Positions 1 through 64,000 of a DNA stretch of 64,000 bases are shown in pieces; positions within the stretch are counted from its first letter, which is position 1, and each line of letters begins with the position of its first letter. The DNA is from an uncultured bacterium (GTDB lineage Bacteria > Armatimonadota > Abditibacteriia > Abditibacteriales > Abditibacteriaceae), in NCBI GenBank assembly GCA_963843795.1, contig CAWJLW010000006.1, positions 2,616,375 through 2,680,374 on the forward strand, read 5' to 3'. The notes under the pieces are model-generated. The model saw only the letters and a list, made by a program, of their open reading frames with translations, was not told the DNA's origin and made no database searches. A program made the position numbers and the translations under genes.

Positions 1-428
1 ATGGCGTGCGCTTGTTCCAAAGCGCTGCGAATTTCCTGCTCGCGCGCGCCAAATTCCAGCCATTTTTCCAACAAATCATCCAATTTATCGACGATGGGAC
101 GAAACCATTGCGGATCGTCATCGATCTTCGCGGCGACACTCTCGCGCACATTTTCCAAACGAATCCAACGCGCCTGCATCACCGCCGAAAGTTGAGAGAG
201 ATAAAGACGTTTCACAACCGCTCGCCGTTCGTGCTCGCCTTCTTCGTTGCGCTCTGCGAGGCGCGCGCGATACCAGCTGGAATTAGGCACCAAAACCAGA
301 TACAAACCTTCCAGAGCCACGCCCAGAAGCAAAGGTCGCACATCTGTGGTCGCCGCTGCCAGCGTCGCGGTGGTCGCCAGCGCCACGACATTGACGTTTT
401 CTTTGAACGCAGCCCAAAATCTGTTCAT
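1..428 (-). CDS. Hypothetical membrane-anchored protein, runs off the window start
   Basis: Not in the ORF track. Manual minus-strand translation from ATG at 428 is open to the edge: MNRFWAAFKENVNVVALATTATLAAATTDVRPLLLGVALEGLYLVLVPNSSWY... (hydrophobic N-terminus, then charged helices). The + strand ORFs here are its antisense shadow. Confidence 0.7.
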   Translation of the reverse strand, partial: MNRFWAAFKENVNVVALATTATLAAATTDVRPLLLGVALEGLYLVLVPNSSWYRARLAERNEEGEHERRAVVKRLYLSQLSAVMQARWIRLENVRESVAAKIDDDPQWFRPIVDKLDDLLEKWLEFGAREQEIRSALEQAHA

Positions 429-472
429 CGCTTCATTTTGCAATAATCAGCATCTGCAAGTACTTGCACGCT

Positions 473-1978
473 TTACAATCCATACAAATCGCCGTACTTA
501 CCTTGCAAGTACTTGCAGTAAGGTTCGATATCCAAAGCGCGGCCCGTCGCGCGCTCGACCAATTCCGCCGCCGTCCACACGCTGCCGCTTTGATACACAT
601 TATCACGCAACCATCCCAAAAGTGCGCTGTATTCGCCGCGCGCAATATCGTTGGAAATTTGCGGTTGAGCTTTTAAGGCGGCTTCATAGAATTGAGCCGA
701 TAAAATGTTGCCGAGCGTATAGCCTTGAAACGCGCCGCCAATCGTGCCGCCAAACCAATGTACATCTTGCAAACAACCGTCGCTGTCATCATCGGACGCA
801 ACACCTAAATCGGAACGGTAACGTTCGCGCCATGCATCGGGCAAGTCGGAAACTTCGAGCGAACCGTCCAACAAGGCCAACTCTAAATCGAAACGAATCA
901 TGACGTGCAGATTGTAAGTCACTTCGTCGGCATCGGTGCGAATGAGGGACGGCGCCACGCGATTGATGGCGCGATACCAATCGTCAACGGAAACATCACC
1001 AAGTTGAGACGGAAATTGATTTTGCAAATCCGAAAACCAGTGTGCCCAGAAACCTCGCGAGCGACCGACCAAATTTTCCCACAAGCGCGATTGCGCTTCG
1101 TGAACGCCCGAACTGGTGCCATTGGCCAGCGGCGTGGCTTCGTAATCGAGATTGATATTCTGCTCATAAAGCGCGTGCCCAGCTTCATGAAACGTCGAAA
1201 ACAAGGCTTCGGTCAGGTCGTCGTCTTTAACGCGCGTAGTGATGCGCACATCGCCCAGAGAAAACTTGGTCATGAACGGATGCGGCGTTTCGTCCTGACG
1301 ACCACGCGTGAAATCGTAGCCAAAACGGCCGATCACGGTTTCGGCCCACGCGATTTGTTCGGCACCGGGATAATTGCGACCTAAAAACGCCGTTTTCGGC
1401 TCGTCTTTTTCGGCAATTTGTGCGACCATCGGCACCAAACGTTCACGCAGCGGATCGAACATCTTGCGCACGCTTTCGACCGTCATGCCTTCATCGGAAA
1501 AATCGATTAGCGGATCGGCGATGTGCGCGTATCCGGGATAAAAGTTTGCCAATTCGCGCGATAAATCCAAGGTGCGCCTGAAATCGTCTTCGACGCTTTT
1601 CCAATCGTTATCGGGCCGCGCGCGCGTCCAATTTTGATACGCTTCGCTGAGATGATCGCTCAAGCGTGCTTCAAATTCTGCCGGAACCCGCGTCGCGCGC
1701 TCCCATTGTCGTTGCGTGACGCGAATCAAAGCCGCTTCGAAATTTGCGGGGTCGCTATCTTTTTCCAGCGGCTGCAATTCATCCAACCAGCGCCCAACTT
1801 GCGGATCAATAAATTTTTCGTGTGCCAAACGATTCAAGGTCGATAGCTGACGACCACGCGCAGGGGCGCCGCCGGGCGGCATATAGGTCGATTGATCCCA
1901 GTGCAAAAGCGCGCTCGCGCCGTGCAAATCATCGACTTCGCGCAGACGATTTTTCAAGTTTTCCAAAGTTGTATTCAT
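473..1978 (-). CDS. Carboxypeptidase Taq family (peptidase M32)
   Basis: 501 aa; WDQSTYMPPGG N-terminus, HPF, HEAGH zinc motif, HEAQS, IRTDADE, GCLQDVHW, YTLGN. Confidence 0.95.
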   Translation of the reverse strand: MNTTLENLKNRLREVDDLHGASALLHWDQSTYMPPGGAPARGRQLSTLNRLAHEKFIDPQVGRWLDELQPLEKDSDPANFEAALIRVTQRQWERATRVPAEFEARLSDHLSEAYQNWTRARPDNDWKSVEDDFRRTLDLSRELANFYPGYAHIADPLIDFSDEGMTVESVRKMFDPLRERLVPMVAQIAEKDEPKTAFLGRNYPGAEQIAWAETVIGRFGYDFTRGRQDETPHPFMTKFSLGDVRITTRVKDDDLTEALFSTFHEAGHALYEQNINLDYEATPLANGTSSGVHEAQSRLWENLVGRSRGFWAHWFSDLQNQFPSQLGDVSVDDWYRAINRVAPSLIRTDADEVTYNLHVMIRFDLELALLDGSLEVSDLPDAWRERYRSDLGVASDDDSDGCLQDVHWFGGTIGGAFQGYTLGNILSAQFYEAALKAQPQISNDIARGEYSALLGWLRDNVYQSGSVWTAAELVERATGRALDIEPYCKYLQGKYGDLYGL

Positions 1979-2017
1979 AATGTTCGCTGCAAGTACTTGC
2001 AGAACGTTTTTTGATAT

Positions 2018-2746
2018 TTACTCGCATTCCGCCGCATACGTCGTGCCCGGATGATCGCGCGGATGTTCGATGCGCGGTGCGCCTTGCGAGGGCGAGCCGT
2101 AGCGCGCGCGCGCATCGACGAGTTCTTGCGCGCGCGCGGGCGAAAAGACATTTTCGCGGCCTAACTGGCGCGCGACGAGCGAGATTTTGGCGAAATGTTC
2201 GACCATTTCCATCTTGTGATACGCTTCTAGAATATCGCGCCCCAAAGTTGTTACGCCATGATTGGCCAGCAAAAACGCGTCGTAATCGTGGACGTAATTT
2301 GCCAGCAAATCGCGCATCAATTCTGGCGTGCCGGGCGCGCCATATTTCACGAGCGGAACCGCGCCCAGATAAATCACCGCTTCAGGCAACAAGGCACGGT
2401 CGAGTGGCAAACCTGCGACAGCGAAACCAGTTGCGGTCGGCGGATGGGCGTGAACGACGGCGCGCACGTCGGGACGCGCTTCGTAAAACGCTAAATGCAT
2501 TCCGATTTCACTCGACGGGCGACCTTCGCCGCGCGCGACTTCGCCCTGTCGATTCACGACGACCAAAGATTCGGGACAAAGAAAACCTTTGGAAACGCTG
2601 GCAGGCGTAACCAAAATATCCGTGTCGGATAAAAGCAGCGACAGATTGCCATCATTGGCAGCGATATATTCGCGCTGCCAGATGCGCCGCCCAATTTCGC
2701 ACATCAATTGCCGCGCTTCGGTTTCGTTGATTGATTGGTTATTCAT
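2018..2746 (-). CDS. Class II aldolase/adducin family protein (L-fuculose-phosphate aldolase-like)
   Basis: DGNLS, PSSE..MH, HAHP and LLANHG metal-binding motifs; start placed at MNNQ (2746), not the longer ORF-track start. Confidence 0.9.
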   Translation of the reverse strand: MNNQSINETEARQLMCEIGRRIWQREYIAANDGNLSLLLSDTDILVTPASVSKGFLCPESLVVVNRQGEVARGEGRPSSEIGMHLAFYEARPDVRAVVHAHPPTATGFAVAGLPLDRALLPEAVIYLGAVPLVKYGAPGTPELMRDLLANYVHDYDAFLLANHGVTTLGRDILEAYHKMEMVEHFAKISLVARQLGRENVFSPARAQELVDARARYGSPSQGAPRIEHPRDHPGTTYAAECE

Positions 2747-2873
2747 AAAAATCATCTGCAAGTACTTGCAAGCCAAATGAGAACGTAGTTTGCCTTTTTC
2801 AAGCGCTAAAGCATAGACGCGGCGCGCAATTGGCTGTGATGCGACAACAGAAAACTCATTTTCGGAGGAATTT

Positions 2874-3215
2874 ATGACCGCCTTGCACAACGATCTCGAC
2901 CCGCTCGAACACACTTCCGGCGAAGCGCCGCATTTGGAAATGGAAGCCGATTCGCCTTCTTCGCAAGCTGACGCTGGCTTGCTAACCGACCCGGCAATTT
3001 CCGACACCGACTTCAGCGACGACGAAATGGAAATTCCCATGGCCGATTTGGATATCGAAAGTTTGGATGATCCGGTCACGCAGAACACGGTGCGTTCGCC
3101 GACGATGGACGCGCCCGACACGCCCGGCCAGATCGACATCGAAGCTCTCGGCGACTTCGATCTCGATGGCACCGATTTGCCAGCCGATGCGCGGCTCGAT
3201 CCAATTGAAGAATAA
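2874..3215 (+). CDS. Small, highly acidic hypothetical protein
   Basis: 113 aa, D/E/P-rich; GGAGG RBS just upstream of the ATG. Confidence 0.7.
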   Translation: MTALHNDLDPLEHTSGEAPHLEMEADSPSSQADAGLLTDPAISDTDFSDDEMEIPMADLDIESLDDPVTQNTVRSPTMDAPDTPGQIDIEALGDFDLDGTDLPADARLDPIEE

Positions 3216-3344
3216 GAGCTTGCAAGTACTTGCGGCTTCCAACAAAGACAGCGAAGATTGAACGATTTTCGCTGTCTTTTTCGCGTGTCGCGGCACGATG
3301 TGCAGTAAAATACCAGAGCGTCAACTTTTAATTTTGGTATTTTT

Positions 3345-5264
3345 ATGGCCGCTCCCGCATCACCTCGTCGCTTCGACCGCACCGGTTGGGGTATCGGCGA
3401 TTCTGCTCTCATCAAACGTCGCGCCTGGACTTCGATTGGAATTTTAGCGCTCGTTTTCTTCGGTTTATTGTTGCGTCTCTGGTATCTTCAAGTCGTCGAA
3501 GGCGCCGAATATCTCGCTATGGCGCAGCAAAATCGCGTGCGCCGCGTTCCTTTGGCCGCGCCGCGCGGCCTGATTCTCGACCGTTACAAAAACGTGCTCG
3601 CCACTTCGCGCACCACTCATTCGGTTGCCGTTGTGCCAGCCGCGCTGCCCTCGGCCAAGCGCGATGCCGAAGGCCGCGCGCGCGTTTTGCAAACGCTGGG
3701 CTTTTTATTGAAACAAACGCCCGCTGAAATTGAAGCCAAAATAGACACCGCCCTCGCTTCGGCTAATGTTCATCCGTATGACCCAATTCGTATCGCCGAA
3801 GATGCCGATTATAAAACGCTCACTCTCATCGAAGAAAACAAACCGCGTCTTGGCCCGGCAGTTTTGGTGACCGATGACCTTTTGCGTTCTTATCCCAACG
3901 GCAAATTGGCAGCGCACGTTTTGGGCTATACCGGCAGCGTGACCGAGCGTGATTTGGAACGCAACAAAGAAGCGCTGGAAATCGACGACGCAGTGCGCGA
4001 GCTGGGCTACGACGATACCATCGGTAAAAGCGGCGTCGAGAAAATCTACGACCGCCAACTCTCAGGAGAACGCGGTGCCAAGCAATATCTGGTCGATTCG
4101 CGTTCGCGTCCAGTACAATCGCTGGCTTCGTTGGAAGAAAAGCCCGGTAACACGCTGCAACTCACGCTCGATTCCCGTTTGCAACGCGCAGCTGAAGAAG
4201 GCTTGGCCAAGGCGCGCAATAGCGGCGCGGTCGCAGTGATTGATGTGCGCGATGGTTCGGTGCTGGCTTTAGCATCCAATCCGACATTCGACCCGAATAT
4301 GTTTTCGCTCAAAGGCAAAGCCTTTCGCGCGGCTTACAATCAGATCGTCAACAATCCGAAACATCCCTTAATCGACCGTGCCGTGAGCAGTCGTTGGCCG
4401 CCGGGCAGCACGTTCAAAATGATTACTGCTGCGGCAGGATTGCAGCAAGGCAGTATCACGCCGCACGATGCGTGGAATTGTGGTGGAGGTTTGCGCATGG
4501 GCCGCTTTTTCGGCTGTTGGAAAGTTCATGGCGCGAACGTGAACCTCAATCGCGCCATCGCCGAATCGTGCGACGTTTATTTTTATCAAGCGGCTTTAAA
4601 AATGGGCGATCCCGAAAGCACTGGCCCAACCTATTTGGCCAAAGTCGCCCGCCGTTTCGGTCTGGGTAGCGAAAGTGGCATTGATTTGACAGGTGAGTCG
4701 TCTGGCCTGATTCCCGATCCCGCGTGGCGGCGCGAATACAATCGCAAGCGTCCGCAATTGCAGCATTGGTATCCGGGCAACACCTTGAACATGAGCATCG
4801 GACAGGGCGATGTTTTGGCGACGCCGCTGCAAATGGCGGTCGCCACCGCCGCGATTGCCAACGGTGGTTTTCGTGTGCGCCCACATTTATTGAAAGCGAT
4901 TCGCGACGTGAATGGGCGCGAAATCGAAAAGCCGACTCTTGAACGTACTTCGATTGGTATCGACGCGCGCTATATCGCGCAAATCGCGCAGGGAATGCGT
5001 GCGACTGTTACGAAGGGCACCGCGCGCGGAATCGCGCTGCCACAAGTTTCAATTGCCGGCAAAACTGGTTCGGCGGAAGACGCCAACAATGCGCTGCCGC
5101 ATGCGTGGTTCGTGGCGTTTGCGCCGTATGATAAGCCGCAAATTGCAATTGCGGCGATTGTCGAGAATTCTGGTCACGGCAGTGAAAACTCGGTTCCACT
5201 GTGCAAAGCCGTTCTCGAAGCCGCGTTTCCTGCACCGAAAACAACTGCACCCAAAAAACCGTAA
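3345..5264 (+). CDS. mrdA: Penicillin-binding protein 2 (class B transpeptidase)
   Basis: N-terminal TM then LWYLQV; APRGLILDR; SxxK (PGSTFK), SxD (SCDVYF), KTG. Confidence 0.93.
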   Translation: MAAPASPRRFDRTGWGIGDSALIKRRAWTSIGILALVFFGLLLRLWYLQVVEGAEYLAMAQQNRVRRVPLAAPRGLILDRYKNVLATSRTTHSVAVVPAALPSAKRDAEGRARVLQTLGFLLKQTPAEIEAKIDTALASANVHPYDPIRIAEDADYKTLTLIEENKPRLGPAVLVTDDLLRSYPNGKLAAHVLGYTGSVTERDLERNKEALEIDDAVRELGYDDTIGKSGVEKIYDRQLSGERGAKQYLVDSRSRPVQSLASLEEKPGNTLQLTLDSRLQRAAEEGLAKARNSGAVAVIDVRDGSVLALASNPTFDPNMFSLKGKAFRAAYNQIVNNPKHPLIDRAVSSRWPPGSTFKMITAAAGLQQGSITPHDAWNCGGGLRMGRFFGCWKVHGANVNLNRAIAESCDVYFYQAALKMGDPESTGPTYLAKVARRFGLGSESGIDLTGESSGLIPDPAWRREYNRKRPQLQHWYPGNTLNMSIGQGDVLATPLQMAVATAAIANGGFRVRPHLLKAIRDVNGREIEKPTLERTSIGIDARYIAQIAQGMRATVTKGTARGIALPQVSIAGKTGSAEDANNALPHAWFVAFAPYDKPQIAIAAIVENSGHGSENSVPLCKAVLEAAFPAPKTTAPKKP

Positions 5265-5364
5265 TCCAGCGCGCTGCAAGTACTTGCAACACAATATTCG
5301 ACCCTAAACGCGGCCACGAAACTCAATTTTGTGGCTGCGTTTCTCATTTACAGGTTTGACTTTT

Positions 5365-6201
5365 ATGCAAATTCCTGATGCAGAATTACCGCAAAACACG
5401 CCGCCGGAACTTATCAAGCGCGATTTGGACGCCGAGCGTTATGAATTATTGACCCAAATCGAGGATCGGTTGGAAACGCCGCTACTGGTGCTGGGGCTGG
5501 CGTGGCTTGTGCTGCTAATTATCGAGTTCACACGCGGCAGCAGACCAGTGTTAGACATTTTGACCAACATTATTTGGATTGTTTTCATCATTGATTTCGC
5601 CGTCAAAATGATGCTGGCGCCAGACAAAATCAATTATCTCAAAAACCATTGGCTGACCGTCATTTCGCTTGCCGTGCCTGCATTACGCATTTTTCGTATC
5701 GCGCGCGTGGTGCGATTGCTGCGCGTGGCGCGCACCGTACGCGGATTGCGTTTACTACGTCTGGTCGGCTCACTCAATCGCGGAATGCGCGCTCTCAGCG
5801 CCACGATGGGACGACGCGGTTTCATTTATATAATTTTATTGACGCTTATCATCACGTTCGCTGGCGCAGCGGGCATTTACACGTTTGAAAACGACAACGC
5901 GCCGCGGGCCATGACTTCTTACTGGGACGCACTGTGGTGGACGGCAATGTTGATGACAACTCTGGGTTCAGATTATTCGCCGCAAACCGGCGAAGGCCGC
6001 GTGTTATGTTTTCTACTGGCGCTCTATGCATTTACCGTTTTCGGCTATGTAACGGCGACATTAGCAACATTTTTCATCGGGCGCGATGCCGAAAATAAGG
6101 ACACCGAATTGGCCGGTTCAGGAGAAATCACGCAACTGCTGAGCGAAGTGCGCGCTCTGCGCGAAGAAGTACGCGGCTTGCGGCAAACCAACGAAACCTA
6201 A
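5365..6201 (+). CDS. Ion transporter / voltage-gated K+ channel-like protein (6TM)
   Basis: Multiple TM helices, Arg-periodic S4 (RIFRIARVVRLLRVAR), pore helix YWDALWWTAMLMTTLGSD. Confidence 0.85.
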   Translation: MQIPDAELPQNTPPELIKRDLDAERYELLTQIEDRLETPLLVLGLAWLVLLIIEFTRGSRPVLDILTNIIWIVFIIDFAVKMMLAPDKINYLKNHWLTVISLAVPALRIFRIARVVRLLRVARTVRGLRLLRLVGSLNRGMRALSATMGRRGFIYIILLTLIITFAGAAGIYTFENDNAPRAMTSYWDALWWTAMLMTTLGSDYSPQTGEGRVLCFLLALYAFTVFGYVTATLATFFIGRDAENKDTELAGSGEITQLLSEVRALREEVRGLRQTNET

Positions 6202-6206
6202 ATCAG

Positions 6207-6236
6207 AAGCGCGCTGCAAGTACTTGCAGCGCGCTT
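6207..6236. terminator. Palindrome-centred hairpin between the converging channel gene and mscL
   Basis: AAGCGCGC-TGCAAGTACTTGCA-GCGCGCTT, a perfect 30-bp palindrome. Confidence 0.65.
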
Positions 6237-6240
6237 GGAA

Positions 6241-6612
6241 TTATTTTTTGGCTGCAATTTGCTCCAAGAGCGCAATAATTTTTTCGTTTTGCTCGACATT
6301 TTGCGCCGCCAAATCGGGCTTTTGCGGATCATCTGCAGGCTTTTGAATTTTATTGGCGGCTTTAACAATAAGAAACAACACAAAGGCCACGATCAAAAAT
6401 TGCAGCACGTTATTGATAAAACTGCCAACGCCCAGCGGCCCGATTTTAAAATCGACAAACGCTTCGCCCGGCGTGACCGGCGCGATGATGGGAGTAAGAA
6501 TGTCTTTGACAAACGAATCGACAATTTTGCCAAACGCCGCACCAATCAAAACCGCGACCGCCAAATCGAGCACGTTGCCTTTGGCGATAAATTTTTTGAA
6601 TTCTTGAAACAT
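6241..6612 (-). CDS. mscL: Large-conductance mechanosensitive channel
   Basis: MFQEFKKFIAKGNVLDLAVAVLIGAAFGKIVDSFVKDI. Confidence 0.96.
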   Translation of the reverse strand: MFQEFKKFIAKGNVLDLAVAVLIGAAFGKIVDSFVKDILTPIIAPVTPGEAFVDFKIGPLGVGSFINNVLQFLIVAFVLFLIVKAANKIQKPADDPQKPDLAAQNVEQNEKIIALLEQIAAKK

Positions 6613-6617
6613 AAAAG

Positions 6618-7595
6618 TTATTTTACTGTGCTTTTCAGGGCGTTGGGATTGCGATAAATCGCGTGGCACGAATCGCAAGTCTTCCCCACATTTTTAAACC
6701 CTGTTTCTGCTCGTTCGATGTTTTTCTCCCGCAATGCCGCTTCTAGTTCGGTGGTTGCGTTTTCCGCCGCGCTCATTTTTTCCCGAAAATCTTTTGATTT
6801 TTTCTGCACTTCCGGCGTGCGCATCAACTCGCGAAACGCTTCGCTCAATAACAACGCTTCGTGCGCTGCCTCCACATCAGAATGCTCGGGCGGCGCTTGC
6901 CAATTCGCTTTTTGCCCCGCGCCCAATGCGTCCCAGTGCCCGTCAATTTTCACCATCGCCGCCGCCAAATCCGGCAGTTTGACCGCAGAGGGAAACCCAT
7001 TGTCTGCTTTATCCAGTTCGCCTTTCGTCGGCATTTTCCATTCGCGCACCGCAGCCCACAAACCGGTGTACTGCTCGCCGGTACCCGCTTGTTTCATCGC
7101 TTCCAACGCTTGCTCGTTCGTCCAACCTTCATCGACCATCGCGGCGATAACCGCAGCAGTTGGTCCGCGATGAATGCCATGATGACAATGCACGAAAACC
7201 GGCCCTTCTAAATCGCGCACCGCGCGTGCGATTTCCAAACCCTGATCGCGCGTGATGCCACTGTATTCGACCGGAATATGCACATAACGAATGTCATATT
7301 TGGCCGCCAGTTTCGCGTCGGGCTGCGCGCCATCGACCGTCACAATCGTTTTCACACCTTGCTTTTGCAGCGCTGCAAAACCCGCATCACCCACCGGACA
7401 CGAACCGCTGATAATCTTTTTCCCCAACTTAAAACCGTTGTGAATCGGCCCCAAATCAATCGGCACAGCAGACCCCGTTAGCTTTTGCGTTGTGGTTGCC
7501 ATAGAATTTGGCGCTGAATTGTTGGCTTCAACCGCCCATGCGGTGGTAAGAGCGGCAACACTGACTGCGCCGAGCAGAAAGAGAGTTTTATGCAT
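6618..7595 (-). CDS. Secreted protein: PTP/DSP-like phosphatase-fold domain fused to a C-terminal cytochrome c'-like domain
   Basis: Signal peptide (MHKTLFLLGAVSVAALTTAWA), P-loop HCHHGIHRG (HCxxGxxR), helical C-terminal region ending CDSCH (CxxCH). Confidence 0.75.
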   Translation of the reverse strand: MHKTLFLLGAVSVAALTTAWAVEANNSAPNSMATTTQKLTGSAVPIDLGPIHNGFKLGKKIISGSCPVGDAGFAALQKQGVKTIVTVDGAQPDAKLAAKYDIRYVHIPVEYSGITRDQGLEIARAVRDLEGPVFVHCHHGIHRGPTAAVIAAMVDEGWTNEQALEAMKQAGTGEQYTGLWAAVREWKMPTKGELDKADNGFPSAVKLPDLAAAMVKIDGHWDALGAGQKANWQAPPEHSDVEAAHEALLLSEAFRELMRTPEVQKKSKDFREKMSAAENATTELEAALREKNIERAETGFKNVGKTCDSCHAIYRNPNALKSTVK

Positions 7596-7856
7596 GGATA
7601 CTTGCTGTTGGAATCGACGAAATAATGAAAGTACAGCACTGACCTTGGGGGGACATAGTCGCGCCCGAAAAAGATGAATTGTATCGGGCAAAAATACAGC
7701 GTTTTGCTGGAAGTAATTTCGATAACATCTTAATCTAAAATTTTCTTACGCTCAATTTTTGCAAAATTGACTATTCTGTGATATGTACAAGTTGAATTTC
7801 AGAACAGATGCTTTGGCGACTGCGACCAAATTTGAAAATAGGTATGGAGAAGTTTT

Positions 7857-9023
7857 ATGAGATTTGGTTCGTTCAAAAAATTGGCCGGTGCGATGTTATG
7901 TATTGCCATAGCCGTCTGTGGAGCGTCACAGAAACAGCCTGCTGCGTTTGGCAAACCCACGCCCACCGTTGCGCCCACGCCCACCGTTGCGCCCACGCCC
8001 ACGCCACTGCCAGCTTCAAATTCTGTCGCGATGGTGCCTTATCAAGACACGTGGGCGGATGCAGTGGAGCGTTGGTGGGACATTGGCTCTTACCGCTCGA
8101 GCAATCGGGATTACTATAATCAGTTTAACGATTGGATTTCGGCAAGTGCACCGAACGGAAATTTCGATTACGCTTCGCGAGCAGGTGGCGTAGTCTTGAC
8201 TTACAATTCAGCTCCCAACACGTCTTACTTTGTGGGTCATATTTCTGCATCTGGCCTCAAGCCTAACTTCGCCTACCAATTGAAGCTCACCGGAAAACCA
8301 GTCCGAGGGCCACGCGGTACCGGAACTGCCCAATCTTATGTATTGGCCACTTCGACATTGAAAAGCGGCGCTCCTGATTATCACGAAGTTCTCGATGTCA
8401 ATGGCAACGCCGTTCCGGTGAATGGCGACGATTGGACAAATCAGCAGTTGGGATACGCGGGCCGCTGGTGGAACGATTCCAATGCATCGGGCAACACCAA
8501 CGCCATCACCGACAGCGTCTATCAATCCAATGCCACTGACACCATTTACGGCTACCAGTTTATGGGCGATTTCGTCACCGATAAGTATGGCAAAGCCGAA
8601 GTGGACATCGATGGTAGCCGTACCTATCACATCACATGGCAAGAATGGCAAACCGGTCGCAAAGATGTGTTTTTCGGTACCTTTCCGATTTCTGGTTACA
8701 TGGATAGAAGCATCCCAACGCATTACTACGGTTACGGCTCGTTTGCGCCTTCGACCGGCAACGCCACGCGCCAGCAAAACGGCAAGACATCGGTCAAGCT
8801 ATATTACGAACTGGAAACGGGCCGCCCAAATCCGGTTGTTCTTCCCAGCGGCACCTATCATTGTCGATTGTTGATTACCGAAGAAACCTTTCACAATATG
8901 TATGGAGCCACCAACGCCTACCTGGGCGGTAAATGGAAAACCGTCATGGCTACAGAAGATTTCGACGCCGCAGGCAATCCGGATACGAATTCGCTCAACG
9001 ATATTGTGTTCACCATCAAATAG
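7857..9023 (+). CDS. Secreted hypothetical protein with Pro/Thr linker
   Basis: 388 aa; signal-like N-terminus, PTPTVAPTPTVAPTPTP linker, Y/W/G/N-rich body. Confidence 0.8.
   Translation: MRFGSFKKLAGAMLCIAIAVCGASQKQPAAFGKPTPTVAPTPTVAPTPTPLPASNSVAMVPYQDTWADAVERWWDIGSYRSSNRDYYNQFNDWISASAPNGNFDYASRAGGVVLTYNSAPNTSYFVGHISASGLKPNFAYQLKLTGKPVRGPRGTGTAQSYVLATSTLKSGAPDYHEVLDVNGNAVPVNGDDWTNQQLGYAGRWWNDSNASGNTNAITDSVYQSNATDTIYGYQFMGDFVTDKYGKAEVDIDGSRTYHITWQEWQTGRKDVFFGTFPISGYMDRSIPTHYYGYGSFAPSTGNATRQQNGKTSVKLYYELETGRPNPVVLPSGTYHCRLLITEETFHNMYGATNAYLGGKWKTVMATEDFDAAGNPDTNSLNDIVFTIK
7956..8004 (+). repeat. 18-bp coding tandem repeat (CCCACGCCCACCGTTGCG, about 2.5 copies)
   Basis: Directly visible; encodes PTPTVA repeats. 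Confidence 0.85.
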
Positions 9024-9044
9024 CGCTGACGATATTTCAGCCTC

Positions 9045-9096
9045 TTGAAATCAAAAACGCCCCTGCAAGTACTTGCAGGGGCGTTTTTGATTTCAA
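9045..9096. terminator. Palindrome-centred bidirectional terminator-like hairpin after fusA
   Basis: Perfect 52-bp palindrome TTGAAATCAAAAACGCCCC-TGCAAGTACTTGCA-GGGGCGTTTTTGATTTCAA between converging genes. Confidence 0.8.
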
Positions 9097-9102
9097 CAGA
9101 AC

Positions 9103-11264
9103 TTATTTCTTGCCAGCGGCTTCGCGACCTTTGCTCAAAATTTCTTCCGAAACGTGGCTCGGAACCGGTTCGTAATGGCTCGGCTCCATCGTGTATGTCG
9201 CGCGGCCTTGCGACAGCGTGCGCATCGTCGTGGCGTAGCCGAACATTTCGCTCAGCGGGACTTGCGCTTGCACGATTTGCGCGCCGCCCTTATCGGGACG
9301 CATTTCTTGAATACGACCGCGACGGCTGCTCAAGTCGCCGATGATGTCGCCCATGTTGGCTTCGGGCGTCACGACTTCAATCGACATGATCGGTTCCAAA
9401 ATCACCGGCTTGGCTTTGCGCGCGCCTTCAAGCGTGCCATTCAAGCCCGCGATTTCAAAAGTCATCGCGTTCGAGTCAACATCGTGGAACGAACCATGAA
9501 CCAGCTCAACGCGCACGTTTTGCAGCGGATAGCCTGCCAGAACGCCGCGCTCCATCGCAGCTTTGGCACCTTTTTCAACGCTGGCCCAGAATTCGCGAGG
9601 AACAACGCCGCCGACGACTTTCGACTGAAACTCGAAGTTTTTCTTCTTATCTTCTTCGCTTTCGCCTTCGGCGTGCTCAATCGGCATAACGTTCAGCACG
9701 ACGTGAGCGTATTGACCCGAACCACCAGTCTGCTTGACGTGCTTGTAGTCGACGCCCAGCGCGGGCTGCGTGATGGTTTCACGATACGCGACCTGCGGTT
9801 TGCCGATGTTGGCTTCAACCGTGAACTCGCGCTTCATGCGATCGACCATGATTTCCAGATGCAATTCGCCCATGCCGCCGATAATCGTCTGGCCGGTTTC
9901 GGCGATCGTTGCGAACGCGGAACGTCGGGTCTTCGGTCGCCAATTTCACCAGAGCGTCGGTCATCTTCTGCTCGTCGTTCTTGGTTTTCGGCTCAATGGC
10001 CTGGAAGATAACCGGCTCGGCGAAGTTGATGTTCTCCAGCAAAATCGGATTGTTTTCATCGCACATCGTGTCGCCGGTCACAGTTGTAGTCAAACCAACA
10101 GCGGCCACGATGTCGCCTGCTTCGGCGCTGATCGACATCTTCTTGCTTGTTGGCGTGCATCCGCAAAATGCGCGACACGCGCTCTTTCTTGCCTTTGCCC
10201 GAGTTCAAGATATAAGAACCCTTCTGCAAAGTGCCCGAATAAACGCGGAAGTAGGTCAAGCGACCGAACTTGTTCGACATGATTTTGAACGCCAGAGCCG
10301 CGAACGGCTCATCCGCCGAAACGCCGCGCGAAATCGCTTCGCCCGTATCGGGATCGGTGCCCATCACATTTGGCACGTCAATCGGCGAGGGCAGATATTC
10401 GATCACGGCGTCCAGCATCGGCTGCACGCCTTTGTTTTTATAGGATGAACCGCAAATGACCGGCATCATGTCGTTGCGCAAAGTTGCGCGACGAATCGCC
10501 GCTTTGATTTCGTCTTCGCTGGGCTCTTCGCCAGAAAAGAATTTTTCCATCAATTCGTCATCGGTTTCGGCGACTTTTTCGATCAAGGTCGCGCGAAACT
10601 CGGCGGCTTTTTCTTTCAAATCTTCGGGAATTTCGATGTATTGATAAGTCGAACCCAACTTGTCATCATCGTTGTAGATAACTCCCTTCATCTTGACTAG
10701 ATCGACGATGCCTTTGAGGTCGGCTTCGGCACCAATCGGCAATTGAATGGCGACAGCATTCGCGCCCAGACGTTCGGTGATCTGGCCAAAAACTTCGTAG
10801 AAGTTGGCGCCGTCGCGATCCATCTTGTTGATATAAGCGATGCGCGGCACGCCGTAGCGGTTGGCCTGACGCCACACCGTTTCCGACTGCGGCTGCACGC
10901 CACCAACGGCGCAGAAGACAGCGACCAAGCCATCCAAAACGCGCAGCGAACGCTCGACTTCAACGGTGAAGTCAACGTGGCCGGGCGTATCGATAATGTT
11001 GATGCGGTGCGTGGGAATGCGCTGTTTGGTTTTTTCATCAGCGACTTTTAAACCCCATTCGCACGACGTCGCAGCGGAAGTGATGGTGATGCCGCGCTCT
11101 TGTTCCTGCGCCATCCAGTCCATAGTGGCCGCACCTTCGTGGACTTCGCCGATGCGGTGAATGCGACCGGCGTAAAACAAAATGCGTTCGGTCGTCGTGG
11201 TTTTGCCGGCGTCGATGTGCGCGGCGATGCCGATATTGCGGGTGAGAGAAAGATCGTGAGACAT
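9103..11264 (-). CDS. fusA: Elongation factor G, split by two +1 frameshifts (~10130 and ~9905), probably sequencing errors
   Basis: [48 protein letters not shown]; the 2162-bp span minus 2 nt gives 720 codons in frame. Confidence 0.95.
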
Positions 11265-11539
11265 AGTTGCTCCTAAATTATCGCGGTGCGTGCCACTTTA
11301 AATAGCTCGTATCGCGATTTCAAATGTTTCGGTGAAAGCGAGTAATATACGCGAAAAAAGCCCCCGGGTTTCCCATTACCTTGCGCGTTCCCGTTATGAG
11401 AGAACGCGCGCAGAAGGAAAGCTTCCGAGGGCAGTATTCGACGGTGCGAATCGCGATCCGCGAGTATTTGCTGCGTGCGATTGCAACTGCAAGTACTTGC
11501 GGAACTGTCTTCGCTCCATTGTCGGTTGGCTTTGAGAAT

Positions 11540-12011
<472 letters not shown>

Positions 12012-12091
12012 ATTCTTTTCTCCGTAACCACTTCACATCTCAAAGCGCCCTGCAAGTACTTACGGGGCTATTGAAGCGTTTAATTTATTTA

Positions 12092-12517
12092 TTATTTCGC
12101 GGCGGCTTTAGGCTTTTTGGTGCCATATTTCGAGCGGCTGCGCTTGCGATCGGCAACGCCCGAACAGTCGAGAGCGCCACGCACGATTTTATATTTGATG
12201 CCGGGCATATCTTTAACACGACCACCGCGCACCAAGACCACGCTGTGTTCCTGCAAATTGTGCTTTTCGCCCGGGATGTAAGCGGTGATTTCTTTGCGGT
12301 TGCTCAAACGCACACGCGCTTTGGCGCGCAACGCCGAGTTGGGCTTTTTCGGCTTGTCGGTTTTTACCTGCAAGCACACGCCACGCATAAGCGGCGCGGC
12401 ATAATTGGTAGTCGGCGCGCCCTTGACACTGTTGAAAGCTTCCTTGAAAGCCGAAGTCGTGCTCTTTTTAGGTGCGGGCTTACGTCCTTTACGAATTAAC
12501 TGCGAAATTGTCGGCAT
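12092..12517 (-). CDS. rpsL: 30S ribosomal protein S12
   Basis: [48 protein letters not shown]. Confidence 0.97.
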
Positions 12518-12664
12518 CCTGACTCCTGAGATTTTCCAAACGTCTGATTTCTAATTTATTTTCCAATCTCATCAAGTTCGGATGAGACCAAAGATGTTGA
12601 GACTAATTTTGTCACACGAAAAATCCCCCGCTGGAATGCGTCCAAACGAGGGACAACCGGAAAC

Positions 12665-12693
12665 ATTATAACAATTGAACGCACACCCTGCAA
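12665..12693 (-). promoter_or_regulatory. Sigma70-type promoter of the rpsL operon
   Basis: Minus strand TTGCAG (12693-12688), 17-bp spacer, TATAAT (12670-12665). Confidence 0.65.
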
Positions 12694-12745
12694 CCGATTT
12701 TTACCTCGCTGGCATCTGGAATTGCTCTACAAGTACTTCCAGTGG

Positions 12746-12786
12746 CAAAACGCGGGACGCATTCAGTGATTGCGTCCCGCGTTTTG
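12746..12786. terminator. Intrinsic terminator downstream of the large surface-protein gene
   Basis: CAAAACGCGGGACGCA-loop-TGCGTCCCGCGTTTTG inverted repeat with A/T tails. Confidence 0.75.
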
Positions 12787-12804
12787 TCACTGCCCACACT
12801 TTCT

Positions 12805-15800
12805 TTAACGAACGCGTAGCACGACGCGCAGGTTATTGACGAACGTTTTCACATAATAGCCTTTGCGCGGGGCTAAGAAGTTAGAAGCCACATACTGACC
12901 CGAACCGTCGTCGCTAAGTGTGACTGGAGGTGCATCGCTGATAAGACCAGCACCGGCGGCTTCGCGAATTGAATTAAAGACACGGCCATCGGGTGCGATA
13001 ACGCGTGAGCGATACCAGTCGACATTGCCATAACGCGGATCGAACGGCGAACCGATGGCATTGTAGCCGTTGTTGACATCGCGGCGGCTGGGATCGAGAT
13101 TCAACGTAATAGTGAATTCGGTCACCGGCGTAACGAAGCGGTCGCGGAAAGTGGGAGGTTCGCGCAGGCTAGTGCCGTCACTCAGCACACGCAGGAAGAG
13201 ACCTTCACCGCGCTTGATTTGCGAGTTGAGCGCCAGTTGCACATAGCTCTGCTTCAAGGCATCGTAGCGAAACAAGGTGAAAATTGGCGCGCCATTGGTA
13301 TCAAGAGTTTTGGTGAATGCCTTGGTCGGCGTTGTCGTGGCGCTGGTTGCTGTCGAATCAGAGAACGGAATCGTAATCTGATACGTATTGCCAGCCGTGT
13401 AAGTGTCAACCGCATTTCCAGTGGTTGGCGTTGGCGTCGGCGTGCCGCCTGGTGTGTTTCCGCCGCCACCAACCACAATGTTAATATTGGGCGCAGTGAT
13501 GTTGGTACTGGTTGCTGGCACTGTGACGGTGACAAAACCGCCATATTGCTGACCACTGATAGCAATCGTCGCTGTAATACGATAAGTGCCCGGTTGCACA
13601 TCGCGGAACGAGTAGACACCGCTGGCATTGGTCGTCGTACTTTGCAAATTGCCAATATTGCCCGTCAATTGCACTGTCGCATTGGCTACCGCCAGACCAG
13701 CGCGCAACACGCGACCAGAAATACCACTGCCCGCACCGGGCAATGCGATATCACCCAGATCGAGCGAGGTTCCAGCGGGCACCAAGATGAAGTCTCCAGC
13801 GGGCACATTCGGCGGCTGCGCGGCGTTGAAATTGGGGTCAGTTGGAATCACGCGACGACCGAAGTTCGCATTGGGTTGAATATCGGCGGTTGACAGTGCC
13901 GTAATTGATGCCCGAACCATCGGGAATATCGCCGCCCTGCGATACAAAGCCAACGCGCGGATTGAAGACGATCTCAACTCGCAAGTCGGACAATACATTG
14001 GAGAACGAGAAGTTGCCGAACGCATCGGTCTGCGTCAACAGCGCGAACGGACCACCCGAAGGGAAGTTGGTCGAAGGCGGAATGTTGGCATCAATCGAGC
14101 GCAGCAAAACTGGCACATTGGGCGCGACTTGCACTTCGGGATTGGCGTCGTCGTTCAAGTTGTTGGGCGTGCCGCGATCACTGATCGCGCGACCCGAAAT
14201 CGAACTGGGCGGCGTCGGATTGACACGAAAACTGATGCCATTGTTATCTTCTCCACCGAAAACGGTGAGGATAGTCGGAATATTCTGGTTGTAGAAATAG
14301 CCCGGATTCAGCGAACGGAACACACCGGCTTGAGTATCGAGATAGGCCGCTGGTGCCACGCGGTAAGCGAAGTCGCCCGCAGGAATGCCCAGGATCTCGA
14401 AGTTACCATTGAGATCGGTTCGAGTCAGGAACAAGCGATTGTTCTGACCTGGATCGGTAATTTGGACTAAGAAGTTGGGAATGGGCAAGTTGGTCGCCGC
14501 ATTGATGACGCGACCACTGATGCTACCAGTGCGCAGGTAGTTAGCCACGTTATTGGCAATTTTCGCGCGGTAATTGCGGCTATAGCGAAAGTTATCGGCA
14601 TCTACATATTCGCGGTTAATTTCTTCCAAACCAAACCCGAAGAACACAACGCGCGACTCGGCTCCGTTAGTACGATTGCGCTGTTCGACGCGCTGTGCTG
14701 CCAGACCACGACCATTTCCATAATTGTAGATAGGCGCAATGGTAGTATTGGTATCACCGTTAGCGGGTGCGATGATGTCAGGTAAGTTGTCGTTATCAGA
14801 AGCGTCGAAATATGTGTTGGCCGGGTCGTTTAAGGCAACGGATTGAAAGGGACGTGCAGGTTTTTGGGCGGATCAGGGAAATGTCTTACCGGGCAAGTCG
14901 CGATTGGCAATCGGTCCGTCATCTGTGCCCGCGATATCGAAGCCGAAGTTGCCCCCCACTAAAACATCAGCCGCACCAGTTTCGCCACCCCAGTTAGCTT
15001 TCAGTTCATCGGTAAGGAACGAGTTGGAAGCTGTGCCCGCGTTGGACAGGGCGAAAATAATATCTTGTCCGTTCATGAACAAGCGCCCGCCAATAGACAG
15101 GAACAGTTTCAAGTTGGATTGAGTTTGCACATCGAAAATCGAACCAGGTGCCGCCAGCACGCCACCCGTGTAGGGCGATGCCCAAACAATGGCAGTTGGT
15201 GCCACAGTGACCGGAATCAGCGGATCGGTGGGTAATGTTCCCGGAATCGGTGTCGCAGTCGGTGCTACGGTCGCTCCACTCGCGGTTGGCGTCGGTGTCG
15301 GCGTGGTATTGAAAACGCCGTTGACTCTGACCGGGAACTGCGCGGCGTTGGGGTCGATCTGCGTGGTAATTTGAGGTGCATACAAGCGCATAATGCTGGT
15401 CGGCACCGGGCCACGCGATAAAATACGCCACACATCGGTACTCGTCGAAGCACTACCGAAACTGGCCGAAGTGGGCGGAGAAAAAGTTGTCGTATCGGCG
15501 CGGCCATTGTTGGCAATTGCCAAGTCAGCTGGCGTAATTGGAGGGTCGGTGTCATTGAGATAGACGAAGCCGCCCGGGTTTTCCAGGTGATAGCTTTCTA
15601 CCGAAGGCAAACCCTCAATAGTTCCAGCAGCATTAACACTTGAGCGTCCGCTGGCATCAAAGCCATTGAGCAATTCCTCGGGGAACGCCTGACCCGAAGT
15701 GTAATCAGCGACGAAAAGCAAATTGGCCTGCTTGCGAAACGCCTGCGTCGAAAAACCATAAACCTGGTCATAGGTAATGGTGTTACCGAGCTTATCCGTC

Positions 15801-18142
15801 ACGGTCAGGTCAATGAAAAAATCGCCGGTTAAATTAGCGCCGGTTGCATCCTTGGCATCGAACGAACCTTGCACATAATATTGACCATCGCCCGCGATGG
15901 CATTGCTTTGACGTTCGTGACCACCCTTGGCAGGAGGACCATCGTCATAAACCGACATCGGAAGATCGGAAACCACAACTTGGGGCTGCTGCTCGACGGC
16001 AGTCGTGACACGAAGGCCATTGTTGACTTTAGTGGTCAGGCCGACAAAGCTCGGCTGGTCGGCGTCACGAATCGAAACGGTTGCTGAAGTTCCTGTAAAG
16101 GGATTGCCGGGAGGCTGCACGATAGGAACCGGGGTCGCAGTGGGCGCTGGGCCAGCGACCGGCGTTGCAGTCGGGACTGCAGTGGGCGTGGTGCCCGGTT
16201 CGCCCGTATTAAGACCGGTTTCCTGTTCAGAAATCACTGCGGCAATGATCAATTTGCCGCCAGGCGCCAAACCTTCTTCAAAAGTGCGCGGTGCAAAAAA
16301 CGGTGCCTGACGGCCCGGTGCCACAAAAGGAGTGCGCTGACTGCCTACGCCGACTGGCACCAGTAATGGCGGCGTAAAATCCTGCGCCTGTGTTGTCCAA
16401 ATATCGTGTGTGGCTGCCTCGCCGACGCCACCACCCGGATTAACAACCGGCGGAGTGGGGCTTTGCGCATTGTCTCCCGGACGACCCGCGCGAATGCGCT
16501 GTGAGGTAAAAGCAATCGGCGCAATGACCGCAGACGAATTACTGGAGCGTGCAAATGCCGGTTCGCGATCTGACGAGCGATCTTCTGTGATACCAGTTTT
16601 ATTTCCCGCAACCGAGCCTGCCGAAGAAAACAGGTTCGATTCAACGCGCGCCGGAACCGGATTTTGTGTACTGCCTTCAAAAGCGGGACGCGGCAAAGTC
16701 GGCGGGCTCAAAATCAAAACGGTACTGCGCGTTTCAATAGCCAGAGACCAAATGTTCAAATCGTTGAAACCGTCGGTCGAGTCAATGCGGCTGTTGCTTT
16801 GAAAAGCCAATTTTTCGGTGAATGGAGCGGAATTGAAACCGACTTGAAAATTACCGGTCGTTGAAGCCGAAGGATAATCGTCGGCATCATTCACCGTGCC
16901 ACCGCGCGCCAGAGGGTTGGTAATCTGCCGCTTGAATTGGCCAGTCGCCGAGTTCATAGCGAAAATGCGTCGTCCGGTCGTTAACACAGTTGTCTGTGTG
17001 GCTGTGCCCGAAACCGTTACATCGCGGTTCGAAGAAAAGAACATGATGCCCGCATTGACTTGCGAATAGCTGGGATGCCGGTCGTCGGTAAGGTTGCCAT
17101 CCACATCTTGCGGATCGGTCGGCGTGGGCGCGCTGGCCTGTTTGCCATCGGGATCGCCGGTCAAACGGCGCACCGAAAGTGCGTTGCCGTTGGGGTCAAT
17201 GGTGAAAATATCGAAGCGACCGCCCACGTTAGCTATCGCATCATTGTTGCGCCCCGGCGCTACATTGGAAGCAAAAGCGATACTGCCGCCATCGGGACTC
17301 CAGGACGGGTCTAACTTTTGACCTGGGAAAAAAGTGACTTGTGTCGGGGTTTGCGCCGTGCGTCCAATGAAGTTGGTGACAATCGACAACTGAGTGACCG
17401 AAGCCGAAAACACATCGACATAAGCCAGACGATTGCCATCGGGCGACCACGTCGGAGCGCGCTGATCGCGAGCCGCGTCTACACCAAAACCGGTGACCTG
17501 CTGGGCACGGGAGCCATCGCGACGCATGATCCAAATATGATATTTCTTGTTGGTGCTAAAGCCACGCGAATCCAAAACACCATCGCCGTTGGCATCAATG
17601 CCATTGGACGAAAACGCGATATAATCGGAAGTCGGCGGGCGATAAGTCGGTTCGCGCTCATCGCTGACCGTGTTGGGCGTCAGGTCAACTTCGGTCAAAG
17701 GAAACTGGCGCGCGGTGAAACTACTGCCGCTTCTGCTCACGCCGCGCAATGATGCCTGACGCGCACGACGCTGACCGTATTCGGCCACTAGCTGCGGCAA
17801 TTTGTCCCAATCCATTACCTGATGCGCCGCTGCTTTATTGACGTCCTTCGGCGCTGGCTTTGTAACAGCAGTGTCGCTTTTTTGCGCCAAGGCCCACCAA
17901 CTGCCGCCCACAACAAGCGCTACCAGACACGCTGCAAGTACTTGCGGATGCGCGTAAGCCGCACGACGCGCGCGCTGCGTGTTTTTCTGCGCACTCTCGC
18001 GTTTTTGAGCGACACCTTTACGAGCGCTGCTGTGATGAGTGCCCGTTGGAAGCGTGCGCGGTTGCGAAGTCGTATCTTCCTGAGCAGAAGGCGAAGCGCC
18101 CAGAAAAACTTGCTGCCAGAATCGGGAAAGACGGTCGTTCAT
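12805..18142 (-). CDS. Very large (~1,780 aa) membrane-anchored/secreted protein with PD40/TolB-like beta-propeller repeats and carboxypeptidase-regulatory-like beta-sandwich domains; broken by an in-frame TGA (14873-14875) and a +1 frameshift (~13890)
   Basis: PTWSPDG/PSWSPDG repeats, SISGRV..., P/T linkers; ORF-track pieces 14873-18253 and 13838-14647 share a frame; AAAGGA RBS before ATG 18142 (start uncertain). Confidence 0.75.
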
Positions 18143-18543
18143 AAATTTCCTTTGGCGAATCGTCCCAAAGCGGGATCGTCGCTTTCTCAATGAAGAAACA
18201 ACGCGCTCACTCATAAAGCAAACGCGCAAAAATTCAATAAAATCCAACGGCAATTCCGCAAGCGAAATCGCACCTAAAATTCTCGAATCCAGAACATTTT
18301 TGCCTTTATATTGACAAAAATTATGGACATCGTAGAAAATTTGGCGATTGGTTCGACAGTATAGCCGCCAAATTGTTCCATCTCAATCGCTGTGCGTTTC
18401 TTTTTTCCAAACCGTGTGCAAACTGTGTGATGCGCCGCGTTCAATCGAGCAGATTTGCACGCTGCCAAATGCACAACGCACCTGCAGGTACTTGCAGGTG
18501 CGTTTTTTAATTATTCTGTGTAGTCAGTTTGTTTGGCCACGAG

Positions 18544-19512
18544 TTACCAACCGCGTGTTGCCATGCGTTCGTCGTCTTTCATGGTGCGCACGTCCAGGCT
18601 GCCCATCGCTTCGCCCAAGTTCATTGAGGCTTCGATGAGCTTGTGCGGATCGTCGTAATAGGCAACAGCATCGACGATGGCGCGACCCCGTTCTTCGGGA
18701 TCGTTGCTTTTGAAAATTCCGCTACCTACGAAAACGGTTTGCGCGCCCAATTGCATCATCAGCGCGGCATCAGCAGGCGTCGCTACGCCACCGGCGGAAA
18801 AGTTTGGGACGGGCAATTGTCCGGTGCGCGCGACCTCGCACACCAGTTCATAAGGTGCACCCAGGTTTTTGGCTTCGGTCATCAATTCTTCAAAGGGCAC
18901 ATTTTGCAAACGCTTGATCGCGCCATGAACCGTGCGCAGATGACGCACCGCTTCGACGACGTTGCCGGTTCCGGCTTCGCCTTTGGTGCGAATCATCGCC
19001 GCGCCTTCGCCGATGCGCCGCAACGCTTCGCCCAAATCGCGACAGCCACACACGAACGGCACCTTGAAAGCATGCTTATCGATGTGATATTGCTCGTCGG
19101 CGGGCGTTAAAACTTCGCTTTCATCGATGAAATCGACTTCCAGAGCTTCCAAAATCTGCGCTTCGACAAAATGGCCGATGCGCACTTTGGCCATCACAGG
19201 AATCGTAACTGCGCTTTTGATTTCGCGAATTAGTTTCGGGCTGCTCATGCGCGCCACGCCGCCATCGCGCCGAATATCTGAAGGCACGCGTTCCAGCGCC
19301 ATCACGGCAATTGCGCCCGCTTGTTCGGCGATAATCGCTTGTTCGGGCGTGACAACGTCCATAATCACGCCGCCCTTGAGCATTTGCGCCAGCCCCACTT
19401 TGGTGGCAAAAGTCGCCTTGCGGTCATTGAGCGTAATTTCGCTGTTGGCGTTGGCTCCGTTGGCGTTGGCTCGGTTAGAATTGGGCGCGCCATTCAAATT
19501 TTGATTTTCCAT
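18544..19512 (-). CDS. pdxS: Pyridoxal 5'-phosphate synthase lyase subunit
   Basis: [62 protein letters not shown]. Confidence 0.97.
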
Positions 19513-19764
19513 AACAATCTCCTCCATACGCAAATCCACACTGCGCAGAAACGATCTCAGAACGATTTCAATCCCTTGATTTTTACCGTTAGTTTTTCAT
19601 GAGAACTTCAGTCTAAACGCACAACAACAGCCCGCGCCGCACTTTTCAGTTGACACAGCGATTATAATCACCACATCGCCACGCCAAAACACGCCCGCAA
19701 GTAGTTGCAGCAGTACTTGCGGGCGTGTTGCTGACATGATAATTAGCGCTTCAGCACGATAATT

Positions 19765-21678
19765 TCAGCGCCAGTCGCCCTCATTCGATTCGCGAAAAGC
19801 GCGACGCCTGGCACGTAACTTTTCGGCAGGCCAGCGCAACGGCTTTGGCAGGGAAGGGCGCGCAACGCGCGGCTCCCAGCTCGGACTCCAATCATCGGCC
19901 CGCTGTTTTTCCCGCTTCGCTTCGGGTATTTGCACCGAAATCGGTTTTTTAATGATGGGCTTTTCAACTGGAGAGGAGAAAAGAATTGGTTCAGACACCG
20001 TAGCCGGTTCGGCAGCAAACGTTTGCGCAGCGGCGATTTGGGCAGCGAGCGGCTCGATGGCATTTGCGGTTTGTCGTTTGGCGCGCGCTTCCCACCCTCC
20101 CCAGTTCAAGTTTTCGACCACAATGAGATAAAAGCCAAACCACAGGAAAAGGGCATCGAACAGCGCCCAGAAATAGTTCACTGCCGCGCCATAGCCCGAA
20201 ACGGGGTTGTGCGAAAAACTAAAAACCAGACCAATCGAAAGAGCTGTCGCGATCACGATTTGCGGCTTGTAAACCGCCCAAGGTTTTTCGCGCTCGTACT
20301 TTTTGATTGTCACCACAAAGCCCAGACTGTGCTTGAACAGCGATGAGAAAAACGCGGCGGTGTAAGTTGGAAACGAAACCACATCCAGCACCAAACTTTT
20401 CACCGGATAGCGAAACATTTTCAAGAACAACACGAAGTTGCCCAGCATCATCGGTGCGTAAATCAAGGTCAAAAACCACAGATTGTTCGGTTTAATCAGC
20501 GACACGCCCAGAAACAAATATGGTAGCGGCGCCATCATCAAAATTAAATCGCGCAAACCAATGAGATAATAGGTCGCCGAAAGCAGATAATGCAATTTTT
20601 GTTTAAGCGTCAGCGGGCCGAAAAACAATTGTTTGAAATAACTTCCCGTAACGTCAAAATTGCCTTTGCTCCAGCGTTGCTGCTGCGTGAAATATTGTTT
20701 AAGCGAACTCGGCGCCGCGCCCAGTGCAAGTACTTGCGGCATGAAAACGCCGCGCCGTCCCTGCAAATGCAAGTTCAAAGAAGTCGCGTAATCCTCGGTA
20801 ATATAATGCGGATCGAAACCATTGACTGCATCCAGCGCGCTGCGGCGAATCGCGAAGTTGGTGCCGCATAAAAACAAGGCGTTATCGTGACCTTTGGCCG
20901 GACAAATATGATCGAAGAAAAAGATTTGATGCGCCGCTGCGGCTTTGGCCACCCAGGTTTCCTCGTTTTTGTAGCGTTGCGGGCTTTGCACCCAATCGAC
21001 ATCGTTTTCGACAAAAGGCTTGGTAATTTCGAGCAGAAATTCGGGTAAAGCGGCGAAATCGGAATCGAAAATAATATCCAGCGTGTTGTGCGCGTCCGGC
21101 GTCGGCGTTTGTTGCAGTGCGTTGTTGATGTTGCCCGATTTGAAATGGCCCGGCACCGACCTCGCGATATGTTCAGCGCCCAGTTCGGCGCACAGCGCTT
21201 CAATCTCCTGCCAGTTTTCCTTGCGCGCCACTTTGCCATCGTTGAGCACAAGTACTCGCGGCGGATGAAGTGGGTCGATTTCTTTCGTGTAAACGCGAGC
21301 CGTTTCCTGTGCCGCGAGAATAGTTTCGCGCACGATTTGCGCTGGTTCGCCACACACGCAAACAAATAAGTTGCAACGCAACTCTCGAGAACGATTGAGA
21401 TGGGGCCAGCTTTGATATTGGCGCGGCCACAGCGAATAAAACATCCCGTATAAATGCAAAATCGAATGCAATTCAGCCACAAAAAGCAGCAAGGCGAAAA
21501 CGATTAGCGCGGGCGTTGTATTGATGTAAGTAACGCGAAACACCAGATAAATCGTAAGCCACAGTGCGCCCAGCGTGGCAATCGCACCACGCATCCAACC
21601 ACGCCAGCGTAAAACACCTATTTTCGCTTGTGATGCCGATTGCGCGATGGCTTTTTGGCCATCAAAAGTTGCATTCAT
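19765..21678 (-). CDS. Processive GT2 glycosyltransferase, cellulose-synthase (BcsA)-like
   Basis: HFKSGNIN, FDSDF (DxD), VQSPQ, FLCGT, TED, QQQRW (QxxRW); TM helices on both sides; no PilZ motif seen; start uncertain. Confidence 0.88.
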   Translation of the reverse strand: MNATFDGQKAIAQSASQAKIGVLRWRGWMRGAIATLGALWLTIYLVFRVTYINTTPALIVFALLLFVAELHSILHLYGMFYSLWPRQYQSWPHLNRSRELRCNLFVCVCGEPAQIVRETILAAQETARVYTKEIDPLHPPRVLVLNDGKVARKENWQEIEALCAELGAEHIARSVPGHFKSGNINNALQQTPTPDAHNTLDIIFDSDFAALPEFLLEITKPFVENDVDWVQSPQRYKNEETWVAKAAAAHQIFFFDHICPAKGHDNALFLCGTNFAIRRSALDAVNGFDPHYITEDYATSLNLHLQGRRGVFMPQVLALGAAPSSLKQYFTQQQRWSKGNFDVTGSYFKQLFFGPLTLKQKLHYLLSATYYLIGLRDLILMMAPLPYLFLGVSLIKPNNLWFLTLIYAPMMLGNFVLFLKMFRYPVKSLVLDVVSFPTYTAAFFSSLFKHSLGFVVTIKKYEREKPWAVYKPQIVIATALSIGLVFSFSHNPVSGYGAAVNYFWALFDALFLWFGFYLIVVENLNWGGWEARAKRQTANAIEPLAAQIAAAQTFAAEPATVSEPILFSSPVEKPIIKKPISVQIPEAKREKQRADDWSPSWEPRVARPSLPKPLRWPAEKLRARRRAFRESNEGDWR

Positions 21679-21978
21679 AAATCTCTCAGTCCAAAGCGGA
21701 GTCGAACTTTGTTCCCTTACCTGCCAACGCGCTTTCAATCCTGAATTCGTCTTGAGCAAACTCAGCCAAAAACACCACGACAACAGAACATAATCCAAAA
21801 AGGTTCTTGCAACGCTTTCGCCAAGATACAGATTTCGATCATTCCGCCCTGATACTCTCATTGTAACTATCAATCATCGGCTTTTGTATGTTTCACGAAA
21901 TTATTTGGGAGACAGAGAAATTAGTTTTAATTATAATCCCAATATTCTATGTTTTTTGTCTAATTGGATTGACAAAAA

Positions 21979-22016
21979 AAATAGCGCCCCTGCAAGTACT
22001 TGCAGGGGCGCTATTT
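21979..22016. terminator. Palindrome-centred hairpin after the deacetylase gene
   Basis: AAATAGCGCCCC-core-GGGGCGCTATTT with an A tract on the left (U tract on the minus strand). Confidence 0.75.
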
Positions 22017-22032
22017 GAGATGGATTTGAATT

Positions 22033-24363
22033 TCAACGCACAAAAGTTTGTCCGCCGCCATCGCGCAGTAGGGAACCATTGCGATGACGCAGCGCGTGCC
22101 AGCCCACGCGCAGCACGGCCCCGCGCTGCAAATCGTCGCCGAACTCCAGCAGCACGCTGTTATCCCCGGCGCGATAAGTTGCACTTTCCACGCCGATGGA
22201 TTGGCCGTTCTGCCACGCCTCGAAGTGAGGAGTGCCAATGGTTTTAGCATTCAGCGGCGTAGCGAAGAATAAGCGCAAACCGTTATTCTCGATGTCGAAC
22301 TTCGCAGCAGAAAGCAGCGCGGGCGGCAAATTGTAAGTCGGTAACACGCGCACAAGGCCGGGAGGCGCTCCAGATGCAATAGAAAAATCGGCGCTAACCG
22401 GCACGCTGAGATGACCATAATAATCGCGCGCACGCACTTGAATTTGATACGCTCCGATGGGCAACGTGGGCAGGTTCAACGACCACGCCACGTTTACTCC
22501 GTTGGCCTGATAGGATGGATTGGATAACGTCGCTGTCAAATCGCTCGCCGTTGTGCTCCAACTATTGCCGTTCCATTGCGCGCCATCGGAAGCGCGAATC
22601 AAGTTGACGAACACGGCTTGCACGCCAGCTGCACTATCGAAAGCCAAACCTTGCACGGCGCCCACCGAACTATAAATGCCATTATTGGCGGGTGAGAGGA
22701 TTTGCGGAGTAGGAGCCTGACTATCAATGAAGAACGGTGTCCACGACGAGCGCGTTTCCAAGCGTGGATTGGTTCCAGCATCGCGCGCCACAACTTGAAA
22801 CGAATAATGTCCATCGCTCAAAGTGGGCAGCGCGAAACTCCAATTCCAAGCTTTGGCGTTACTAACATCGACAGCAAAAGTGGCCGGAGTTTCGACAATC
22901 GCCGTGCCCCACGCGGTGCCGTTCCAATACGAATCGTCGCTGTAGCGATACAGCAAGGCCGCCACGCCGCTCAAGCCACCGCCGCCATCAGTTACGCGTC
23001 CGGTCGCAGCGGGGAAGGTTTCGTAAGAATAGGTTGCAATCGGCGTGTCAATTTGCAGTGTGGGATTATTGGCGGGCGCGCTAGTGGGCGTTGGCACAGC
23101 CGTTGGCACGGGTGTGGGTATCGGCGCGGGTGCGCTGGAGAAAAGCGCGGATTGAGGCACGACGCGATGATCCATCGTGGGAGTTCCCCATTCCAAACGG
23201 ACGTTGGCGTCTTTGCCGTCCTCGAAATACTCGATCCTGATATCAACGCGTTTTCCGGCTTGCAGCGCGATAGTGGCCGAGTTGGTCGCCTGACCTTTGC
23301 TCCAACGATTGATGAGTAAGCGGCCATCGACCCACAAACGGACGCCGTCGCTGGCACGCAGCCAGAAAGTATAGGTTTGCGAATTCGGCGCTTGAATTTG
23401 TCCTGTCCAGCGCACGCTGAAACGTCCGGCAGTCAATCCCGAAAAGGGTGCTTTCTTTCTCCAATCGAAGTTAATCTGCTTGTCAATGCGCGTAATTGGC
23501 GTGCCGCCAAATTCGAGCGCATTGTAGTAATCACCCTTCAAACCATCGCCATTTTGCGGACTGGGAGTGGGAGGAGGCAGCGGTGTGGGCGTGGGTGTGC
23601 CAATAGGCGCATCGCGCGCCGCGAGAAGTTCGGGCACCGTCACGAAACGATAACCGCGACTGCGCAAAGTCGTAATAATTTGCGGAAGTGCAGCAATGGT
23701 CTGACTGCGGTCGCCACCGCCATCGTGCAACAGTACAATACCGCCCGGCGTGGCCCCGTTAATCACCGTGTTGACAATGCTGGAAGTGCCGGGTGTGTTC
23801 CAATCTTTGGGATCGACCGACCACATAATGACCGCATCGTGTTGTGCCAGTGCTTGCGTCGCGACGCCGTTATCCAAATTGCCAAAAGGCGGGCGAAAGA
23901 GCGCGGTCGGGCCACCGTAAACGCTTTGAAAAAGCGCATCGGTGCGCGTGACTTCACCGACAGGATCGCCGGGCGTCGTCAAATGCGACCACGTATGATT
24001 GCCGATAGCATGACCTGCATCGCGTACTCTGCGCCCTAAGGCTTGATTGGGACTCAGGTTGGCGCCCATCTGAAAAAACGTCGCCTTCACACCATATTGC
24101 GCCAGCACATCCAGAAATCTTTCCGTACTGCCCGGCAAAGGCCCATCGTCGAAAGTCAAGGCGATGAGCTTTTCGCCATTATAAGGCGTCACTTCGTAAA
24201 TCACTTCGTCGCGCGCCCAACTTGCCACTGTGCCCGCATTGGTGCCCTGCGCTTGTGCTGCACTGCCCGACCAGAACGCGCACAGCAGAAATAAAGGCCA
24301 GAGCAAAAATGCGCTCAAAGACGAACGCGTCCAACCAGTTTTCCAGCTTTGTCGTTTTTTCAT
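22033..24363 (-). CDS. Secreted polysaccharide deacetylase (NodB/CE4) with PA14 and Ig-like domains
   Basis: TFDDGP, NHTWSH, RPPFG, LLHDGG; PA14-like GLKGDYY...FSVRWTGQI...SDGVRLWVDG. Confidence 0.9.
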   Translation of the reverse strand: MKKRQSWKTGWTRSSLSAFLLWPLFLLCAFWSGSAAQAQGTNAGTVASWARDEVIYEVTPYNGEKLIALTFDDGPLPGSTERFLDVLAQYGVKATFFQMGANLSPNQALGRRVRDAGHAIGNHTWSHLTTPGDPVGEVTRTDALFQSVYGGPTALFRPPFGNLDNGVATQALAQHDAVIMWSVDPKDWNTPGTSSIVNTVINGATPGGIVLLHDGGGDRSQTIAALPQIITTLRSRGYRFVTVPELLAARDAPIGTPTPTPLPPPTPSPQNGDGLKGDYYNALEFGGTPITRIDKQINFDWRKKAPFSGLTAGRFSVRWTGQIQAPNSQTYTFWLRASDGVRLWVDGRLLINRWSKGQATNSATIALQAGKRVDIRIEYFEDGKDANVRLEWGTPTMDHRVVPQSALFSSAPAPIPTPVPTAVPTPTSAPANNPTLQIDTPIATYSYETFPAATGRVTDGGGGLSGVAALLYRYSDDSYWNGTAWGTAIVETPATFAVDVSNAKAWNWSFALPTLSDGHYSFQVVARDAGTNPRLETRSSWTPFFIDSQAPTPQILSPANNGIYSSVGAVQGLAFDSAAGVQAVFVNLIRASDGAQWNGNSWSTTASDLTATLSNPSYQANGVNVAWSLNLPTLPIGAYQIQVRARDYYGHLSVPVSADFSIASGAPPGLVRVLPTYNLPPALLSAAKFDIENNGLRLFFATPLNAKTIGTPHFEAWQNGQSIGVESATYRAGDNSVLLEFGDDLQRGAVLRVGWHALRHRNGSLLRDGGGQTFVR

Positions 24364-24581
24364 AAACACACCCAAAATATTCAACTTTGAAACTCTATTA
24401 TAAGATCAATTTCAACTCGCGCGAGAATTACAATGCCAATAGTAACTTATCGCACTTACACAAAAGTTGCCTTGTTATCATCCCAAAGCGCCTCACAACG
24501 TAAAACGCGCCCTGCAAGTACTTGCGCAAGTACTTGCAGGGCGCGTTATTTATCACAATAAATTTTCGCACTTCACCAAAT

Positions 24582-25220
24582 TTAGCCCGGGCGTTTTTCT
24601 GTTGGTTGTGAAATTGTAAGCGACGAAACCGCGCCATTCACATCCAAATCTTGACTGAAGAACAGTTTCACTTCGGACTTCGTGCCCTTGATATCCGGCA
24701 CAGAAACCGTTGGTGGCGAACTGTAACCCGCACCGCCATCAATAAGTTCGTAGCCGATAACCGCGCCATTTTTGACCAACGCATTGGCAGTCGCGGGCAT
24801 GTTGCGCCAAAGATTACCGCGTCCCGGCGGATAACGATAAAAATTGGAAACCGTATCGAGCCGCTCGTTGGTGACACCATATTTGCGCAACGCTTTCATC
24901 AGCGCGTCTTTGTTGCGGCGCGCTTCGGCTTCAGTTGGCCCGCCGCTGCCCGGACTGGCCGGACGCACATGGCTGAAAGCTTCGCGAAACACTGCAGCCG
25001 GAACATTTAAAGCCGCCGCAATCAAAACAACCGGACGACCACGATCAACTTCCAAAGTTTCGTGTCCACCTTCAAACACAACCGCCACGCGCGTCACTCC
25101 CTGCGGCAATTTCTGAGGCGCAGATTGCGCGGAGTGGCGCGCAACTACCAACGATAAACCCGCAACAATCGCAGCGAAAAAGAATACGCTATGAGTCAAT
25201 GATTTGATATTTGTTTTCAT
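24582..25220 (-). CDS. Secreted hypothetical protein
   Basis: 212 aa with signal/TM N-terminus; GGAGYSSPPTVSV motif. Confidence 0.7.
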   Translation of the reverse strand: MKTNIKSLTHSVFFFAAIVAGLSLVVARHSAQSAPQKLPQGVTRVAVVFEGGHETLEVDRGRPVVLIAAALNVPAAVFREAFSHVRPASPGSGGPTEAEARRNKDALMKALRKYGVTNERLDTVSNFYRYPPGRGNLWRNMPATANALVKNGAVIGYELIDGGAGYSSPPTVSVPDIKGTKSEVKLFFSQDLDVNGAVSSLTISQPTEKRPG

Positions 25221-25305
25221 GGCTGTTAAACCTCGAACTTCCGTTTTGAATATTTTACAATTTTACATGGCTGATTCTAAATCAGCTATCGTCGGTCTTA
25301 ACCAA

Positions 25306-25339
25306 AAAAGCGCGTTGCAAGTACTTGCAACGCGCTTTT
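25306..25339. terminator. Palindrome-centred hairpin after recR
   Basis: AAAAGCGCGT-core-ACGCGCTTTT. Confidence 0.75.
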
Positions 25340-25362
25340 CGCTATCAAATCAGCTTCAATTT

Positions 25363-25962
25363 TCACAATTCGCGTCGTCCGCGTAATGCTCCGGCGATGG
25401 TGGCTTGGTCGGCGTAATCTAAATCGCCGCCGAAGGGCAAGCCGCGTGCTAATTGCGTGACTTTGATTTCCAGTGGTCGCATCGCACCCGCCAGATAATT
25501 CGCCGTCATTTCGCCTTCGACTGTGGGCGAAAGTGCCAGAACGACTTCGTTTACACGGTCTTCGCGCAAACGTTTCATCAGCGCACCAAAGCGCAGCTCG
25601 TCAGGGCCGATGCCGTCCAATGGTGAAATCAGACCACCCAGAACGTGATAAACGCCGTTGAATTCGCCCGAACTTTCGACCGCCATCAAGTCGCGCGCAT
25701 CGCCAACCACGCACAAATAAGTGTTGTCGCGGCGTGCGTTGCTGCAAATGTCGCAGATTTCGCTGTCGGTGAAATTGCCGCAACGCGCACAAGGCCGAAT
25801 GCGCTCGCGCACTTCGCGCACCACGCGTGATAAAGCTTCGCTATCTTCGCGCGGTGCTTTCAACAAATGAAATGCCAAGCGTTGTGCGGATTTCGGCCCG
25901 ATGCCGGGCAATTTTTCGAGTTGCTCCAAAAGTTCGAGGAGCGGCGGAGCATAATAACGCAT
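25363..25962 (-). CDS. recR: Recombination protein RecR
   Basis: LPGIGPKSAQRLAFHLL, C4 zinc finger, YHVLGGLISPLDGIGP, Toprim region; start at MRYY (25962). Confidence 0.96.
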   Translation of the reverse strand: MRYYAPPLLELLEQLEKLPGIGPKSAQRLAFHLLKAPREDSEALSRVVREVRERIRPCARCGNFTDSEICDICSNARRDNTYLCVVGDARDLMAVESSGEFNGVYHVLGGLISPLDGIGPDELRFGALMKRLREDRVNEVVLALSPTVEGEMTANYLAGAMRPLEIKVTQLARGLPFGGDLDYADQATIAGALRGRREL

Positions 25963-26029
25963 ATTTCTGGCTACAAAGTCCACAAAACGCTCTGCAAGTA
26001 CTTGCAGAGCGTTTTGAAAACACAAAAAT

Positions 26030-26353
26030 TTACATTCCCAGACCGGGAATTTTCAGTCCGCCCATGATGCCGCTCATTTTTTCAGCATGATGATCTTGAG
26101 CCTTCTTAATAGCGTCACGCACCGCAGAAACTACTAAGTCTTGTAACATTTCCACGTCATCTGGATCAACGACTTGCGGATCAATCGTAATGTCGATGAG
26201 TTCGCCCATGCCACTGGTAACAACTTTCACCATGCCGCCACCGGCGCTGGTTTCCAAACGTTCGGCGTCCAGTTCATTTTGCACGCGCTCGGTGTCTTCC
26301 TGCATTTTTTGCAACATTTTTTGCGGATTCATTCCGCCAAAATTAGGCATCAT
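26030..26353 (-). CDS. ybaB: YbaB/EbfC nucleoid-associated protein
   Basis: AGGGMVKV, IDPQVVDPDDVEMLQDLV; between dnaX and recR. Confidence 0.95.
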   Translation of the reverse strand: MMPNFGGMNPQKMLQKMQEDTERVQNELDAERLETSAGGGMVKVVTSGMGELIDITIDPQVVDPDDVEMLQDLVVSAVRDAIKKAQDHHAEKMSGIMGGLKIPGLGM

Positions 26354-26389
26354 AATTTAATTTCCTTTGGGTTCAAATTCACCGGCAGT

Positions 26390-28321
26390 TTAGCCCTGCC
26401 CCGAACGCCCTACAACCTGCGCCGCGAACATATCCTGGGCCAACGCCAATATATCTTCCTCTTCGTCATCGTCGTTTTCTTCGACTAAGGGCGCTTCCTC
26501 TAACACCGTTTTGGGCTTGGGCGCGGCCAAACGAAATCGCAACATATGGGGCGTAGCCAAACATTCATTCAGCACCTGCTCAAATGGCAAACGGCGCGCC
26601 GCTTCGCAGGCTTTTTCGTAGTGAAATTCCTTGCGGAATTCCAGAATCGCTTCTTTATCTGTGAATTCGACCGGCAACGCATCGTGCAAATACGCTACAG
26701 CCGTGACGCCGATCTTCTTTTTTACGCGCACCAAAACTGCGGGCCACAATTCACGGAATTCTTCCAAATTGGAAATGCGACGCCCTTTCTTTCGCGACTT
26801 CGGCGCGACCGGAACAACTTCGGTCACAGCTTCCTTTTCGCTTTCGACCGGCGCGTTTTCTTCAATTTCTGCCGCAACTTCGACTGGCGCTTCTTGCGTT
26901 GAAATTTCTTCTTCAATTGGCGCACTGATTTCTTCGCTGACGGTTTCTTCTGGCGCGCTTTCGTCTTCTACGGGCGCAACTTCGGCTGTATCTTGCGCCG
27001 ACGCACTTGCTTGATGCGGCACTTCGTCCGGCGTGAACACAATTGGCGCTTCTGCAAGTACTTGCGGCGCGTTTTGCGGCGTTTCAACGGGCGCTTCCTC
27101 AATTGGCGAAACGGGCATTTCGACCGCGCGCAAACGCGGTGGCGCAGACGTAGGAATTGTCGCAGGTGGCGCGATGTGATTCACGGACGCGGTGCCATTA
27201 GAAGTCGTAGCAACAGCGCTTGGCAACGCAGTTTCGGGCGTGTTTTCGGTCGCGGCGCGCACCAGAGCGAGTTCGAGAATCAAGCGATGGTCGGTCGCGT
27301 CTTTGATATCTTTTTCTGCCATGCGCAAGGTTTCGACGCAGCGCAGCAAGCGCGCGCGGCCCATCGCCTGCGCCAACTGCTGATGACGCGCGCGTTCTTC
27401 TTCGTCGTGCGGCGAGGCATCGAAACCAACCGTCAATAAAAGTGCGTCGCGCGTGTAAGCGATCAGATCGCGCGTCAGTTGGCGAAACGCGACGCCTTCT
27501 TCGGTCGCTTGCTCAATCAAACCCAATGCGCCAGCGGCATCGCGCGTGGCCACGGCGTTCATGAGTTGGCTCAAAAGTTCGCGCGAAACCGTGCCCAAAA
27601 CCAGGCGCACATCGCTTTGCGAAATGTGGTCGTCCGAAAACGCGCGTACTTGTTCAAGCAAAGTCAAAGCATCACGGAGGGCGCCATCGGCTTGTTGCGC
27701 GATCAAACGCGCTGCGTCTTCGTCTAACCCGAGATTTTCTTTTTCAGCAACCATCTGCAAGCGTCCGACAATATCGGATGGCCCGACGCGACGGAAATCA
27801 AAGCGCTGACAACGACTGGAAATTGTGGTCGGAACTTTATGAATTTCGGTTGTAGCGAGAATGAAAATCGCGTGCGGCGGTGGTTCTTCCAGAGTTTTCA
27901 ACAAGGCGTTGAAGCTGGAAGTAGAGAGCATATGAACTTCGTCGATGATGTAGATGCGATATTTGGCCGTCACCGGGGCGATATTCACGCGGTCGATGAT
28001 GACTTCGCGCACATTATCGACGCCGGTGTGCGAGGCCGCGTCGATTTCGGTCAAATCCATCACCGGTTGATTTTTGCTCACTGTCACGCAAAATTCGCAT
28101 TGATTGCACGGGGTCGGCGTCGGGCCATTTTCGCAATTCAGGCATTTGGCCAGTAAACGCGCCGAAGACGTTTTGCCAGTTCCACGCGGGCCGCAGAATA
28201 GATAGGCGTGCGCCACGCGCATCGGTTGTGCGGTGAGTGCGTTGCGCAGAGTGCGCGCGATGTGATCTTGCCCGACGACATCTTCAAAAGTTTGCGGACG
28301 ATATTTGCGGTAAAGCGACAT
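26390..28321 (-). CDS. dnaX: DNA polymerase III subunit gamma/tau
   Basis: LYRKYRPQTFEDVVGQ, GPRGTGKT, EIDAAS, IIDEVHMLS, SRCQ. Confidence 0.97.
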   Translation of the reverse strand: MSLYRKYRPQTFEDVVGQDHIARTLRNALTAQPMRVAHAYLFCGPRGTGKTSSARLLAKCLNCENGPTPTPCNQCEFCVTVSKNQPVMDLTEIDAASHTGVDNVREVIIDRVNIAPVTAKYRIYIIDEVHMLSTSSFNALLKTLEEPPPHAIFILATTEIHKVPTTISSRCQRFDFRRVGPSDIVGRLQMVAEKENLGLDEDAARLIAQQADGALRDALTLLEQVRAFSDDHISQSDVRLVLGTVSRELLSQLMNAVATRDAAGALGLIEQATEEGVAFRQLTRDLIAYTRDALLLTVGFDASPHDEEERARHQQLAQAMGRARLLRCVETLRMAEKDIKDATDHRLILELALVRAATENTPETALPSAVATTSNGTASVNHIAPPATIPTSAPPRLRAVEMPVSPIEEAPVETPQNAPQVLAEAPIVFTPDEVPHQASASAQDTAEVAPVEDESAPEETVSEEISAPIEEEISTQEAPVEVAAEIEENAPVESEKEAVTEVVPVAPKSRKKGRRISNLEEFRELWPAVLVRVKKKIGVTAVAYLHDALPVEFTDKEAILEFRKEFHYEKACEAARRLPFEQVLNECLATPHMLRFRLAAPKPKTVLEEAPLVEENDDDEEEDILALAQDMFAAQVVGRSGQG

Positions 28322-28444
28322 GATGGAAAAACCGACGACAGAGAAAGAAACGACGCTGCAAGTACTTGCAGCAGACTTGCAGAGAAAACAAAACGCCCCG
28401 CCAACATTTTAACAATGATGGGCGGGGCGTCGGGTTAAAAAGAA

Positions 28445-28714
28445 TGATCGCGCACCCGCGCTTTGAACGTAAAAAACAGACAACTTGGAGTCGGTGGCTC
28501 AAAGCACGCAGCCTACGGCGCATGAAGGAAAGTGCTTACCGTTGCTGCCTTCCGGCCCTGGCGGGGTTCACACGCCTCCATCGCATAGGGCGCGCTTCTC
28601 AATGCTTCCGTGCTACAAGCGGCTCCACTTCTTACGGCCTCGGCGCGGGAATTCGGCTCTGCTGAAGCGGATTGCAGATTCAGGGCACCGCTATCTCCCC
28701 GCTTAGCGCGATCA
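28445..28714 (-). ncRNA. ffs: Signal recognition particle RNA, large bacterial form
   Basis: Minus strand Alu-like 5' end GCTAAGCGGGGAGATAGCGGTGCCCTG...GCAATCCGC; domain IV GCCAGGGCCGGAAGGCAGCAAC; ends pair; upstream of dnaX. Confidence 0.9.
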
Positions 28715-28717
28715 CAT

Positions 28718-28802
28718 CGGACAGGGTGGGATTCGAACCCACGAGGCTGTTACACCCACACGAGTTCCAGTCGTGCTCCTTAAACCGCTCGGACACCTGT
28801 CC
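28718..28802 (-). tRNA. tRNA-Ser(GGA), no encoded CCA
   Basis: GGACAGG acceptor, anticodon arm CACGA-CTGGAAC-TCGTG, long variable arm, GGTTCGAATCC. Confidence 0.95.
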
Positions 28803-28878
28803 ATTGTCCTGAAAAAAGAAAACTTAGCCTTCAAACGCCCTGCAAGTACTTGCAGGGCGTTTGAAAACTTCGTCTCAC

Positions 28879-28968
28879 TGGCGGACAGAGAGGGATTCGA
28901 ACCCCCGGTGCGGTTCCCCGCACAACGCATTTCGAGTGCGTCGCTTTCGACCACTCAGCCATCTGTCC
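28879..28968 (-). tRNA. tRNA-Ser(CGA), CCA encoded
   Basis: GGACAGA acceptor, anticodon arm ACGCA-CTCGAAA-TGCGT, long variable arm, GGTTCGAATCC, 3' GCCA. Confidence 0.95.
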
Positions 28969-28976
28969 AACGAGCA

Positions 28977-29005
28977 ATTATACGCAAACTCGCCCGTCAT
29001 GACAA
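28977..29005 (-). promoter_or_regulatory. Sigma70-type promoter for the tRNA-Ser/tRNA-Ser/SRP RNA transcript
   Basis: Minus strand TTGTCA (29005-29000), 17-bp spacer, TATAAT (28982-28977), 8 nt before the tRNA. Confidence 0.75.
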
Positions 29006-29033
29006 GCCGAATGAATCTCAAAGCCACAATTCC

Positions 29034-29801
29034 CTAACGATGCCCGACTTCCGATTCCTGTCCTGTCGATTCGAATCGCGACAAATCTTCCAACGGTTTT
29101 TGATTGCCAAACTCTGGCTTTGGCCCTTCGCTGGGCGCCGCCCAACGACAGGCGTTGGCGATGACCGCGAGTACTTGCGGGTTATGATAAGTCGGGTATG
29201 ATTCGTGGCCGGGGCGAAAATAGAAAATCTTGCCCAGTCCGCGCGTCCACGTACAACCGCTGCGAAACACTTCGCCCCCAGCGAACCACGAGACGAAAAT
29301 CAGTTCGTCGGGTTGGGGAATATCGAAAAATTCGCCATACATTTCTTCGGCTTCAATTTCAATGAACGGCCCGACGCCGCGCGCAATCGGATGACCCGGT
29401 TGCACGCACCAGATGCGTTCGGTTTCGTTCGCTTCGCGCCAGCGCAAATCGCAACTGGTGCCCATCAACTTCTTGAAGATTTTCGAGAAATGACCGGAAT
29501 GCAACACGATTAAACCCATGCCTTCCAGCACACGTTTGTGCACGCGATCCACAATTTCATCGCTCACGTCGCCGTGCGCCATGTGGCCCCACCACGTCAA
29601 AACATCGGTGTTGGCCAAAACTTCCTCGGTTAAACCGTGTTCGGGTTCGTCCAAAGTGGCAGTTTGGACGGTGAATTCGTCCTGCAAGTACTTGCCGATG
29701 GCGTTATGCATTCCATCGGGATAAATCTTGGCGATATATTCGGATTTCTTTTCGTGACGGTATTCGCCCCACACCGTGACGCGCAATGGATTTTGTGCCA
29801 T
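29034..29801 (-). CDS. ThuA (trehalose utilization) domain protein
   Basis: [44 protein letters not shown]. Confidence 0.92.
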
Positions 29802-29819
29802 GTGAATTGAGTTGAGAAT

Positions 29820-30302
29820 TTAATTTTCCGTAATTTCAATGCTTTGAATCGTGTCGCCCTGCTTGATGCTGTCCACGATGTCCTGGCCTTGCGTGACCTG
29901 ACCGAAAACCGTGTGTTTGCCATTGAGATGCGGCTGCGGAGAATGGGTGATGAAAAACTGGCTGCCGTTGGTGTTCGGACCGGCGTTGGCCATCGACAAA
30001 GAGCCTTTGCCATGTTTATGAGGATTGCCAAAAGTTTCGTCGCCGAATTTGTAGCCGGGGCCACCGCGTCCGGTTCCGGTCGGGTCGCCGCCCTGCACCA
30101 TGAAATCGGGAATCACACGGTGAAACTGCGTTCCGTCATAGAAACCGTCGCGTGACAAAAAGACGAAGTTGTTGACCGTGTTGGGTGCGTCTTTGGCGAA
30201 CAGTTCGACAACGATTGTGCCACGACTGGTTTCGATGCGCGCCGTGTAATTTTTGCTGGTGTCCAGACTCATCGGCGGTGCGCTCGCATATTGCTTACTC
30301 AT
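29820..30302 (-). CDS. Cyclophilin-type peptidyl-prolyl cis-trans isomerase
   Basis: [47 protein letters not shown]. Confidence 0.96.
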
Positions 30303-30395
30303 AAAATTTTCTCCTTGGGGAATCTAAGCCACAGTAAAGCCATTTATGCGCGCTGACACAAGGCATTTGGCGAGATTTCCGATTATAATGAAGGC

Positions 30396-31088
30396 ATGAA
30401 CAACTCTTCCACCTCAACGGCTTCACCAATCAAAAAATGGGCGATCATCGCCGCCATCGCCATTCTGGTGGCGGCAATTTTATATGGTGTGGGACGCTTT
30501 CAAGGCAATGCCGCGCTGAACTCTCAACGCGCTGAATACGAAACCAAATTGAACACCGCTCAGGCCGACGCACAAAAAGCGCAGTCACAACTTATCGAGG
30601 CGAAAAATCGTGGCTTTTTGATGGAAGCCAGCGCCGCTTTATATCGCACCGCGACCGATTTAGATTCTCGCAACTTCGGCACCGCCAACACGCATTTGCA
30701 AGAAGCCGCAACCGCACTGAGCCGCGTTGAAAATGCCGGAGCCGATGGCGCGCAAATCAGCCAACTCCAACGCGACATCGCCAGCAAAAATATCAACGTC
30801 GCGATTAATTTAGGTTCGCAACGCGCGCAAGTGATAGATTTCGCCAAACAATTGAACGCCCTCATTCCGCCCGCCGATACCACGCCCGCAACCGCCGCGC
30901 CCGCAACCGCCGCGCCGGTTGATATGAACGCACCGCAAGCCACGCCCACGCCCGCACCGGCGCTGGAAACGCCCGCAACTTCCGACGCCACAAATTCAGC
31001 ACCTTCGATTTCCGATTCCATCGACGCTGAAATGAACAATAGCACCACCAATTCGGGGCCCACAATTGGCGACAACGCGGTGCAGTAA
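30396..31088 (+). CDS. Membrane-anchored helical hypothetical protein with A/P/T-rich tail
   Basis: N-terminal TM, coiled-coil-like middle, low-complexity C-terminus. Confidence 0.75.
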   Translation: MNNSSTSTASPIKKWAIIAAIAILVAAILYGVGRFQGNAALNSQRAEYETKLNTAQADAQKAQSQLIEAKNRGFLMEASAALYRTATDLDSRNFGTANTHLQEAATALSRVENAGADGAQISQLQRDIASKNINVAINLGSQRAQVIDFAKQLNALIPPADTTPATAAPATAAPVDMNAPQATPTPAPALETPATSDATNSAPSISDSIDAEMNNSTTNSGPTIGDNAVQ

Positions 31089-31113
31089 ATCTTGTTTAAA
31101 TCGGGAATGTGCA

Positions 31114-31449
31114 ATGCAAAACCTGACTTCTCAAGACTCTGATTATTCGGATGCTTCTCGAATAGCCACTAGCTTAGTGCCAGAATCAAGCGACGATTTC
31201 TGGAAAACGCCAGAGTTTTTAGTTTGGTCGCTGCTCATCGTTGGAATTTTTATGGTGTGCTTCGCTGGCTCAATCGGTTATTTATTGGTTCCGAAAACAC
31301 ATTACGCGGCGAACTCACCAAACTCATTCGAATGGAGCATTGACAGCCTACGCGAAATCGCTCTTGTCGTGCGTATTTTAGGATTAATGGTCTTTGCCGC
31401 CGGACTTGTCGAACGTATAAACATCGCAATTTCCAGATTGAGATCTTAG
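31114..31449 (+). CDS. Small 2-TM hypothetical protein
   Basis: Two hydrophobic segments; fills the gap before the hairpin at 31461. Confidence 0.55.
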   Translation: MQNLTSQDSDYSDASRIATSLVPESSDDFWKTPEFLVWSLLIVGIFMVCFAGSIGYLLVPKTHYAANSPNSFEWSIDSLREIALVVRILGLMVFAAGLVERINIAISRLRS

Positions 31450-31460
31450 ACACAGTATCA

Positions 31461-31494
31461 AAAATCGCGCTGCAAGTACTTGCAGCGCGATTTT
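31461..31494. terminator. Palindrome-centred bidirectional hairpin between converging genes
   Basis: AAAATCGCGC-core-GCGCGATTTT. Confidence 0.75.
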
Positions 31495-31500
31495 ATCGTT

Positions 31501-32001
31501 TCATTCGTCCGGTTTTTCATATTTCTCGCGATGAGCTTTGGCGGCTGCGATGTAATCTTCGTCATTTTTGGCCAGCAGATATTTCTCTTGAAAAATCCGC
31601 GCGCATTCGGCTTTGATTGGGTCTTCTTCGCTTTTCGGTAATTCTTTGCGGCCATGCGCGCCGCTGACGCCTTTTTTATCGTCGGGAACCGGGCCGTCGT
31701 ATTTTTTGCCGCCTTTGTGGTTGGCGTAGCGACGGCTGCGCGTGATGCCCATCTGCAAAAACTTGCGCGCCATGTCCATGCCGATGAAATCGTTTTGGGT
31801 TTTGTAATCCAAAAACATCTGATAAATTTTCTCGCTCGATGCGCGCGCTTTTTCAATCGTGGCAAAACGCCAGAACGGCAGAATTTCCGATTTATACGGC
31901 TCGACCGAAAGCACACCCTGCTCGCCTTTGCCGATGCGATACAATTCGGGATGCGCGCGAAAATCGGTGTTTTTGAAGTCCACAGAATAATCGAATTTCA
32001 T
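31501..32001 (-). CDS. DUF4385 family protein
   Basis: DFRAHPELYRIGKGEQGVLSVEPYKSEILPFWRF...GMDMARKFLQMGITRSRRYANHKGGKKY. Confidence 0.85.
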   Translation of the reverse strand: MKFDYSVDFKNTDFRAHPELYRIGKGEQGVLSVEPYKSEILPFWRFATIEKARASSEKIYQMFLDYKTQNDFIGMDMARKFLQMGITRSRRYANHKGGKKYDGPVPDDKKGVSGAHGRKELPKSEEDPIKAECARIFQEKYLLAKNDEDYIAAAKAHREKYEKPDE

Positions 32002-32069
32002 ATTCAAGCGACCACAGCAAAAAAAGCGCCCTGCAAGTACTTGCAGGGCGCTTTTCGCGTTTTTGCGGC

Positions 32070-32981
32070 TTACTTATCGTCTGAATTGGTTTCAAGTTCG
32101 CGCAGTTCGGGCACGTTGCGCCACGAATTTTCGGCCACAAAGCCCAGCACATCTTTAGCGCGCGATAAATCGTATAAACAGCCGTGAGCTTCGATGCGAT
32201 TTTCATCCAATGGCACGTCAGGGAAATGTCGACGCGCGGCATCTCGCACATCGCCCAGCACGAACGAATCGGGGTTGGCGATAACGAGCGTGTGGTGGCC
32301 GCTGATCTCTTCGGTCACAGCCAAGCGGAAAGCGCGCGCGGTGTCTTTGAGTTCGATGTAGCTCCAATAATCGCGTGCTTTATCGTTAGCGGCGTTCTGC
32401 AGTTGATGACGGCGCCAGTGCAAGTGACGTTGGTTGTCAAAATTCATCACCGTCGTCAGGCGCAGACACAGCGTTGTCATATCGTAGCGGCGCGTGTAGG
32501 CAGCGGCGGTTTCTTCGTTAAACACTTTCGACAACGCGTATAAATCCTGCGGCGCGACCGGATGAGTTTCATCAATCGGAAAATGTTGTGGATCGAACGG
32601 ATGTTTGGCGTAGAAAAATCCGAAAGCGCAGCACGACGAGGCCAGTGCGACGCGTTTGATGCCGTTGGCTTGCGCAGCAGCCAGAATATACTGCGTGCCG
32701 ACGACATTAGTTTGCATAATGATGTCGTCGCGATGACCGGGGTTGGGAATGGCTGCCAGATGCGCGATGGCATCACAACCTTCGGCAGCTTTGAGTAGCG
32801 CCAATCGGTCGGTGAGATCGCAATATACGGTTTCCAATTGTTGGACCGCGTGGGCCGATTCGCGCACTTTATCGCGCGGCGGCATAATGTCCAAAGCGCG
32901 CACACTGTGACCTTGTTCCATTAGATCGCATGCCACGACCGAGCCGACCACACCCGCAGTTCCCGTTACTAAAATTTTCAT
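32070..32981 (-). CDS. NAD-dependent epimerase/dehydratase
   Basis: ILVTGTAGVVG, HLAA, YALSK (YxxxK). Confidence 0.9.
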   Translation of the reverse strand: MKILVTGTAGVVGSVVACDLMEQGHSVRALDIMPPRDKVRESAHAVQQLETVYCDLTDRLALLKAAEGCDAIAHLAAIPNPGHRDDIIMQTNVVGTQYILAAAQANGIKRVALASSCCAFGFFYAKHPFDPQHFPIDETHPVAPQDLYALSKVFNEETAAAYTRRYDMTTLCLRLTTVMNFDNQRHLHWRRHQLQNAANDKARDYWSYIELKDTARAFRLAVTEEISGHHTLVIANPDSFVLGDVRDAARRHFPDVPLDENRIEAHGCLYDLSRAKDVLGFVAENSWRNVPELRELETNSDDK

Positions 32982-33047
32982 ATTTGCTTTTAATTTTCCT
33001 TACATTTAATATCTCGTTTTGTGCAAAACAGTTAATCTAATCAAGCG

Positions 33048-34100
33048 ATGATTTCCCACCAAAATTCACCATCACAGCCATCATTAAAACCAACTGCTGC
33101 CCGCGCTGCCTTTTTCGGCGCGCCCGACCGCATCGAACGCGTGTGGGCGCAAAACCGCCGTGCCAATTTGACAGACGAACTGCATAAAGCCGGTTATCGC
33201 ACCTTAGATTCTCACATCGAAACGCACAATTTCGCCGAACGTGTGCACGAATTACAGGACATTGAACTGATTTTTGCGACCTGGGGCATGCCAATGTTAA
33301 CGCTCGCGCAGTTGGATGCCCTGCCGAATTTGAAAGCCATCTTTTATGCGGCGGGTTCGGTGCAAGGTTTCGCTCGCCCATTTTTGGAACGCGGCGTCAC
33401 GATTTGCAGCGCATGGGCCGCCAACGGAGTGCCAGTCGCCGAATGGACTCTGGCGCAAATTCTTCTGGCTAACAAAGGTTACTGGATGAACGCGCGCGCC
33501 GCCGCGCAACCACAAACCCGCAAAGGCGCGCCACACGGACGCGGCAATTTCGGGGCGACAGTCGCGATTTTAGGCGCTGGACAAATCGGACGCAAAGTTA
33601 TCGAACTGCTACGGTCGTTTGAACTTAAAATTATCGTTTTCGATCCGTTTCTCAGCGCGCACGATGCGGAAATCATGGGGGTCGAAACTGTCGATTTAAA
33701 TGCGGCATTTGCACGCGGCCAGGTCGTTTCCAATCATCTGGCGAATTTACCGGCCACGGTTGGAATGTTGCGCGGCTATCACTTTGCGCAACTGCCGGCG
33801 AATGCGGCGTTTATCAATACCGGTCGTGGCGCGACAGTTTGCGAAAACGAAATGATCGAAATTTTGCGAGCGCGTCCCGATGTGACGGCGCTTTTGGACG
33901 TGACCGAACCGGAACCTCCGCGCGAAGATTCGCCGCTTTACGACTTACCAAATGTGCACCTCACTTCGCACATCGCGGGTTCAATTGGCGATGAAACCGT
34001 GCGCATGGCCGATTACATGATCGCCGAATGGCAGCGCTGGCAACGCGGCCAAGATTTGCATTATCAAGTCACAATCCCGATGCTGGAAACGATGGCTTAA
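33048..34100 (+). CDS. D-isomer-specific 2-hydroxyacid dehydrogenase
   Basis: GAGQIG, FDPF, FINTGRG, LDVTEPEP, TSHIAGS. Confidence 0.9.
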   Translation: MISHQNSPSQPSLKPTAARAAFFGAPDRIERVWAQNRRANLTDELHKAGYRTLDSHIETHNFAERVHELQDIELIFATWGMPMLTLAQLDALPNLKAIFYAAGSVQGFARPFLERGVTICSAWAANGVPVAEWTLAQILLANKGYWMNARAAAQPQTRKGAPHGRGNFGATVAILGAGQIGRKVIELLRSFELKIIVFDPFLSAHDAEIMGVETVDLNAAFARGQVVSNHLANLPATVGMLRGYHFAQLPANAAFINTGRGATVCENEMIEILRARPDVTALLDVTEPEPPREDSPLYDLPNVHLTSHIAGSIGDETVRMADYMIAEWQRWQRGQDLHYQVTIPMLETMA

Positions 34101-34138
34101 TCCAATCTTTGAATCTCTGCACGAAATTGAAAGCGAAA

Positions 34139-34729
34139 ATGAATGAAACCATTGCGGCGATTTTAGTCGGCGGCCACAGCACGCGCATGGGACGCGACAA
34201 AGCAAATTTAACGCGCGACGGCGTGTCGTGGCTCGAATGCACGGCGCGCGTGGCCGCTAATTGTGAGCTGCAAGTACTTGCAGTGGGACGCGAACAGCCA
34301 CACGATTGGCCGCATAATTTAAAAGTTGAATTTATCGCCGATGCGTTGCCAAATTGCGGGCCGCTGGGCGGTTTGCTGGCCGCGCTGCGCTGGGCCAAAG
34401 TCCACGAATTCCATAGCGTTCTGGCGCTACCGTGCGATTTACCTCAATTGAATGAAGATGCGCTGAAATGGATTTTGGGGCAAAAGCGCGGACGCGATGG
34501 AATTGCGGTGACGCGAGAAGAACAATTGGAACCGTTATTTGCGATTTACGATGTGGGTTTAATGGAAGAGGTCGCCGAGAGTTTGGAAAGTGGACGACGT
34601 TCGTTGCATGGTGTGATTGAAAAAAGCGAATTTGAAATTGTCGCTTGTCCATCTGAATTGAAAAGCGCGCTGTGGAATTGCAACACGCCTGACGATTGGG
34701 CTCGATTGATAAGCAAAGGAAGAACGTAA
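34139..34729 (+). CDS. mobA: Molybdenum cofactor guanylyltransferase
   Basis: ILVGGHSTRMGRDKA, GPLGGL, PCDLP, EPLFAIY, NCNTPDD. Confidence 0.88.
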   Translation: MNETIAAILVGGHSTRMGRDKANLTRDGVSWLECTARVAANCELQVLAVGREQPHDWPHNLKVEFIADALPNCGPLGGLLAALRWAKVHEFHSVLALPCDLPQLNEDALKWILGQKRGRDGIAVTREEQLEPLFAIYDVGLMEEVAESLESGRRSLHGVIEKSEFEIVACPSELKSALWNCNTPDDWARLISKGRT

Positions 34730-34739
34730 ACTTGGGATT

Positions 34740-35834
34740 ATGACGACGACAACAGAAAATACTATTCGCGTCGAATTGGGCGAGCGTTCTTACGAGGTGC
34801 GCATTAAAGCCGGTTCTCTGAGCAATTATGCAGCGCAAGAGTGGGACGAAATCGCGCTTTTATCAAACGAAAGCGTGATGCCTTTGTATGGACGCGATTT
34901 TGTCCAACGGCGCAACAATTTGGGTTTAAAAACGATTGAGATTGTCGCGCCCGATGGCGAAAGCGCCAAGAACTTGGAAATGATGGCGCGCGCTTACGAC
35001 GAACTAGCGCAAGCACGTTTGACGCGGCGCGGCGCGATTGTGGCAATTGGCGGCGGCGTGGTCGGCGATTGGGCCGGCTTCGTCGCCGCGACGTGGATGC
35101 GCGGTGTGGACTTTGTGCAAATTCCAACAACATTACTGGCGATGGTCGATTCGAGCGTGGGCGGCAAAACCGGCATCAATCACCAGAGCGCCAAGAATTT
35201 AATTGGCGCTTTTCATCAGCCAAAATGCGTGATTATCGACCCGCAAGTACTTGCCACCCTTCCCACCCGCGAACTTCATGCGGGTTTGGCCGAAGTTATC
35301 AAATATGGCGTGATTGCCGATAGCGAATTTTTCGATTGGCTGGAAAATCATAACAATCTGCTGGATGATAGCGCGGCATTGGAGCATCTCATCGCGCGCA
35401 GCGTGCAAATCAAAGCTGATGTCGTGGGTGAAGACGAGCGGGAAAGCGATAGTTCGGGGCGACGCGCGATTTTGAATTATGGTCACACCGTGGGCCATGC
35501 CATCGAAGCAACCGCGACTTATGGCAAGTACTTGCACGGCGAAGCCATCTCCATCGGCATGACGGTCGCTGCTCAGTTATCGATTGATTTGGGAATTGTG
35601 CATGCTGGCGAAAAATTATTGCAACGCCAAACGCAACTTTTTCATAAATATGATCTGCCGACGCGTGTGCCGGACGAATGCGCATGGGACGATTTATTGA
35701 AAGCGATGGCGCTGGATAAAAAATCGCGTGGCGCGCGTTTAAATTTCGTCTTGCCAACGCGATTGGGCGCAGTCGAAATCGTGCGTAATGTGCCGCACAC
35801 AGCAGTCGAAAACGCCGTTAAAAAATGTCGCTAA
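34740..35834 (+). CDS. aroB: 3-dehydroquinate synthase
   Basis: GGGVVGDWAGF, PTTLLAMVDSSVGGKTGIN, KNLIGAFHQP, LNYGHTVGHAIE, HGEA. Confidence 0.97.
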   Translation: MTTTTENTIRVELGERSYEVRIKAGSLSNYAAQEWDEIALLSNESVMPLYGRDFVQRRNNLGLKTIEIVAPDGESAKNLEMMARAYDELAQARLTRRGAIVAIGGGVVGDWAGFVAATWMRGVDFVQIPTTLLAMVDSSVGGKTGINHQSAKNLIGAFHQPKCVIIDPQVLATLPTRELHAGLAEVIKYGVIADSEFFDWLENHNNLLDDSAALEHLIARSVQIKADVVGEDERESDSSGRRAILNYGHTVGHAIEATATYGKYLHGEAISIGMTVAAQLSIDLGIVHAGEKLLQRQTQLFHKYDLPTRVPDECAWDDLLKAMALDKKSRGARLNFVLPTRLGAVEIVRNVPHTAVENAVKKCR

Positions 35835-35850
35835 AACGTGCTTTTCCGCG

Positions 35851-36837
35851 ATGAATTTTCTTTCCCAATCACCTGAATCTGAAACGGCTTCGGTTAAAGC
35901 AGGCGCGCCGCCCGCGCCGGGTGTTCTGCGCGATGTAATGCGCGCGGTGCGCACGCGCCAGTGGGCCAAAAACGGTTTGCTGTGGGCTGGCTTTATTTTC
36001 GCTGGTCGGCTGCGTTCGCCGTGGCCGATTCTGGGTGGCGAACTCTGGCGCGTGGCGCTGGCGTTCGCGTGCTTTTGTGCGCTTTCGGGCGCCGCGTATC
36101 TGATTAACGATTGGATGGATTTGGAAAGCGACCGCCGCCATCCGATCAAAAAACATCGCCCCTTAGCCGCAGGACGCATTTCGATTCGCGCGGCTATCGC
36201 GATGATCGCGATTTTGTGCGGCGTGGCAGTTTTGTGCGCGTGGGGCGTGCGCGCCGGACATCCCAAAGCGTGGGGCTTTCCCATCGCCGCAGCGTGCTAC
36301 TTTGCCCTGACGTTGAGCTATTCGCTGCACCTGAAAAATCAGGTTTTAATTGATGTCCTCAGTGTGGCAGCCGGTTTTGTACTGCGCGTTGTGGCGGGTT
36401 GTCTGGCGATTCCGGTCGCGATTTCGCCGTGGATTTTGTTCTGCACTTTCACGTTGGCGTTGTTTATCGCACTATGCAAGCGGCGCGCGGAATTATTGGA
36501 GATTGGAATCGGAGCCGAAACGCGGCGCGTGCTGGTCGGCTACACCTTGCCGATGTTGGACACCTTTATCAGCATCGCGGCGGGGTTGACGATTACAGCG
36601 TATTCGCTTTACACCTTCAGCGCCAATACGATTGCCTTGGGGCGTTTCAAAGATACGCCGCTGCTGATGAGTTCAATTCCGTTCGTGGTTTACGGCATTT
36701 TTCGTTATCTGTTGTTGGCGCATTCTTCGCCAGTCGGCGGCGAACCGGAACAAATGTTGCGTGACCGACCGCTGATGATAAACGTCGTCTTATGGACAAT
36801 TTTGGTTGTGATACTGACTATTTTGGAGAAACTGTAA
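35851..36837 (+). CDS. UbiA-family prenyltransferase (decaprenyl-phosphate phosphoribosyltransferase-like)
   Basis: RQWAKN, YLINDWMDLESDRRHPIKKHRPLAAG, YSLHLKN, KRRAE. Confidence 0.88.
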   Translation: MNFLSQSPESETASVKAGAPPAPGVLRDVMRAVRTRQWAKNGLLWAGFIFAGRLRSPWPILGGELWRVALAFACFCALSGAAYLINDWMDLESDRRHPIKKHRPLAAGRISIRAAIAMIAILCGVAVLCAWGVRAGHPKAWGFPIAAACYFALTLSYSLHLKNQVLIDVLSVAAGFVLRVVAGCLAIPVAISPWILFCTFTLALFIALCKRRAELLEIGIGAETRRVLVGYTLPMLDTFISIAAGLTITAYSLYTFSANTIALGRFKDTPLLMSSIPFVVYGIFRYLLLAHSSPVGGEPEQMLRDRPLMINVVLWTILVVILTILEKL

Positions 36838-36952
36838 AGCAAAGCGAATTCTTTCACCGCCCGCGTCGCAAAATAGCGTCACGATAAGGCGACAGCGGCG
36901 TCTAAACTTTTAATTATTTGCGGTTTCACGACCGTTCTGGAATTTATCACCT

Positions 36953-37627
36953 ATGCTTCCCACATCAGCGCCACAAACCGGCGCACCACAGCGCACCGAT
37001 CCACCGCAATTTCGTGTTTTAATCGTCGAGGACGAAGACGCCATCGCGCGCCTCATCGCGGCCACATTGCGGCCTTTAAATCTAGATTTGCGTTACGCGC
37101 CCGATGGCAAACACGCGCTCGCGGCTTTTGAAAAAGTTCAGCCACACTTAGTGCTTTTGGATTTGATGATTCCCGAAATCGACGGACGCCAGGTTTGCGC
37201 GCGCATTCGCCAGACCAGCAACGTACCGATTATTATGATGACCGCGCTGGATTCGGAAGAAGACCAGCTTACAGGTTTCAAACTGGGCGCCGACGATTAC
37301 ATTCCCAAACCATTCAATCCGCGCCTGATGGTAGCGCGCGTTGCCGCGCATTTGCGCCGCAATTATAAGTACAACATCCCGCCTGTCGTACAAAACGCCG
37401 TGCAGCAAGAAGAAACGCGGCAGAGCATCGTTGAGCGCGCAGCAGGACAAATGGGCGGAGTTTTCGTGCCCGAACAAAAAACCGTGCCGATGGGTTGGGC
37501 GCAGTGCGACAATTGCGGCTACATGGGGCCGCGCGAACGCTTCGAAAAAGAAAACGCGCTGGGCCGCGTTCATGTCGAATGTCCTTCTTGCAAAAGCATC
37601 GAAGGCGTTATTTTTTCGCTTTCTTAA
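36953..37627 (+). CDS. Response regulator: receiver domain plus C-terminal Cys4 zinc-ribbon-like domain
   Basis: LIVEDE, LLDLMIP, MMTA, GADDYIPKPF; ends CDNC-x21-CPSC instead of a winged helix. Confidence 0.85.
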   Translation: MLPTSAPQTGAPQRTDPPQFRVLIVEDEDAIARLIAATLRPLNLDLRYAPDGKHALAAFEKVQPHLVLLDLMIPEIDGRQVCARIRQTSNVPIIMMTALDSEEDQLTGFKLGADDYIPKPFNPRLMVARVAAHLRRNYKYNIPPVVQNAVQQEETRQSIVERAAGQMGGVFVPEQKTVPMGWAQCDNCGYMGPRERFEKENALGRVHVECPSCKSIEGVIFSLS

Positions 37628-37645
37628 ATCGCTTTGTAAAAACCC

Positions 37646-37692
37646 AAAAGCGCGCCGCAAGTACTTGCGCAAGTTACTTGCAGCGCGCTTTT
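37646..37692. terminator. Hairpin with a duplicated palindrome core between the converging response regulator and ppk2
   Basis: AAAAGCGCGC-CGCAAGTACTTGCGCAAGTTACTTGCA-GCGCGCTTTT. Confidence 0.7.
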
Positions 37693-37724
37693 TTGGTTTG
37701 GAATCGGTTTTTGATGCGCTTCGA

Positions 37725-38522
37725 TTAATCGATTTCGATTTTCGTAGGGTCGAAATCGACTTCGGGAAATTGCGGATTCATCTTTTCCAGCACTTCGGCA
37801 ACTTTTTGCGTAATGGCCAGATTGCGCGCCCATTTGCGGTCGGCGGGCACCACATACCACGGCGCATAATCGGTTGAACAATGGCGCAACATATCCTGAT
37901 ACGCATCCAGATAATCGTCCCATAAAGCGCGCTCGGCTAAGTCGCCGGGATTAAATTTCCAATTTTTGTCGGGTTCGTCCAACCGATCTTGCAAGCGTTC
38001 TTTTTGTTCATCTTTGGAAATCATCAGGAAAAACTTTACGATGGTGATGCCGTTGTGTGACAGCATTTTTTCGAAGTTATTGATGTCTTCGTAACGCTGT
38101 TCCCAGACCGCTTTTTCGATGAGCTCGTGCACGCGCACAATCAGCACATCTTCATAATGCGAGCGATTCCACACGCCGATCATGCCTTTGCGCGGCGCGT
38201 GTTGATGCACGCGCCACAAAAAATCGTGCGCCAACTCTTCTTCGTTGGGCGCTTTGAAGCTGGTCACGCTCACGCCCGCCGGATTAACGCCAGTAAGTAA
38301 ATCTTTGATGGCGCCGTCCTTACCGCCGGTGTCCATCGCTTGAAAAACCAGCAGCAAACTTTGCTGATTTTCGGAATACAAGCGCTCCTGCCATTCGCGC
38401 ACACGCACACGTAAAAGCTCCACCAGCGCTTCGCCTTCTTCTTTGGTATCGACGCTTTTGGCGCGCGTGTCGATTTCTTTCAATTTAGTTTTATTATCGG
38501 CTTTGACCAGTGATGATTTCAT
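37725..38522 (-). CDS. ppk2: Polyphosphate kinase 2 family protein
   Basis: FQAMDTGGKDG, SFKAP, HDFLWR, NRSHYEDVL, PWYVVPAD. Confidence 0.93.
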   Translation of the reverse strand: MKSSLVKADNKTKLKEIDTRAKSVDTKEEGEALVELLRVRVREWQERLYSENQQSLLLVFQAMDTGGKDGAIKDLLTGVNPAGVSVTSFKAPNEEELAHDFLWRVHQHAPRKGMIGVWNRSHYEDVLIVRVHELIEKAVWEQRYEDINNFEKMLSHNGITIVKFFLMISKDEQKERLQDRLDEPDKNWKFNPGDLAERALWDDYLDAYQDMLRHCSTDYAPWYVVPADRKWARNLAITQKVAEVLEKMNPQFPEVDFDPTKIEID

Positions 38523-38711
38523 AATTTCGTCTGCTAAATTCCCGCAAGTACGAGTCGATACAATACCAAACTTCGACTTCGGGTGCGTTGCAAGTACTTG
38601 CAACGCGATTTGTGTGGCATTTCGTGCTGATAAGTTGTGCCCCAGTGCGTTCGGGGGCTAAAATGTTCGGGGCAAAAACAATTGTCCGACCCAAATTTAT
38701 TTTCCCTTATT

Positions 38712-40205
38712 ATGCGCTGGCGCGATTTTTCATCTTTACCACTTCTGCCCGACGACTACTTCGATTCCCAGCCGCGCCGCGTCCATTTCATCGGTATTGG
38801 CGGCATCGGTATGAGCGCATTGGCGCAAGTTTTACTGGCGCGCGGCCACAAAGTTTCTGGCTCCGATGCTCACGATTCGTCACTTCTGCAAACTCTGCGC
38901 GCTGCGGGCGCCGAGATTTTCATCGGCCATGATGCGAGTGCGCTGGACGGTGCGCCACCAGATGCGATTATCTGGGGTTCGGCGATTCGAGCCGATAACC
39001 CCGAACGTGAATGGGCCACGCAGCACGATGTTCCGCAATGGCATCGCGCGCAACTTTTGGCGTGTCTGGTGAACGCGGCGAATTTTTCGATTGCGGTTTC
39101 CGGAACGCATGGCAAAAGTACTACCAGCGCAATGGTCGCGCACATTCTGGAAAAAACCGGACGCAACCCGACCGCGATTCTGGGCGCAGTTTATTCGCCT
39201 TTTGGCTCGAACGTACGCATTGGCGACCCCGATTTATTGGTCGTCGAGGCCGACGAATCGGATGGCTCTTTCACTCTGTGCGCAGCCAGCGTCGCGGTTG
39301 TGACCAACGTCGAAGCCGAACATCTGGAAAATTACGACGATTCGGCGAGTCAGTTGTGGCACGCTTTTGAAGCCTTCGCCGACAACGCGATTGAAGTCGT
39401 GCTTAACGCCGACGATGCCGAATTACCCGAACGTTTGGACGCCGATGGCTGGGCGCTCCTTTACGGTATCGATAAAATCGGCGTGCCTTCGAGCGATGAA
39501 AACACGCATTTCAACGCGCAAAACGTCGAATCGGGCGCGGGCAAAACCAGCTATACCTTGCGCGCGGGCGAGCAGGAAATCGGGCGTTTCACGCTGCGCG
39601 TGCCCGGTCACCATAATCTCAGCAACGCGCTGGGCGCAATTAGCGCGTGCTATCTCGAGCACATCGACAGCAGCAGTGATGAGCGCAGCGAATTTTTGCC
39701 CGAAGAAGTACGCAAAATTGCCACAGCTCTGGAAGATTTCGGTGGCGTGGCGCGGCGTTTTGAATTCGTGGGCGAGGCCGATGATGTACTGGTTTACGAA
39801 GATTACGCGCATCACCCAACCGAAGTTGCCAGCGCTTTATACGGCGCCCGCGACTGGCTGCAACGCCCGCTGACCGCTGTTTTCCAACCGCACCGTTTTT
39901 CACGCACCCAGCAGATGGGTCATCTATTCGGCCCTTCGTTTGAAGCCGCTACCAACGTGATTGTTACCGAACTTTACAGCGCGTTTGAAACGCCGATTGA
40001 AGGCGTTTCGGGTCGCAACGTTTTCAACGCGATTCGCGCGGCGTGGCCCGAAAAAACAATTGAATTCGTCCCCGAACTGGCCGCTGCTCGAACGCGCGCC
40101 CTGGAACTGACACCACGCGGAGGTGCCATCATGTTGATGGGCGCCGGCACTATCGGCGCGCAGGGCCAAAGTGTTGTGAAAGATTTGCAAGAGCGCGAAA
40201 ACTAA
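38712..40205 (+). CDS. murC: UDP-N-acetylmuramate--L-alanine ligase
   Basis: HFIGIGGIGMSALA, GTHGKSTT, EADESDG, DYAHHPTE, FQPHRFSRT; start uncertain. Confidence 0.95.
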   Translation: MRWRDFSSLPLLPDDYFDSQPRRVHFIGIGGIGMSALAQVLLARGHKVSGSDAHDSSLLQTLRAAGAEIFIGHDASALDGAPPDAIIWGSAIRADNPEREWATQHDVPQWHRAQLLACLVNAANFSIAVSGTHGKSTTSAMVAHILEKTGRNPTAILGAVYSPFGSNVRIGDPDLLVVEADESDGSFTLCAASVAVVTNVEAEHLENYDDSASQLWHAFEAFADNAIEVVLNADDAELPERLDADGWALLYGIDKIGVPSSDENTHFNAQNVESGAGKTSYTLRAGEQEIGRFTLRVPGHHNLSNALGAISACYLEHIDSSSDERSEFLPEEVRKIATALEDFGGVARRFEFVGEADDVLVYEDYAHHPTEVASALYGARDWLQRPLTAVFQPHRFSRTQQMGHLFGPSFEAATNVIVTELYSAFETPIEGVSGRNVFNAIRAAWPEKTIEFVPELAAARTRALELTPRGGAIMLMGAGTIGAQGQSVVKDLQEREN

Positions 40206-40254
40206 CTTGAAATAACCCAATCATCCGCTGCAAGTACTTGCAGTGCCACTTTAT

Positions 40255-41214
40255 ATGAGCACAGCCACAATTTTCCATTCCACTCACCACACGCTCGATT
40301 TTCGCGACGACCAAACGCTGGCGCGCCATACCACGATGCGCGTCGGCGGGCCGATTGCGCAGTGGGCCGAGCCGAACAACGAAGACGAACTGTGCGCGAT
40401 TTTGCAAGAAGTCGCGCGCCGCAAAGCACCTTTGATGGTGCTGGGCGGTGGCTCAAATTTGGTCGCTTCGGATGCGGGCTTTGATGGCGTGGTTTTGCAT
40501 CTCGGGCGCGGTTTTGAAACCGCGCGCGTTGAAGGAAATCGCCTGATTTCCGGCGGCGCGATGATGTTGCCGCGTTTGACCAAAGTCGCGCTGCAAAACA
40601 ATCTGGGCAACTTCGAGTGGGCGTGTGGCATTCCCGGCTCGTGCGGTGGTTCGCTGTGGGGAAACGCCGGTGCGCGCGGTTTCAACGGGCAGAATTTCGA
40701 AAGCCGCGATTGCGCCGCTGATTTTCATTCCCTGATCGCGTTTACGCGCGACGGCAAACGCGTGCAATTGAACCGCGATGAAGTGCAATTCGCGTATCGC
40801 AAATCCAGTTTGAATGATCTGATTGTGACTGAAGCGACTTTTGCTTTGAAAATTTTGGACGACGCGACGACGCAGCGTCATAAAGAAGCGGTGCGCGAAC
40901 TTTTGGCGATTCGGCGCGCCAGTCAGCCGGTGAATCAGGCTTCGGCGGGCTGCATCTGGAAAAATCCAAGCGTTGATGCGTGCGCGGATGGCGGGGTGCC
41001 GGAATGTCGCGGCGCAGGACAGCTTTTGGAAATTTTGGGCTTGAAAGACAGCAGCTTTGGCGGCGCGCGCATTTCTCCCTTGCACGGCAATTTCATTGTC
41101 AATGAAGGCGAAGCCACCGGCGATGATGTGCGCGCGCTGGCCTCGATGATTGAAAATGTTGTGCGTGAAAAAACGGGCATCGAGCTGCAACGCGAGGTGC
41201 GTTTTCTTGACTGA
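40255..41214 (+). CDS. murB: UDP-N-acetylenolpyruvoylglucosamine reductase
   Basis: HTTMRVGG, LGGGSN, GIPGSCGG..GNAGA, YRKS, SAGCIWKNP, HGNF. Confidence 0.95.
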   Translation: MSTATIFHSTHHTLDFRDDQTLARHTTMRVGGPIAQWAEPNNEDELCAILQEVARRKAPLMVLGGGSNLVASDAGFDGVVLHLGRGFETARVEGNRLISGGAMMLPRLTKVALQNNLGNFEWACGIPGSCGGSLWGNAGARGFNGQNFESRDCAADFHSLIAFTRDGKRVQLNRDEVQFAYRKSSLNDLIVTEATFALKILDDATTQRHKEAVRELLAIRRASQPVNQASAGCIWKNPSVDACADGGVPECRGAGQLLEILGLKDSSFGGARISPLHGNFIVNEGEATGDDVRALASMIENVVREKTGIELQREVRFLD

Positions 41215-41218
41215 TTCG

Positions 41219-42259
41219 ATGGCAAAAAACCGCTTGAAAGTGGCATTACTAACCGGTGGCGATAGTTCTGAGCGCGCGGTGTGTTTCGCAACCGCGAGTT
41301 CGGTCGCGAACGCGCTGGATTCCAGTCGGTTCGATGTGACAATTTTCGATGTCTCGCAACCGCAAACCCGCGCTGCCGATCCTTACGGCGGCGACCGCGC
41401 GCTGGGTACGCGTCCGCGCCATGTCATCGTCGGCGTCGATTGGAACACCTTGGTCACGCAGCTTTATATGACCGGTTTCGATGTGGTTTTCCCCGCTTTG
41501 CACGGCGGGCGCGGCGAAGACGGAACATTGCAAGCGCTGCTCGAAATTGCGGGTGTGCCCTATGTCGGCTCGGGGACGCATGCCTGCGCCATTGCGATTG
41601 ACAAGCAGGTTTGCAAATCTTTCATGAGCGGCTATGGCATCGCCGTTCCGCATGGGCGCATTTTCTGGAGCTGGGAACAATGGCAGCGCGAAGGTGACGA
41701 AATGCGCGACCGCCCTTGTGTCGTCAAGCCCAACGCGGGAGGTTCGTCAGTAGCAACAGCGATTTTCGCTCAGGCTCCGGAAGAAGACGCAATGAAAAAT
41801 GCGTTGCAAGCGGCTTTTGACGATGGCAGCGGTGCGCTGGTGGAAGAATTGATAGAAGGAACTGAAGTGACGTGTGCGGTTTTGGGCGCAGGCGAAAGTG
41901 CGCGCGCATTGCCGAGCATCGAAATCGTGCCCAAAGATGATTCCAGCTTTTACGATTACGCAGCCAAATACCAAAGCGGCGGTTCGCAACATTTAATTCC
42001 GCCGCGTTTGGATGGGCAAGTACTTGCCGAAATTGAAAAATGTGCGCTGCGCGCTTTTCGCGCTTTGAAATGTCGCGGCGTGGCGCGCTCGGATTACATC
42101 GTGCGTGCCGATGGCACGCCAGTGTTCTTGGAAATCAACACGTTGCCGGGCATGACTTCGACCAGTTTGGTGCCCGACGCCGCGCGCGCAGCCGGTATCG
42201 AATTCTCGCAACTATTGGAACAATTAATTCAATCGGCGCTGGACAAAAATCGAGGTTAA
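41219..42259 (+). CDS. ddl: D-alanine--D-alanine ligase
   Basis: LLTGGDSSER, LHGGRGEDG, VKPNAGGSS, FYDYAAKY, LEINTLPGMT. Confidence 0.96.
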   Translation: MAKNRLKVALLTGGDSSERAVCFATASSVANALDSSRFDVTIFDVSQPQTRAADPYGGDRALGTRPRHVIVGVDWNTLVTQLYMTGFDVVFPALHGGRGEDGTLQALLEIAGVPYVGSGTHACAIAIDKQVCKSFMSGYGIAVPHGRIFWSWEQWQREGDEMRDRPCVVKPNAGGSSVATAIFAQAPEEDAMKNALQAAFDDGSGALVEELIEGTEVTCAVLGAGESARALPSIEIVPKDDSSFYDYAAKYQSGGSQHLIPPRLDGQVLAEIEKCALRAFRALKCRGVARSDYIVRADGTPVFLEINTLPGMTSTSLVPDAARAAGIEFSQLLEQLIQSALDKNRG

Positions 42260-42366
42260 AAGCGCTGCGAGTATGGTGCACCTAGTTGGGTGCAAGTACT
42301 TACAGCGGCCAATTTGAGTTACACAGTTGATATTAAGTTTTCCCGCGCTCATCGCATTTCTTCATC

Positions 42367-42408
42367 GCAGTTCAACGGAGCAGTTCAACGGAGCAGTTCA
42401 ACGGAGCA
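42367..42408 (+). repeat. 13-bp tandem direct repeat GCAGTTCAACGGA x3 immediately upstream of ftsQ
   Basis: Exact copies at 42367, 42380 and 42393. Confidence 0.9.
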
Positions 42409-42417
42409 TCGTTCATC

Positions 42418-43506
42418 ATGGAACCCACACGCGGCTCACGCCAGCATTTGCGCCACAATCGCCAGCACATTGTGCGCGCGCCTCAAACCAGTTCGGAAAC
42501 AGCCACCGCATCGCCGCTCGATGCGGAATTGACCGATACCGCTTTGCTCGGGGCCACGCCGCGTGCGGTGGAAGAATGGGAGCGGCGCGCGCAACGCCGT
42601 CAGGCACGGCGCAAGCGGCGACGGCGCGGTGCCAGCGGCGATGATGTCACAACGGAAAAAGCACAGCGCTTCAACTGGCGGCGCTTCGGGGCTGTTGTGA
42701 CACTGCTTTTGATGGCGGGCGCAACCGGTTGGGCCCTGACCGCACCGGAAATGCAGGTGAGCAGCGTCGATAACAACGCGTTGAAAATTACCGATGAAAG
42801 GCAAATCGAGGCTGTCGCGCAGAAATTAAACGGACAAAACTGGCTGCGCGCCGATTTAAAAACTGCAGAAGCGCAACTACGCCGCGTGCCAACGATTGAA
42901 AGCGCGCACGTTTCGCGCTCGTGGCGGCACTGGCCGCCGCGTTTACAGATGGAAATTGACGAGCGCGCACCTTGGTTTCGCATCGGCGGCGGCGCGACGT
43001 GGTGGATTGTCGATGAACATGGCATGGCGTTCCGGCGCGCGCAAGAAGGTGATGAAGGTTTAATTGCACTCAGCGCGAGCGCGCTGGATGTTTCCAAGTT
43101 GCGCGCCGGCCAAACCTTGGAGCCGCAAATTTGGCAGGGCGCACGACGTTTAATCGCGGCTTTGGATGAACAAGCACAAAACGGTCATAATTGGTCGTTG
43201 CGTCGGGTTTATCTGGATAAAAATGGCCTCGCCGCGCTGCGTTTGCAGGGCGGTGCGCACGACGAAATGTTGATTCGATTGGGCAGCGACCGCTGGCCGC
43301 AAAAGTTGACGCGTGCACAGCAAGCGCTGGCATTTTTCGACAAAATCGGTCGCCGCGCTCTGGCGCTCAATCTGGTATCCTATTCTCGTCCGACCTGGAC
43401 ACCGCAGCCCGCCGAATCTTCTACCGATGACGCTTCCTCCGCAGCCTCCACCACAAATTCTACCGATGCCGAAAACGCAGTCGCAGCCGCTGATACTTCG
43501 ACCTGA
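42418..43506 (+). CDS. ftsQ: Cell division protein FtsQ/DivIB
   Basis: Basic cytoplasmic N-terminus, single TM, POTRA-like region (IESAHVSRSWRHWPPRLQMEIDERAP); follows ddl. Confidence 0.8.
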   Translation: MEPTRGSRQHLRHNRQHIVRAPQTSSETATASPLDAELTDTALLGATPRAVEEWERRAQRRQARRKRRRRGASGDDVTTEKAQRFNWRRFGAVVTLLLMAGATGWALTAPEMQVSSVDNNALKITDERQIEAVAQKLNGQNWLRADLKTAEAQLRRVPTIESAHVSRSWRHWPPRLQMEIDERAPWFRIGGGATWWIVDEHGMAFRRAQEGDEGLIALSASALDVSKLRAGQTLEPQIWQGARRLIAALDEQAQNGHNWSLRRVYLDKNGLAALRLQGGAHDEMLIRLGSDRWPQKLTRAQQALAFFDKIGRRALALNLVSYSRPTWTPQPAESSTDDASSAASTTNSTDAENAVAAADTST

Positions 43507-43612
43507 ATGACAACTGCAAGTACTTGCAACCTGTTCGGAGTTTTGCCGGTCAAGCAAAGGAAGAATTCGCTAATCCGAACTCCAAACCATTGGCTTTCGA
43601 AGAAGGAACCTT

Positions 43613-44473
43613 ATGAACGACAATTCGCTTTCTTCCACTTCCAACGCGCCCGTTAAAACCACGAGCGCGTCTATCGCGGGCGCGCCGATTGAAGGCAGCG
43701 CGGTCGATTTGCGGACAAGCGCAGTGCGCAAACGGCGCACTTCCTGGATTTTATCGCTGAGTGGAGTGTGCTTCATTTTCGGCGGTTTGCTGGCGATGCA
43801 ATTGCGCGCGGTCGAGCAAGTCGAAGAAAATCGCGCACAAAACGTCAAAGGCACCGTGCTGGCCCAAGAGCAAAACGAGAAGATGCGCGCTAAGCTGGAG
43901 GAAGAAGCCAAGAGCCGCCGCGAAAGCGATGCGCGCATCGCGATTCTCACAAACAAACTGGCGACAACCGGTTCATTGACGCAAGCGCAGGTCAAAAAAT
44001 TGAATACGCAAATTAAGGAAATGCAAACGCTGGCTGGCTTCACCAAAGTGAGCGGCCCGGGCATCAGCCTCAGCGTGGACGACAACCCAAAAGCTGGCAC
44101 CGAAGACGACCGCAATTTTTCGCCACTGATGGTACACGATTTCGACTTGCTGCAAATTGTTAACGAACTGCGTAGCGCCAAAGCCGAAGCGATTTCGCTC
44201 AACGGTAAGCGCCTAACCAACTTCACGCCGATTCGTTGTGTCGGCCCGACGGTTCTGGTCAACTTCGAGCCAATTGCCGCGCCCTTTGTCATCGAAGCTA
44301 TCGGCGATCAAAAAACGTTGGAAGCTGCACTCAAATTGCCAGGCGGCATCGTTGACCGTTTGGCCGATGCGACGAGCGGCGCGGGCTTACAGATTAAAAT
44401 CGCCCGCGAATCAAGCCTAACTTTGCCAGCCAGCGAAAGTTTGCCAAAGCTGCAAAATGTTCAGGCGAACTGA
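43613..44473 (+). CDS. DUF881 family division-cluster protein
   Basis: TM plus coiled coil; LAGFTKVSGPGI, VHDFDLLQIVNELRSAKAEAISLNGKR, IRCVGPTV, PFVIEAIG. Confidence 0.9.
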   Translation: MNDNSLSSTSNAPVKTTSASIAGAPIEGSAVDLRTSAVRKRRTSWILSLSGVCFIFGGLLAMQLRAVEQVEENRAQNVKGTVLAQEQNEKMRAKLEEEAKSRRESDARIAILTNKLATTGSLTQAQVKKLNTQIKEMQTLAGFTKVSGPGISLSVDDNPKAGTEDDRNFSPLMVHDFDLLQIVNELRSAKAEAISLNGKRLTNFTPIRCVGPTVLVNFEPIAAPFVIEAIGDQKTLEAALKLPGGIVDRLADATSGAGLQIKIARESSLTLPASESLPKLQNVQAN

Positions 44474-44575
44474 TAGGCTGCAAGTACTTGCAGAAAACAA
44501 ATAAACAGTCACAGATTGCGTGCAAGTACTTGCGCGCAATCTTCTCACATACATTCAGAATTTTAAGTTTTTGTC

Positions 44576-45055
44576 ATGATCGCACTGCCCTTGCTGGCCG
44601 TTGTTGTCGGATTTTTTCTCTTTTACGGCCCGATGCGCGGGCTGGAAGCCAACGAAGCCTTCGCCCGTTACACCGCGATTGCGGTTCTGGCCGGATTGGA
44701 TACCGTCCTGGGCGGCTTACGTGCGTGGCTCGACGATGCTTTTGACGACTTGGTTTTTATCAGCGGTTTTTTCGTCAACGCGCTTTTAGCGGCGGGATTA
44801 GTGTTGCTGGGCGAAAAAATTGGTCTGGAAACTGGCGTCGGCGATGGTCGCATTTCGGTCATGATGGTAGCAGCAGTGGTAGTGTTTTCCAGTCGGATTT
44901 TGAACAATCTGGCGGTTTTGCGGCGCTTAATTATCAATCGCTGGCGCGCGCGGCGCGATAATAATACGCATCACGAAACTGAAGTGGCGACCAGTGAAAT
45001 CGTGATGTCTGATAAGAGTACGGACGAAAACCGTAAAATCGCGCTACCGAATTGA
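44576..45055 (+). CDS. sbp: Small basic protein Sbp (DUF1290)
   Basis: YTAIAVLAGLDTVLGGLRA, FISGFFVNALLA, RILNNLAVLRR; next to DUF881. Confidence 0.85.
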   Translation: MIALPLLAVVVGFFLFYGPMRGLEANEAFARYTAIAVLAGLDTVLGGLRAWLDDAFDDLVFISGFFVNALLAAGLVLLGEKIGLETGVGDGRISVMMVAAVVVFSSRILNNLAVLRRLIINRWRARRDNNTHHETEVATSEIVMSDKSTDENRKIALPN

Positions 45056-45169
45056 AACCTGATTTTGTTAGAATAACGATGCTTCATTGCAAAGAAGCAT
45101 CGTTTTGTCATCGTAAATCGCACAGAGATTAGCCGAGAGCGCTTGCGCTATCGGCAAGGAGGAGTGGGC

Positions 45170-46714
45170 GTGCCGCGTGAAGGAATTGTTGTTGGCCTGG
45201 ATATTGGCACGACCAAAGTTTGTACTGTGGTCGGGCATGGTGATCCTCGCGGCAAAATCAGCATTGTCGGCGTCGGCACCGTCCCGTCGCGCGGCATCAA
45301 GAAAGGCATCGTCATCGATGTCGAAGACACCGTCGCCGCTATCCGCGAATCGGTCGAACGCGCGCGCCACATGGCGGGTGTCGAGTTCGGCGGTGCCATC
45401 GCTGGCATTACGGGCGATCATATCCAAAGCTCGAACCGACGCGGCATAGTCACGATTGCCGGCGAAGGCGGCGTGATCGTGCCCGAAGATGTCGAGCGCG
45501 CCCTGCGCGCTGCGGTGATGGATGTACCTGCCGACCGCGAAATCATTCATTCGCTGCCACGCTTTTTCGCCGTTGATGGACATCGCGGCGTGCGCCGTCC
45601 GATTGGAATGTGCGGTCAGCGCCTGGAAGTCGAAACCCATGTCGTCACCGGCACTTCGAGCTTTTTACAAAACGTGGTGCAGTGCGTCGAGCGCGCCGGT
45701 TTAACCGTGCAGGCTTTGGTTTTAGAACCGATTGCCACCAGCGAAGCTGTGGCAACTGCCGACGAGCGCGAGCTAGGTGTTGCCTTGATTGATATTGGTG
45801 GAGGCACCAGCGATTTAGCAGTCTTTATGGACGGCTCGATTATCGATTCGCGGGTAATTTCGGTCGGCGGCAATCATGTTACGCGCGATATTTCGATTGG
45901 CCTGCGCACGCCGTTTGATTTAGCCGAGCGCTTGAAAATTGAAAGCGGTGTGGCGAGCGCGAGCTTGATTCCGCACGGCGAAGCCCTTGAAGTGATGACG
46001 GCGGGTAGCGGTGAGCGACAACGTTTGCCGCGCGCGATTTTGGGCGAAATCATCGAAGCGCGCATGAGCGAACTTTTGGAAATGGCACGCGAAGCGATGG
46101 GCGACCATCGCCTGCCCGCGGGCGTGATTTTGACCGGCGGCGGCTCGATGTTACCGGGCGTTATCGAATTGGCGCAAGATATTTTTCAATTGCCGGTGCG
46201 ATTGGGCCAGCCGATTAATTTGGCCGGTTGGGGCGAGCAAGTCGAGACACCGCAGTTTTCGACTGGTGTTGGCTTGTTGCGCTTCGGTTTGCGTCAGCGC
46301 GAAGCGGTTGGTAACCCGACAATTGGTAGCGAAACTACGCCGGTTTTGCATTCGGCACAAGTTCTCAACGAGCAGGCGCGCCGCATCTGGAGCAATCCCG
46401 TTCCGGCCACTTTTGCACCCTTGGCAACACCCGCCAATAACATCAACGGCGCGTTTACAGAAAATGGCAATGGCACCGCACCGTTACCTGCCGATTCCCA
46501 TTCTACAGAAAATGATGCAAGTAATGATGAACGCAACACGCCTTTTGACCAACTTCCGGCTTCAACGCCCGACGCTGCGGAAGTAACTAAAGTGAGCGCG
46601 GCCAACACGATAGTAAACTCTCCTACGGCTAAAGACGATGACGAGCCGGAATCGTGGTGGAGCAAGTTGCTCTTAAAACTGCGCCAGTTGGTTGGCTTCG
46701 TCGAATCGTCGTAG
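45170..46714 (+). CDS. ftsA: Cell division protein FtsA
   Basis: VGLDIGTTKV, LIDIGGGTSD, GGNHVTRDI, LTGGGS; AAGGAGG RBS before GTG; long disordered tail ending in an amphipathic helix. Confidence 0.95.
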   Translation: MPREGIVVGLDIGTTKVCTVVGHGDPRGKISIVGVGTVPSRGIKKGIVIDVEDTVAAIRESVERARHMAGVEFGGAIAGITGDHIQSSNRRGIVTIAGEGGVIVPEDVERALRAAVMDVPADREIIHSLPRFFAVDGHRGVRRPIGMCGQRLEVETHVVTGTSSFLQNVVQCVERAGLTVQALVLEPIATSEAVATADERELGVALIDIGGGTSDLAVFMDGSIIDSRVISVGGNHVTRDISIGLRTPFDLAERLKIESGVASASLIPHGEALEVMTAGSGERQRLPRAILGEIIEARMSELLEMAREAMGDHRLPAGVILTGGGSMLPGVIELAQDIFQLPVRLGQPINLAGWGEQVETPQFSTGVGLLRFGLRQREAVGNPTIGSETTPVLHSAQVLNEQARRIWSNPVPATFAPLATPANNINGAFTENGNGTAPLPADSHSTENDASNDERNTPFDQLPASTPDAAEVTKVSAANTIVNSPTAKDDDEPESWWSKLLLKLRQLVGFVESS

Positions 46715-46865
46715 CCCCGCCAATCTCATCTGCAAGTACTTGCGAGCGAAGTTTAAGGTGGCAAAACGCTGTCGCCCCGATTTCTGTGGTTCAGCCCGTT
46801 CAATTCTGCACGCAAGTACTTGCTCATACGGGCAACGTTTCCCGCAACGTCTCAAAGCGAATTTC

Positions 46866-48132
46866 ATGCAATCAACGCTTCCCATTTCGCCTTCTGCCGA
46901 GTTTGCGCCACTTCCGCTGCGCCAACGCGGCGTGCTGGAAACGCTGGACACGGCGTTCAAATTGTTCCGCCAATATTGGAAACCGTTGCTGGCGTGGGCG
47001 GCGATTGCGGGCGCAGTCAATCTGATTCCTTTCCTGAATTACGTCACTTTCTTTTTCACGCCGCCTCTGGTCATCGGCGCGGTGTGTTGCTGCGTGGCTG
47101 CCGCAGTGCGCGGACAAAACGTCGGATTCAAGCAGTGCTGGCGATTTCTCAAGCCACGCTATTGGAACGTGGTGGCGATGCATGTGCTCTCAGGCATCGT
47201 ACTTTTTGCCGCGATTTTCGGTCTGGTTTTTCTGGCCGCTATTGGCATCGCTGGCGTAGTGAGTCTGCTTTCTTCCATTGGCGACAGCTGGGTGAGCATT
47301 CTGTTTTCAATTGTTCTATTTTCCATATTGCTTATTATCTTCGGCGTGACAACAACGGCGCTAAGCATGTGGCAGTCGTTAACAACGGTTGTGGCATGCA
47401 TGGAAGATGATCCGCAGAATAGCGGAGCAATGAAGCGCGCTTGGAATTTAATGAAAGGTCAGTGGCGTGCAGTCGTCAATATCTCGATGATTCTGGGTTT
47501 GTCGATGCTGGTTTTGTGGGGTATTCTGGCTGGAATTTCGGGACTTTTTCTGGGCATGGGCACGCTACGCGATATCGCGCGCGGCTATGATGTTACTCAA
47601 CGATTCGGGTCTTTTGGGTTTCGTTGCTTCGATAATGGTATCGTCGTATGTGGTGATGCTGTTCTATCTGCCGCTGCATTATCTTTCGGCGACGCTGCTT
47701 TATCTGGATTTCCGCGTGCGCAAAGAAGCGCTCGATTTGGAATGGACGGCGCACTCCACTTCACTGCGACCTGAAACCGCGCCGCCACCGTCTGTGGCTC
47801 ACAGCGGCAACATTTTCAATCCAACCGCGCAGGAACTACAACCGCCACCTCAAACCAGCTCTTGGGACGAAGCACGTCCCGTCGCTCATAACTCAATCGT
47901 TCACACGCCTCCGCCGATTGCATCCGCCGACACGCTGCCGCCCTACTCGCCAACGACACACAGTGCGGCAGCGCAAGAGTTACCGCGCGCCGAATTTGCT
48001 CCTGAAACGCCATCACAAAACAACCAAGCGACGACAGAGAAAAATATTTATGGCGCAGGGCTGGGCTTTTCGCCCGATGCACCCGCGAACGAAACGCCGG
48101 CAGAGCAGACGAATCCAACACGTCAAGATTAA
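46866..48132 (+). CDS. Multi-TM membrane protein of the type found with DUF4129/DUF4350; one +1 frameshift (~47593)
   Basis: LDTAFKLFRQYW..., C-terminal LLYLDFRVRKEALDLE; removing one base joins the two ORF-track pieces into 422 codons. Confidence 0.7.
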
Positions 48133-48183
48133 GATCAAGAGCAGTAATATCGCCGCGCGAAAAAATCTAACTGAATCCTTGTC

Positions 48184-49388
48184 ATGCTTGCTCGCTTGCG
48201 ACTTTTATTTCCGGAGCTGTGGCTTTTTGCCTTCGCGCTATTGATGCGCGCACCCGCAAGCGTGGCTCAGGTTCCGACCCCAGTTCCGACGCCCGGCCTC
48301 GCGCCCGCAATCAGCGCCCAACAATATGCCGGAGAATTACAACGCGCCGAAAGTTTGTTGCGCGCCCAGAAATCTGTGACGCAGCGCGATTTAAAAGCGC
48401 CCTTATCGAGCCTTGCAGTGCGGCGCGATGTGCGACGCGAAGATGGAGCGACTCAGCGCGTCGATGGCAGTGTGTGGAAACAATTTTTGGATTCACCTGA
48501 AAATTACTTGAAACCCAATCCGAAACCGACATCCAAAGCCGCGCCCAATGCGACACCAACGGCGGTTCTTCCCGCCATCGGCACCGTGCCCACAGCCGGC
48601 GCGGTTTCGGCTGCCATTAAGACGCTCGAACTGCAGCAACGCACTTTGCAGGAGTGGGCGCAGCCGCGCAGTGGCAAGTACTGCGTGGCGATGCGAGCGC
48701 TGCGGCGTATATTAAGTCGCTGGAAAAGCAGGGCGTTATTCGCACCGGGCCTACGCCGATTCAACAATTTTTGCAAAATGCGTGGCGCAATTTGTATGGG
48801 CTGTGGGATAAATTTGTTGATTGGCTGGATCGCCTGTTCAGCCGTTCGTCGACGTCTTCGGTGCCAACGATTGATCCGGCTTGGGCGCGCGCCATCGCCA
48901 TTTTGTCGATTGCGGGAGTGCTGCTTTTGGCCGCAATTTTAGCGTGGCGCGCCATTGGCGGGCGTTGGCAACGTAGTGAAAAATCGCAATCGCTGTTGCA
49001 AAGCGAAGACGAAGCTCTGCTCGATTTGCCACCCGATGAACTGCTCGACCGCGCTCAGATAAACGCCCGCGCGGGCAATTTCCGCGAAGCGCTCCGCCAT
49101 CGCTATCTATCGCTTTTGCTGCAACTGGAAGCGCGCGGCGTGTGGCATTACGAACGTCGTCGTACCAACTGGGAACACATTGCGCGCCTGCGGCTTTCGC
49201 AAGCTCATAACAGCGCCGGAGTCGAACAATTGGCGAATCTCACTTCGCGTTTCGACCGCGTACGTTACGGAAACGCCGATTGCGATCAAAATCACTGGGA
49301 AACTTTCGACCGCGACGCCCAACAAACGCTGGAAGCGCTGGCTTCCTCACGTCCCGCCGCGTCCGGTAATTTCGAGGTCGCGCGATGA
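48184..49388 (+). CDS. DUF4129 domain membrane protein; one 1-nt deletion (~48682)
   Basis: AGNFREALRHRYLSLLLQL...RRTNWEH...FDRVRYG; restoring one T gives ...SGKYLRGDASAAAY... and 402 codons. Confidence 0.8.
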
Positions 49389-50614
49389 AAAAACGCCGTC
49401 TTCATCCTGGCGCCATCTTCGCCGTTATAGTATTTCTGCTTTTACTGGGCTTTGGCCTAGTGATGCGCGAGGGCAATAATTCGACCGGCTGGACGCCGCG
49501 CATCGGCTGGAATGATGACACACCGTTGGGCGGCAAAGGCTGGCGGATGCTGCTGGAGCATCAGGGCTATCGACTGCGTCGCGTAGATAGGCCGTTGAAG
49601 CAAATGCCAAACGACGCGCAGGTGTGGATGCTGCTCGACCCGCTCACGCGCTTTTCCCAATCCGAAGCTTCGATGCTGCTCAAGTGGGTGCAGGACGGCC
49701 ACACTTTGATATGGGCCGATACTTCGAGCAAAGAGCGCAGCGAACTCGATTCCAAAGCTGTCAACTCGCCCGCCCTGAATTTGATGCGCGAAAAATTGGG
49801 CTTGCAGGAATGGCGCACCGCTTCGTTTAAACCGCGCGCCGGCTTGCCTCTGCCGCCTTTGGTGCCTTTGGGCGACGGAGACGTGAATCCGTATCGCACC
49901 GACGCCAATGGCGCGAGCGCCAGTGCAGCAAGCGTATTCTCATCGCGTGCGAATGTGCAAATTTTCGGTAATCGCGGAGAAGCGCAACTCATGATGATTC
50001 CGTATGGCAAAGGCCGCGTTTTCCTGATGGCCGATGCTCTACTATGGACGAATATGGCATTGAGCAAAGCGCCCAACACGATTCTAGCAACCAATTTGAT
50101 TCGCGCTCATCATCAGCCGGGCGCGACGATCATCTGGGACGAGCGGCAGCACGATGCAGCAACCGCAACCGAAGTGAAGCCAAATGTATTGTATTACTTA
50201 TGGCGTCCACCGTTACGCTGGGCGGTGCTGCAGGTACTTGCAGGCCTGCTTTTGCTGTGGGCTTTCAAAGCGCGCCGACTGGGACGCGCCGTGCCATTAC
50301 CTGTTCAGGAACCTGTCACGCGCGCTTCTCAATGGGCCTTGGCGATGGCGTCTTTGTTTCAAAAAGCCGAGCGTCCGCAAAGCGCAGCGGCGACAACAGG
50401 CGAAGAGTTTCGCCGCCAATTCGCTTTACGCTTAGGCTGTTCGCCCGCCGATAGTGACGCCACGATTGTCGCGCGAGCCGCGATGCAATTGGATATTCCC
50501 GCTTCGCATCTCGATCATTTATTGCTGCGCGCGCGTACGCCATCCGAAAACCCAGCGCAAATGCTGCGCGATGCTCAGGAAATGGAACTGTTGCTGCGCA
50601 CTCTGCGCCGTTGA
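49385..50614 (+). CDS. DUF4350 domain protein
   Basis: TM, LLKWVQDGHTL, YGKGRV, TNMAL, IWDE, RRLGRAVP; follows DUF4129 with an overlapping stop/start. Confidence 0.8.
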   Translation: MKKRRLHPGAIFAVIVFLLLLGFGLVMREGNNSTGWTPRIGWNDDTPLGGKGWRMLLEHQGYRLRRVDRPLKQMPNDAQVWMLLDPLTRFSQSEASMLLKWVQDGHTLIWADTSSKERSELDSKAVNSPALNLMREKLGLQEWRTASFKPRAGLPLPPLVPLGDGDVNPYRTDANGASASAASVFSSRANVQIFGNRGEAQLMMIPYGKGRVFLMADALLWTNMALSKAPNTILATNLIRAHHQPGATIIWDERQHDAATATEVKPNVLYYLWRPPLRWAVLQVLAGLLLLWAFKARRLGRAVPLPVQEPVTRASQWALAMASLFQKAERPQSAAATTGEEFRRQFALRLGCSPADSDATIVARAAMQLDIPASHLDHLLLRARTPSENPAQMLRDAQEMELLLRTLRR

Positions 50615-50652
50615 TTAGCAAATGCTCAACAGCAACGAAGAAAATTTGTAAA

Positions 50653-52590
50653 TCAATCTTTCAATTCAATGCGCACACTTTCCAAAACGCCAGTGAAATC
50701 GTTTTGCTTTTCGTAGCGCCCGACCAGCCCACCCAGATCGCGCCCGACCAGTAAAGGGTCAAGTGGCATCGTTTGCAAAGGAGCGGGTGCTTTGCCGTTT
50801 GCAACAGTTTTTCCAGCGACTTGAAGCGTTATGGTGCCGTTTTTGGTCAACGTAGCCTCTACCACCAACGCTCCTTTCGGCAATTCCTGCGGCGCTGTTA
50901 CGACGGTCATTTTTCCCTCATTTCGTAATGCCATTTCCAGCCTACTATCACGAACGTAAAGCGCATAGCCCGCTTTTAAACCGCCTTGCGCTACAATCAC
51001 GCCGTCGCCATGTGGTGCGCCCAATTTGGCGCGAATAAGCAGATCACGCCCCACAATCTTTGGAGCTTGCGCGCGCGGTAGGTTTGCGCCCGCTTGCAAA
51101 TCGAATAATAGTGCGTTTCTACTGTTAACCACATCAGATTTGGCGGGACGCACTTGTCCACTGCCTTGATGTTCGCGGGCTTCCATTTCGGTTTTCACGC
51201 CTTGGTCGCCTTGTTGCTGCATCCACGCATCGAGCGCGGCCCGCAGGCGAGCTAAATTCGATTTTTGTGCGGGTTGTGCCGCTATATTGATCAATTCATA
51301 CGGATCATTTTGTAAATCGTAAAGTTCGACAGCCGGACGATGTTGATAGCGCAGCACCTGTTCGCGCGCAAAAGCATCCGTAGCGCCTTTGCGAATCCAC
51401 GATTGAAACACCTGACCATTGACCTCGGTGTTCTTGAACGTCGCGTCCGCGTTGAGATTGAGAATATATTTCCAACGTTTATCGGCTACAGCGCGAATGC
51501 CATAGGCTTCCGGGCCAGCGATGATGCCGCGCGAAGTTTCTTCGGCAAAAACAAATTCGCGGCCCTGCTTAGATTTTCCAGTCAACAAATCCAAAACACT
51601 GCGTCCATCAAGGCCCGCGACCGCCTGGCCGCCGGCCATTTCAATGAAGGTGGGTAGAAAATCAACATATTGGCACAACGCGTCACTGGTCGTTCCAGCT
51701 TTGATTTTCGCGGGCCAGCGCGCAATCGTCGCACTACGAATCCCTACATCATAAAGCGTCCATTTGCCATGTGGCATCGACGAGCCTTGTTCGCTCAGAA
51801 ATATCAAAAGCGTGTTGTCAGCCTGTCCGCTGCGCTCGACGGCTTCCATCACGCGGCCCACTTGCTGGTCGAGATAGGTTACTTCGCCATAATAGCGCGC
51901 CAGAGCGCGGCGCGTGGCGGGCGTATCGACCAGATACGGCGGCAACGTTAATCGCGCGGGTTGGTAGACGCTCGCATCGCCCTTGTTCCACGGACTGTGT
52001 GGTTCGTGCGCGGCTACCACCAAACAATAGGGCTGATCTTTGTTGCGGTCGATGAACTGTTCGGCGGCATGGTAATTCAAAGCTGTTTCGCTATCGGTGC
52101 CTTCATCCTCGTCCTGTAATGCATTGGTCGCGCGTTCGGGATATTCAAACGGAAAATTTTGCGCGGGTCCGAAATGCCTTTTGCCGACCAGGCCGACTCG
52201 ATAGCCCAACGGCTGCAAATAGTGCGGCAAACTTTTGACTTCCGGCTTGACAATCGCGTGGTTAGGATACGCGCCGCTTTTAATTGGAAATAATCCGGTG
52301 TAAAGCGCTTGACGCATCGGCGAACACACCGGCGCGGGCGAATAGCAACCAGTAAGACGCATTCCCTGCGCCGCCAGACGGTCGAGATTAGGCGTTTTCA
52401 CATCCTTGTTGCCCCAACATCCCAAATCGTGATAAGTCAGGTCATCCGCAATCATCACCACAATATTGGGCCGTTTCGCTGTTGATATTGGTGCTTGCTG
52501 CGCGCTACAACTGTAAGAAACCATTAAGCTCGCTGCACCAATCATTGACATCGTCACACTCTTTTGCCAACTAAACGTATTCATCGCCAT
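50653..52590 (-). CDS. Secreted sulfatase with C-terminal beta-sandwich (LamG-like) domain
   Basis: RPNIVVMIADDL, TPNLDRLA, CSPMR (CxPxR formylglycine motif), GKRH, ELYDLQNDPYE. Confidence 0.92.
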   Translation of the reverse strand: MAMNTFSWQKSVTMSMIGAASLMVSYSCSAQQAPISTAKRPNIVVMIADDLTYHDLGCWGNKDVKTPNLDRLAAQGMRLTGCYSPAPVCSPMRQALYTGLFPIKSGAYPNHAIVKPEVKSLPHYLQPLGYRVGLVGKRHFGPAQNFPFEYPERATNALQDEDEGTDSETALNYHAAEQFIDRNKDQPYCLVVAAHEPHSPWNKGDASVYQPARLTLPPYLVDTPATRRALARYYGEVTYLDQQVGRVMEAVERSGQADNTLLIFLSEQGSSMPHGKWTLYDVGIRSATIARWPAKIKAGTTSDALCQYVDFLPTFIEMAGGQAVAGLDGRSVLDLLTGKSKQGREFVFAEETSRGIIAGPEAYGIRAVADKRWKYILNLNADATFKNTEVNGQVFQSWIRKGATDAFAREQVLRYQHRPAVELYDLQNDPYELINIAAQPAQKSNLARLRAALDAWMQQQGDQGVKTEMEAREHQGSGQVRPAKSDVVNSRNALLFDLQAGANLPRAQAPKIVGRDLLIRAKLGAPHGDGVIVAQGGLKAGYALYVRDSRLEMALRNEGKMTVVTAPQELPKGALVVEATLTKNGTITLQVAGKTVANGKAPAPLQTMPLDPLLVGRDLGGLVGRYEKQNDFTGVLESVRIELKD

Positions 52591-52760
52591 GATCTTTCTC
52601 TCCCTGCCAACCACTTCCAAGCGTTATTTCAAATATAAGCCATCAGCTTCCATACTGCACAGCGAGTGAAGTTTTCCAGCTGCCATAGTTGTCAAATTAA
52701 TCTCAATTTCCCATCGCCATGAAACTGCATCGCAACGGAGTTCTGTGCCAAAATTAAATT

Positions 52761-54188
52761 ATGGATTCTTACGATTTGGTTGTCATTGGCGCTGGAACTG
52801 GCGGTTTAGTTTCGGCTTTTGCCGCCGACGCTTTGGGCGCGCGCGTTTTGTTGATTGAGCGCGAACGAATGGGCGGCGAATGCTTGTGGAGTGGCTGCGT
52901 GCCCTCGAAAACCCTCATAAAATCGGCACGCGTCTTTGATACCGTGCAGCGCGCAGCAGAATTCGGCGTGCATCTGGAAAAGCCTCGCGTCATCTGGAAC
53001 GCTATCAAATTACGCATTAAAGACGTGCAGGACGACATCAAAAAGCTCGAACGCCAAAGCATGGCCGAATCAAACGTCGAGTTTTGCCTTGGCAGCGCGC
53101 GCTTCATTGACGCACACGTGCTGGAAATCGAAAGTTCATCGCAAACGCGTCGAGTGCACGCGCGCCGCGTCATCATCGCTACCGGTTCCAAAGTGAGCGT
53201 GCCGCAAATTGATGGCTTGATAGAAGCCGGTTTCATCACCCATCAGCAAGTTTTCAATTTGCCCGCACTTCCGCGTCGCTTGGCCATTATCGGCGGTGGC
53301 CCAATTGGTTGTGAATTCGCCCAAGCCTTCGCACGTTTAGGCTGCAACGTGACTTTATTGCAACACGGCGAACGCATTTTGAATAAAGAAGATGAAGACG
53401 TTTCTGAAATTGCGCTTAAAATTCTGCGCGCCGCCAAAGTCGAAGTGCTACTGAATTGCGAAGTAAAAAGCGCTCGCGCCGACGATGACAGCAAGTACTT
53501 GCAGGTGAGCCATGAAGGCGGAACCAAGGAAATCAAAGCGGGACAAATTTTAGTCGCCACTGGCAAAAAGCCCAATATCGACAGTTTGGATTTGCCAAAC
53601 GCCGGCGTAAAATTCAGCGAAAAAGGCATCGAAGTCGATGAACATTTGAAAAGTTCGGTCGCGCATATTTTCGCGTGCGGCGATGTGACGGGTCGCGATT
53701 TATTCACGCACGCGGCCGAACACGAAGCGAAAATCGTCGCACAAAACGCCATGCTGCCAGTTAAAGCCAAAGCTCACAACGCCCCGCTGCCATGGACGAC
53801 ATTTCTCGATCCTGAAATCGCGCGTGTGGGTTTGACCGAAGCTCAAGCACGCCAAAAATGGCGCAATATCCGCGTTTTTCGTCAGGATTTCAAGACCTTA
53901 GATCGCGCAATTATTGAAGGCGAAACGCTGGGCTTTTGTAAAATCGTGACTACAGATTCTGGGCGCATTGTGGGCGCACATATCGTGGGGCCAAACGCCG
54001 GCGAACTGATCGCGCCGTGGACCTTCGCGATGGGCGAAGGCGCATTAATTTCTGAAATGGGCGAAGCGATTTTTGTTTATCCAACCCTTAGCGAAATTAG
54101 CCACCGCACGGGCAACGACTGGTATCAACAACTCTTGAAAAAACCCATGGTGAACCAATTATTAACTTGGTGGACGCAGCGCGCTTAA
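52761..54188 (+). CDS. Pyridine nucleotide-disulfide oxidoreductase (Lpd/MerA-like, without MerA C-terminal Cys pair)
   Basis: VIGAGTGG, GGECLWSGCVPSK, GGGPIGCE, ACGDV, YPTLSE. Confidence 0.9.
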   Translation: MDSYDLVVIGAGTGGLVSAFAADALGARVLLIERERMGGECLWSGCVPSKTLIKSARVFDTVQRAAEFGVHLEKPRVIWNAIKLRIKDVQDDIKKLERQSMAESNVEFCLGSARFIDAHVLEIESSSQTRRVHARRVIIATGSKVSVPQIDGLIEAGFITHQQVFNLPALPRRLAIIGGGPIGCEFAQAFARLGCNVTLLQHGERILNKEDEDVSEIALKILRAAKVEVLLNCEVKSARADDDSKYLQVSHEGGTKEIKAGQILVATGKKPNIDSLDLPNAGVKFSEKGIEVDEHLKSSVAHIFACGDVTGRDLFTHAAEHEAKIVAQNAMLPVKAKAHNAPLPWTTFLDPEIARVGLTEAQARQKWRNIRVFRQDFKTLDRAIIEGETLGFCKIVTTDSGRIVGAHIVGPNAGELIAPWTFAMGEGALISEMGEAIFVYPTLSEISHRTGNDWYQQLLKKPMVNQLLTWWTQRA

Positions 54189-54219
54189 ACAACGCGCTGC
54201 AAGTACTTGCAGCGCTTTT

Positions 54220-55299
54220 TCATAAGTCAAAATTCGGAACTTCAACCGGCGCGCCATCTTTCAACGACGATTCATGCGCGCAAATGCCCGGAGCGCACCA
54301 ATTGGCCGCTGTTCGAGCGTTGATAAACGGTTTGCGATTTTCGACGATGCTGCGCACAAACTCATGCACCAGATGAGGATGTGAACCACCATGTCCGCTA
54401 GAAGTAAAATGCGTGATTTCGGGTGGTAATAAGTGACCATAATCGGGAACTTCTAAGCGTCTGGTTGTCGTTGCGCGTCCGCGTTGCGCGGTGACCGACG
54501 GTTCCAGCGTGAACATTAGCGGCGCCTCGTCCTCCATTTGCCACTCGAAACCGCCCGCATCGCCGTAAACGCTAAAAACCTCAGCATAAGGGCGCGCGGT
54601 TTGAAACCACGAATGCGTCACTTCAGCAGCCAAATGGTCGCGCTCCAACCGGAAAAGTGCGCTTTGTAGAGGAAACCTATTGCCATTTGGCTGCTGAATA
54701 TCGGCGCGCAAAAGGCCCGAACCCAAACAATTCGCTTGCGTAGCACGCGTCTGTGCCAGCGCCAGCAAAGGTGCGACGACGTGCGTGGCGTAATGCATCG
54801 GTGGTTGCGCGCGCCAGTAAATCGGATAATCGCCTTCTAAATCTTGAAAATAGGCGCCGCGCAAAAACGTCAGATTGCCCAGTTCGCCGCGCTGAAATAA
54901 TTCGCGTGCGTGGAGGAAATTGCGCGTATAAACCGCAGTTTCCATCATCATGTAATTACGACCAACGCTTTCTTGCGCGCGAATTATGCGCCACAAATCG
55001 TCGATTTCGGTCGCCATCGGAACTGCGCACGCGCAATGTTTGCCCGCAGCCAAAACCGCTAAAGTATGCTCGACGTGCAAAGGTACCGGAGTCAATAGAT
55101 GAATCGCATCACAATCGGAATCCAACACTTCATCAAGTCTTTCGTAACGTTTTGCGATGCCAAACTGCTCGCCGATTTCGTTTAAGCGCCTGACGTTGGG
55201 ATCGCAAATCATCACTTCTGCGACATCGGGATGCGCTTGATAAATCGGCGCGAACGCAGCGCCAAAGCCTAAGCCGACAACAGCAATACTCAGGGGCAT
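54220..55299 (-). CDS. Gfo/Idh/MocA family oxidoreductase
   Basis: IAVVGLGFG, AGKHCACAVPMA, YMMMET, PPMHYATH, GHGGSHPHLVHEF. Confidence 0.88.
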   Translation of the reverse strand: MPLSIAVVGLGFGAAFAPIYQAHPDVAEVMICDPNVRRLNEIGEQFGIAKRYERLDEVLDSDCDAIHLLTPVPLHVEHTLAVLAAGKHCACAVPMATEIDDLWRIIRAQESVGRNYMMMETAVYTRNFLHARELFQRGELGNLTFLRGAYFQDLEGDYPIYWRAQPPMHYATHVVAPLLALAQTRATQANCLGSGLLRADIQQPNGNRFPLQSALFRLERDHLAAEVTHSWFQTARPYAEVFSVYGDAGGFEWQMEDEAPLMFTLEPSVTAQRGRATTTRRLEVPDYGHLLPPEITHFTSSGHGGSHPHLVHEFVRSIVENRKPFINARTAANWCAPGICAHESSLKDGAPVEVPNFDL

Positions 55300-55344
55300 G
55301 ATGAATTTCTCCAAACGCCACTGCAAGTACTTGCAGTGGCGTTT

Positions 55345-56697
55345 TTACGCTTCAACATTCTGTGCGCGTGTCCATTTGCGACATTTGCGCATTGCGTTCG
55401 TCGCCCACAGGCGCGACGGTTTTTCTCTGAGCCAGATACAACACGGTTCTTTAGCGTTCGTATGAAGCCAACGGTTGAGAATCAACATTTCATCCAACTC
55501 GCTTTTCGCGGTAAAAGGGGCGACGGGCGGAGGATCGCTGAAAACATCTTCTATCTCGCGCTTTAATTGCGCCCAATCGTTTTCGCTATCCGCGACAGTA
55601 ACATGACGTCGCACAAGCCCGCCGCACACCAAAAACGCGCTCCAACGCGCACTGCAAGTACTTGCATTGTCGCTTTCATCGTTATGCGATAAAGCGGGCT
55701 GCATAATAATCACGTTATTGTCTTCGCGCATTCGTTTCAAACGCTGCAACCTATCGGCGACATGAGCGATGGCTTCCAGTTGTTCCTTAATTTTGCCCGC
55801 TTCTTCAAAGCGCCATTCGGCAGAGAGTTCGTTCATGCGCGCGCGCATCCGTTCCACGCGCGGCGAAGTGCCTTCGTGCAGCGTTTGCACCAATTCCGCA
55901 CAAATTTGCTGATAATTTTGCGCTTCAATCGCATCGACACACGGCCCGGCGCAGCGTTTGAGTTCGTGATAAAAACAGGCGCGATTCGTGGCATCGGGTC
56001 GCAATTCGCCTTCGCACGAGCGCAGCGGAAACAAGTTGCGCACGGCTTCAAAAGTCCACCACGCAGCGCGCGGCGTCGTAAAAGGGCCGAGATACAAACC
56101 GGGCAGTTCGCCAGCGCGCGGCGGATTATCCAGCGTTTGCCATTCCTGCATTGCACGACGCGCCGCTTCGTTGTTCATCGAACTAAGATGCGTTGGCAAA
56201 GCATCAAAAACGCTTTCCTCGTCTTCATTTTCTTCGCCCGCATCGGCGCACGGTTCGGCGCGCGTGAGGGTCAGGCGCGGAAAAGTTTCGTGCGATAACA
56301 AAAGATACGGATAAACGTCGAAGCGTTTGAGTTGGCGATTGAGAATCGGGCGCAGTTGCGCGATGAGCTTGCGCTCCAAAAGCAGCGCTTCCAATTCGCT
56401 GCCGCAATGACGCACTTCCATGCGTTGAATTTCAGCCAACAAGCGGCGCAACTTGGGCGTGCGTTTATTTTTGGTTTCGGCGAAATACGAGCGCACGCGG
56501 TCGCGCAAAGTTTTCGATTTGCCGACATAAAGCAAGCGATCGTCGATTCCATAAAAGAAATAAACGCCCGGCGTGCGTGGCAGGGCGCGCGCCTGATCGC
56601 GCAACGCGCGGCGACGGCGCGTGTCGATGCGACCTTCAAACGGGCTTTGAACACGGTGAGCGCCGAACGCGCGCAGAGGAGAAGCGGCCATGACCAT
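55345..56697 (-). CDS. UvrC-like (Cho-type) GIY-YIG nuclease with UVR domain
   Basis: LPRTPGVYFF..LLYVGKSKTLRDRVRSYF, ELEALLLE, Cys cluster, RFEEAGKIKEQ; no RNase H-like or HhH C-terminus seen. Confidence 0.85.
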   Translation of the reverse strand: MVMAASPLRAFGAHRVQSPFEGRIDTRRRRALRDQARALPRTPGVYFFYGIDDRLLYVGKSKTLRDRVRSYFAETKNKRTPKLRRLLAEIQRMEVRHCGSELEALLLERKLIAQLRPILNRQLKRFDVYPYLLLSHETFPRLTLTRAEPCADAGEENEDEESVFDALPTHLSSMNNEAARRAMQEWQTLDNPPRAGELPGLYLGPFTTPRAAWWTFEAVRNLFPLRSCEGELRPDATNRACFYHELKRCAGPCVDAIEAQNYQQICAELVQTLHEGTSPRVERMRARMNELSAEWRFEEAGKIKEQLEAIAHVADRLQRLKRMREDNNVIIMQPALSHNDESDNASTCSARWSAFLVCGGLVRRHVTVADSENDWAQLKREIEDVFSDPPPVAPFTAKSELDEMLILNRWLHTNAKEPCCIWLREKPSRLWATNAMRKCRKWTRAQNVEA

Positions 56698-56702
56698 TCA
56701 GT

Positions 56703-57419
56703 TTAGCTTGCCAGTTGCGGTGCAAGTACTTGCGGCGCGATTTTACCAGTTTTCACACGGTAATGTCCAATAATCGGCCAACGATTCAGCGCGTGATCTT
56801 CGCGGCAAACCGAACCGTTGTGAATCACGAAGGGTTCGCCATCTGATGCCACGCCATCGGAAACAATTCCCGTGTGCAAACGGCCTTCACCCGAATTCCA
56901 AAACACGATGTCGCCCGGCTGCCATTGCTTCCAAGTTGAAGCATCGGCTCGTTTGGTGAGAACGTGCGCGTGCGTATCAAAGTATTTCATCTGGTTGGGC
57001 ACGCGGCGATGATCGATGTTGGGATTGGGCGCATTCAAGCCCCATTTGCGCGGATACGATTTCCAGTTTTGCAGCATATCGGCGTGAATGCGCTGCTGCA
57101 AATCAATATCAACGGCGCGCAGGGCGCGCACGATCACATCGGTGCAAGCGCCGCGATTTTCGGGCACATCGCCAAGAGGATAGGCGATAGTTTGATAACG
57201 CGCATCGTAGCGCGTGCCGATTTGCTCTTTGGCGGCTTGAACAATTTGACGCGCGCGCGGATTGGGAATTTCGATGCGCCGCGCGACCGCGACATTCGGG
57301 TCGCCAGGTTGCAAAAATGAGAGTTCGAGAACATATTGGCCACCAAAGAAAGCTGCGCTGCTGATAGCGAAAAATGCGGAAATCGCGAACCGGTTGCGAG
57401 GCGAAGAAATTGGTTTCAT
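56703..57419 (-). CDS. DUF1287 family protein
   Basis: YPLGDVPENRGACTDVIVRALR, NIDHRRVPN, WQPGDIV, HTGIVSD; start uncertain. Confidence 0.85.
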   Translation of the reverse strand: MKPISSPRNRFAISAFFAISSAAFFGGQYVLELSFLQPGDPNVAVARRIEIPNPRARQIVQAAKEQIGTRYDARYQTIAYPLGDVPENRGACTDVIVRALRAVDIDLQQRIHADMLQNWKSYPRKWGLNAPNPNIDHRRVPNQMKYFDTHAHVLTKRADASTWKQWQPGDIVFWNSGEGRLHTGIVSDGVASDGEPFVIHNGSVCREDHALNRWPIIGHYRVKTGKIAPQVLAPQLAS

Positions 57420-57537
57420 AGCAATGGCAAACGAAAAGCGTGGTTTCAATCTTGACATTTTCATGACGCATTTCCCAGCACACAGGTGTCATGCAAGCAC
57501 CTGCACGACATCAATCGAAATGCACGCCCAAAAACGC

Positions 57538-57573
57538 AAATGCGCTCCTGCAAGTACTTGCAGGAGCGCATTT
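57538..57573. terminator. Palindrome-centred hairpin after gltB
   Basis: AAATGCGCTCC-core-GGAGCGCATTT(TTT). Confidence 0.7.
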
Positions 57574-57587
57574 TTTCGACTTTCAAC

Positions 57588-60500
57588 TTAAACCGGCGGC
57601 ACTTCATTGGGAACCGGCGATTGCTCGTTTGGCCCGGCTTCGGCCAATTCTTCCGGGCTTTTCAGCGCCATCAGTTCGTCGGCTTTGGGCGCGTCGCCTT
57701 CGCCTAACGCGTGCTTTTGGGTCATCGTGTTCGGGTCGGCGTTGGCCGGTTTTCCGTTCACTGCTACGCCGTTATTCAATGCGCCTTTTTCTAAGGCGCG
57801 CGGCACTCGTTTAGGCTTTTCGACTTTGGGTGCGGGCGCTTTTTCGGGATGTGGCACGACTTTGTAGAACTGCGCGACCGAATTCTCCCAATCGTTCAAA
57901 ATATTTTGCGCGTGAGGCGAAGTCGTCTCGTGCAAATGTGCTTCGATCAAACTTTTCAACTGAGTTTTGTCGTCATCATTGGACAAACGCTCGATGCCGA
58001 CCATATCGGGATTGAATCGGCGCTCCAGGGTTTGGCTTTTATCATAGATATACGCCAGTCCGCCGCTCATGCCCGCGCCGAAGTTCAAACCGGTTTCGCC
58101 CAACACAACGACCACGCCGCCGGTCATGTATTCGCAGCCGTGATCGCCGATGCCTTCGACAACGGCGGTGCCGCCGGAATTGCGCACACAGAAACGTTCG
58201 CCCGCTTGTCCGGCCAAAAACAAACGTCCGCCAGTTGCGCCATACATCACGACGTTTCCGACCAAAACGTTTTCGCTCCACACGAACTTTTCATCATCGT
58301 GTGGACGCACTACAATCGTGCCGCCGTGCATCGATTTGCCAACATAATCGCAGGCTTCGCCGGTGAGTTGCAAACGCATTCCATTGATGTTGAAAGCGCC
58401 AAACGATTGACCGGCGCTGCCATCGAAACGCAGGGTCAGCGTATCATCAGCCAGTCCATCATCGCCGTAACGGTAAGCGATTTCGCCAGCGATGCGACCG
58501 CCGACGGTGCGGTTGGTGTTCTCGATTTTGTAATTGCAGATCCAGAGGTCGGCTTTCGGCAATTGCGTCGCGCGCGTCCTGCAAAATGATGTCGTCGATG
58601 GGCCAATCGGCCAGACGGTCATTCTTGCCAACCACGCAGCGATGCGGATTATTTTCGTTTTTCTCAAACTGATAGAACAGCGCCGACAAATCGAGATCAT
58701 GCGTTTTGGGATACGCCGCGTTGGGTTTCACCCGCAGCAGTTCTGAACGACCGATGATGTGCTTCAATTCGCGCACGCCCATCGCGGCCATATACTCGCG
58801 CGTTTCCTCAGCCACGAACTTGAAGAAATTCACGACGTGTTCGGGCTTGCCGGGGAACTTGGCGCGCAAATCTTCGCGCTGCGCCGCCACGCCAACCGGA
58901 CAAGTATTCAAATGGCACTGCCGCGCCATCACACAACCTGCCGCCATCAGCGCGCGGTACCAAAACCATATTCTTCCGCGCCCAAAAGCGCCGCGATAAT
59001 AATATCGCGACCGGTTTTGAAACCGCCGTCAGCGTGCAACTTGACACGTCCGCGCAGGCCGTTGCGAATCAAAACCTGCTGCGCTTCGGCCAAACCTAAC
59101 TCCCACGAAACGCCGGTATTTTTGATCGAAACGACAGGCGATGCGCCAGTTCCGCCATCGTGACCGGAGATGATGATCGTATCGGCGTAGGCTTTGGCAA
59201 CGCCCGCTGCAACAGTGCCGACGCCCGCTTGCGCCACCAATTTTACGCTGACACGCGCGCGCGGATTGATTTGCTTGAGGTCATAAATCAATTGCGCCAA
59301 GGTCTTCAATTGAATAAATATCGTGATGCGGCGGCGGGCTGAAATGAGCGTTACGCCGGGAATTGAGTGGCGAATTGCAGCGATTTCCGCGTTGACTTTG
59401 AAGCCGGGCAATTGTCCGCCTTCGCCAGGTTTGGCGCCCTGCGCCATTTTGATTTGCAATTCTTTGGCGGAAGCCAGATATTCCGGCGTCACGCCAAAGC
59501 GTGCGCTGGCAATTTGCTTGATCTGGCTGTTGCGCCAATCGCCGTTTTCGTCGCGGTGGAAACGCTCCGGGTCTTCGCCACCTTCGCCCGAATTCGAACG
59601 CCCGCCGATGCGGTTCATCGCAATCGCCAAACATTCGTGCGCTTCGGAGCTCAAAGCGCCATGACTCATCGCGCCGGTCGCCAAACGCGCGAAAATCGCT
59701 TCGACCGGCTCGACTTCTTCAATCGGAATCGGGTTCGCCTGCGGGAACCCAATCTAATAAATCGCGCAACGCAACCGGGCGCGCTTTTTCGTTGACCTGC
59801 TCGCGGTAAATCTGATACTGCGTCTCGTAATCGTCCTCGACGCACCGCTGTGTGAAACGGCTTGAACCAAGTTGGGCGTGAAAGCGTGCGCTTCGCCGTC
59901 TTTGCGATAGCGCAAAAAGGCAAAGTTTTCCAGCTTGTTGGCCTCGCCTTCAGCGGGATAAGCGGTTTCGTGCAAGCGCAACACGTCGCGCGCGATTTCC
60001 GCATACCCCGAACCCCGAATGCGGCTTGGCGTGTGGGTGAAACATTCGTCCACCAAGTTCGGGCGCCAAGCCCAGCGCTTCGAAAATCTGCGCGCCATGA
60101 TAGCTGCTCAAGGTCGAAATGCCCATCTTCGACATGATTTTCAGCAAGCCGCTTTCAATGGCCTTGTGGAACTTGGCGATTAATTCATCGACGCTGCCTT
60201 CAAATTCTTCGGCTTCTTTGTCGCGCAAACCAGCGATGCTCTGATGCGCCAAATACGGGTTGATTGCCGACGCGCCGTAGCCCAGCAAACACGCGAAAGG
60301 ATGCGATTCGTGCGGCTCGCCGCTTTCAACCACAATCGAACATTTGGTGCGCAAACCGGCTCGCGTTAAATGGTGATGCACGGCACCAACGGCCAGCAAG
60401 GCCGGAATCGGCGCAGTTTTACTATCGACGCCGCGGTCGCTCAGAATCAAAATGCCCGCGCCGTCGCGCACCGCATTTTCGGCCTCTTGGCGCAGCCAAT

Positions 60501-62370
60501 GCACCGCGCGCTCCAAAGCCGCTTCGCCATCTTCAATCGGGAAAGTCGCTTTGAGCACTGCCGACTTGAATTCATCGCCGCAAGTACTTGCCCCATCGCG
60601 CAGCCACGCCAGTTGCGTATCGGTGAGGACCGGCGATTTGAATTGGATGCGGCGGCAGCTTTGCGGCGTTTCGCTCCACAAGTTCGAACGCGGGCCGATA
60701 AAGGTTTGCAGGCTCATCACCAGTTTTTCGCGCAACGGGTCAATCGGCGGATTGGTGACTTGCGCGAAACGCTGGCGGAAATAATTATAAAGCGAGCGCG
60801 GCTTATCGGACAAAACGGAAAGCGGCGTGTCGTCGCCCATCGAACCGGTTGGCTCCGAAGCCGATTGAATCATCGGCTTGACGAACTCGTCCATGTCCTC
60901 GGTCGTGTAGCCGAACGCTTTCAATTGCTCGAGCAATTCTTCGCCGGTGCAAGCACTTCGCAGGGGCAATAGACGACATTTCCAGCGTGTCGGCTTTGAT
61001 GAGATAATCGTTGAGCCATTGCTGATACGGTTGCGCCGCCGCGTAACGCGCCTTAATATCGTCGTTGCGCATAATTTCGCCGGTTTCGGTGTCCAGCGCG
61101 ATAATTTGGCCCGGCCCCAGACGACCTTTTTCGATCACTTTGGCGCCGTTCAAATCAATCACGCCGACTTCGCTACCCACGACTAGCAAGCCATCGTCGC
61201 TGAGTTGATAGCGGCTCGGACGCAGACCGTTACGATCTAAGCTGGCACCAATGATGCGGCCATCGGTAAACGAAAGCGCGGCCGGGCCATCCCAGGGCTC
61301 TTGCAAACACGCGTGATATTCGTAAAACGCGCGCACTTCGTCGCTGAGATCGGGATCGTTCTGGTGTGCTTGCGGCTGCATCATCAAAACCGTGTGCAAG
61401 AGGTCGCGCCCGCCCAAAACCAACGATTCCAGCACGTTATCGAGCGCGCTCGAATCGCTGTTACCCGGCTTGAATCAGGGGCCGCAATTGTTCAATCGAA
61501 GCGTGACTGTCCCAAATCGTGGCGTCTTGCGACAATTCCGCCGCGCGCAAGCAGTTGGCGTTGCCTTGCAAGCGTGTTGATTTCGCCATTGTGCGCCAGA
61601 AAACGAAACGGTTGCGCCAAAAACCAAGTCGGAAAAGTGTTGGTCGAATAACGCTGATGATACAAAGCCAACGTCGAAACGTAATCTTCCTGCGCCAAAT
61701 CGAGATAAAACTTGTCCAGTTGCGGCGCGACCATCAAACCTTTATAAACATGGTTTTGGTCGAAAAACTGGGAATGTAAAAACCTTCGATTCCGGCTTCG
61801 TGCACGCCACGCTCCATCGCTTTGCGCATCAGGTAACAGGTGCGCTCGAAAGTGGCGTCGTCCATGTTATCGTAGCGCACCAAGAGCATTTGACGAACGT
61901 GTCGGGCAATTATCGCGCGCGCGGTCGCCCAAGGCGTCGCGGTCGACCGGCACTTTGCGCCACTCCAAGAAAATCAAATCGCTTTGTGCGACGACATCTT
62001 CGCAGATGCGATACGCGCGATGGCGCATCTCGTCATTTTGCGGAAAGAACATCATCGCGACCGCGAGTTCGCTGTCGCTTTTGAGCAGTTTGCCTTGTCC
62101 TTTGCCCAAACCGCGTCGCAGCATCTGAGCGGGGATTTGGGTCAAAATTCCCGCGCCATCGCCCGTTTTGGCATCCGCGGCCACGGCACCGCGATGGGTG
62201 AGGCGGCACACCGCTTCGATGCCTTTGCGCACGATGCGATGAGATTTTTCACCGCGCGTCGAGGCGACGAAACCAATGCCACACGCATCGCGTTCCATTT
62301 CGGGCAACCACAGGCCTTTACCGTCTGACTCGGGCATTCCATAGCGCAAACCCATCGAAGACTGATTCAT
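57588..62370 (-). CDS. gltB: Glutamate synthase large subunit, fragmented by many single-base frameshifts
   Basis: [83 protein letters not shown] spread over at least 8 ORF pieces. Confidence 0.93.
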
Positions 62371-62696
62371 AATCTCTCCCAAACCGCTCTGCAAGTACTT
62401 GCAGAGAACAAAACGGTGACGAACACCGCGATATTTTTATTTCCGACTTCCATCAATTTAATGGCAAATAACTCGATAACAACGCCAGCGAACTCGCAAA
62501 TGCGCCTACTCATACTTATCACGCAGCCATATCGGAATTGTTACGGGAATGTTTCGTGTCATGTAACAATTTTTGGCCTTTCAGTGTGCCCGATAAAGCC
62601 GCGTAAAACCGCAGCGTGTAGCTGACAATTTCTAATAATTCTTTTCACACCGTTAATTTTCGCACTTTTGGCGCACAATTGGCGAAGTGCGCTGAT

Positions 62697-63356
62697 ATGT
62701 CCTCAAATCCTTCCACCCAAGATTTATCCGGCAATGCCAATCAGACCGCGCCCAATGGCAAAGATCGCAATGCTGATTTGCACGGCTTCGTGCCTGATTC
62801 ATGCACGGTCGCGCTGCTTTTAATCGACGTTATCAACGATTTGGAATTCGACGGCGGCGAGAAACTTTTACCGCACGCACTGCCAATGGCCAAGCGTTTG
62901 GCAACGCTTAAAAAGCGCGCGCACGAGGCAAAAATCCCCGTCGTTTACGTCAACGATAATATGGGTCGCTGGCAATCGGATTTTCACGCCGTCGTCGATG
63001 CTTGCTGCGATAGCAGAGTGCGCGGCCACGAAATCGCCAATTTGCTAAAGCCCGACGATCAAGATTATTTTGTTTTAAAGCCCAAACATTCCGGCTTTTA
63101 TTCGACGACGCTCGACTTGTTGTTGCAATATCTCGGCGCACGCACTTTAATTCTCTGCGGAATGGCCGGTGATATTTGCGTTTTGTTTACAGCCAACGAT
63201 GCCTATATGCGCGACTTCAACATCATCGTGCCGTGTGACGGTCTGGCTTCTCAAAGCGAAGAAAATAACACGCACGCCGTCGAAATCATGCAGCGCGTTT
63301 TGAAAGCCCAAACGTCGAAGATCGAAGAACTCGATTTGCCAACGTTGTTGAAATAA
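62697..63356 (+). CDS. Isochorismatase-family cysteine hydrolase
   Basis: LLLIDVIND, YVNDN, KPKHSGFY, GMAGDICVLFTANDAYMRD. Confidence 0.9.
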   Translation: MSSNPSTQDLSGNANQTAPNGKDRNADLHGFVPDSCTVALLLIDVINDLEFDGGEKLLPHALPMAKRLATLKKRAHEAKIPVVYVNDNMGRWQSDFHAVVDACCDSRVRGHEIANLLKPDDQDYFVLKPKHSGFYSTTLDLLLQYLGARTLILCGMAGDICVLFTANDAYMRDFNIIVPCDGLASQSEENNTHAVEIMQRVLKAQTSKIEELDLPTLLK

Positions 63357-63398
63357 ACGGCAGACAAATTCTTTCTGCAGGTACTGGCAAAGCGAATT

Positions 63399-63743
63399 TC
63401 ACGCTTTGCCTTTTCGTTTTTCTTTTGCCTCTTTTTTCGGCTCGACTTCTGGCACTTGCATCCACGGCATTCCCGGCACGCCGCGCCGCGATTCTTTCGC
63501 GGTTTCATCCAGCGCGCGCTTGAAACGTTGTAAGCGGCGCACGGTGATAATTATCATCACCAGCAGCGAAATTCCCAGCGCGAAGTTCCACACCATCGCC
63601 ATTGGCACATTGGCTTTGAGGGCGCTTTGACGCGCTAGAAACCACGCCCACAACAAAACGAAGCTCGCCACCATCGCCAAAGTTTCCCACAGCGGATGCT
63701 TTGTCGTTGGCGTCGAATCGGAAGCAGATTTTCGTGAAGCCAT
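63399..63743 (-). CDS. Small 2-TM hypothetical protein
   Basis: Two hydrophobic helices and a basic tail. Confidence 0.65.
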   Translation of the reverse strand: MASRKSASDSTPTTKHPLWETLAMVASFVLLWAWFLARQSALKANVPMAMVWNFALGISLLVMIIITVRRLQRFKRALDETAKESRRGVPGMPWMQVPEVEPKKEAKEKRKGKA

Positions 63744-63827
63744 GCATCACAGTTTATCAAACGAGGCAGCAAGTACTTGCAGCACAATTTCCAGCGCGTA
63801 AACTCGCGCCATTCCAAAGGAGAAAAT

Positions 63828-64000
63828 ATGGCCACCACTTCCGGCAAAACGCTCAAACGCCCGCTCCGTTTTCGTCAAGTCCATCTCGATTTTCACACCA
63901 GCGAGAAAATTCCCGGCATCGGCTCTAAATTCAGCAAAGCCCAATTTCAGGAAATGTTGCAACGCGGTCACGTCGATTCGATTACCGTGTTTTCCAAATG
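63828..64000 (+). CDS. Putative glycoside hydrolase (GHL6-like), N-terminus only
   Basis: Not in the ORF track. AAGGAG RBS then MATTSGKTLKRPLRFRQVHLDFHTSEKIPGIGSKFSKAQFQEMLQRGHVDSITVFSK; open to the window end. Confidence 0.75.
   Translation, partial: MATTSGKTLKRPLRFRQVHLDFHTSEKIPGIGSKFSKAQFQEMLQRGHVDSITVFSK

Follow-up and report, generated by a model that had tools for sequence, protein, structure and literature searches.

What maintains a short palindrome at high density, both in and between genes, is the question raised by a 64,000-nucleotide stretch of DNA (here, the window) from an Abditibacteriaceae bacterium, a member of a soil-dwelling family. An earlier note, made from this sequence, had reported 43 exact copies of the self-complementary word GCAAGTACTTGC and about 10 near-matches, with most copies extended. 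It had assigned the word to a lineage-specific, maintained class resembling HIP1 and uptake sequences, named repair, uptake and a nucleoid protein as candidate mechanisms, and proposed a genome-wide count and a survey of related genomes. Our recount yields the same 43 exact copies, from position 456 to positions 63769-63780 (Table 1), along with 6 one-mismatch and 7 two-mismatch copies; 24 of the 43 reach TGCAAGTACTTGCA. The class assignment was right, the motif being neither a REP/MITE family nor an artefact. Among the three mechanisms, an uptake or recombination drive is favoured, with a wrapping protein as the main rival.

Table 1. Copies of the palindrome and associated features in the window
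Positions	Strand	Feature
456..63780	.	43 exact copies of GCAAGTACTTGC, each the dyad of a statistical element of ~140 bp with phased A/T steps; starts: 456, 505, 1989, 2758, 3222, 5276, 6216, 9065, 11489, 17934, 20726, 21992, 24514, 24526, 25317, 25994, 27054, 28358, 28842, 29684, 31472, 32033, 34270, 35243, 35524, 37657, 38590, 40230, 42016, 43516, 44480, 44522, 46732, 46812, 53491, 54199, 55323, 55654, 56722, 57550, 60580, 62391, 63769
6207..6236	.	hairpin-extended copy, arm 9, convergent genes on either side
9045..9096	.	copy atop a perfect hairpin with 20-bp arms, convergent genes; resembles a bidirectional intrinsic terminator; loop GUAC
12052..50241	.	six one-mismatch copies: 12052, 18484, 19697, 29167, 42292, 50230
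21979..22016	-	terminator-like hairpin, arm 13, copy at apex, U tract
24514..24537	.	head-to-tail copy pair in a single hairpin; tandem duplication as assembled
25306..25339	-	terminator-like hairpin, arm 11, 3' of recR
25983..26016	.	hairpin-extended copy, arm 11, ybaB/recR gap
27054..27065	-	coding copy in dnaX, QVLA frame
28830..28865	-	hairpin-extended copy, arm 12, flanked by two tRNA genes, upstream of SRP RNA
31461..31494	.	hairpin-extended copy, arm 11, convergent genes on either side
32022..32055	-	terminator-like hairpin, arm 11
35243..35535	+	3-dehydroquinate synthase, two coding copies, QVLA and KYL frames
42016..42027	+	coding copy in D-Ala-D-Ala ligase, QVLA
44480..44533	.	close pair, spacing 42 bases, four helical turns
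55313..55344	-	hairpin-extended copy, arm 10, 3' of GIY-YIG/UvrC-like gene
57538..57573	-	terminator-like hairpin, arm 12, 3' of glutamate synthase pieces

A palindrome spread through the genome by substitution

The genome that holds the window (G000; 4,299,948 bases, 4.3 Mb) contains 2,567 copies of GCAAGTACTTGC, compared with 7.4 expected when the motif-masked genome is modelled as an order-5 Markov chain. Density is even along the 3.6-Mb contig (98-144 copies per 200 kb) and flat across the GC-skew turning points. Copies are both coding (766) and intergenic (1,776), as the earlier note had described for the window, with a 15-fold higher density between genes (3.06 vs 0.21 per kb); this is the excess of tens to hundreds fold, in and between genes, by which iterated palindromes are recognized. 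Foreign islands are poor in the motif: the 10 most atypical of ~360 10-kb windows hold 0-2 copies each, a typical one ~6.5, and plasmid-like contigs carry 74-349 per Mb vs 629. Small D5-primase mobile elements, with 1.3-1.8 copies per kb, exceed the chromosome.

The abundance of GCAAGTACTTGC is a real signal and not an assembly artefact. The copy at 46732 lies inside a contig from public run X1 that matches it with zero differences (206 + 63 flanking letters), and three of four two-copy spacer strings from X1 contigs are present in the genome; X1 is possibly the source sample, so this match tests the sequencing technology rather than independence. The motif is also dense in contigs from other metagenome projects, whose proteins are at most 84% identical to those of G000. 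It is thus present in both short-read and unrelated assemblies. The motif system is absent from the literature that we searched.

The motif arises via substitution and distorts the proteome, as do the uptake sequences of Neisseriaceae (DUS) and Pasteurellaceae (USS). Among 67 site-orthologue pairs, 59 are ungapped, with identity at the site of 0.34 vs 0.64; the D-Ala-D-Ala ligase copy aligns gaplessly with copy-lacking orthologues in G001, G003 and G006 and was therefore made by substitutions. Coding copies occur in-frame in three frames, spread evenly along genes, and rewrite proteins to QVLA and ASTC: QVLA occurs 579 times (median 37.5 for permutations), on 515 occasions encoded by the motif's own codons (2.3 expected). 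Sites are conserved between genomes in the manner of HIP1, with GTAC in register in motif-positive relatives in 5 of 37 cases vs 4 of 880 controls, each in its own genome's dialect.

An orphan methyltransferase, a lost nuclease and species dialects

The best explanation, which we hold about as strongly as we doubt it, is that the motif is a methylation-marked self-DNA tag, akin to HIP1 and uptake sequences, that grew from a restriction-modification site and, once the restriction arm had gone, was driven via natural transformation. The survey of relatives found motif 'dialects' around GTAC in 7 of 27 family genomes, most of the others avoiding GTAC. There are five dialect words, GCAAGTACTTGC, CAAAGTACTTTG, TCGAGTACTCGA, CGAGTACTCR and a 24-26-bp palindrome, the last forming in G006 a hairpin unit with GTAC at its foot. 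Species dialects with a common core are likewise described for the Neisseriaceae uptake sequence (PMC3630211).

The earlier note had seen neither a methyltransferase nor ComEA. This holds for the window, but both are encoded elsewhere: the methyltransferase ~99 kb before the window, and comEA with comEC, dprA and pilus genes. The orphan methyltransferase that the note anticipated, a single PF01555 type II enzyme, beta-class-like (DPPY first), is present in G000 and in all 7 motif-positive genomes. Of the 27 family genomes 21 have an orthologue, and of 4 genomes outside the family none does; the tree resembles that of GyrA, and the loops are near-invariant. Word depletion makes GTAC its candidate target: in the pooled loci of nuclease carriers only one 4-mer is more depleted than GTAC (0.29), which stands at 0.65 in four genomes that have neither gene. 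Against the self-DNA tag, G016 and G013, in which a methyltransferase orthologue was not found, are depleted in GTAC too, and the nearest solved relatives of the enzyme mark other sites.

A restriction-enzyme-like gene (PADLOC REase_II match, E 9e-11; PD-(D/E)XK-like), with a hydrophobic leader in 106 of 119 homologous proteins, mostly signal-peptide-bearing, is intact in 13 of 27 genomes, none of them motif-positive. Among methyltransferase carriers, 0 of 7 motif-positive and 12 of 14 motif-negative genomes retain it intact (Fisher p 3e-4, kin not being independent). In motif-positive G015, a two-piece nuclease remnant adjoins the methyltransferase at the place that the complete gene occupies in G017 and G020. 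Two observations weigh against the tag: the nuclease adjoins the methyltransferase in only 3 examined genomes besides the G015 remnant, so that the pairing may not be cognate, and G004 and G007 have the methyltransferase but neither the nuclease nor the motif. A PabI-family search gave 0 matches in 5 genomes, its positive controls also giving none.

Competence genes are intact in G000 (comEC, comEA, dprA and PilB/PilT-type ATPases), and comM and recA motifs are present. Against the tag again, motif-negative kin likewise possess comEA, comEC and the minor-pilin operon, and a comparison across 21 genomes of two pilins from a single operon, out of at least 37 prepilin-like genes in G000, gave no positive-charge signature in motif-positive ones. 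To our knowledge, known uptake sequences are not palindromes, which also counts against it.

Under the tag hypothesis, the family ancestor would have possessed a type II system in which the methyltransferase marked GTAC and the restriction-enzyme-like partner, mostly with a signal peptide, cut unmarked incoming DNA. Lineages keeping the nuclease would have purged GTAC, and those losing both genes would have drifted back toward normal. Methyltransferase keepers without the nuclease may have evolved a putative homodimeric, DNA-bending reader of marked GTAC plus 4-5 flanking bases per side, which would favour tagged fragments in natural transformation, at the uptake or recombination step; tagged alleles would displace untagged ones, the tag building up by point substitution wherever tolerated. 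Of this course of events, the substitution origin, protein rewriting and foreign-island depletion are shown. Reader changes would produce the dialects. Many intergenic copies were co-opted as the apex of intrinsic terminators: 287 of 480 convergent gaps in G000 hold a copy, and arms reach at least 10 in 179 of 304 convergent-gap copies; such co-option is evident in G000 and G006 and rare in G009. HIP1 is described as raising transformation in a way that depends on methylation (10.1101/2024.09.10.611283), and USS uptake as relying on bent AT tracts (PMC7811141).

Phased arms and competing explanations

The earlier note was mistaken in calling the flanks unrelated. Copies have in common CT..AG shoulders, A- and T-tracts 8-11 bases beyond each edge and phased arms to ~70 bp; 10 of the 43 window copies run on into perfect hairpin arms of at least 9 bases. 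Across 5,132 arms, AA/TT/AT steps have a period of 10.54 and an amplitude of 0.041, peaking on either side of the dyad at distances of 15, 25.5, 36, 46.5, 57 and 67 bp; G/C steps run in antiphase, and the pattern dies away by 75-90 bp. The amplitude is unaltered (0.042) in 730 arms without the first tract, and a tract-anchored control reaches only 0.011. Coding and non-hairpin intergenic copies have such arms alike; G009 arms are in the same phase (0.025, p 0.003), as are pooled G012, G015 and G019 (p 0.04), and none were detected in G001, G006 or GC-rich metagenome contigs, in a test that had power. Weak phased arms around DUS and HIP1 controls (0.016 and 0.017) favour the tag; that those of G000 are at least 2.5 times stronger speaks against it, as do the undetected arms. 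Genome-wide, close pairs keep a 10.5-bp phase (Rayleigh Z of 16.4 for n=192, the null reaching at most 10.8). At a density of 0.6-1.1 per kb, sites show mutual repulsion at distances under ~0.6-1 kb. For the self-DNA tag, we propose that A/T steps phased around the site would bend fragments best, hence the 10.5-bp arms, and that one tag per fragment would suffice, hence the repulsion below ~1 kb.

The main rival, which we consider unlikely, is a code for chromosome packing, in which a nucleoid protein, abundant and sequence-specific, would wrap or bend ~140 bp symmetrically at each palindrome, perhaps reading a methylated core, to form a nucleosome-like particle or a pinned loop tip per gene, kept by selection on chromosome structure. 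The two-sided arms at coding and non-hairpin copies, in phase in G009, the phased close pairs and the site-rich mobile elements all suit it, as does the spacing in G009 and G006 (CV 0.65 and 0.49), far evener than random. The arm register also presumably matches that of nucleosomal DNA. A structural role has been argued for HIP1 (PMC5861425). Nevertheless, the arms undetected in some carriers, an exclusion distance far greater than a 140-bp footprint and a spacing CV of 0.86 in G000, equal to that of the DUS genome (0.87), tell against packing; were the code essential, dialects that switch wholesale and close kin that lack the motif altogether would fit poorly unless a drive rewrites sites. 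Positioning by histones of families PF00808 and PF09123 was rejected: these gave 0 matches in the 5 genomes searched for each, with positive controls, and there is a single HU. A composite possibility, also unlikely and ranking next, is the domestication of a restriction-modification system whose nuclease was periplasmic into a positioning code for the whole genome, in which, the nuclease having been lost, methyl-marked GTAC would be the dyad of a ~140-bp nucleosome-like particle, about one per gene, placed by a non-histone protein, with dialects doubling as gene-flow barriers.

Doubtful, and below these, is a by-product ratchet of the kind in Elhai's HIP model, in which methyl-directed mismatch repair or gene conversion near marked GTAC would favour the extended-site strand up to about one per kb, with no further function. 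The orphan methyltransferase in every motif-positive genome, MutS and MutL motifs, and a median distance of coding to intergenic copies of 1,049 vs 707 at random agree with it, and density and repulsion fit the model's set point (PMC4390886). That model, however, fixes one base on either side of the methylated site, whereas here 12-14 bases are strict and the arms extend to 70 bp; dialects change while the methyltransferase loops stay near-invariant, and a nicking enzyme was not identified.

We judge it very improbable that the motif is purely a transcription-termination or promoter element. Its intergenic enrichment and strong hairpins with U tracts would suit one. Yet the 766 coding copies show an even distribution along genes, 237 of the 503 divergent gaps are occupied, no offset to -10/-35-like words is fixed, and G009 has 103 of 190 copies inside long ORFs with hairpin extension in few.

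A REP/REPIN-like or tiny mobile element that a transposase or single-strand nuclease would have spread is as poorly credited and already largely refuted. Hairpin-extended copies, tandem copies 10-13 apart, the G006 hairpin unit and the 8 of 67 gapped orthologue pairs (2.8% in controls) point toward it; the 59 ungapped pairs and three coding frames point away. In agreement with the earlier note, no target-site duplication signal was found, and REP/MITE insertion was rejected. Y1_Tnp gave one weak 140-aa match in G000 and none in G006, and short Ssn-type GIY-YIG proteins number 2 in G009 and none in G000, G001, G006 and G012; REP/RAYT and NTS/Ssn were set aside, as carriers have no cognate Y1 transposase or short GIY-YIG in common. 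Least credible of all are strong gyrase sites in which the central GTAC is cut. In E. coli the gyrase motif has like length, symmetry and periodicity (130 bp, 10.75-bp periodic arms; PMC6379681), and 25 of 27 genomes have one six-blade GyrA C-terminal set without a second, but that motif is degenerate rather than a strict 12-mer, and its published A/T tracts, which lie ~19, 29, 38.5, 50 and 61 bp away from the cut dyad (supplement row DS10, hand-read), are 3-4 bp out of register, on which account it was rejected.

Relation to known systems and meaning for the family

HIP1 proper (GCGATCGC, cyanobacteria) is a different word in another phylum. Like HIP1 and alternative HIPs, the present motif is a hyper-abundant palindrome found inside genes as well as between them, at about one per gene; its centre is an orphan methyltransferase site (here a candidate), and exceptional lineages use other words. 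Unlike HIP1 (8 bp), it has 12-14 bp (24-26 in G006) around GTAC, changes its flanks by dialect while the methyltransferase stays, is co-opted in terminators and is tied to loss of the restriction-enzyme-like gene. HIP1 arms on a Nostoc plasmid are weaker and opposite in phase (0.017 at phase 9.8 vs 0.041 at 4.4), and HIP1 spacing has a CV of 1.22 vs 0.5-0.9 here, where sites repel.

With DUS and USS, the motif shares near-perfect copies in their thousands, an origin by substitution, the rewriting of proteins, dialects with a common core, terminator hairpins, foreign-island depletion, competence genes and, with USS, AT-tract flanks. The G006 half-site is, we take it, one base off the H. influenzae USS core. 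Unlike DUS/USS, GCAAGTACTTGC is self-complementary, so that a single copy makes a hairpin, is candidate-linked to methylation and has arms phased to ~70 bp; a ComP/ComN-like receptor was not identified here. The GTAC core is stricter than the arms in G009 but not in G000, the latter counting against the tag, as does the richness of the D5-primase elements, since Neisseriaceae mobile elements are recognized by atypical DUS distributions (PMC7371117).

The H. pylori HpyAXII/PabI-family system is described as avoiding GTAC genome-wide, keeping its methyltransferase while the nuclease decays, and limiting transformation by foreign DNA (PMC2588503), a likeness in avoidance and decay; its enzymes are a gamma-class methyltransferase and a half-pipe nuclease vs beta-class-like and PD-(D/E)XK-like here, and the available text of that source reports no iterated palindrome. 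The E. coli SlmA-binding site (SBS) GTGAGTACTCAC is also a palindrome of 12 bp; it has GAGTACTC in common with the G009/G015/G019 dialect, is the target of a homodimer and is excluded from the terminus region (PMC3020112); macrodomain sites of SBS or matS type were rejected, density here being flat with thousands of copies. REP/BIME-RAYT and Neisseria NTS-Ssn repeats are likewise short, hairpin-forming and intergenic, unlike the present motif with its coding copies made by substitution and no common transposase or Ssn. Chi sites, non-palindromic and replication-oriented, were dismissed, GCAAGTACTTGC being its own reverse complement.

In species of this family that keep the methyltransferase and have lost its cutting partner, the palindrome tag looks like a new, independently evolved 'self-DNA' label.

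Abundance and origin of the palindrome

The 43 exact copies of the 12-mer palindrome GCAAGTACTTGC claimed for the window by the earlier note were recovered by direct counting, and the approximately 10 near-matches correspond to 6 one-mismatch and 7 two-mismatch copies. The excess is genome-wide: in G000, the Abditibacteriaceae genome to which the window belongs (4,299,948 bases, 11 contigs), GCAAGTACTTGC occurs 2,567 times, compared to 7.4 occurrences expected under an order-5 Markov model of the motif-masked genome, and 879 of these copies have the extended form CTGCAAGTACTTGCAG. On contig C6, where the window spans positions 2616375-2680374, the density is 629 per Mb and uniform along the contig. 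The one-mismatch words in G000 sum to about 500, so that all twelve positions are held. Searched against Rfam, the window yielded an SRP RNA and two tRNAs only, and its DNA showed no match to phages.

Because the G000 assembly is rich in frameshifts, the copies were checked in other data. A contig from the public sequencing run X1 shows zero differences across the copy at 46732, and when four two-copy spacers from contigs of these runs were looked up in G000, 3 were present; both results come from one study, possibly of the source sample, and speak against an artefact. The genes for EF-G and the glutamate synthase large subunit are fragmented in the window, most likely by long-read frameshift errors. 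In metagenome assemblies, the two-copy pattern picked out 43 stretches. Eight of these carry the same word (62-68% GC; best protein matches 61-84% identical to G000), with a density of 0.25-0.55 per kb in the seven that are long. Across genome contigs, the 16-mer form gave at least 36 single scattered matches among the matches listed.

With our simple gene caller (3,676 genes in G000) and the frameshift-rich assembly, the partition of G000 copies into 766 coding and 1,776 intergenic is approximate. Coding copies are evenly distributed over gene length and are read as QVLA (507), KYL (144), or ASTC (115). The peptide QVLA occurs 579 times in G000, compared to a median of 37.5 among its permutations, and is encoded by the codons of the motif 515 times versus 2.3 expected. 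In 59 of 67 site-orthologue pairs there is no gap; the gap rate at sites is 12% versus 2.8% in controls, which indicates that copies lie where the sequence is permissive. When motif-positive relatives were compared, GTAC fell in register at 5 of 37 sites, against 4 of 880 controls, each time in the relative's own dialect, that is, a palindrome with the same GTAC core and other flanks. There was no signal of target duplication, and neither a Y1 transposase nor an Ssn-type nuclease common to the carriers was found. The copies are thus written by substitution and then kept, and this maintenance extends across genera.

Dialects, methyltransferase, and nuclease

The exact 12-mer is found in 0-3 copies in each of the 40 relatives first searched, and the GTAC core is kept in relatives within different flanks. 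Including G000, seven of the 27 family genomes are motif-positive (dialects in the table). In 240 kb of G006, there are 68 perfect and 32 one-mismatch units. A faint trace is present in G017 (59 AAGTACTT, under its control), and the degenerate core pattern RAGTACK is almost absent in several other genomes (G005, 9 vs 1,214 in the control; G008, 6 vs 1,387; G007, 31 vs 778). Among 119 genomes of the phylum outside the family, none exceeded 2.4 times the control for RAGTACK, in a crude test that screened this core alone and in which G006 itself scores 2.0. In four genomes from two other families of the phylum (G035, G052, G089, and G101; L163-L166), GTAC, CTAG, and ACGT are almost missing, with 0-1 GTAC per 20 kb.

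Coordinates of genes and sequence features, and dialect words of the family
Feature	Genome or contig	Coordinates or word	Copies or remark
Nuclease-like gene	G003, L158	4614-5348	
Nuclease-like gene	G017, L157	6049-6765	
Nuclease-like gene	G020, L160	2378-3061	
Nuclease-like gene	L515-L518		
Dialect	G001	CAAAGTACTTTG	AAGTACTT 2,725 vs control 48
Dialect	G009, G015, G019	TCGAGTACTCGA	2,770, 2,510, 2,261, respectively
Dialect	G012	CGAGTACTC(A/G)	RAGTACK 4,697 vs control 1,332
Dialect	G006	24-26-bp palindrome, two GTACGGTCGA halves	1,473 + 1,508
HARE-HTH + Mrr-type nuclease gene	G005, L147	579-1376	
HARE-HTH + Mrr-type nuclease gene	L149, L097		
EF-G	window	9103-11264	fragmented
Glutamate synthase large subunit	window	57588-62394	fragmented
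Word doublings in hairpins	window	24514-24537, 37657-37681, 19697-19720	tandem, partly imperfect
YbaB/EbfC gene	window	26030-26353	between dnaX and recR
Contractile tail-like cluster	G000, C3	2634-27317	

The earlier note had found no methyltransferase in the window; this holds for the window itself, but the genome does encode a single type II DNA methyltransferase (PF01555), about 99 kb ahead of it, on the minus strand at C6:2517365-2518135. Two type I-like methyltransferases and a broken third are also present in G000; Dam-type and C5 methyltransferases are missing from G000 and G001 and patchy in other genomes. Orthologues of the PF01555 methyltransferase were identified in 21 of the 27 family genomes, including all seven motif-positive ones, and in none of four genomes outside the family. 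The methyltransferase tree matches the GyrA tree apart from G020, the loops are almost invariant, and no gene neighbor is conserved across the family. Homologues of the G000 enzyme are labeled Abditibacterium utsteinense and Abditibacteriaceae; A. utsteinense carries the methyltransferase and the nuclease gene described below on a single contig. As to specificity, the nearest named hits, at 32-36%, are not decisive. In three GTAC-poor genomes, a HARE-HTH and Mrr-type nuclease gene lies immediately upstream of the same methyltransferase.

In G003, G017, and G020, the methyltransferase is arranged tail to tail with a gene of 227-244 amino acids whose product has a match to a model of type II restriction enzymes. 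Of the 27 genomes, 13 carry this nuclease gene, whether intact or split, each of them motif-negative or faint; it is missing in all seven motif-positive genomes by single-sequence and profile searches (G001 and G019 are 63% and 77% complete, respectively); a six-frame search of G000 gave no homologue (best E 3.1). G015 retains two nuclease fragments at the expected spot beside the methyltransferase. In sampled loci, nuclease carriers (13 genomes) have a median observed/expected GTAC ratio of 0.20, compared to 0.38 for the seven motif-negative genomes that lack the nuclease, and the ratio pooled over four genomes with neither gene (G002, G010, G021, and G023) is 0.65. There are exceptions: G004 and G007 have the methyltransferase but neither nuclease nor motif, G013 has the nuclease but no methyltransferase was found, and G016 has neither gene, with GTAC still depleted. 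The family genomes are kin, so p values are overstated. We infer that the methyltransferase and the nuclease both target GTAC.

The unnamed family of these signal-peptide-bearing, nuclease-like proteins comprises 952 homologues, many from Verrucomicrobiota, with distant copies in cyanophages. A hydrophobic leader was detected in 106 of 119 homologues, making these proteins candidate periplasmic or secreted restriction nucleases. No solved structure matched the nuclease profile, and weak PvuII, ScaI, and DpnI look-alikes in the Atlas are leads only. In G008, a nuclease piece lies directly downstream of a helix-hairpin-helix (ComEA-type) gene.

Anatomy of the copies and possible mechanisms

Many intergenic copies in G000 form the apex of a terminator-like hairpin in predicted folds, and copies occupy 287 of 480 convergent and 237 of 503 divergent gaps; hairpin copies are rare in G009. 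Tandem word doublings occur within some hairpins of the window, and 45 pairs 12-13 apart in G000 (one mismatch allowed) reflect either slippage or read error. Around the dyad of G000 copies, AA/TT/AT steps peak at 15, 25.5, 36, 46.5, 57, and 67 bp, a period of 10.54 with an amplitude of 0.041 (n=5,132 arms); G/C steps run in antiphase, and the signal fades by 75-90 bp. The phasing, about 4 times the tract-anchored background, persists in coding copies and in arms without the first tract, and extends to G009 (p 0.003), pooled G012, G015, and G019 (p 0.04), and mobile elements (p 0.02). It was not detected in G001, G006, or GC-rich contigs (124, 136, and 110 arms); 130-arm subsamples of G000 gave detection in 38 of 40 cases. 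As controls, the arms of a Neisseria DUS have an amplitude of 0.016, or 0.008-0.013 when copies are unpaired, and HIP1, taken from a Nostoc plasmid (200 kb), has 0.017 in a different phase. Close pairs of copies are phased at 10.5 bp, and beyond such pairs there is mutual repulsion between copies, reaching 0.6-1 kb in G000, G009, and G006. No fixed offset from promoters was found, and clusters of three or more copies indicated no DNA-binding gene.

The mechanism we favor is drive through transformation: GTAC would be methylated by the family methyltransferase, a dimeric, DNA-bending reader protein would recognize the motif, and transformation would spread it. Drive is preferred because it is the process known to alter codons by the thousand, because it is compatible with changes of dialect and with complete absence in close relatives, and because HIP1 (10.1101/2024.09.10.611283, PMC13756078), USS (PMC7811141), and DUS (PMC3630211, 10.1101/2025.10.24.684340) each contribute part of the anatomy; related work includes PMC5861425, PMC7371117, PMC11893778, PMC2588503, and PMC3020112. 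A nucleosome-like wrapping protein positioned at the sites would fit the arms in their length and register, but no histone was found in the genomes searched, and we consider it unlikely. Slightly less probable still is a repair ratchet, as outlined in PMC4390886, which accounts for copy density but leaves 12-14 strict bases unexplained. Gyrase sites are very improbable, given that the register of the gyrase motif published in PMC6379681 does not fit the arms; passages of PMC13284261 and the abstract of PMC12324340 hold nothing decisive.

One set of GyrA C-terminal blades is present per genome across the family; a second set, as expected of a separate topoisomerase IV subunit, was not observed. 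The window also encodes a YbaB/EbfC nucleoid protein. The Borrelia member of this family binds GTnAC; the protein was set aside as the reader because it is widespread.

Mobile DNA and significance

Atypical islands of G000 contain few or no copies, and small D5-primase elements exceed the chromosome in copy density. Four metagenome contigs (L245, L265, L254, and L256) are small mobile elements that encode a D5-type primase or a DnaB helicase along with HTH proteins; they have 1.3-1.8 copies per kb and the flank pattern of the host; G000 contig C8 shares genes with L265. Contig C3 of G000, with zero copies in 32 kb, encodes a contractile tail-like cluster (by eye, ORFs resembling sheath, tube, and baseplate genes), suggesting recently acquired DNA. 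A 68-kb phage (viral contigs L304, L305, L347, L286, and L311; 38-42% GC) carries intergenic AGTGCAAGTACTTGCAC(A/T/G) about every 3 kb, probably its own operator.

In the literature searched, which excluded most subscription papers, we found no match to GCAAGTACTTGC, only four unrelated papers containing one of three other dialect words, and no iterated palindrome in Abditibacteriaceae. The G000 palindrome acts like HIP1 and uptake sequences, yet belongs to neither, and looks like a signal that originated anew and independently, its restriction-modification history still visible. Its phased 140-bp anatomy would be a measurable footprint of the reader and could expose a DNA receptor or chromatin protein of a new kind. 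Hyper-abundant self-recognition words have been described in Neisseriaceae, Pasteurellaceae, and cyanobacteria. Abditibacteriaceae display three states together: nuclease with GTAC avoided, methyltransferase alone with GTAC iterated, and neither gene with GTAC nearer normal. These states, along with the remnant of a lost nuclease, make a restriction-modification origin of such words directly testable. In practice, the dialect words can also serve to recognize contigs and mobile elements that belong to these barely cultured bacteria, and to predict which DNA should be able to transform them.

Follow-up and report, generated by a model that had tools for sequence, protein, structure and literature searches.

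A 12-bp palindrome, GCAAGTACTTGC, whose outer bases are softer (CT..AG), occurs 2,567 times in the 4.3-Mb genome of a soil bacterium of the family Abditibacteriaceae, where an order-2 Markov model expects 0.3 copies, and we lean towards reading it as a genome-wide self tag for natural transformation that is spread by molecular drive, a reading to which we give slightly better than even chances. In such a process, a sequence-specific reader would favour the entry or recombination of motif-carrying DNA, each site-creating point mutation would spread through recombination (molecular drive), and sites would settle wherever a protein or spacer tolerates them. The stretch that we analysed, hereafter the window, comprises 64,000 nucleotides of this genome (G000; 4,299,948 bp in 11 contigs) and holds 43 copies against 0.005 expected under the same model. 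The system is apparently unpublished: our literature search returned no description of it, and the supplements of genome-wide oligomer surveys could list such words.

The motif heads the palindrome enrichment lists of the host genome at the 6-, 8-, 10- and 12-mer level, and its density is 597 copies per Mb (0.60 per kb), or about one per 1.7 kb. Genes were called with a self-trained script (3,426 genes, 85% coding), which misses some N-terminal leaders, so that the coding count is approximate: 750 copies lie in genes, 1,796 between genes (70%) and 21 at edges or contig ends. QVLA, one of the peptides that the motif encodes, is also seen in prepilin leaders, some of which the gene caller misses. 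Copies are 14-fold denser between genes (2.82 versus 0.205 per kb), and 605 of the called genes carry at least one. Perfect copies far outnumber all one-mismatch variants combined (506, including 337 transitions). An assembly artefact was rejected, as a short-read contig, from a run that is possibly the source sample, covers the copy at 46732 without difference and independent genomes carry dialects of the motif. The short-read run used to look for strain-level gain and loss is near-identical to the host genome and thin.

A sequence-only reading of the window had named 12 motif peptides spread over all three reading frames, and all 12 are present, each starting one base later than it had placed them (Table 1). 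Across the genome all three frames are indeed used, with 493 coding copies read as QVLA, 143 as KYL and 114 as ASTC. The impression that valine is encoded mostly by GTG, GTC or GTT was also sound (0.385, 0.291 and 0.248, respectively, against only 0.076 for GTA), and codon choice at the motif peptides exceeds expectation by 15-fold (KYL) to more than 200-fold (QVLA, ASTC), as expected of the DNA-level pressure that had been proposed. QVLA is spelled CAA GTA CTT GCN in 500 of 563 cases in the proteome (89%; 0.4% expected), ASTC is encoded by the exact motif in 114 of 132 (0.2% expected) and KYL is spelled AAG TAC TTG in 191 of 312 (4.1% expected). The suspected proteome-wide excess of these peptides was found too: the tetrapeptides that exceed expectation most are QVLA (563 observed versus 38.5 expected), ASTC (132 versus 4.0) and KYLQ (105 versus 5.0), and permuted controls lie near expectation. 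Selection on the amino acids was rejected as the cause, given that QVLA without motif codons is near background (63 versus 38.5; permutation mean 43). No known RNA family accounts for the motif, as Rfam gave only SRP and two tRNAs within the window.

Table 1. Motif copies, host genes and motif-centred hairpins in the window (positions in window coordinates).
Feature	Positions	Strand	Remarks
M32 carboxypeptidase copy, CKYLQ	505..516		Gapless versus the two PDB chains listed
Intergenic 30-bp perfect palindrome centred on motif	6207..6236		Commonest arm type
Intergenic perfect palindrome centred on motif	9046..9095		Between convergent genes; T-rich outer arm; fold -39.2 kcal/mol
Further coding copy, PQVLA	17934..17945		In PD40-repeat ORF 14873-18253
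GT2 glycosyltransferase copy, PQVLA	20726..20737		
Terminator-like hairpin	21979..22016	-	4-nt loop is the motif's GTAC
dnaX copy, PQVLA	27054..27065		Residue 419, past the conserved N-terminal domain
Terminator-like hairpin centred on motif	28826..28869	-	A tRNA gene on either side
ThuA-family copy, GKYLQ	29684..29695		ThuA 2 residues shorter than 4 closest orthologues
Terminator-like hairpin centred on motif	32022..32055	+	
mobA-like gene, hosts one copy	34139..34729	+	NCBIfam match under curated cut-off; start from our own gene caller
mobA copy, LQVLA	34270..34281		GCAAGTACTTGC, arms extend to CTGCAAGTACTTGCAG; gapless versus the single orthologue available, G001
aroB, 3-dehydroquinate synthase, hosts two copies	34740..35834	+	TIGR01357 above cut-off
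aroB copy, QVLA frame (CCG CAA GTA CTT GCC), DPQVLATLP	35243..35254		Gapless in all 24 other covering rows
aroB copy, KYL frame, YGKYLHGEA	35524..35535		Adjoins HGEA; 0/26 covering rows more than 1 residue shorter
ddl copy, GQVLA	42016..42027		Gapless in 5/5 orthologues
Disulfide reductase copy, SKYLQ	53491..53502		No insertion
UvrC-like copy, ASTC	55654..55665		Within a 12-residue segment missing in G006 (exception)
DUF1287 gene copy, PQVLA	56722..56733		
gltB copy, ASTC	60580..60591		Sister genome G001 spells its dialect at this codon; no insertion

The closest named homologues of a host protein bear the labels Abditibacteriaceae, Abditibacterium or Abditibacteriota. Relatives of the host carry the motif in other forms. 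The exact 12-mer has 0–3 copies in each of 40 relatives, and its core AGTACT reaches 2,813–4,733 copies in six of 27 family genomes (the host included) versus 1–285 in the other 21. G001, of the same genus as the host, uses CAAAGTACTTTG (1,231 copies), G009, G015 and G019 use TCGAGTACTCGA (2,770, 2,510 and 2,261 copies, respectively), and G012 uses a looser form, YGAGTACTCR. These dialects are palindromic like that of the host, and the only non-palindromic GTAC-cored word is AGTACGGTCGA of G006, whose 2,412 copies divide into 1,188 and 1,224 without strand bias. In a sample from that genome, 148 of 227 copies form inverted pairs, all 74 of identical spacing, and such fixed spacing would equally suit a hairpin that was copied or a site for a dimer, which counts against the self-tag reading. 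The dialects are mutually exclusive among genomes and built around the GTAC core. A GTAC-free word, CGTGGCTGS, is iterated in G007, G016 and G018 (1,884–3,282 copies versus 77–297 in the other 24 genomes) and co-locates with GTAC-type sites in 1 of 17 and 1 of 19 cases, off-centre; kinship with the GTAC type is possible. Unlike the asymmetric, replication-skewed Chi and KOPS, the host word is palindromic, and the asymmetric words of G006 and G007 are not biased towards either strand in the 11 and 13 loci sampled. No motif was shown by G017, which shares a genus with dialect carriers. Two further lineages, met in metagenomes (about 70% nucleotide identity, GC 60–70%), carry NCAAGTACTTGN; their loci were picked by a 16-bp seed, and no shared site is the seed. 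A single-gene tree of AroB leaves the branching of the genera unordered. Among the viral loci listed (134 and 119, with flanks from 80 each), there was none with both a GC content like that of the host and a high density of copies.

Positions are shared between lineages more often than expected. In the two metagenomic lineages, the relative's AGTACT stands at offset 0 in 12 of 25 host coding sites (0.23 expected), and shared sites match at offset 0 although their flanks differ. Where a VL dipeptide is shared and the host encodes it with AGTACT, the relative does so too in 9 of 14 cases, compared with 14 of 198 where the host lacks AGTACT, and GTA codons overall are conserved between the host and these relatives in 12 of 167 cases. 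Co-location within 6 nt was found at 6 of 35 sites in G009 (0.44 expected), and co-located sites number 3 of 29 in G006 (0.15 expected), 1 of 3 in G001 and 0 of 8 in G012; gltB (Table 1) illustrates a relative spelling its own dialect at the codon of the host motif. On the alignments, such positions may be either old sites that were retained as their flanks changed or tolerant places that were filled on two occasions, and both require DNA-level pressure. A block beside comM has sister-type dialects in its genes and host-type copies in its spacers.

Several of these properties would also suit a binding site for an abundant dimeric chromosome protein, of a nucleoid-organising, SMC-related or nucleoid-occlusion type, maintained by selection at each site, an explanation that we regard as unlikely. 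Both half-sites are needed in the host genome, where 5,134 arms lie within perfect sites and 130 have two or three mismatches in the other arm, and copies on the 3.6-Mb contig are spaced more evenly than a gene-aware null predicts (variance/mean 0.46 in 20-kb bins versus 0.75 ± 0.08). A site for such a protein is also in keeping with old sites common to lineages and with the SlmA site GTGAGTACTCAC, likewise a 12-bp palindrome with an AGTACT core and described as read by a dimer (PMC3020112). However, SlmA is reported there with 52 peaks that avoid Ter, and sites of the SlmA/Noc type number in the tens, whereas 2,567 sites occur here and run on unbroken past the skew switch near 1.52 Mb, at 26–36 copies per 50 kb. 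Furthermore, 17 of the 27 family genomes have none of the tested motifs, and weak selection per site would poorly explain thousands of amino-acid changes. The host genome has no dense motif cluster that would point to an autoregulated reader gene. In favour of the self-tag reading, the two longest motif-free stretches (26.5 and 25.7 kb) coincide with islands of IS and restriction genes, with transposase-like genes recognised by eye from their translations and a type I methylase. On that reading, what is recognised is most likely the sequence of duplex DNA, by a candidate reader that would be symmetric and probably a dimer, because both half-sites are needed and the coding copies lack base-pairing covariation.

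The GTAC core also invites an explanation through methyl-directed repair, as has been proposed for HIP1, in which an orphan methylase marks GTAC and biased repair fixes site-building mutations until they saturate at about one per kb; we consider such a ratchet quite unlikely here. An orphan methylase of the beta class (N6/N4), whose target-recognition region is conserved, is encoded in the host genome at C6:2,517,368-2,518,135, and across the 27 family genomes it is intact in 20, broken in 2 and not found in 5. All seven genomes with a GTAC-cored motif keep it intact, MutL is present, and density near one per kb is what the model predicts (PMC4390886). GTAC is moreover singled out in the family, being iterated in seven genomes and nearly missing from others (0 in 61 kb of G005), among them several that have no GTAC motif, and GGTACC occurs 3–7 times per genome in 5 of 5 family genomes examined. 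On the other hand, 13 genomes with the intact methylase have no GTAC-cored motif, and one methylase cannot specify five different flanks or the GTAC-free word of G007, G016 and G018. The GTAC target itself is putative: the observed/expected ratio of GTAC is 0.52 at the loci of 56 methylase homologues from outside the family versus 0.60 at control loci, GTAC is the lowest or second-lowest of the 16 palindromic 4-mers at 36 of those 56 loci, and GTAC is also avoided in further families of the phylum that lack the orphan methylase. The names of the homologues give no specificity, and a 77%-identical protein carries the label Abditibacterium utsteinense. Methylation of the GTAC core by this enzyme is possible. 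An R.PabI-type GTAC glycosylase gave 0 matches in 27 family genomes with a control that was silent too.

REP/REPIN elements and their RAYT transposases form hundreds of intergenic hairpins after genes. A REP- or MITE-like hairpin that a transposase copies, and that entered genes as in-frame 12-bp insertions, would explain why 70% of the copies are intergenic and why many lie inside long perfect palindromes. The sequence-only reading had claimed that the palindrome entered proteins in all three frames without insertion. Its named sites were checked for length at nine places (aroB twice, mobA, ddl, M32, gltB, reductase, ThuA and UvrC-like, excluding dnaX, GT2 and DUF1287), and eight of the nine align without insertion, the UvrC-like ASTC site being the exception. 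In a genome-wide test on 636 orthologous alignments with sampled stretches of 18 relatives, 64 of the 94 testable coding sites are gapless, 15 have the host longer by at least three residues and 0 have it shorter, compared with 85% gapless, 4.3% longer and 2.4% shorter in control windows. As worded, the claim goes too far: the excess of host-longer sites, which counts against the self-tag reading, is marked (P about 1e-5; 0.008 without the ASTC frame) and greatest in the ASTC frame, where 6 of 13 sites are longer and only 3 of 13 gapless. Four of the longer segments measure exactly four residues, and one clean 12-nt gap occurs against the two metagenomic lineages, to which 19 of 25 host coding sites align gaplessly. 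The dialect sites of relatives are mostly gapless as well (70 of 95 in G009, 11 of 19 in G006).

Two corrections to the sequence-only reading concern placement: most copies are intergenic, and those in genes occupy poorly conserved positions. Protein identity is 27% at the motif site versus 58% across the alignment, and coding copies thin out from 0.29 per kb at a protein identity of 45–55% to 0.08 per kb above 75%. At the protein identities concerned (50–70%), the longer segments may be loops in which the motif arose or genuine insertions of 12 bp; an accumulation of the motif in loops under little constraint would by itself produce some length asymmetry, and an occasional 12-bp insertion is possible. 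Copying by a transposase, to which the fixed-spacing pairs of G006 and the existence of a RAYT-like Y1 gene in the host would lend themselves, has against it the gapless majority, the matching of shared sites at offset 0 with different flanks, and the diversity of the arms, as the 466 long motif hairpins have 272 distinct 9-nt arm extensions; the RAYT-like gene, in turn, has on either side GTAG REP doublets of its own that are unrelated to the motif. We therefore regard such copying as very unlikely for the system as a whole. The proposal that the motif arises by point substitution at tolerant positions is supported by mostly gapless orthologues and by relatives that spell their own dialect at the codon concerned.

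Between genes, the motif has likely acquired a second job as the centre of intrinsic terminators. Intergenic copies lie a median of 29 bp downstream of a stop codon, T-rich tails flank their hairpins on both strands, and perfect arms of at least 15 bp are found at 62% of 295 convergent sites versus 8% of 270 divergent ones. Flank complementarity is 0.69 versus 0.57 expected in intergenic copies, which indicates covariation with compensatory arms, and is 0.359 versus 0.344 expected at the 750 coding copies, which show none. A role in RNA only, as a terminator or stability hairpin with the coding copies as a by-product or a matter of amino-acid preference, would fit this clustering after stop codons and the compensatory arms, but it is highly improbable, and for the coding copies already largely refuted, by the missing covariation there, by the near-background frequency of QVLA outside motif codons and by the fact that terminators do not need the exact 12-mer.

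Set against known systems, the motif resembles HIP1 and the DNA uptake sequences of Neisseriaceae (DUS) and Pasteurellaceae (USS), which are 9–12-mers over-represented hundreds-fold, in its apparent working, but falls outside both definitions. It is comparable to DUS/USS in density (0.60 versus 0.80–0.89 per kb) and in coding share (29% versus 34.5% of DUS in genes in Neisseria meningitidis), to go by the figures in PMC2817400, and also in even spacing, spread by substitution, enriched peptides, poorly conserved positions, under-representation in genes, use in terminators, rarity in DNA of foreign origin and dialects that differ between species but keep a constant core. The Neisseriaceae DUS, GCCGTCTGAA, is described with the receptor ComP and eight dialects (PMC3630211). 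In contrast to DUS/USS, the present motif has an unrelated sequence in an unrelated phylum, and most of its dialects are palindromes that need both arms and form hairpin centres; known uptake sequences are characterized as non-palindromic (PMC2817400), a form that the core takes here only in G006. HIP1 and the alternate cyanobacterial palindromes, as portrayed in PMC4390886, PMC13756078 and 10.1101/2024.09.10.611283, share with the motif a density of about one per kb, a presence both inside and outside genes, an origin by substitution, a candidate link to a methylase and a possible role in transformation, which the HIP1 palindrome is stated to raise up to 100-fold (10.1101/2024.09.10.611283). 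Like HIP1, the motif is its genome's most enriched palindrome and arises mostly without indels. It differs from HIP1, given as GCGATCGC in those sources, in having 12 rather than 8 bp and in varying between species of one genus, and further in being 14-fold denser between genes, in being built into terminators and in having an asymmetric dialect; GCGATCGC itself is the most depleted palindromic 8-mer in the host genome (33 versus 645 expected). From REP/REPIN-RAYT elements it differs in its 750 mostly gapless coding copies, its diverse arms and a local RAYT gene with REPs of its own.

Candidate readers were sought among competence and pilus proteins. The host encodes ComEA, ComEC, DprA, ComM, ComF-like and RadA-like proteins and a type IV pilus operon; ComEC is present in 27 of 27 family genomes, motif-bearing or not, which counts against the self-tag reading and means that the competence genes do not discriminate. 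Also against that reading, none of the proteins looked at tracks the motif, and the search for a receptor was empty. The ComP profile (PF16732) matched 0 of 5 genomes with a control that was also silent, and the host pilins gave only N_methyl and DUF1559 matches, with generic or no hits in comparisons with a protein atlas and the PDB. A pseudogenised pilus was rejected, as four of the frame breaks in the pilus operon match one-base differences in single short-read contigs (depth 2–4) and 7 of 107 conserved genes are similarly split. A stand-alone small GIY-YIG (Ssn-like) nuclease was likewise rejected, the host having only two matches, both of UvrC size. That the motif represents a third, independently evolved DNA self-recognition system for natural transformation, in which a novel family of receptors would recognise a tag that has a GTAC core and is possibly methylated, while its flanks would form species dialects that switch between palindromic and asymmetric, is a plausible extension of the self-tag reading, to which we give somewhat less than even chances.

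To our knowledge, uptake sequences have been reported from only two proteobacterial groups, and the function of HIP1 has been open for 30 years. The Abditibacteriaceae offer a natural experiment in a single family, with five or more dialects, a change from palindromic to asymmetric words or the reverse, motif-free close relatives and relatives that purge GTAC. This diversity can be used to find the reader by comparative genomics and to test drive against selection or biased repair, and the motif can serve as a barcode of the species when contigs are binned or transfers are looked for. A DNA-level process has rewritten proteins in 605 of the 3,426 called genes of the host. If the proposed reading is true, a third self-recognition system would bridge DUS/USS and HIP1, foreign dialects would mark and date interspecies gene transfers, and a self-recognition tag would have made QVLA the most over-represented tetrapeptide of the proteome.

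Beside comM and a UPF0102 gene, the host genome G000 holds a block in which several dialects of the GTAC-cored word occur together. The coding sites of this block contain sister-type words, namely CAAAGTACTTTG three times, one word of the asymmetric type of the relative G006, and hybrids, and its spacers contain the motif in its G000 form. The block looks like acquired DNA in the course of being overwritten.

Across the genome, the motif lies within 100 bp of 24 of the 48 tRNA/tmRNA genes and inside none of the 48. Prepilin-type N-methyl genes number 58, mostly of 240–350 residues. Frame breaks split gltB and several pilus genes, with similar splits in 7 of 107 conserved genes, a pattern consistent with long-read errors.

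Features of the host genome G000 (C3 and C6, contigs)
Feature	Coordinates	Locus	Remark
Mixed-dialect block	C6:2,954,990-2,965,300	L675	adjoins comM and UPF0102 gene
RAYT-like Y1 gene	C6:751,600-752,520	L244	own GTAG REP doublets on flanks
Orphan N6/N4 methylase	C6:2,517,368-2,518,135	L091, L677	conserved in family
Contractile-tail-like cluster	C3:2,600-27,300		without motif; named by eye from translations
High-GC virB-like stretch	C6, last 23 kb		without motif; named by eye from translations
gltB	window 57591-62394		split
Pilus genes	C6:385,800-402,600		several split

Among the relatives, GTAC-containing words are almost wholly missing from G005, G008, G013, G014, G018, G022 and G042, and likewise from families f11, f35 and f19 of the same phylum. 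AGTACT occurs a single time in 6 Mb, and CGTACC 1–10 times per strand, compared with approximately 1,000–2,000 for the control. A second highly iterated word, CGTGGCTGS, is present in 1,884–3,282 copies in G007, G016 and G018; it is non-palindromic and unskewed, and also occurs within genes. Several GTGCAAGTACTTGCAC-like words per 10 kb were seen in four viral contigs (L426, L445, L458 and L489; GC 0.38–0.45), at most putatively linked to the G000 host; in these phages the words may act as operators or promoter elements.

The RAYT-like gene adjoins a fragmented type ISP restriction gene. Homologues with 57–63% identity to the orphan methylase, the candidate methylator of the GTAC core, occur in Verrucomicrobiota and in a small number of further phyla. 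The copy in the relative G020 clusters with those of G000 and G001, a sequence grouping that suggests transfer of the methylase.
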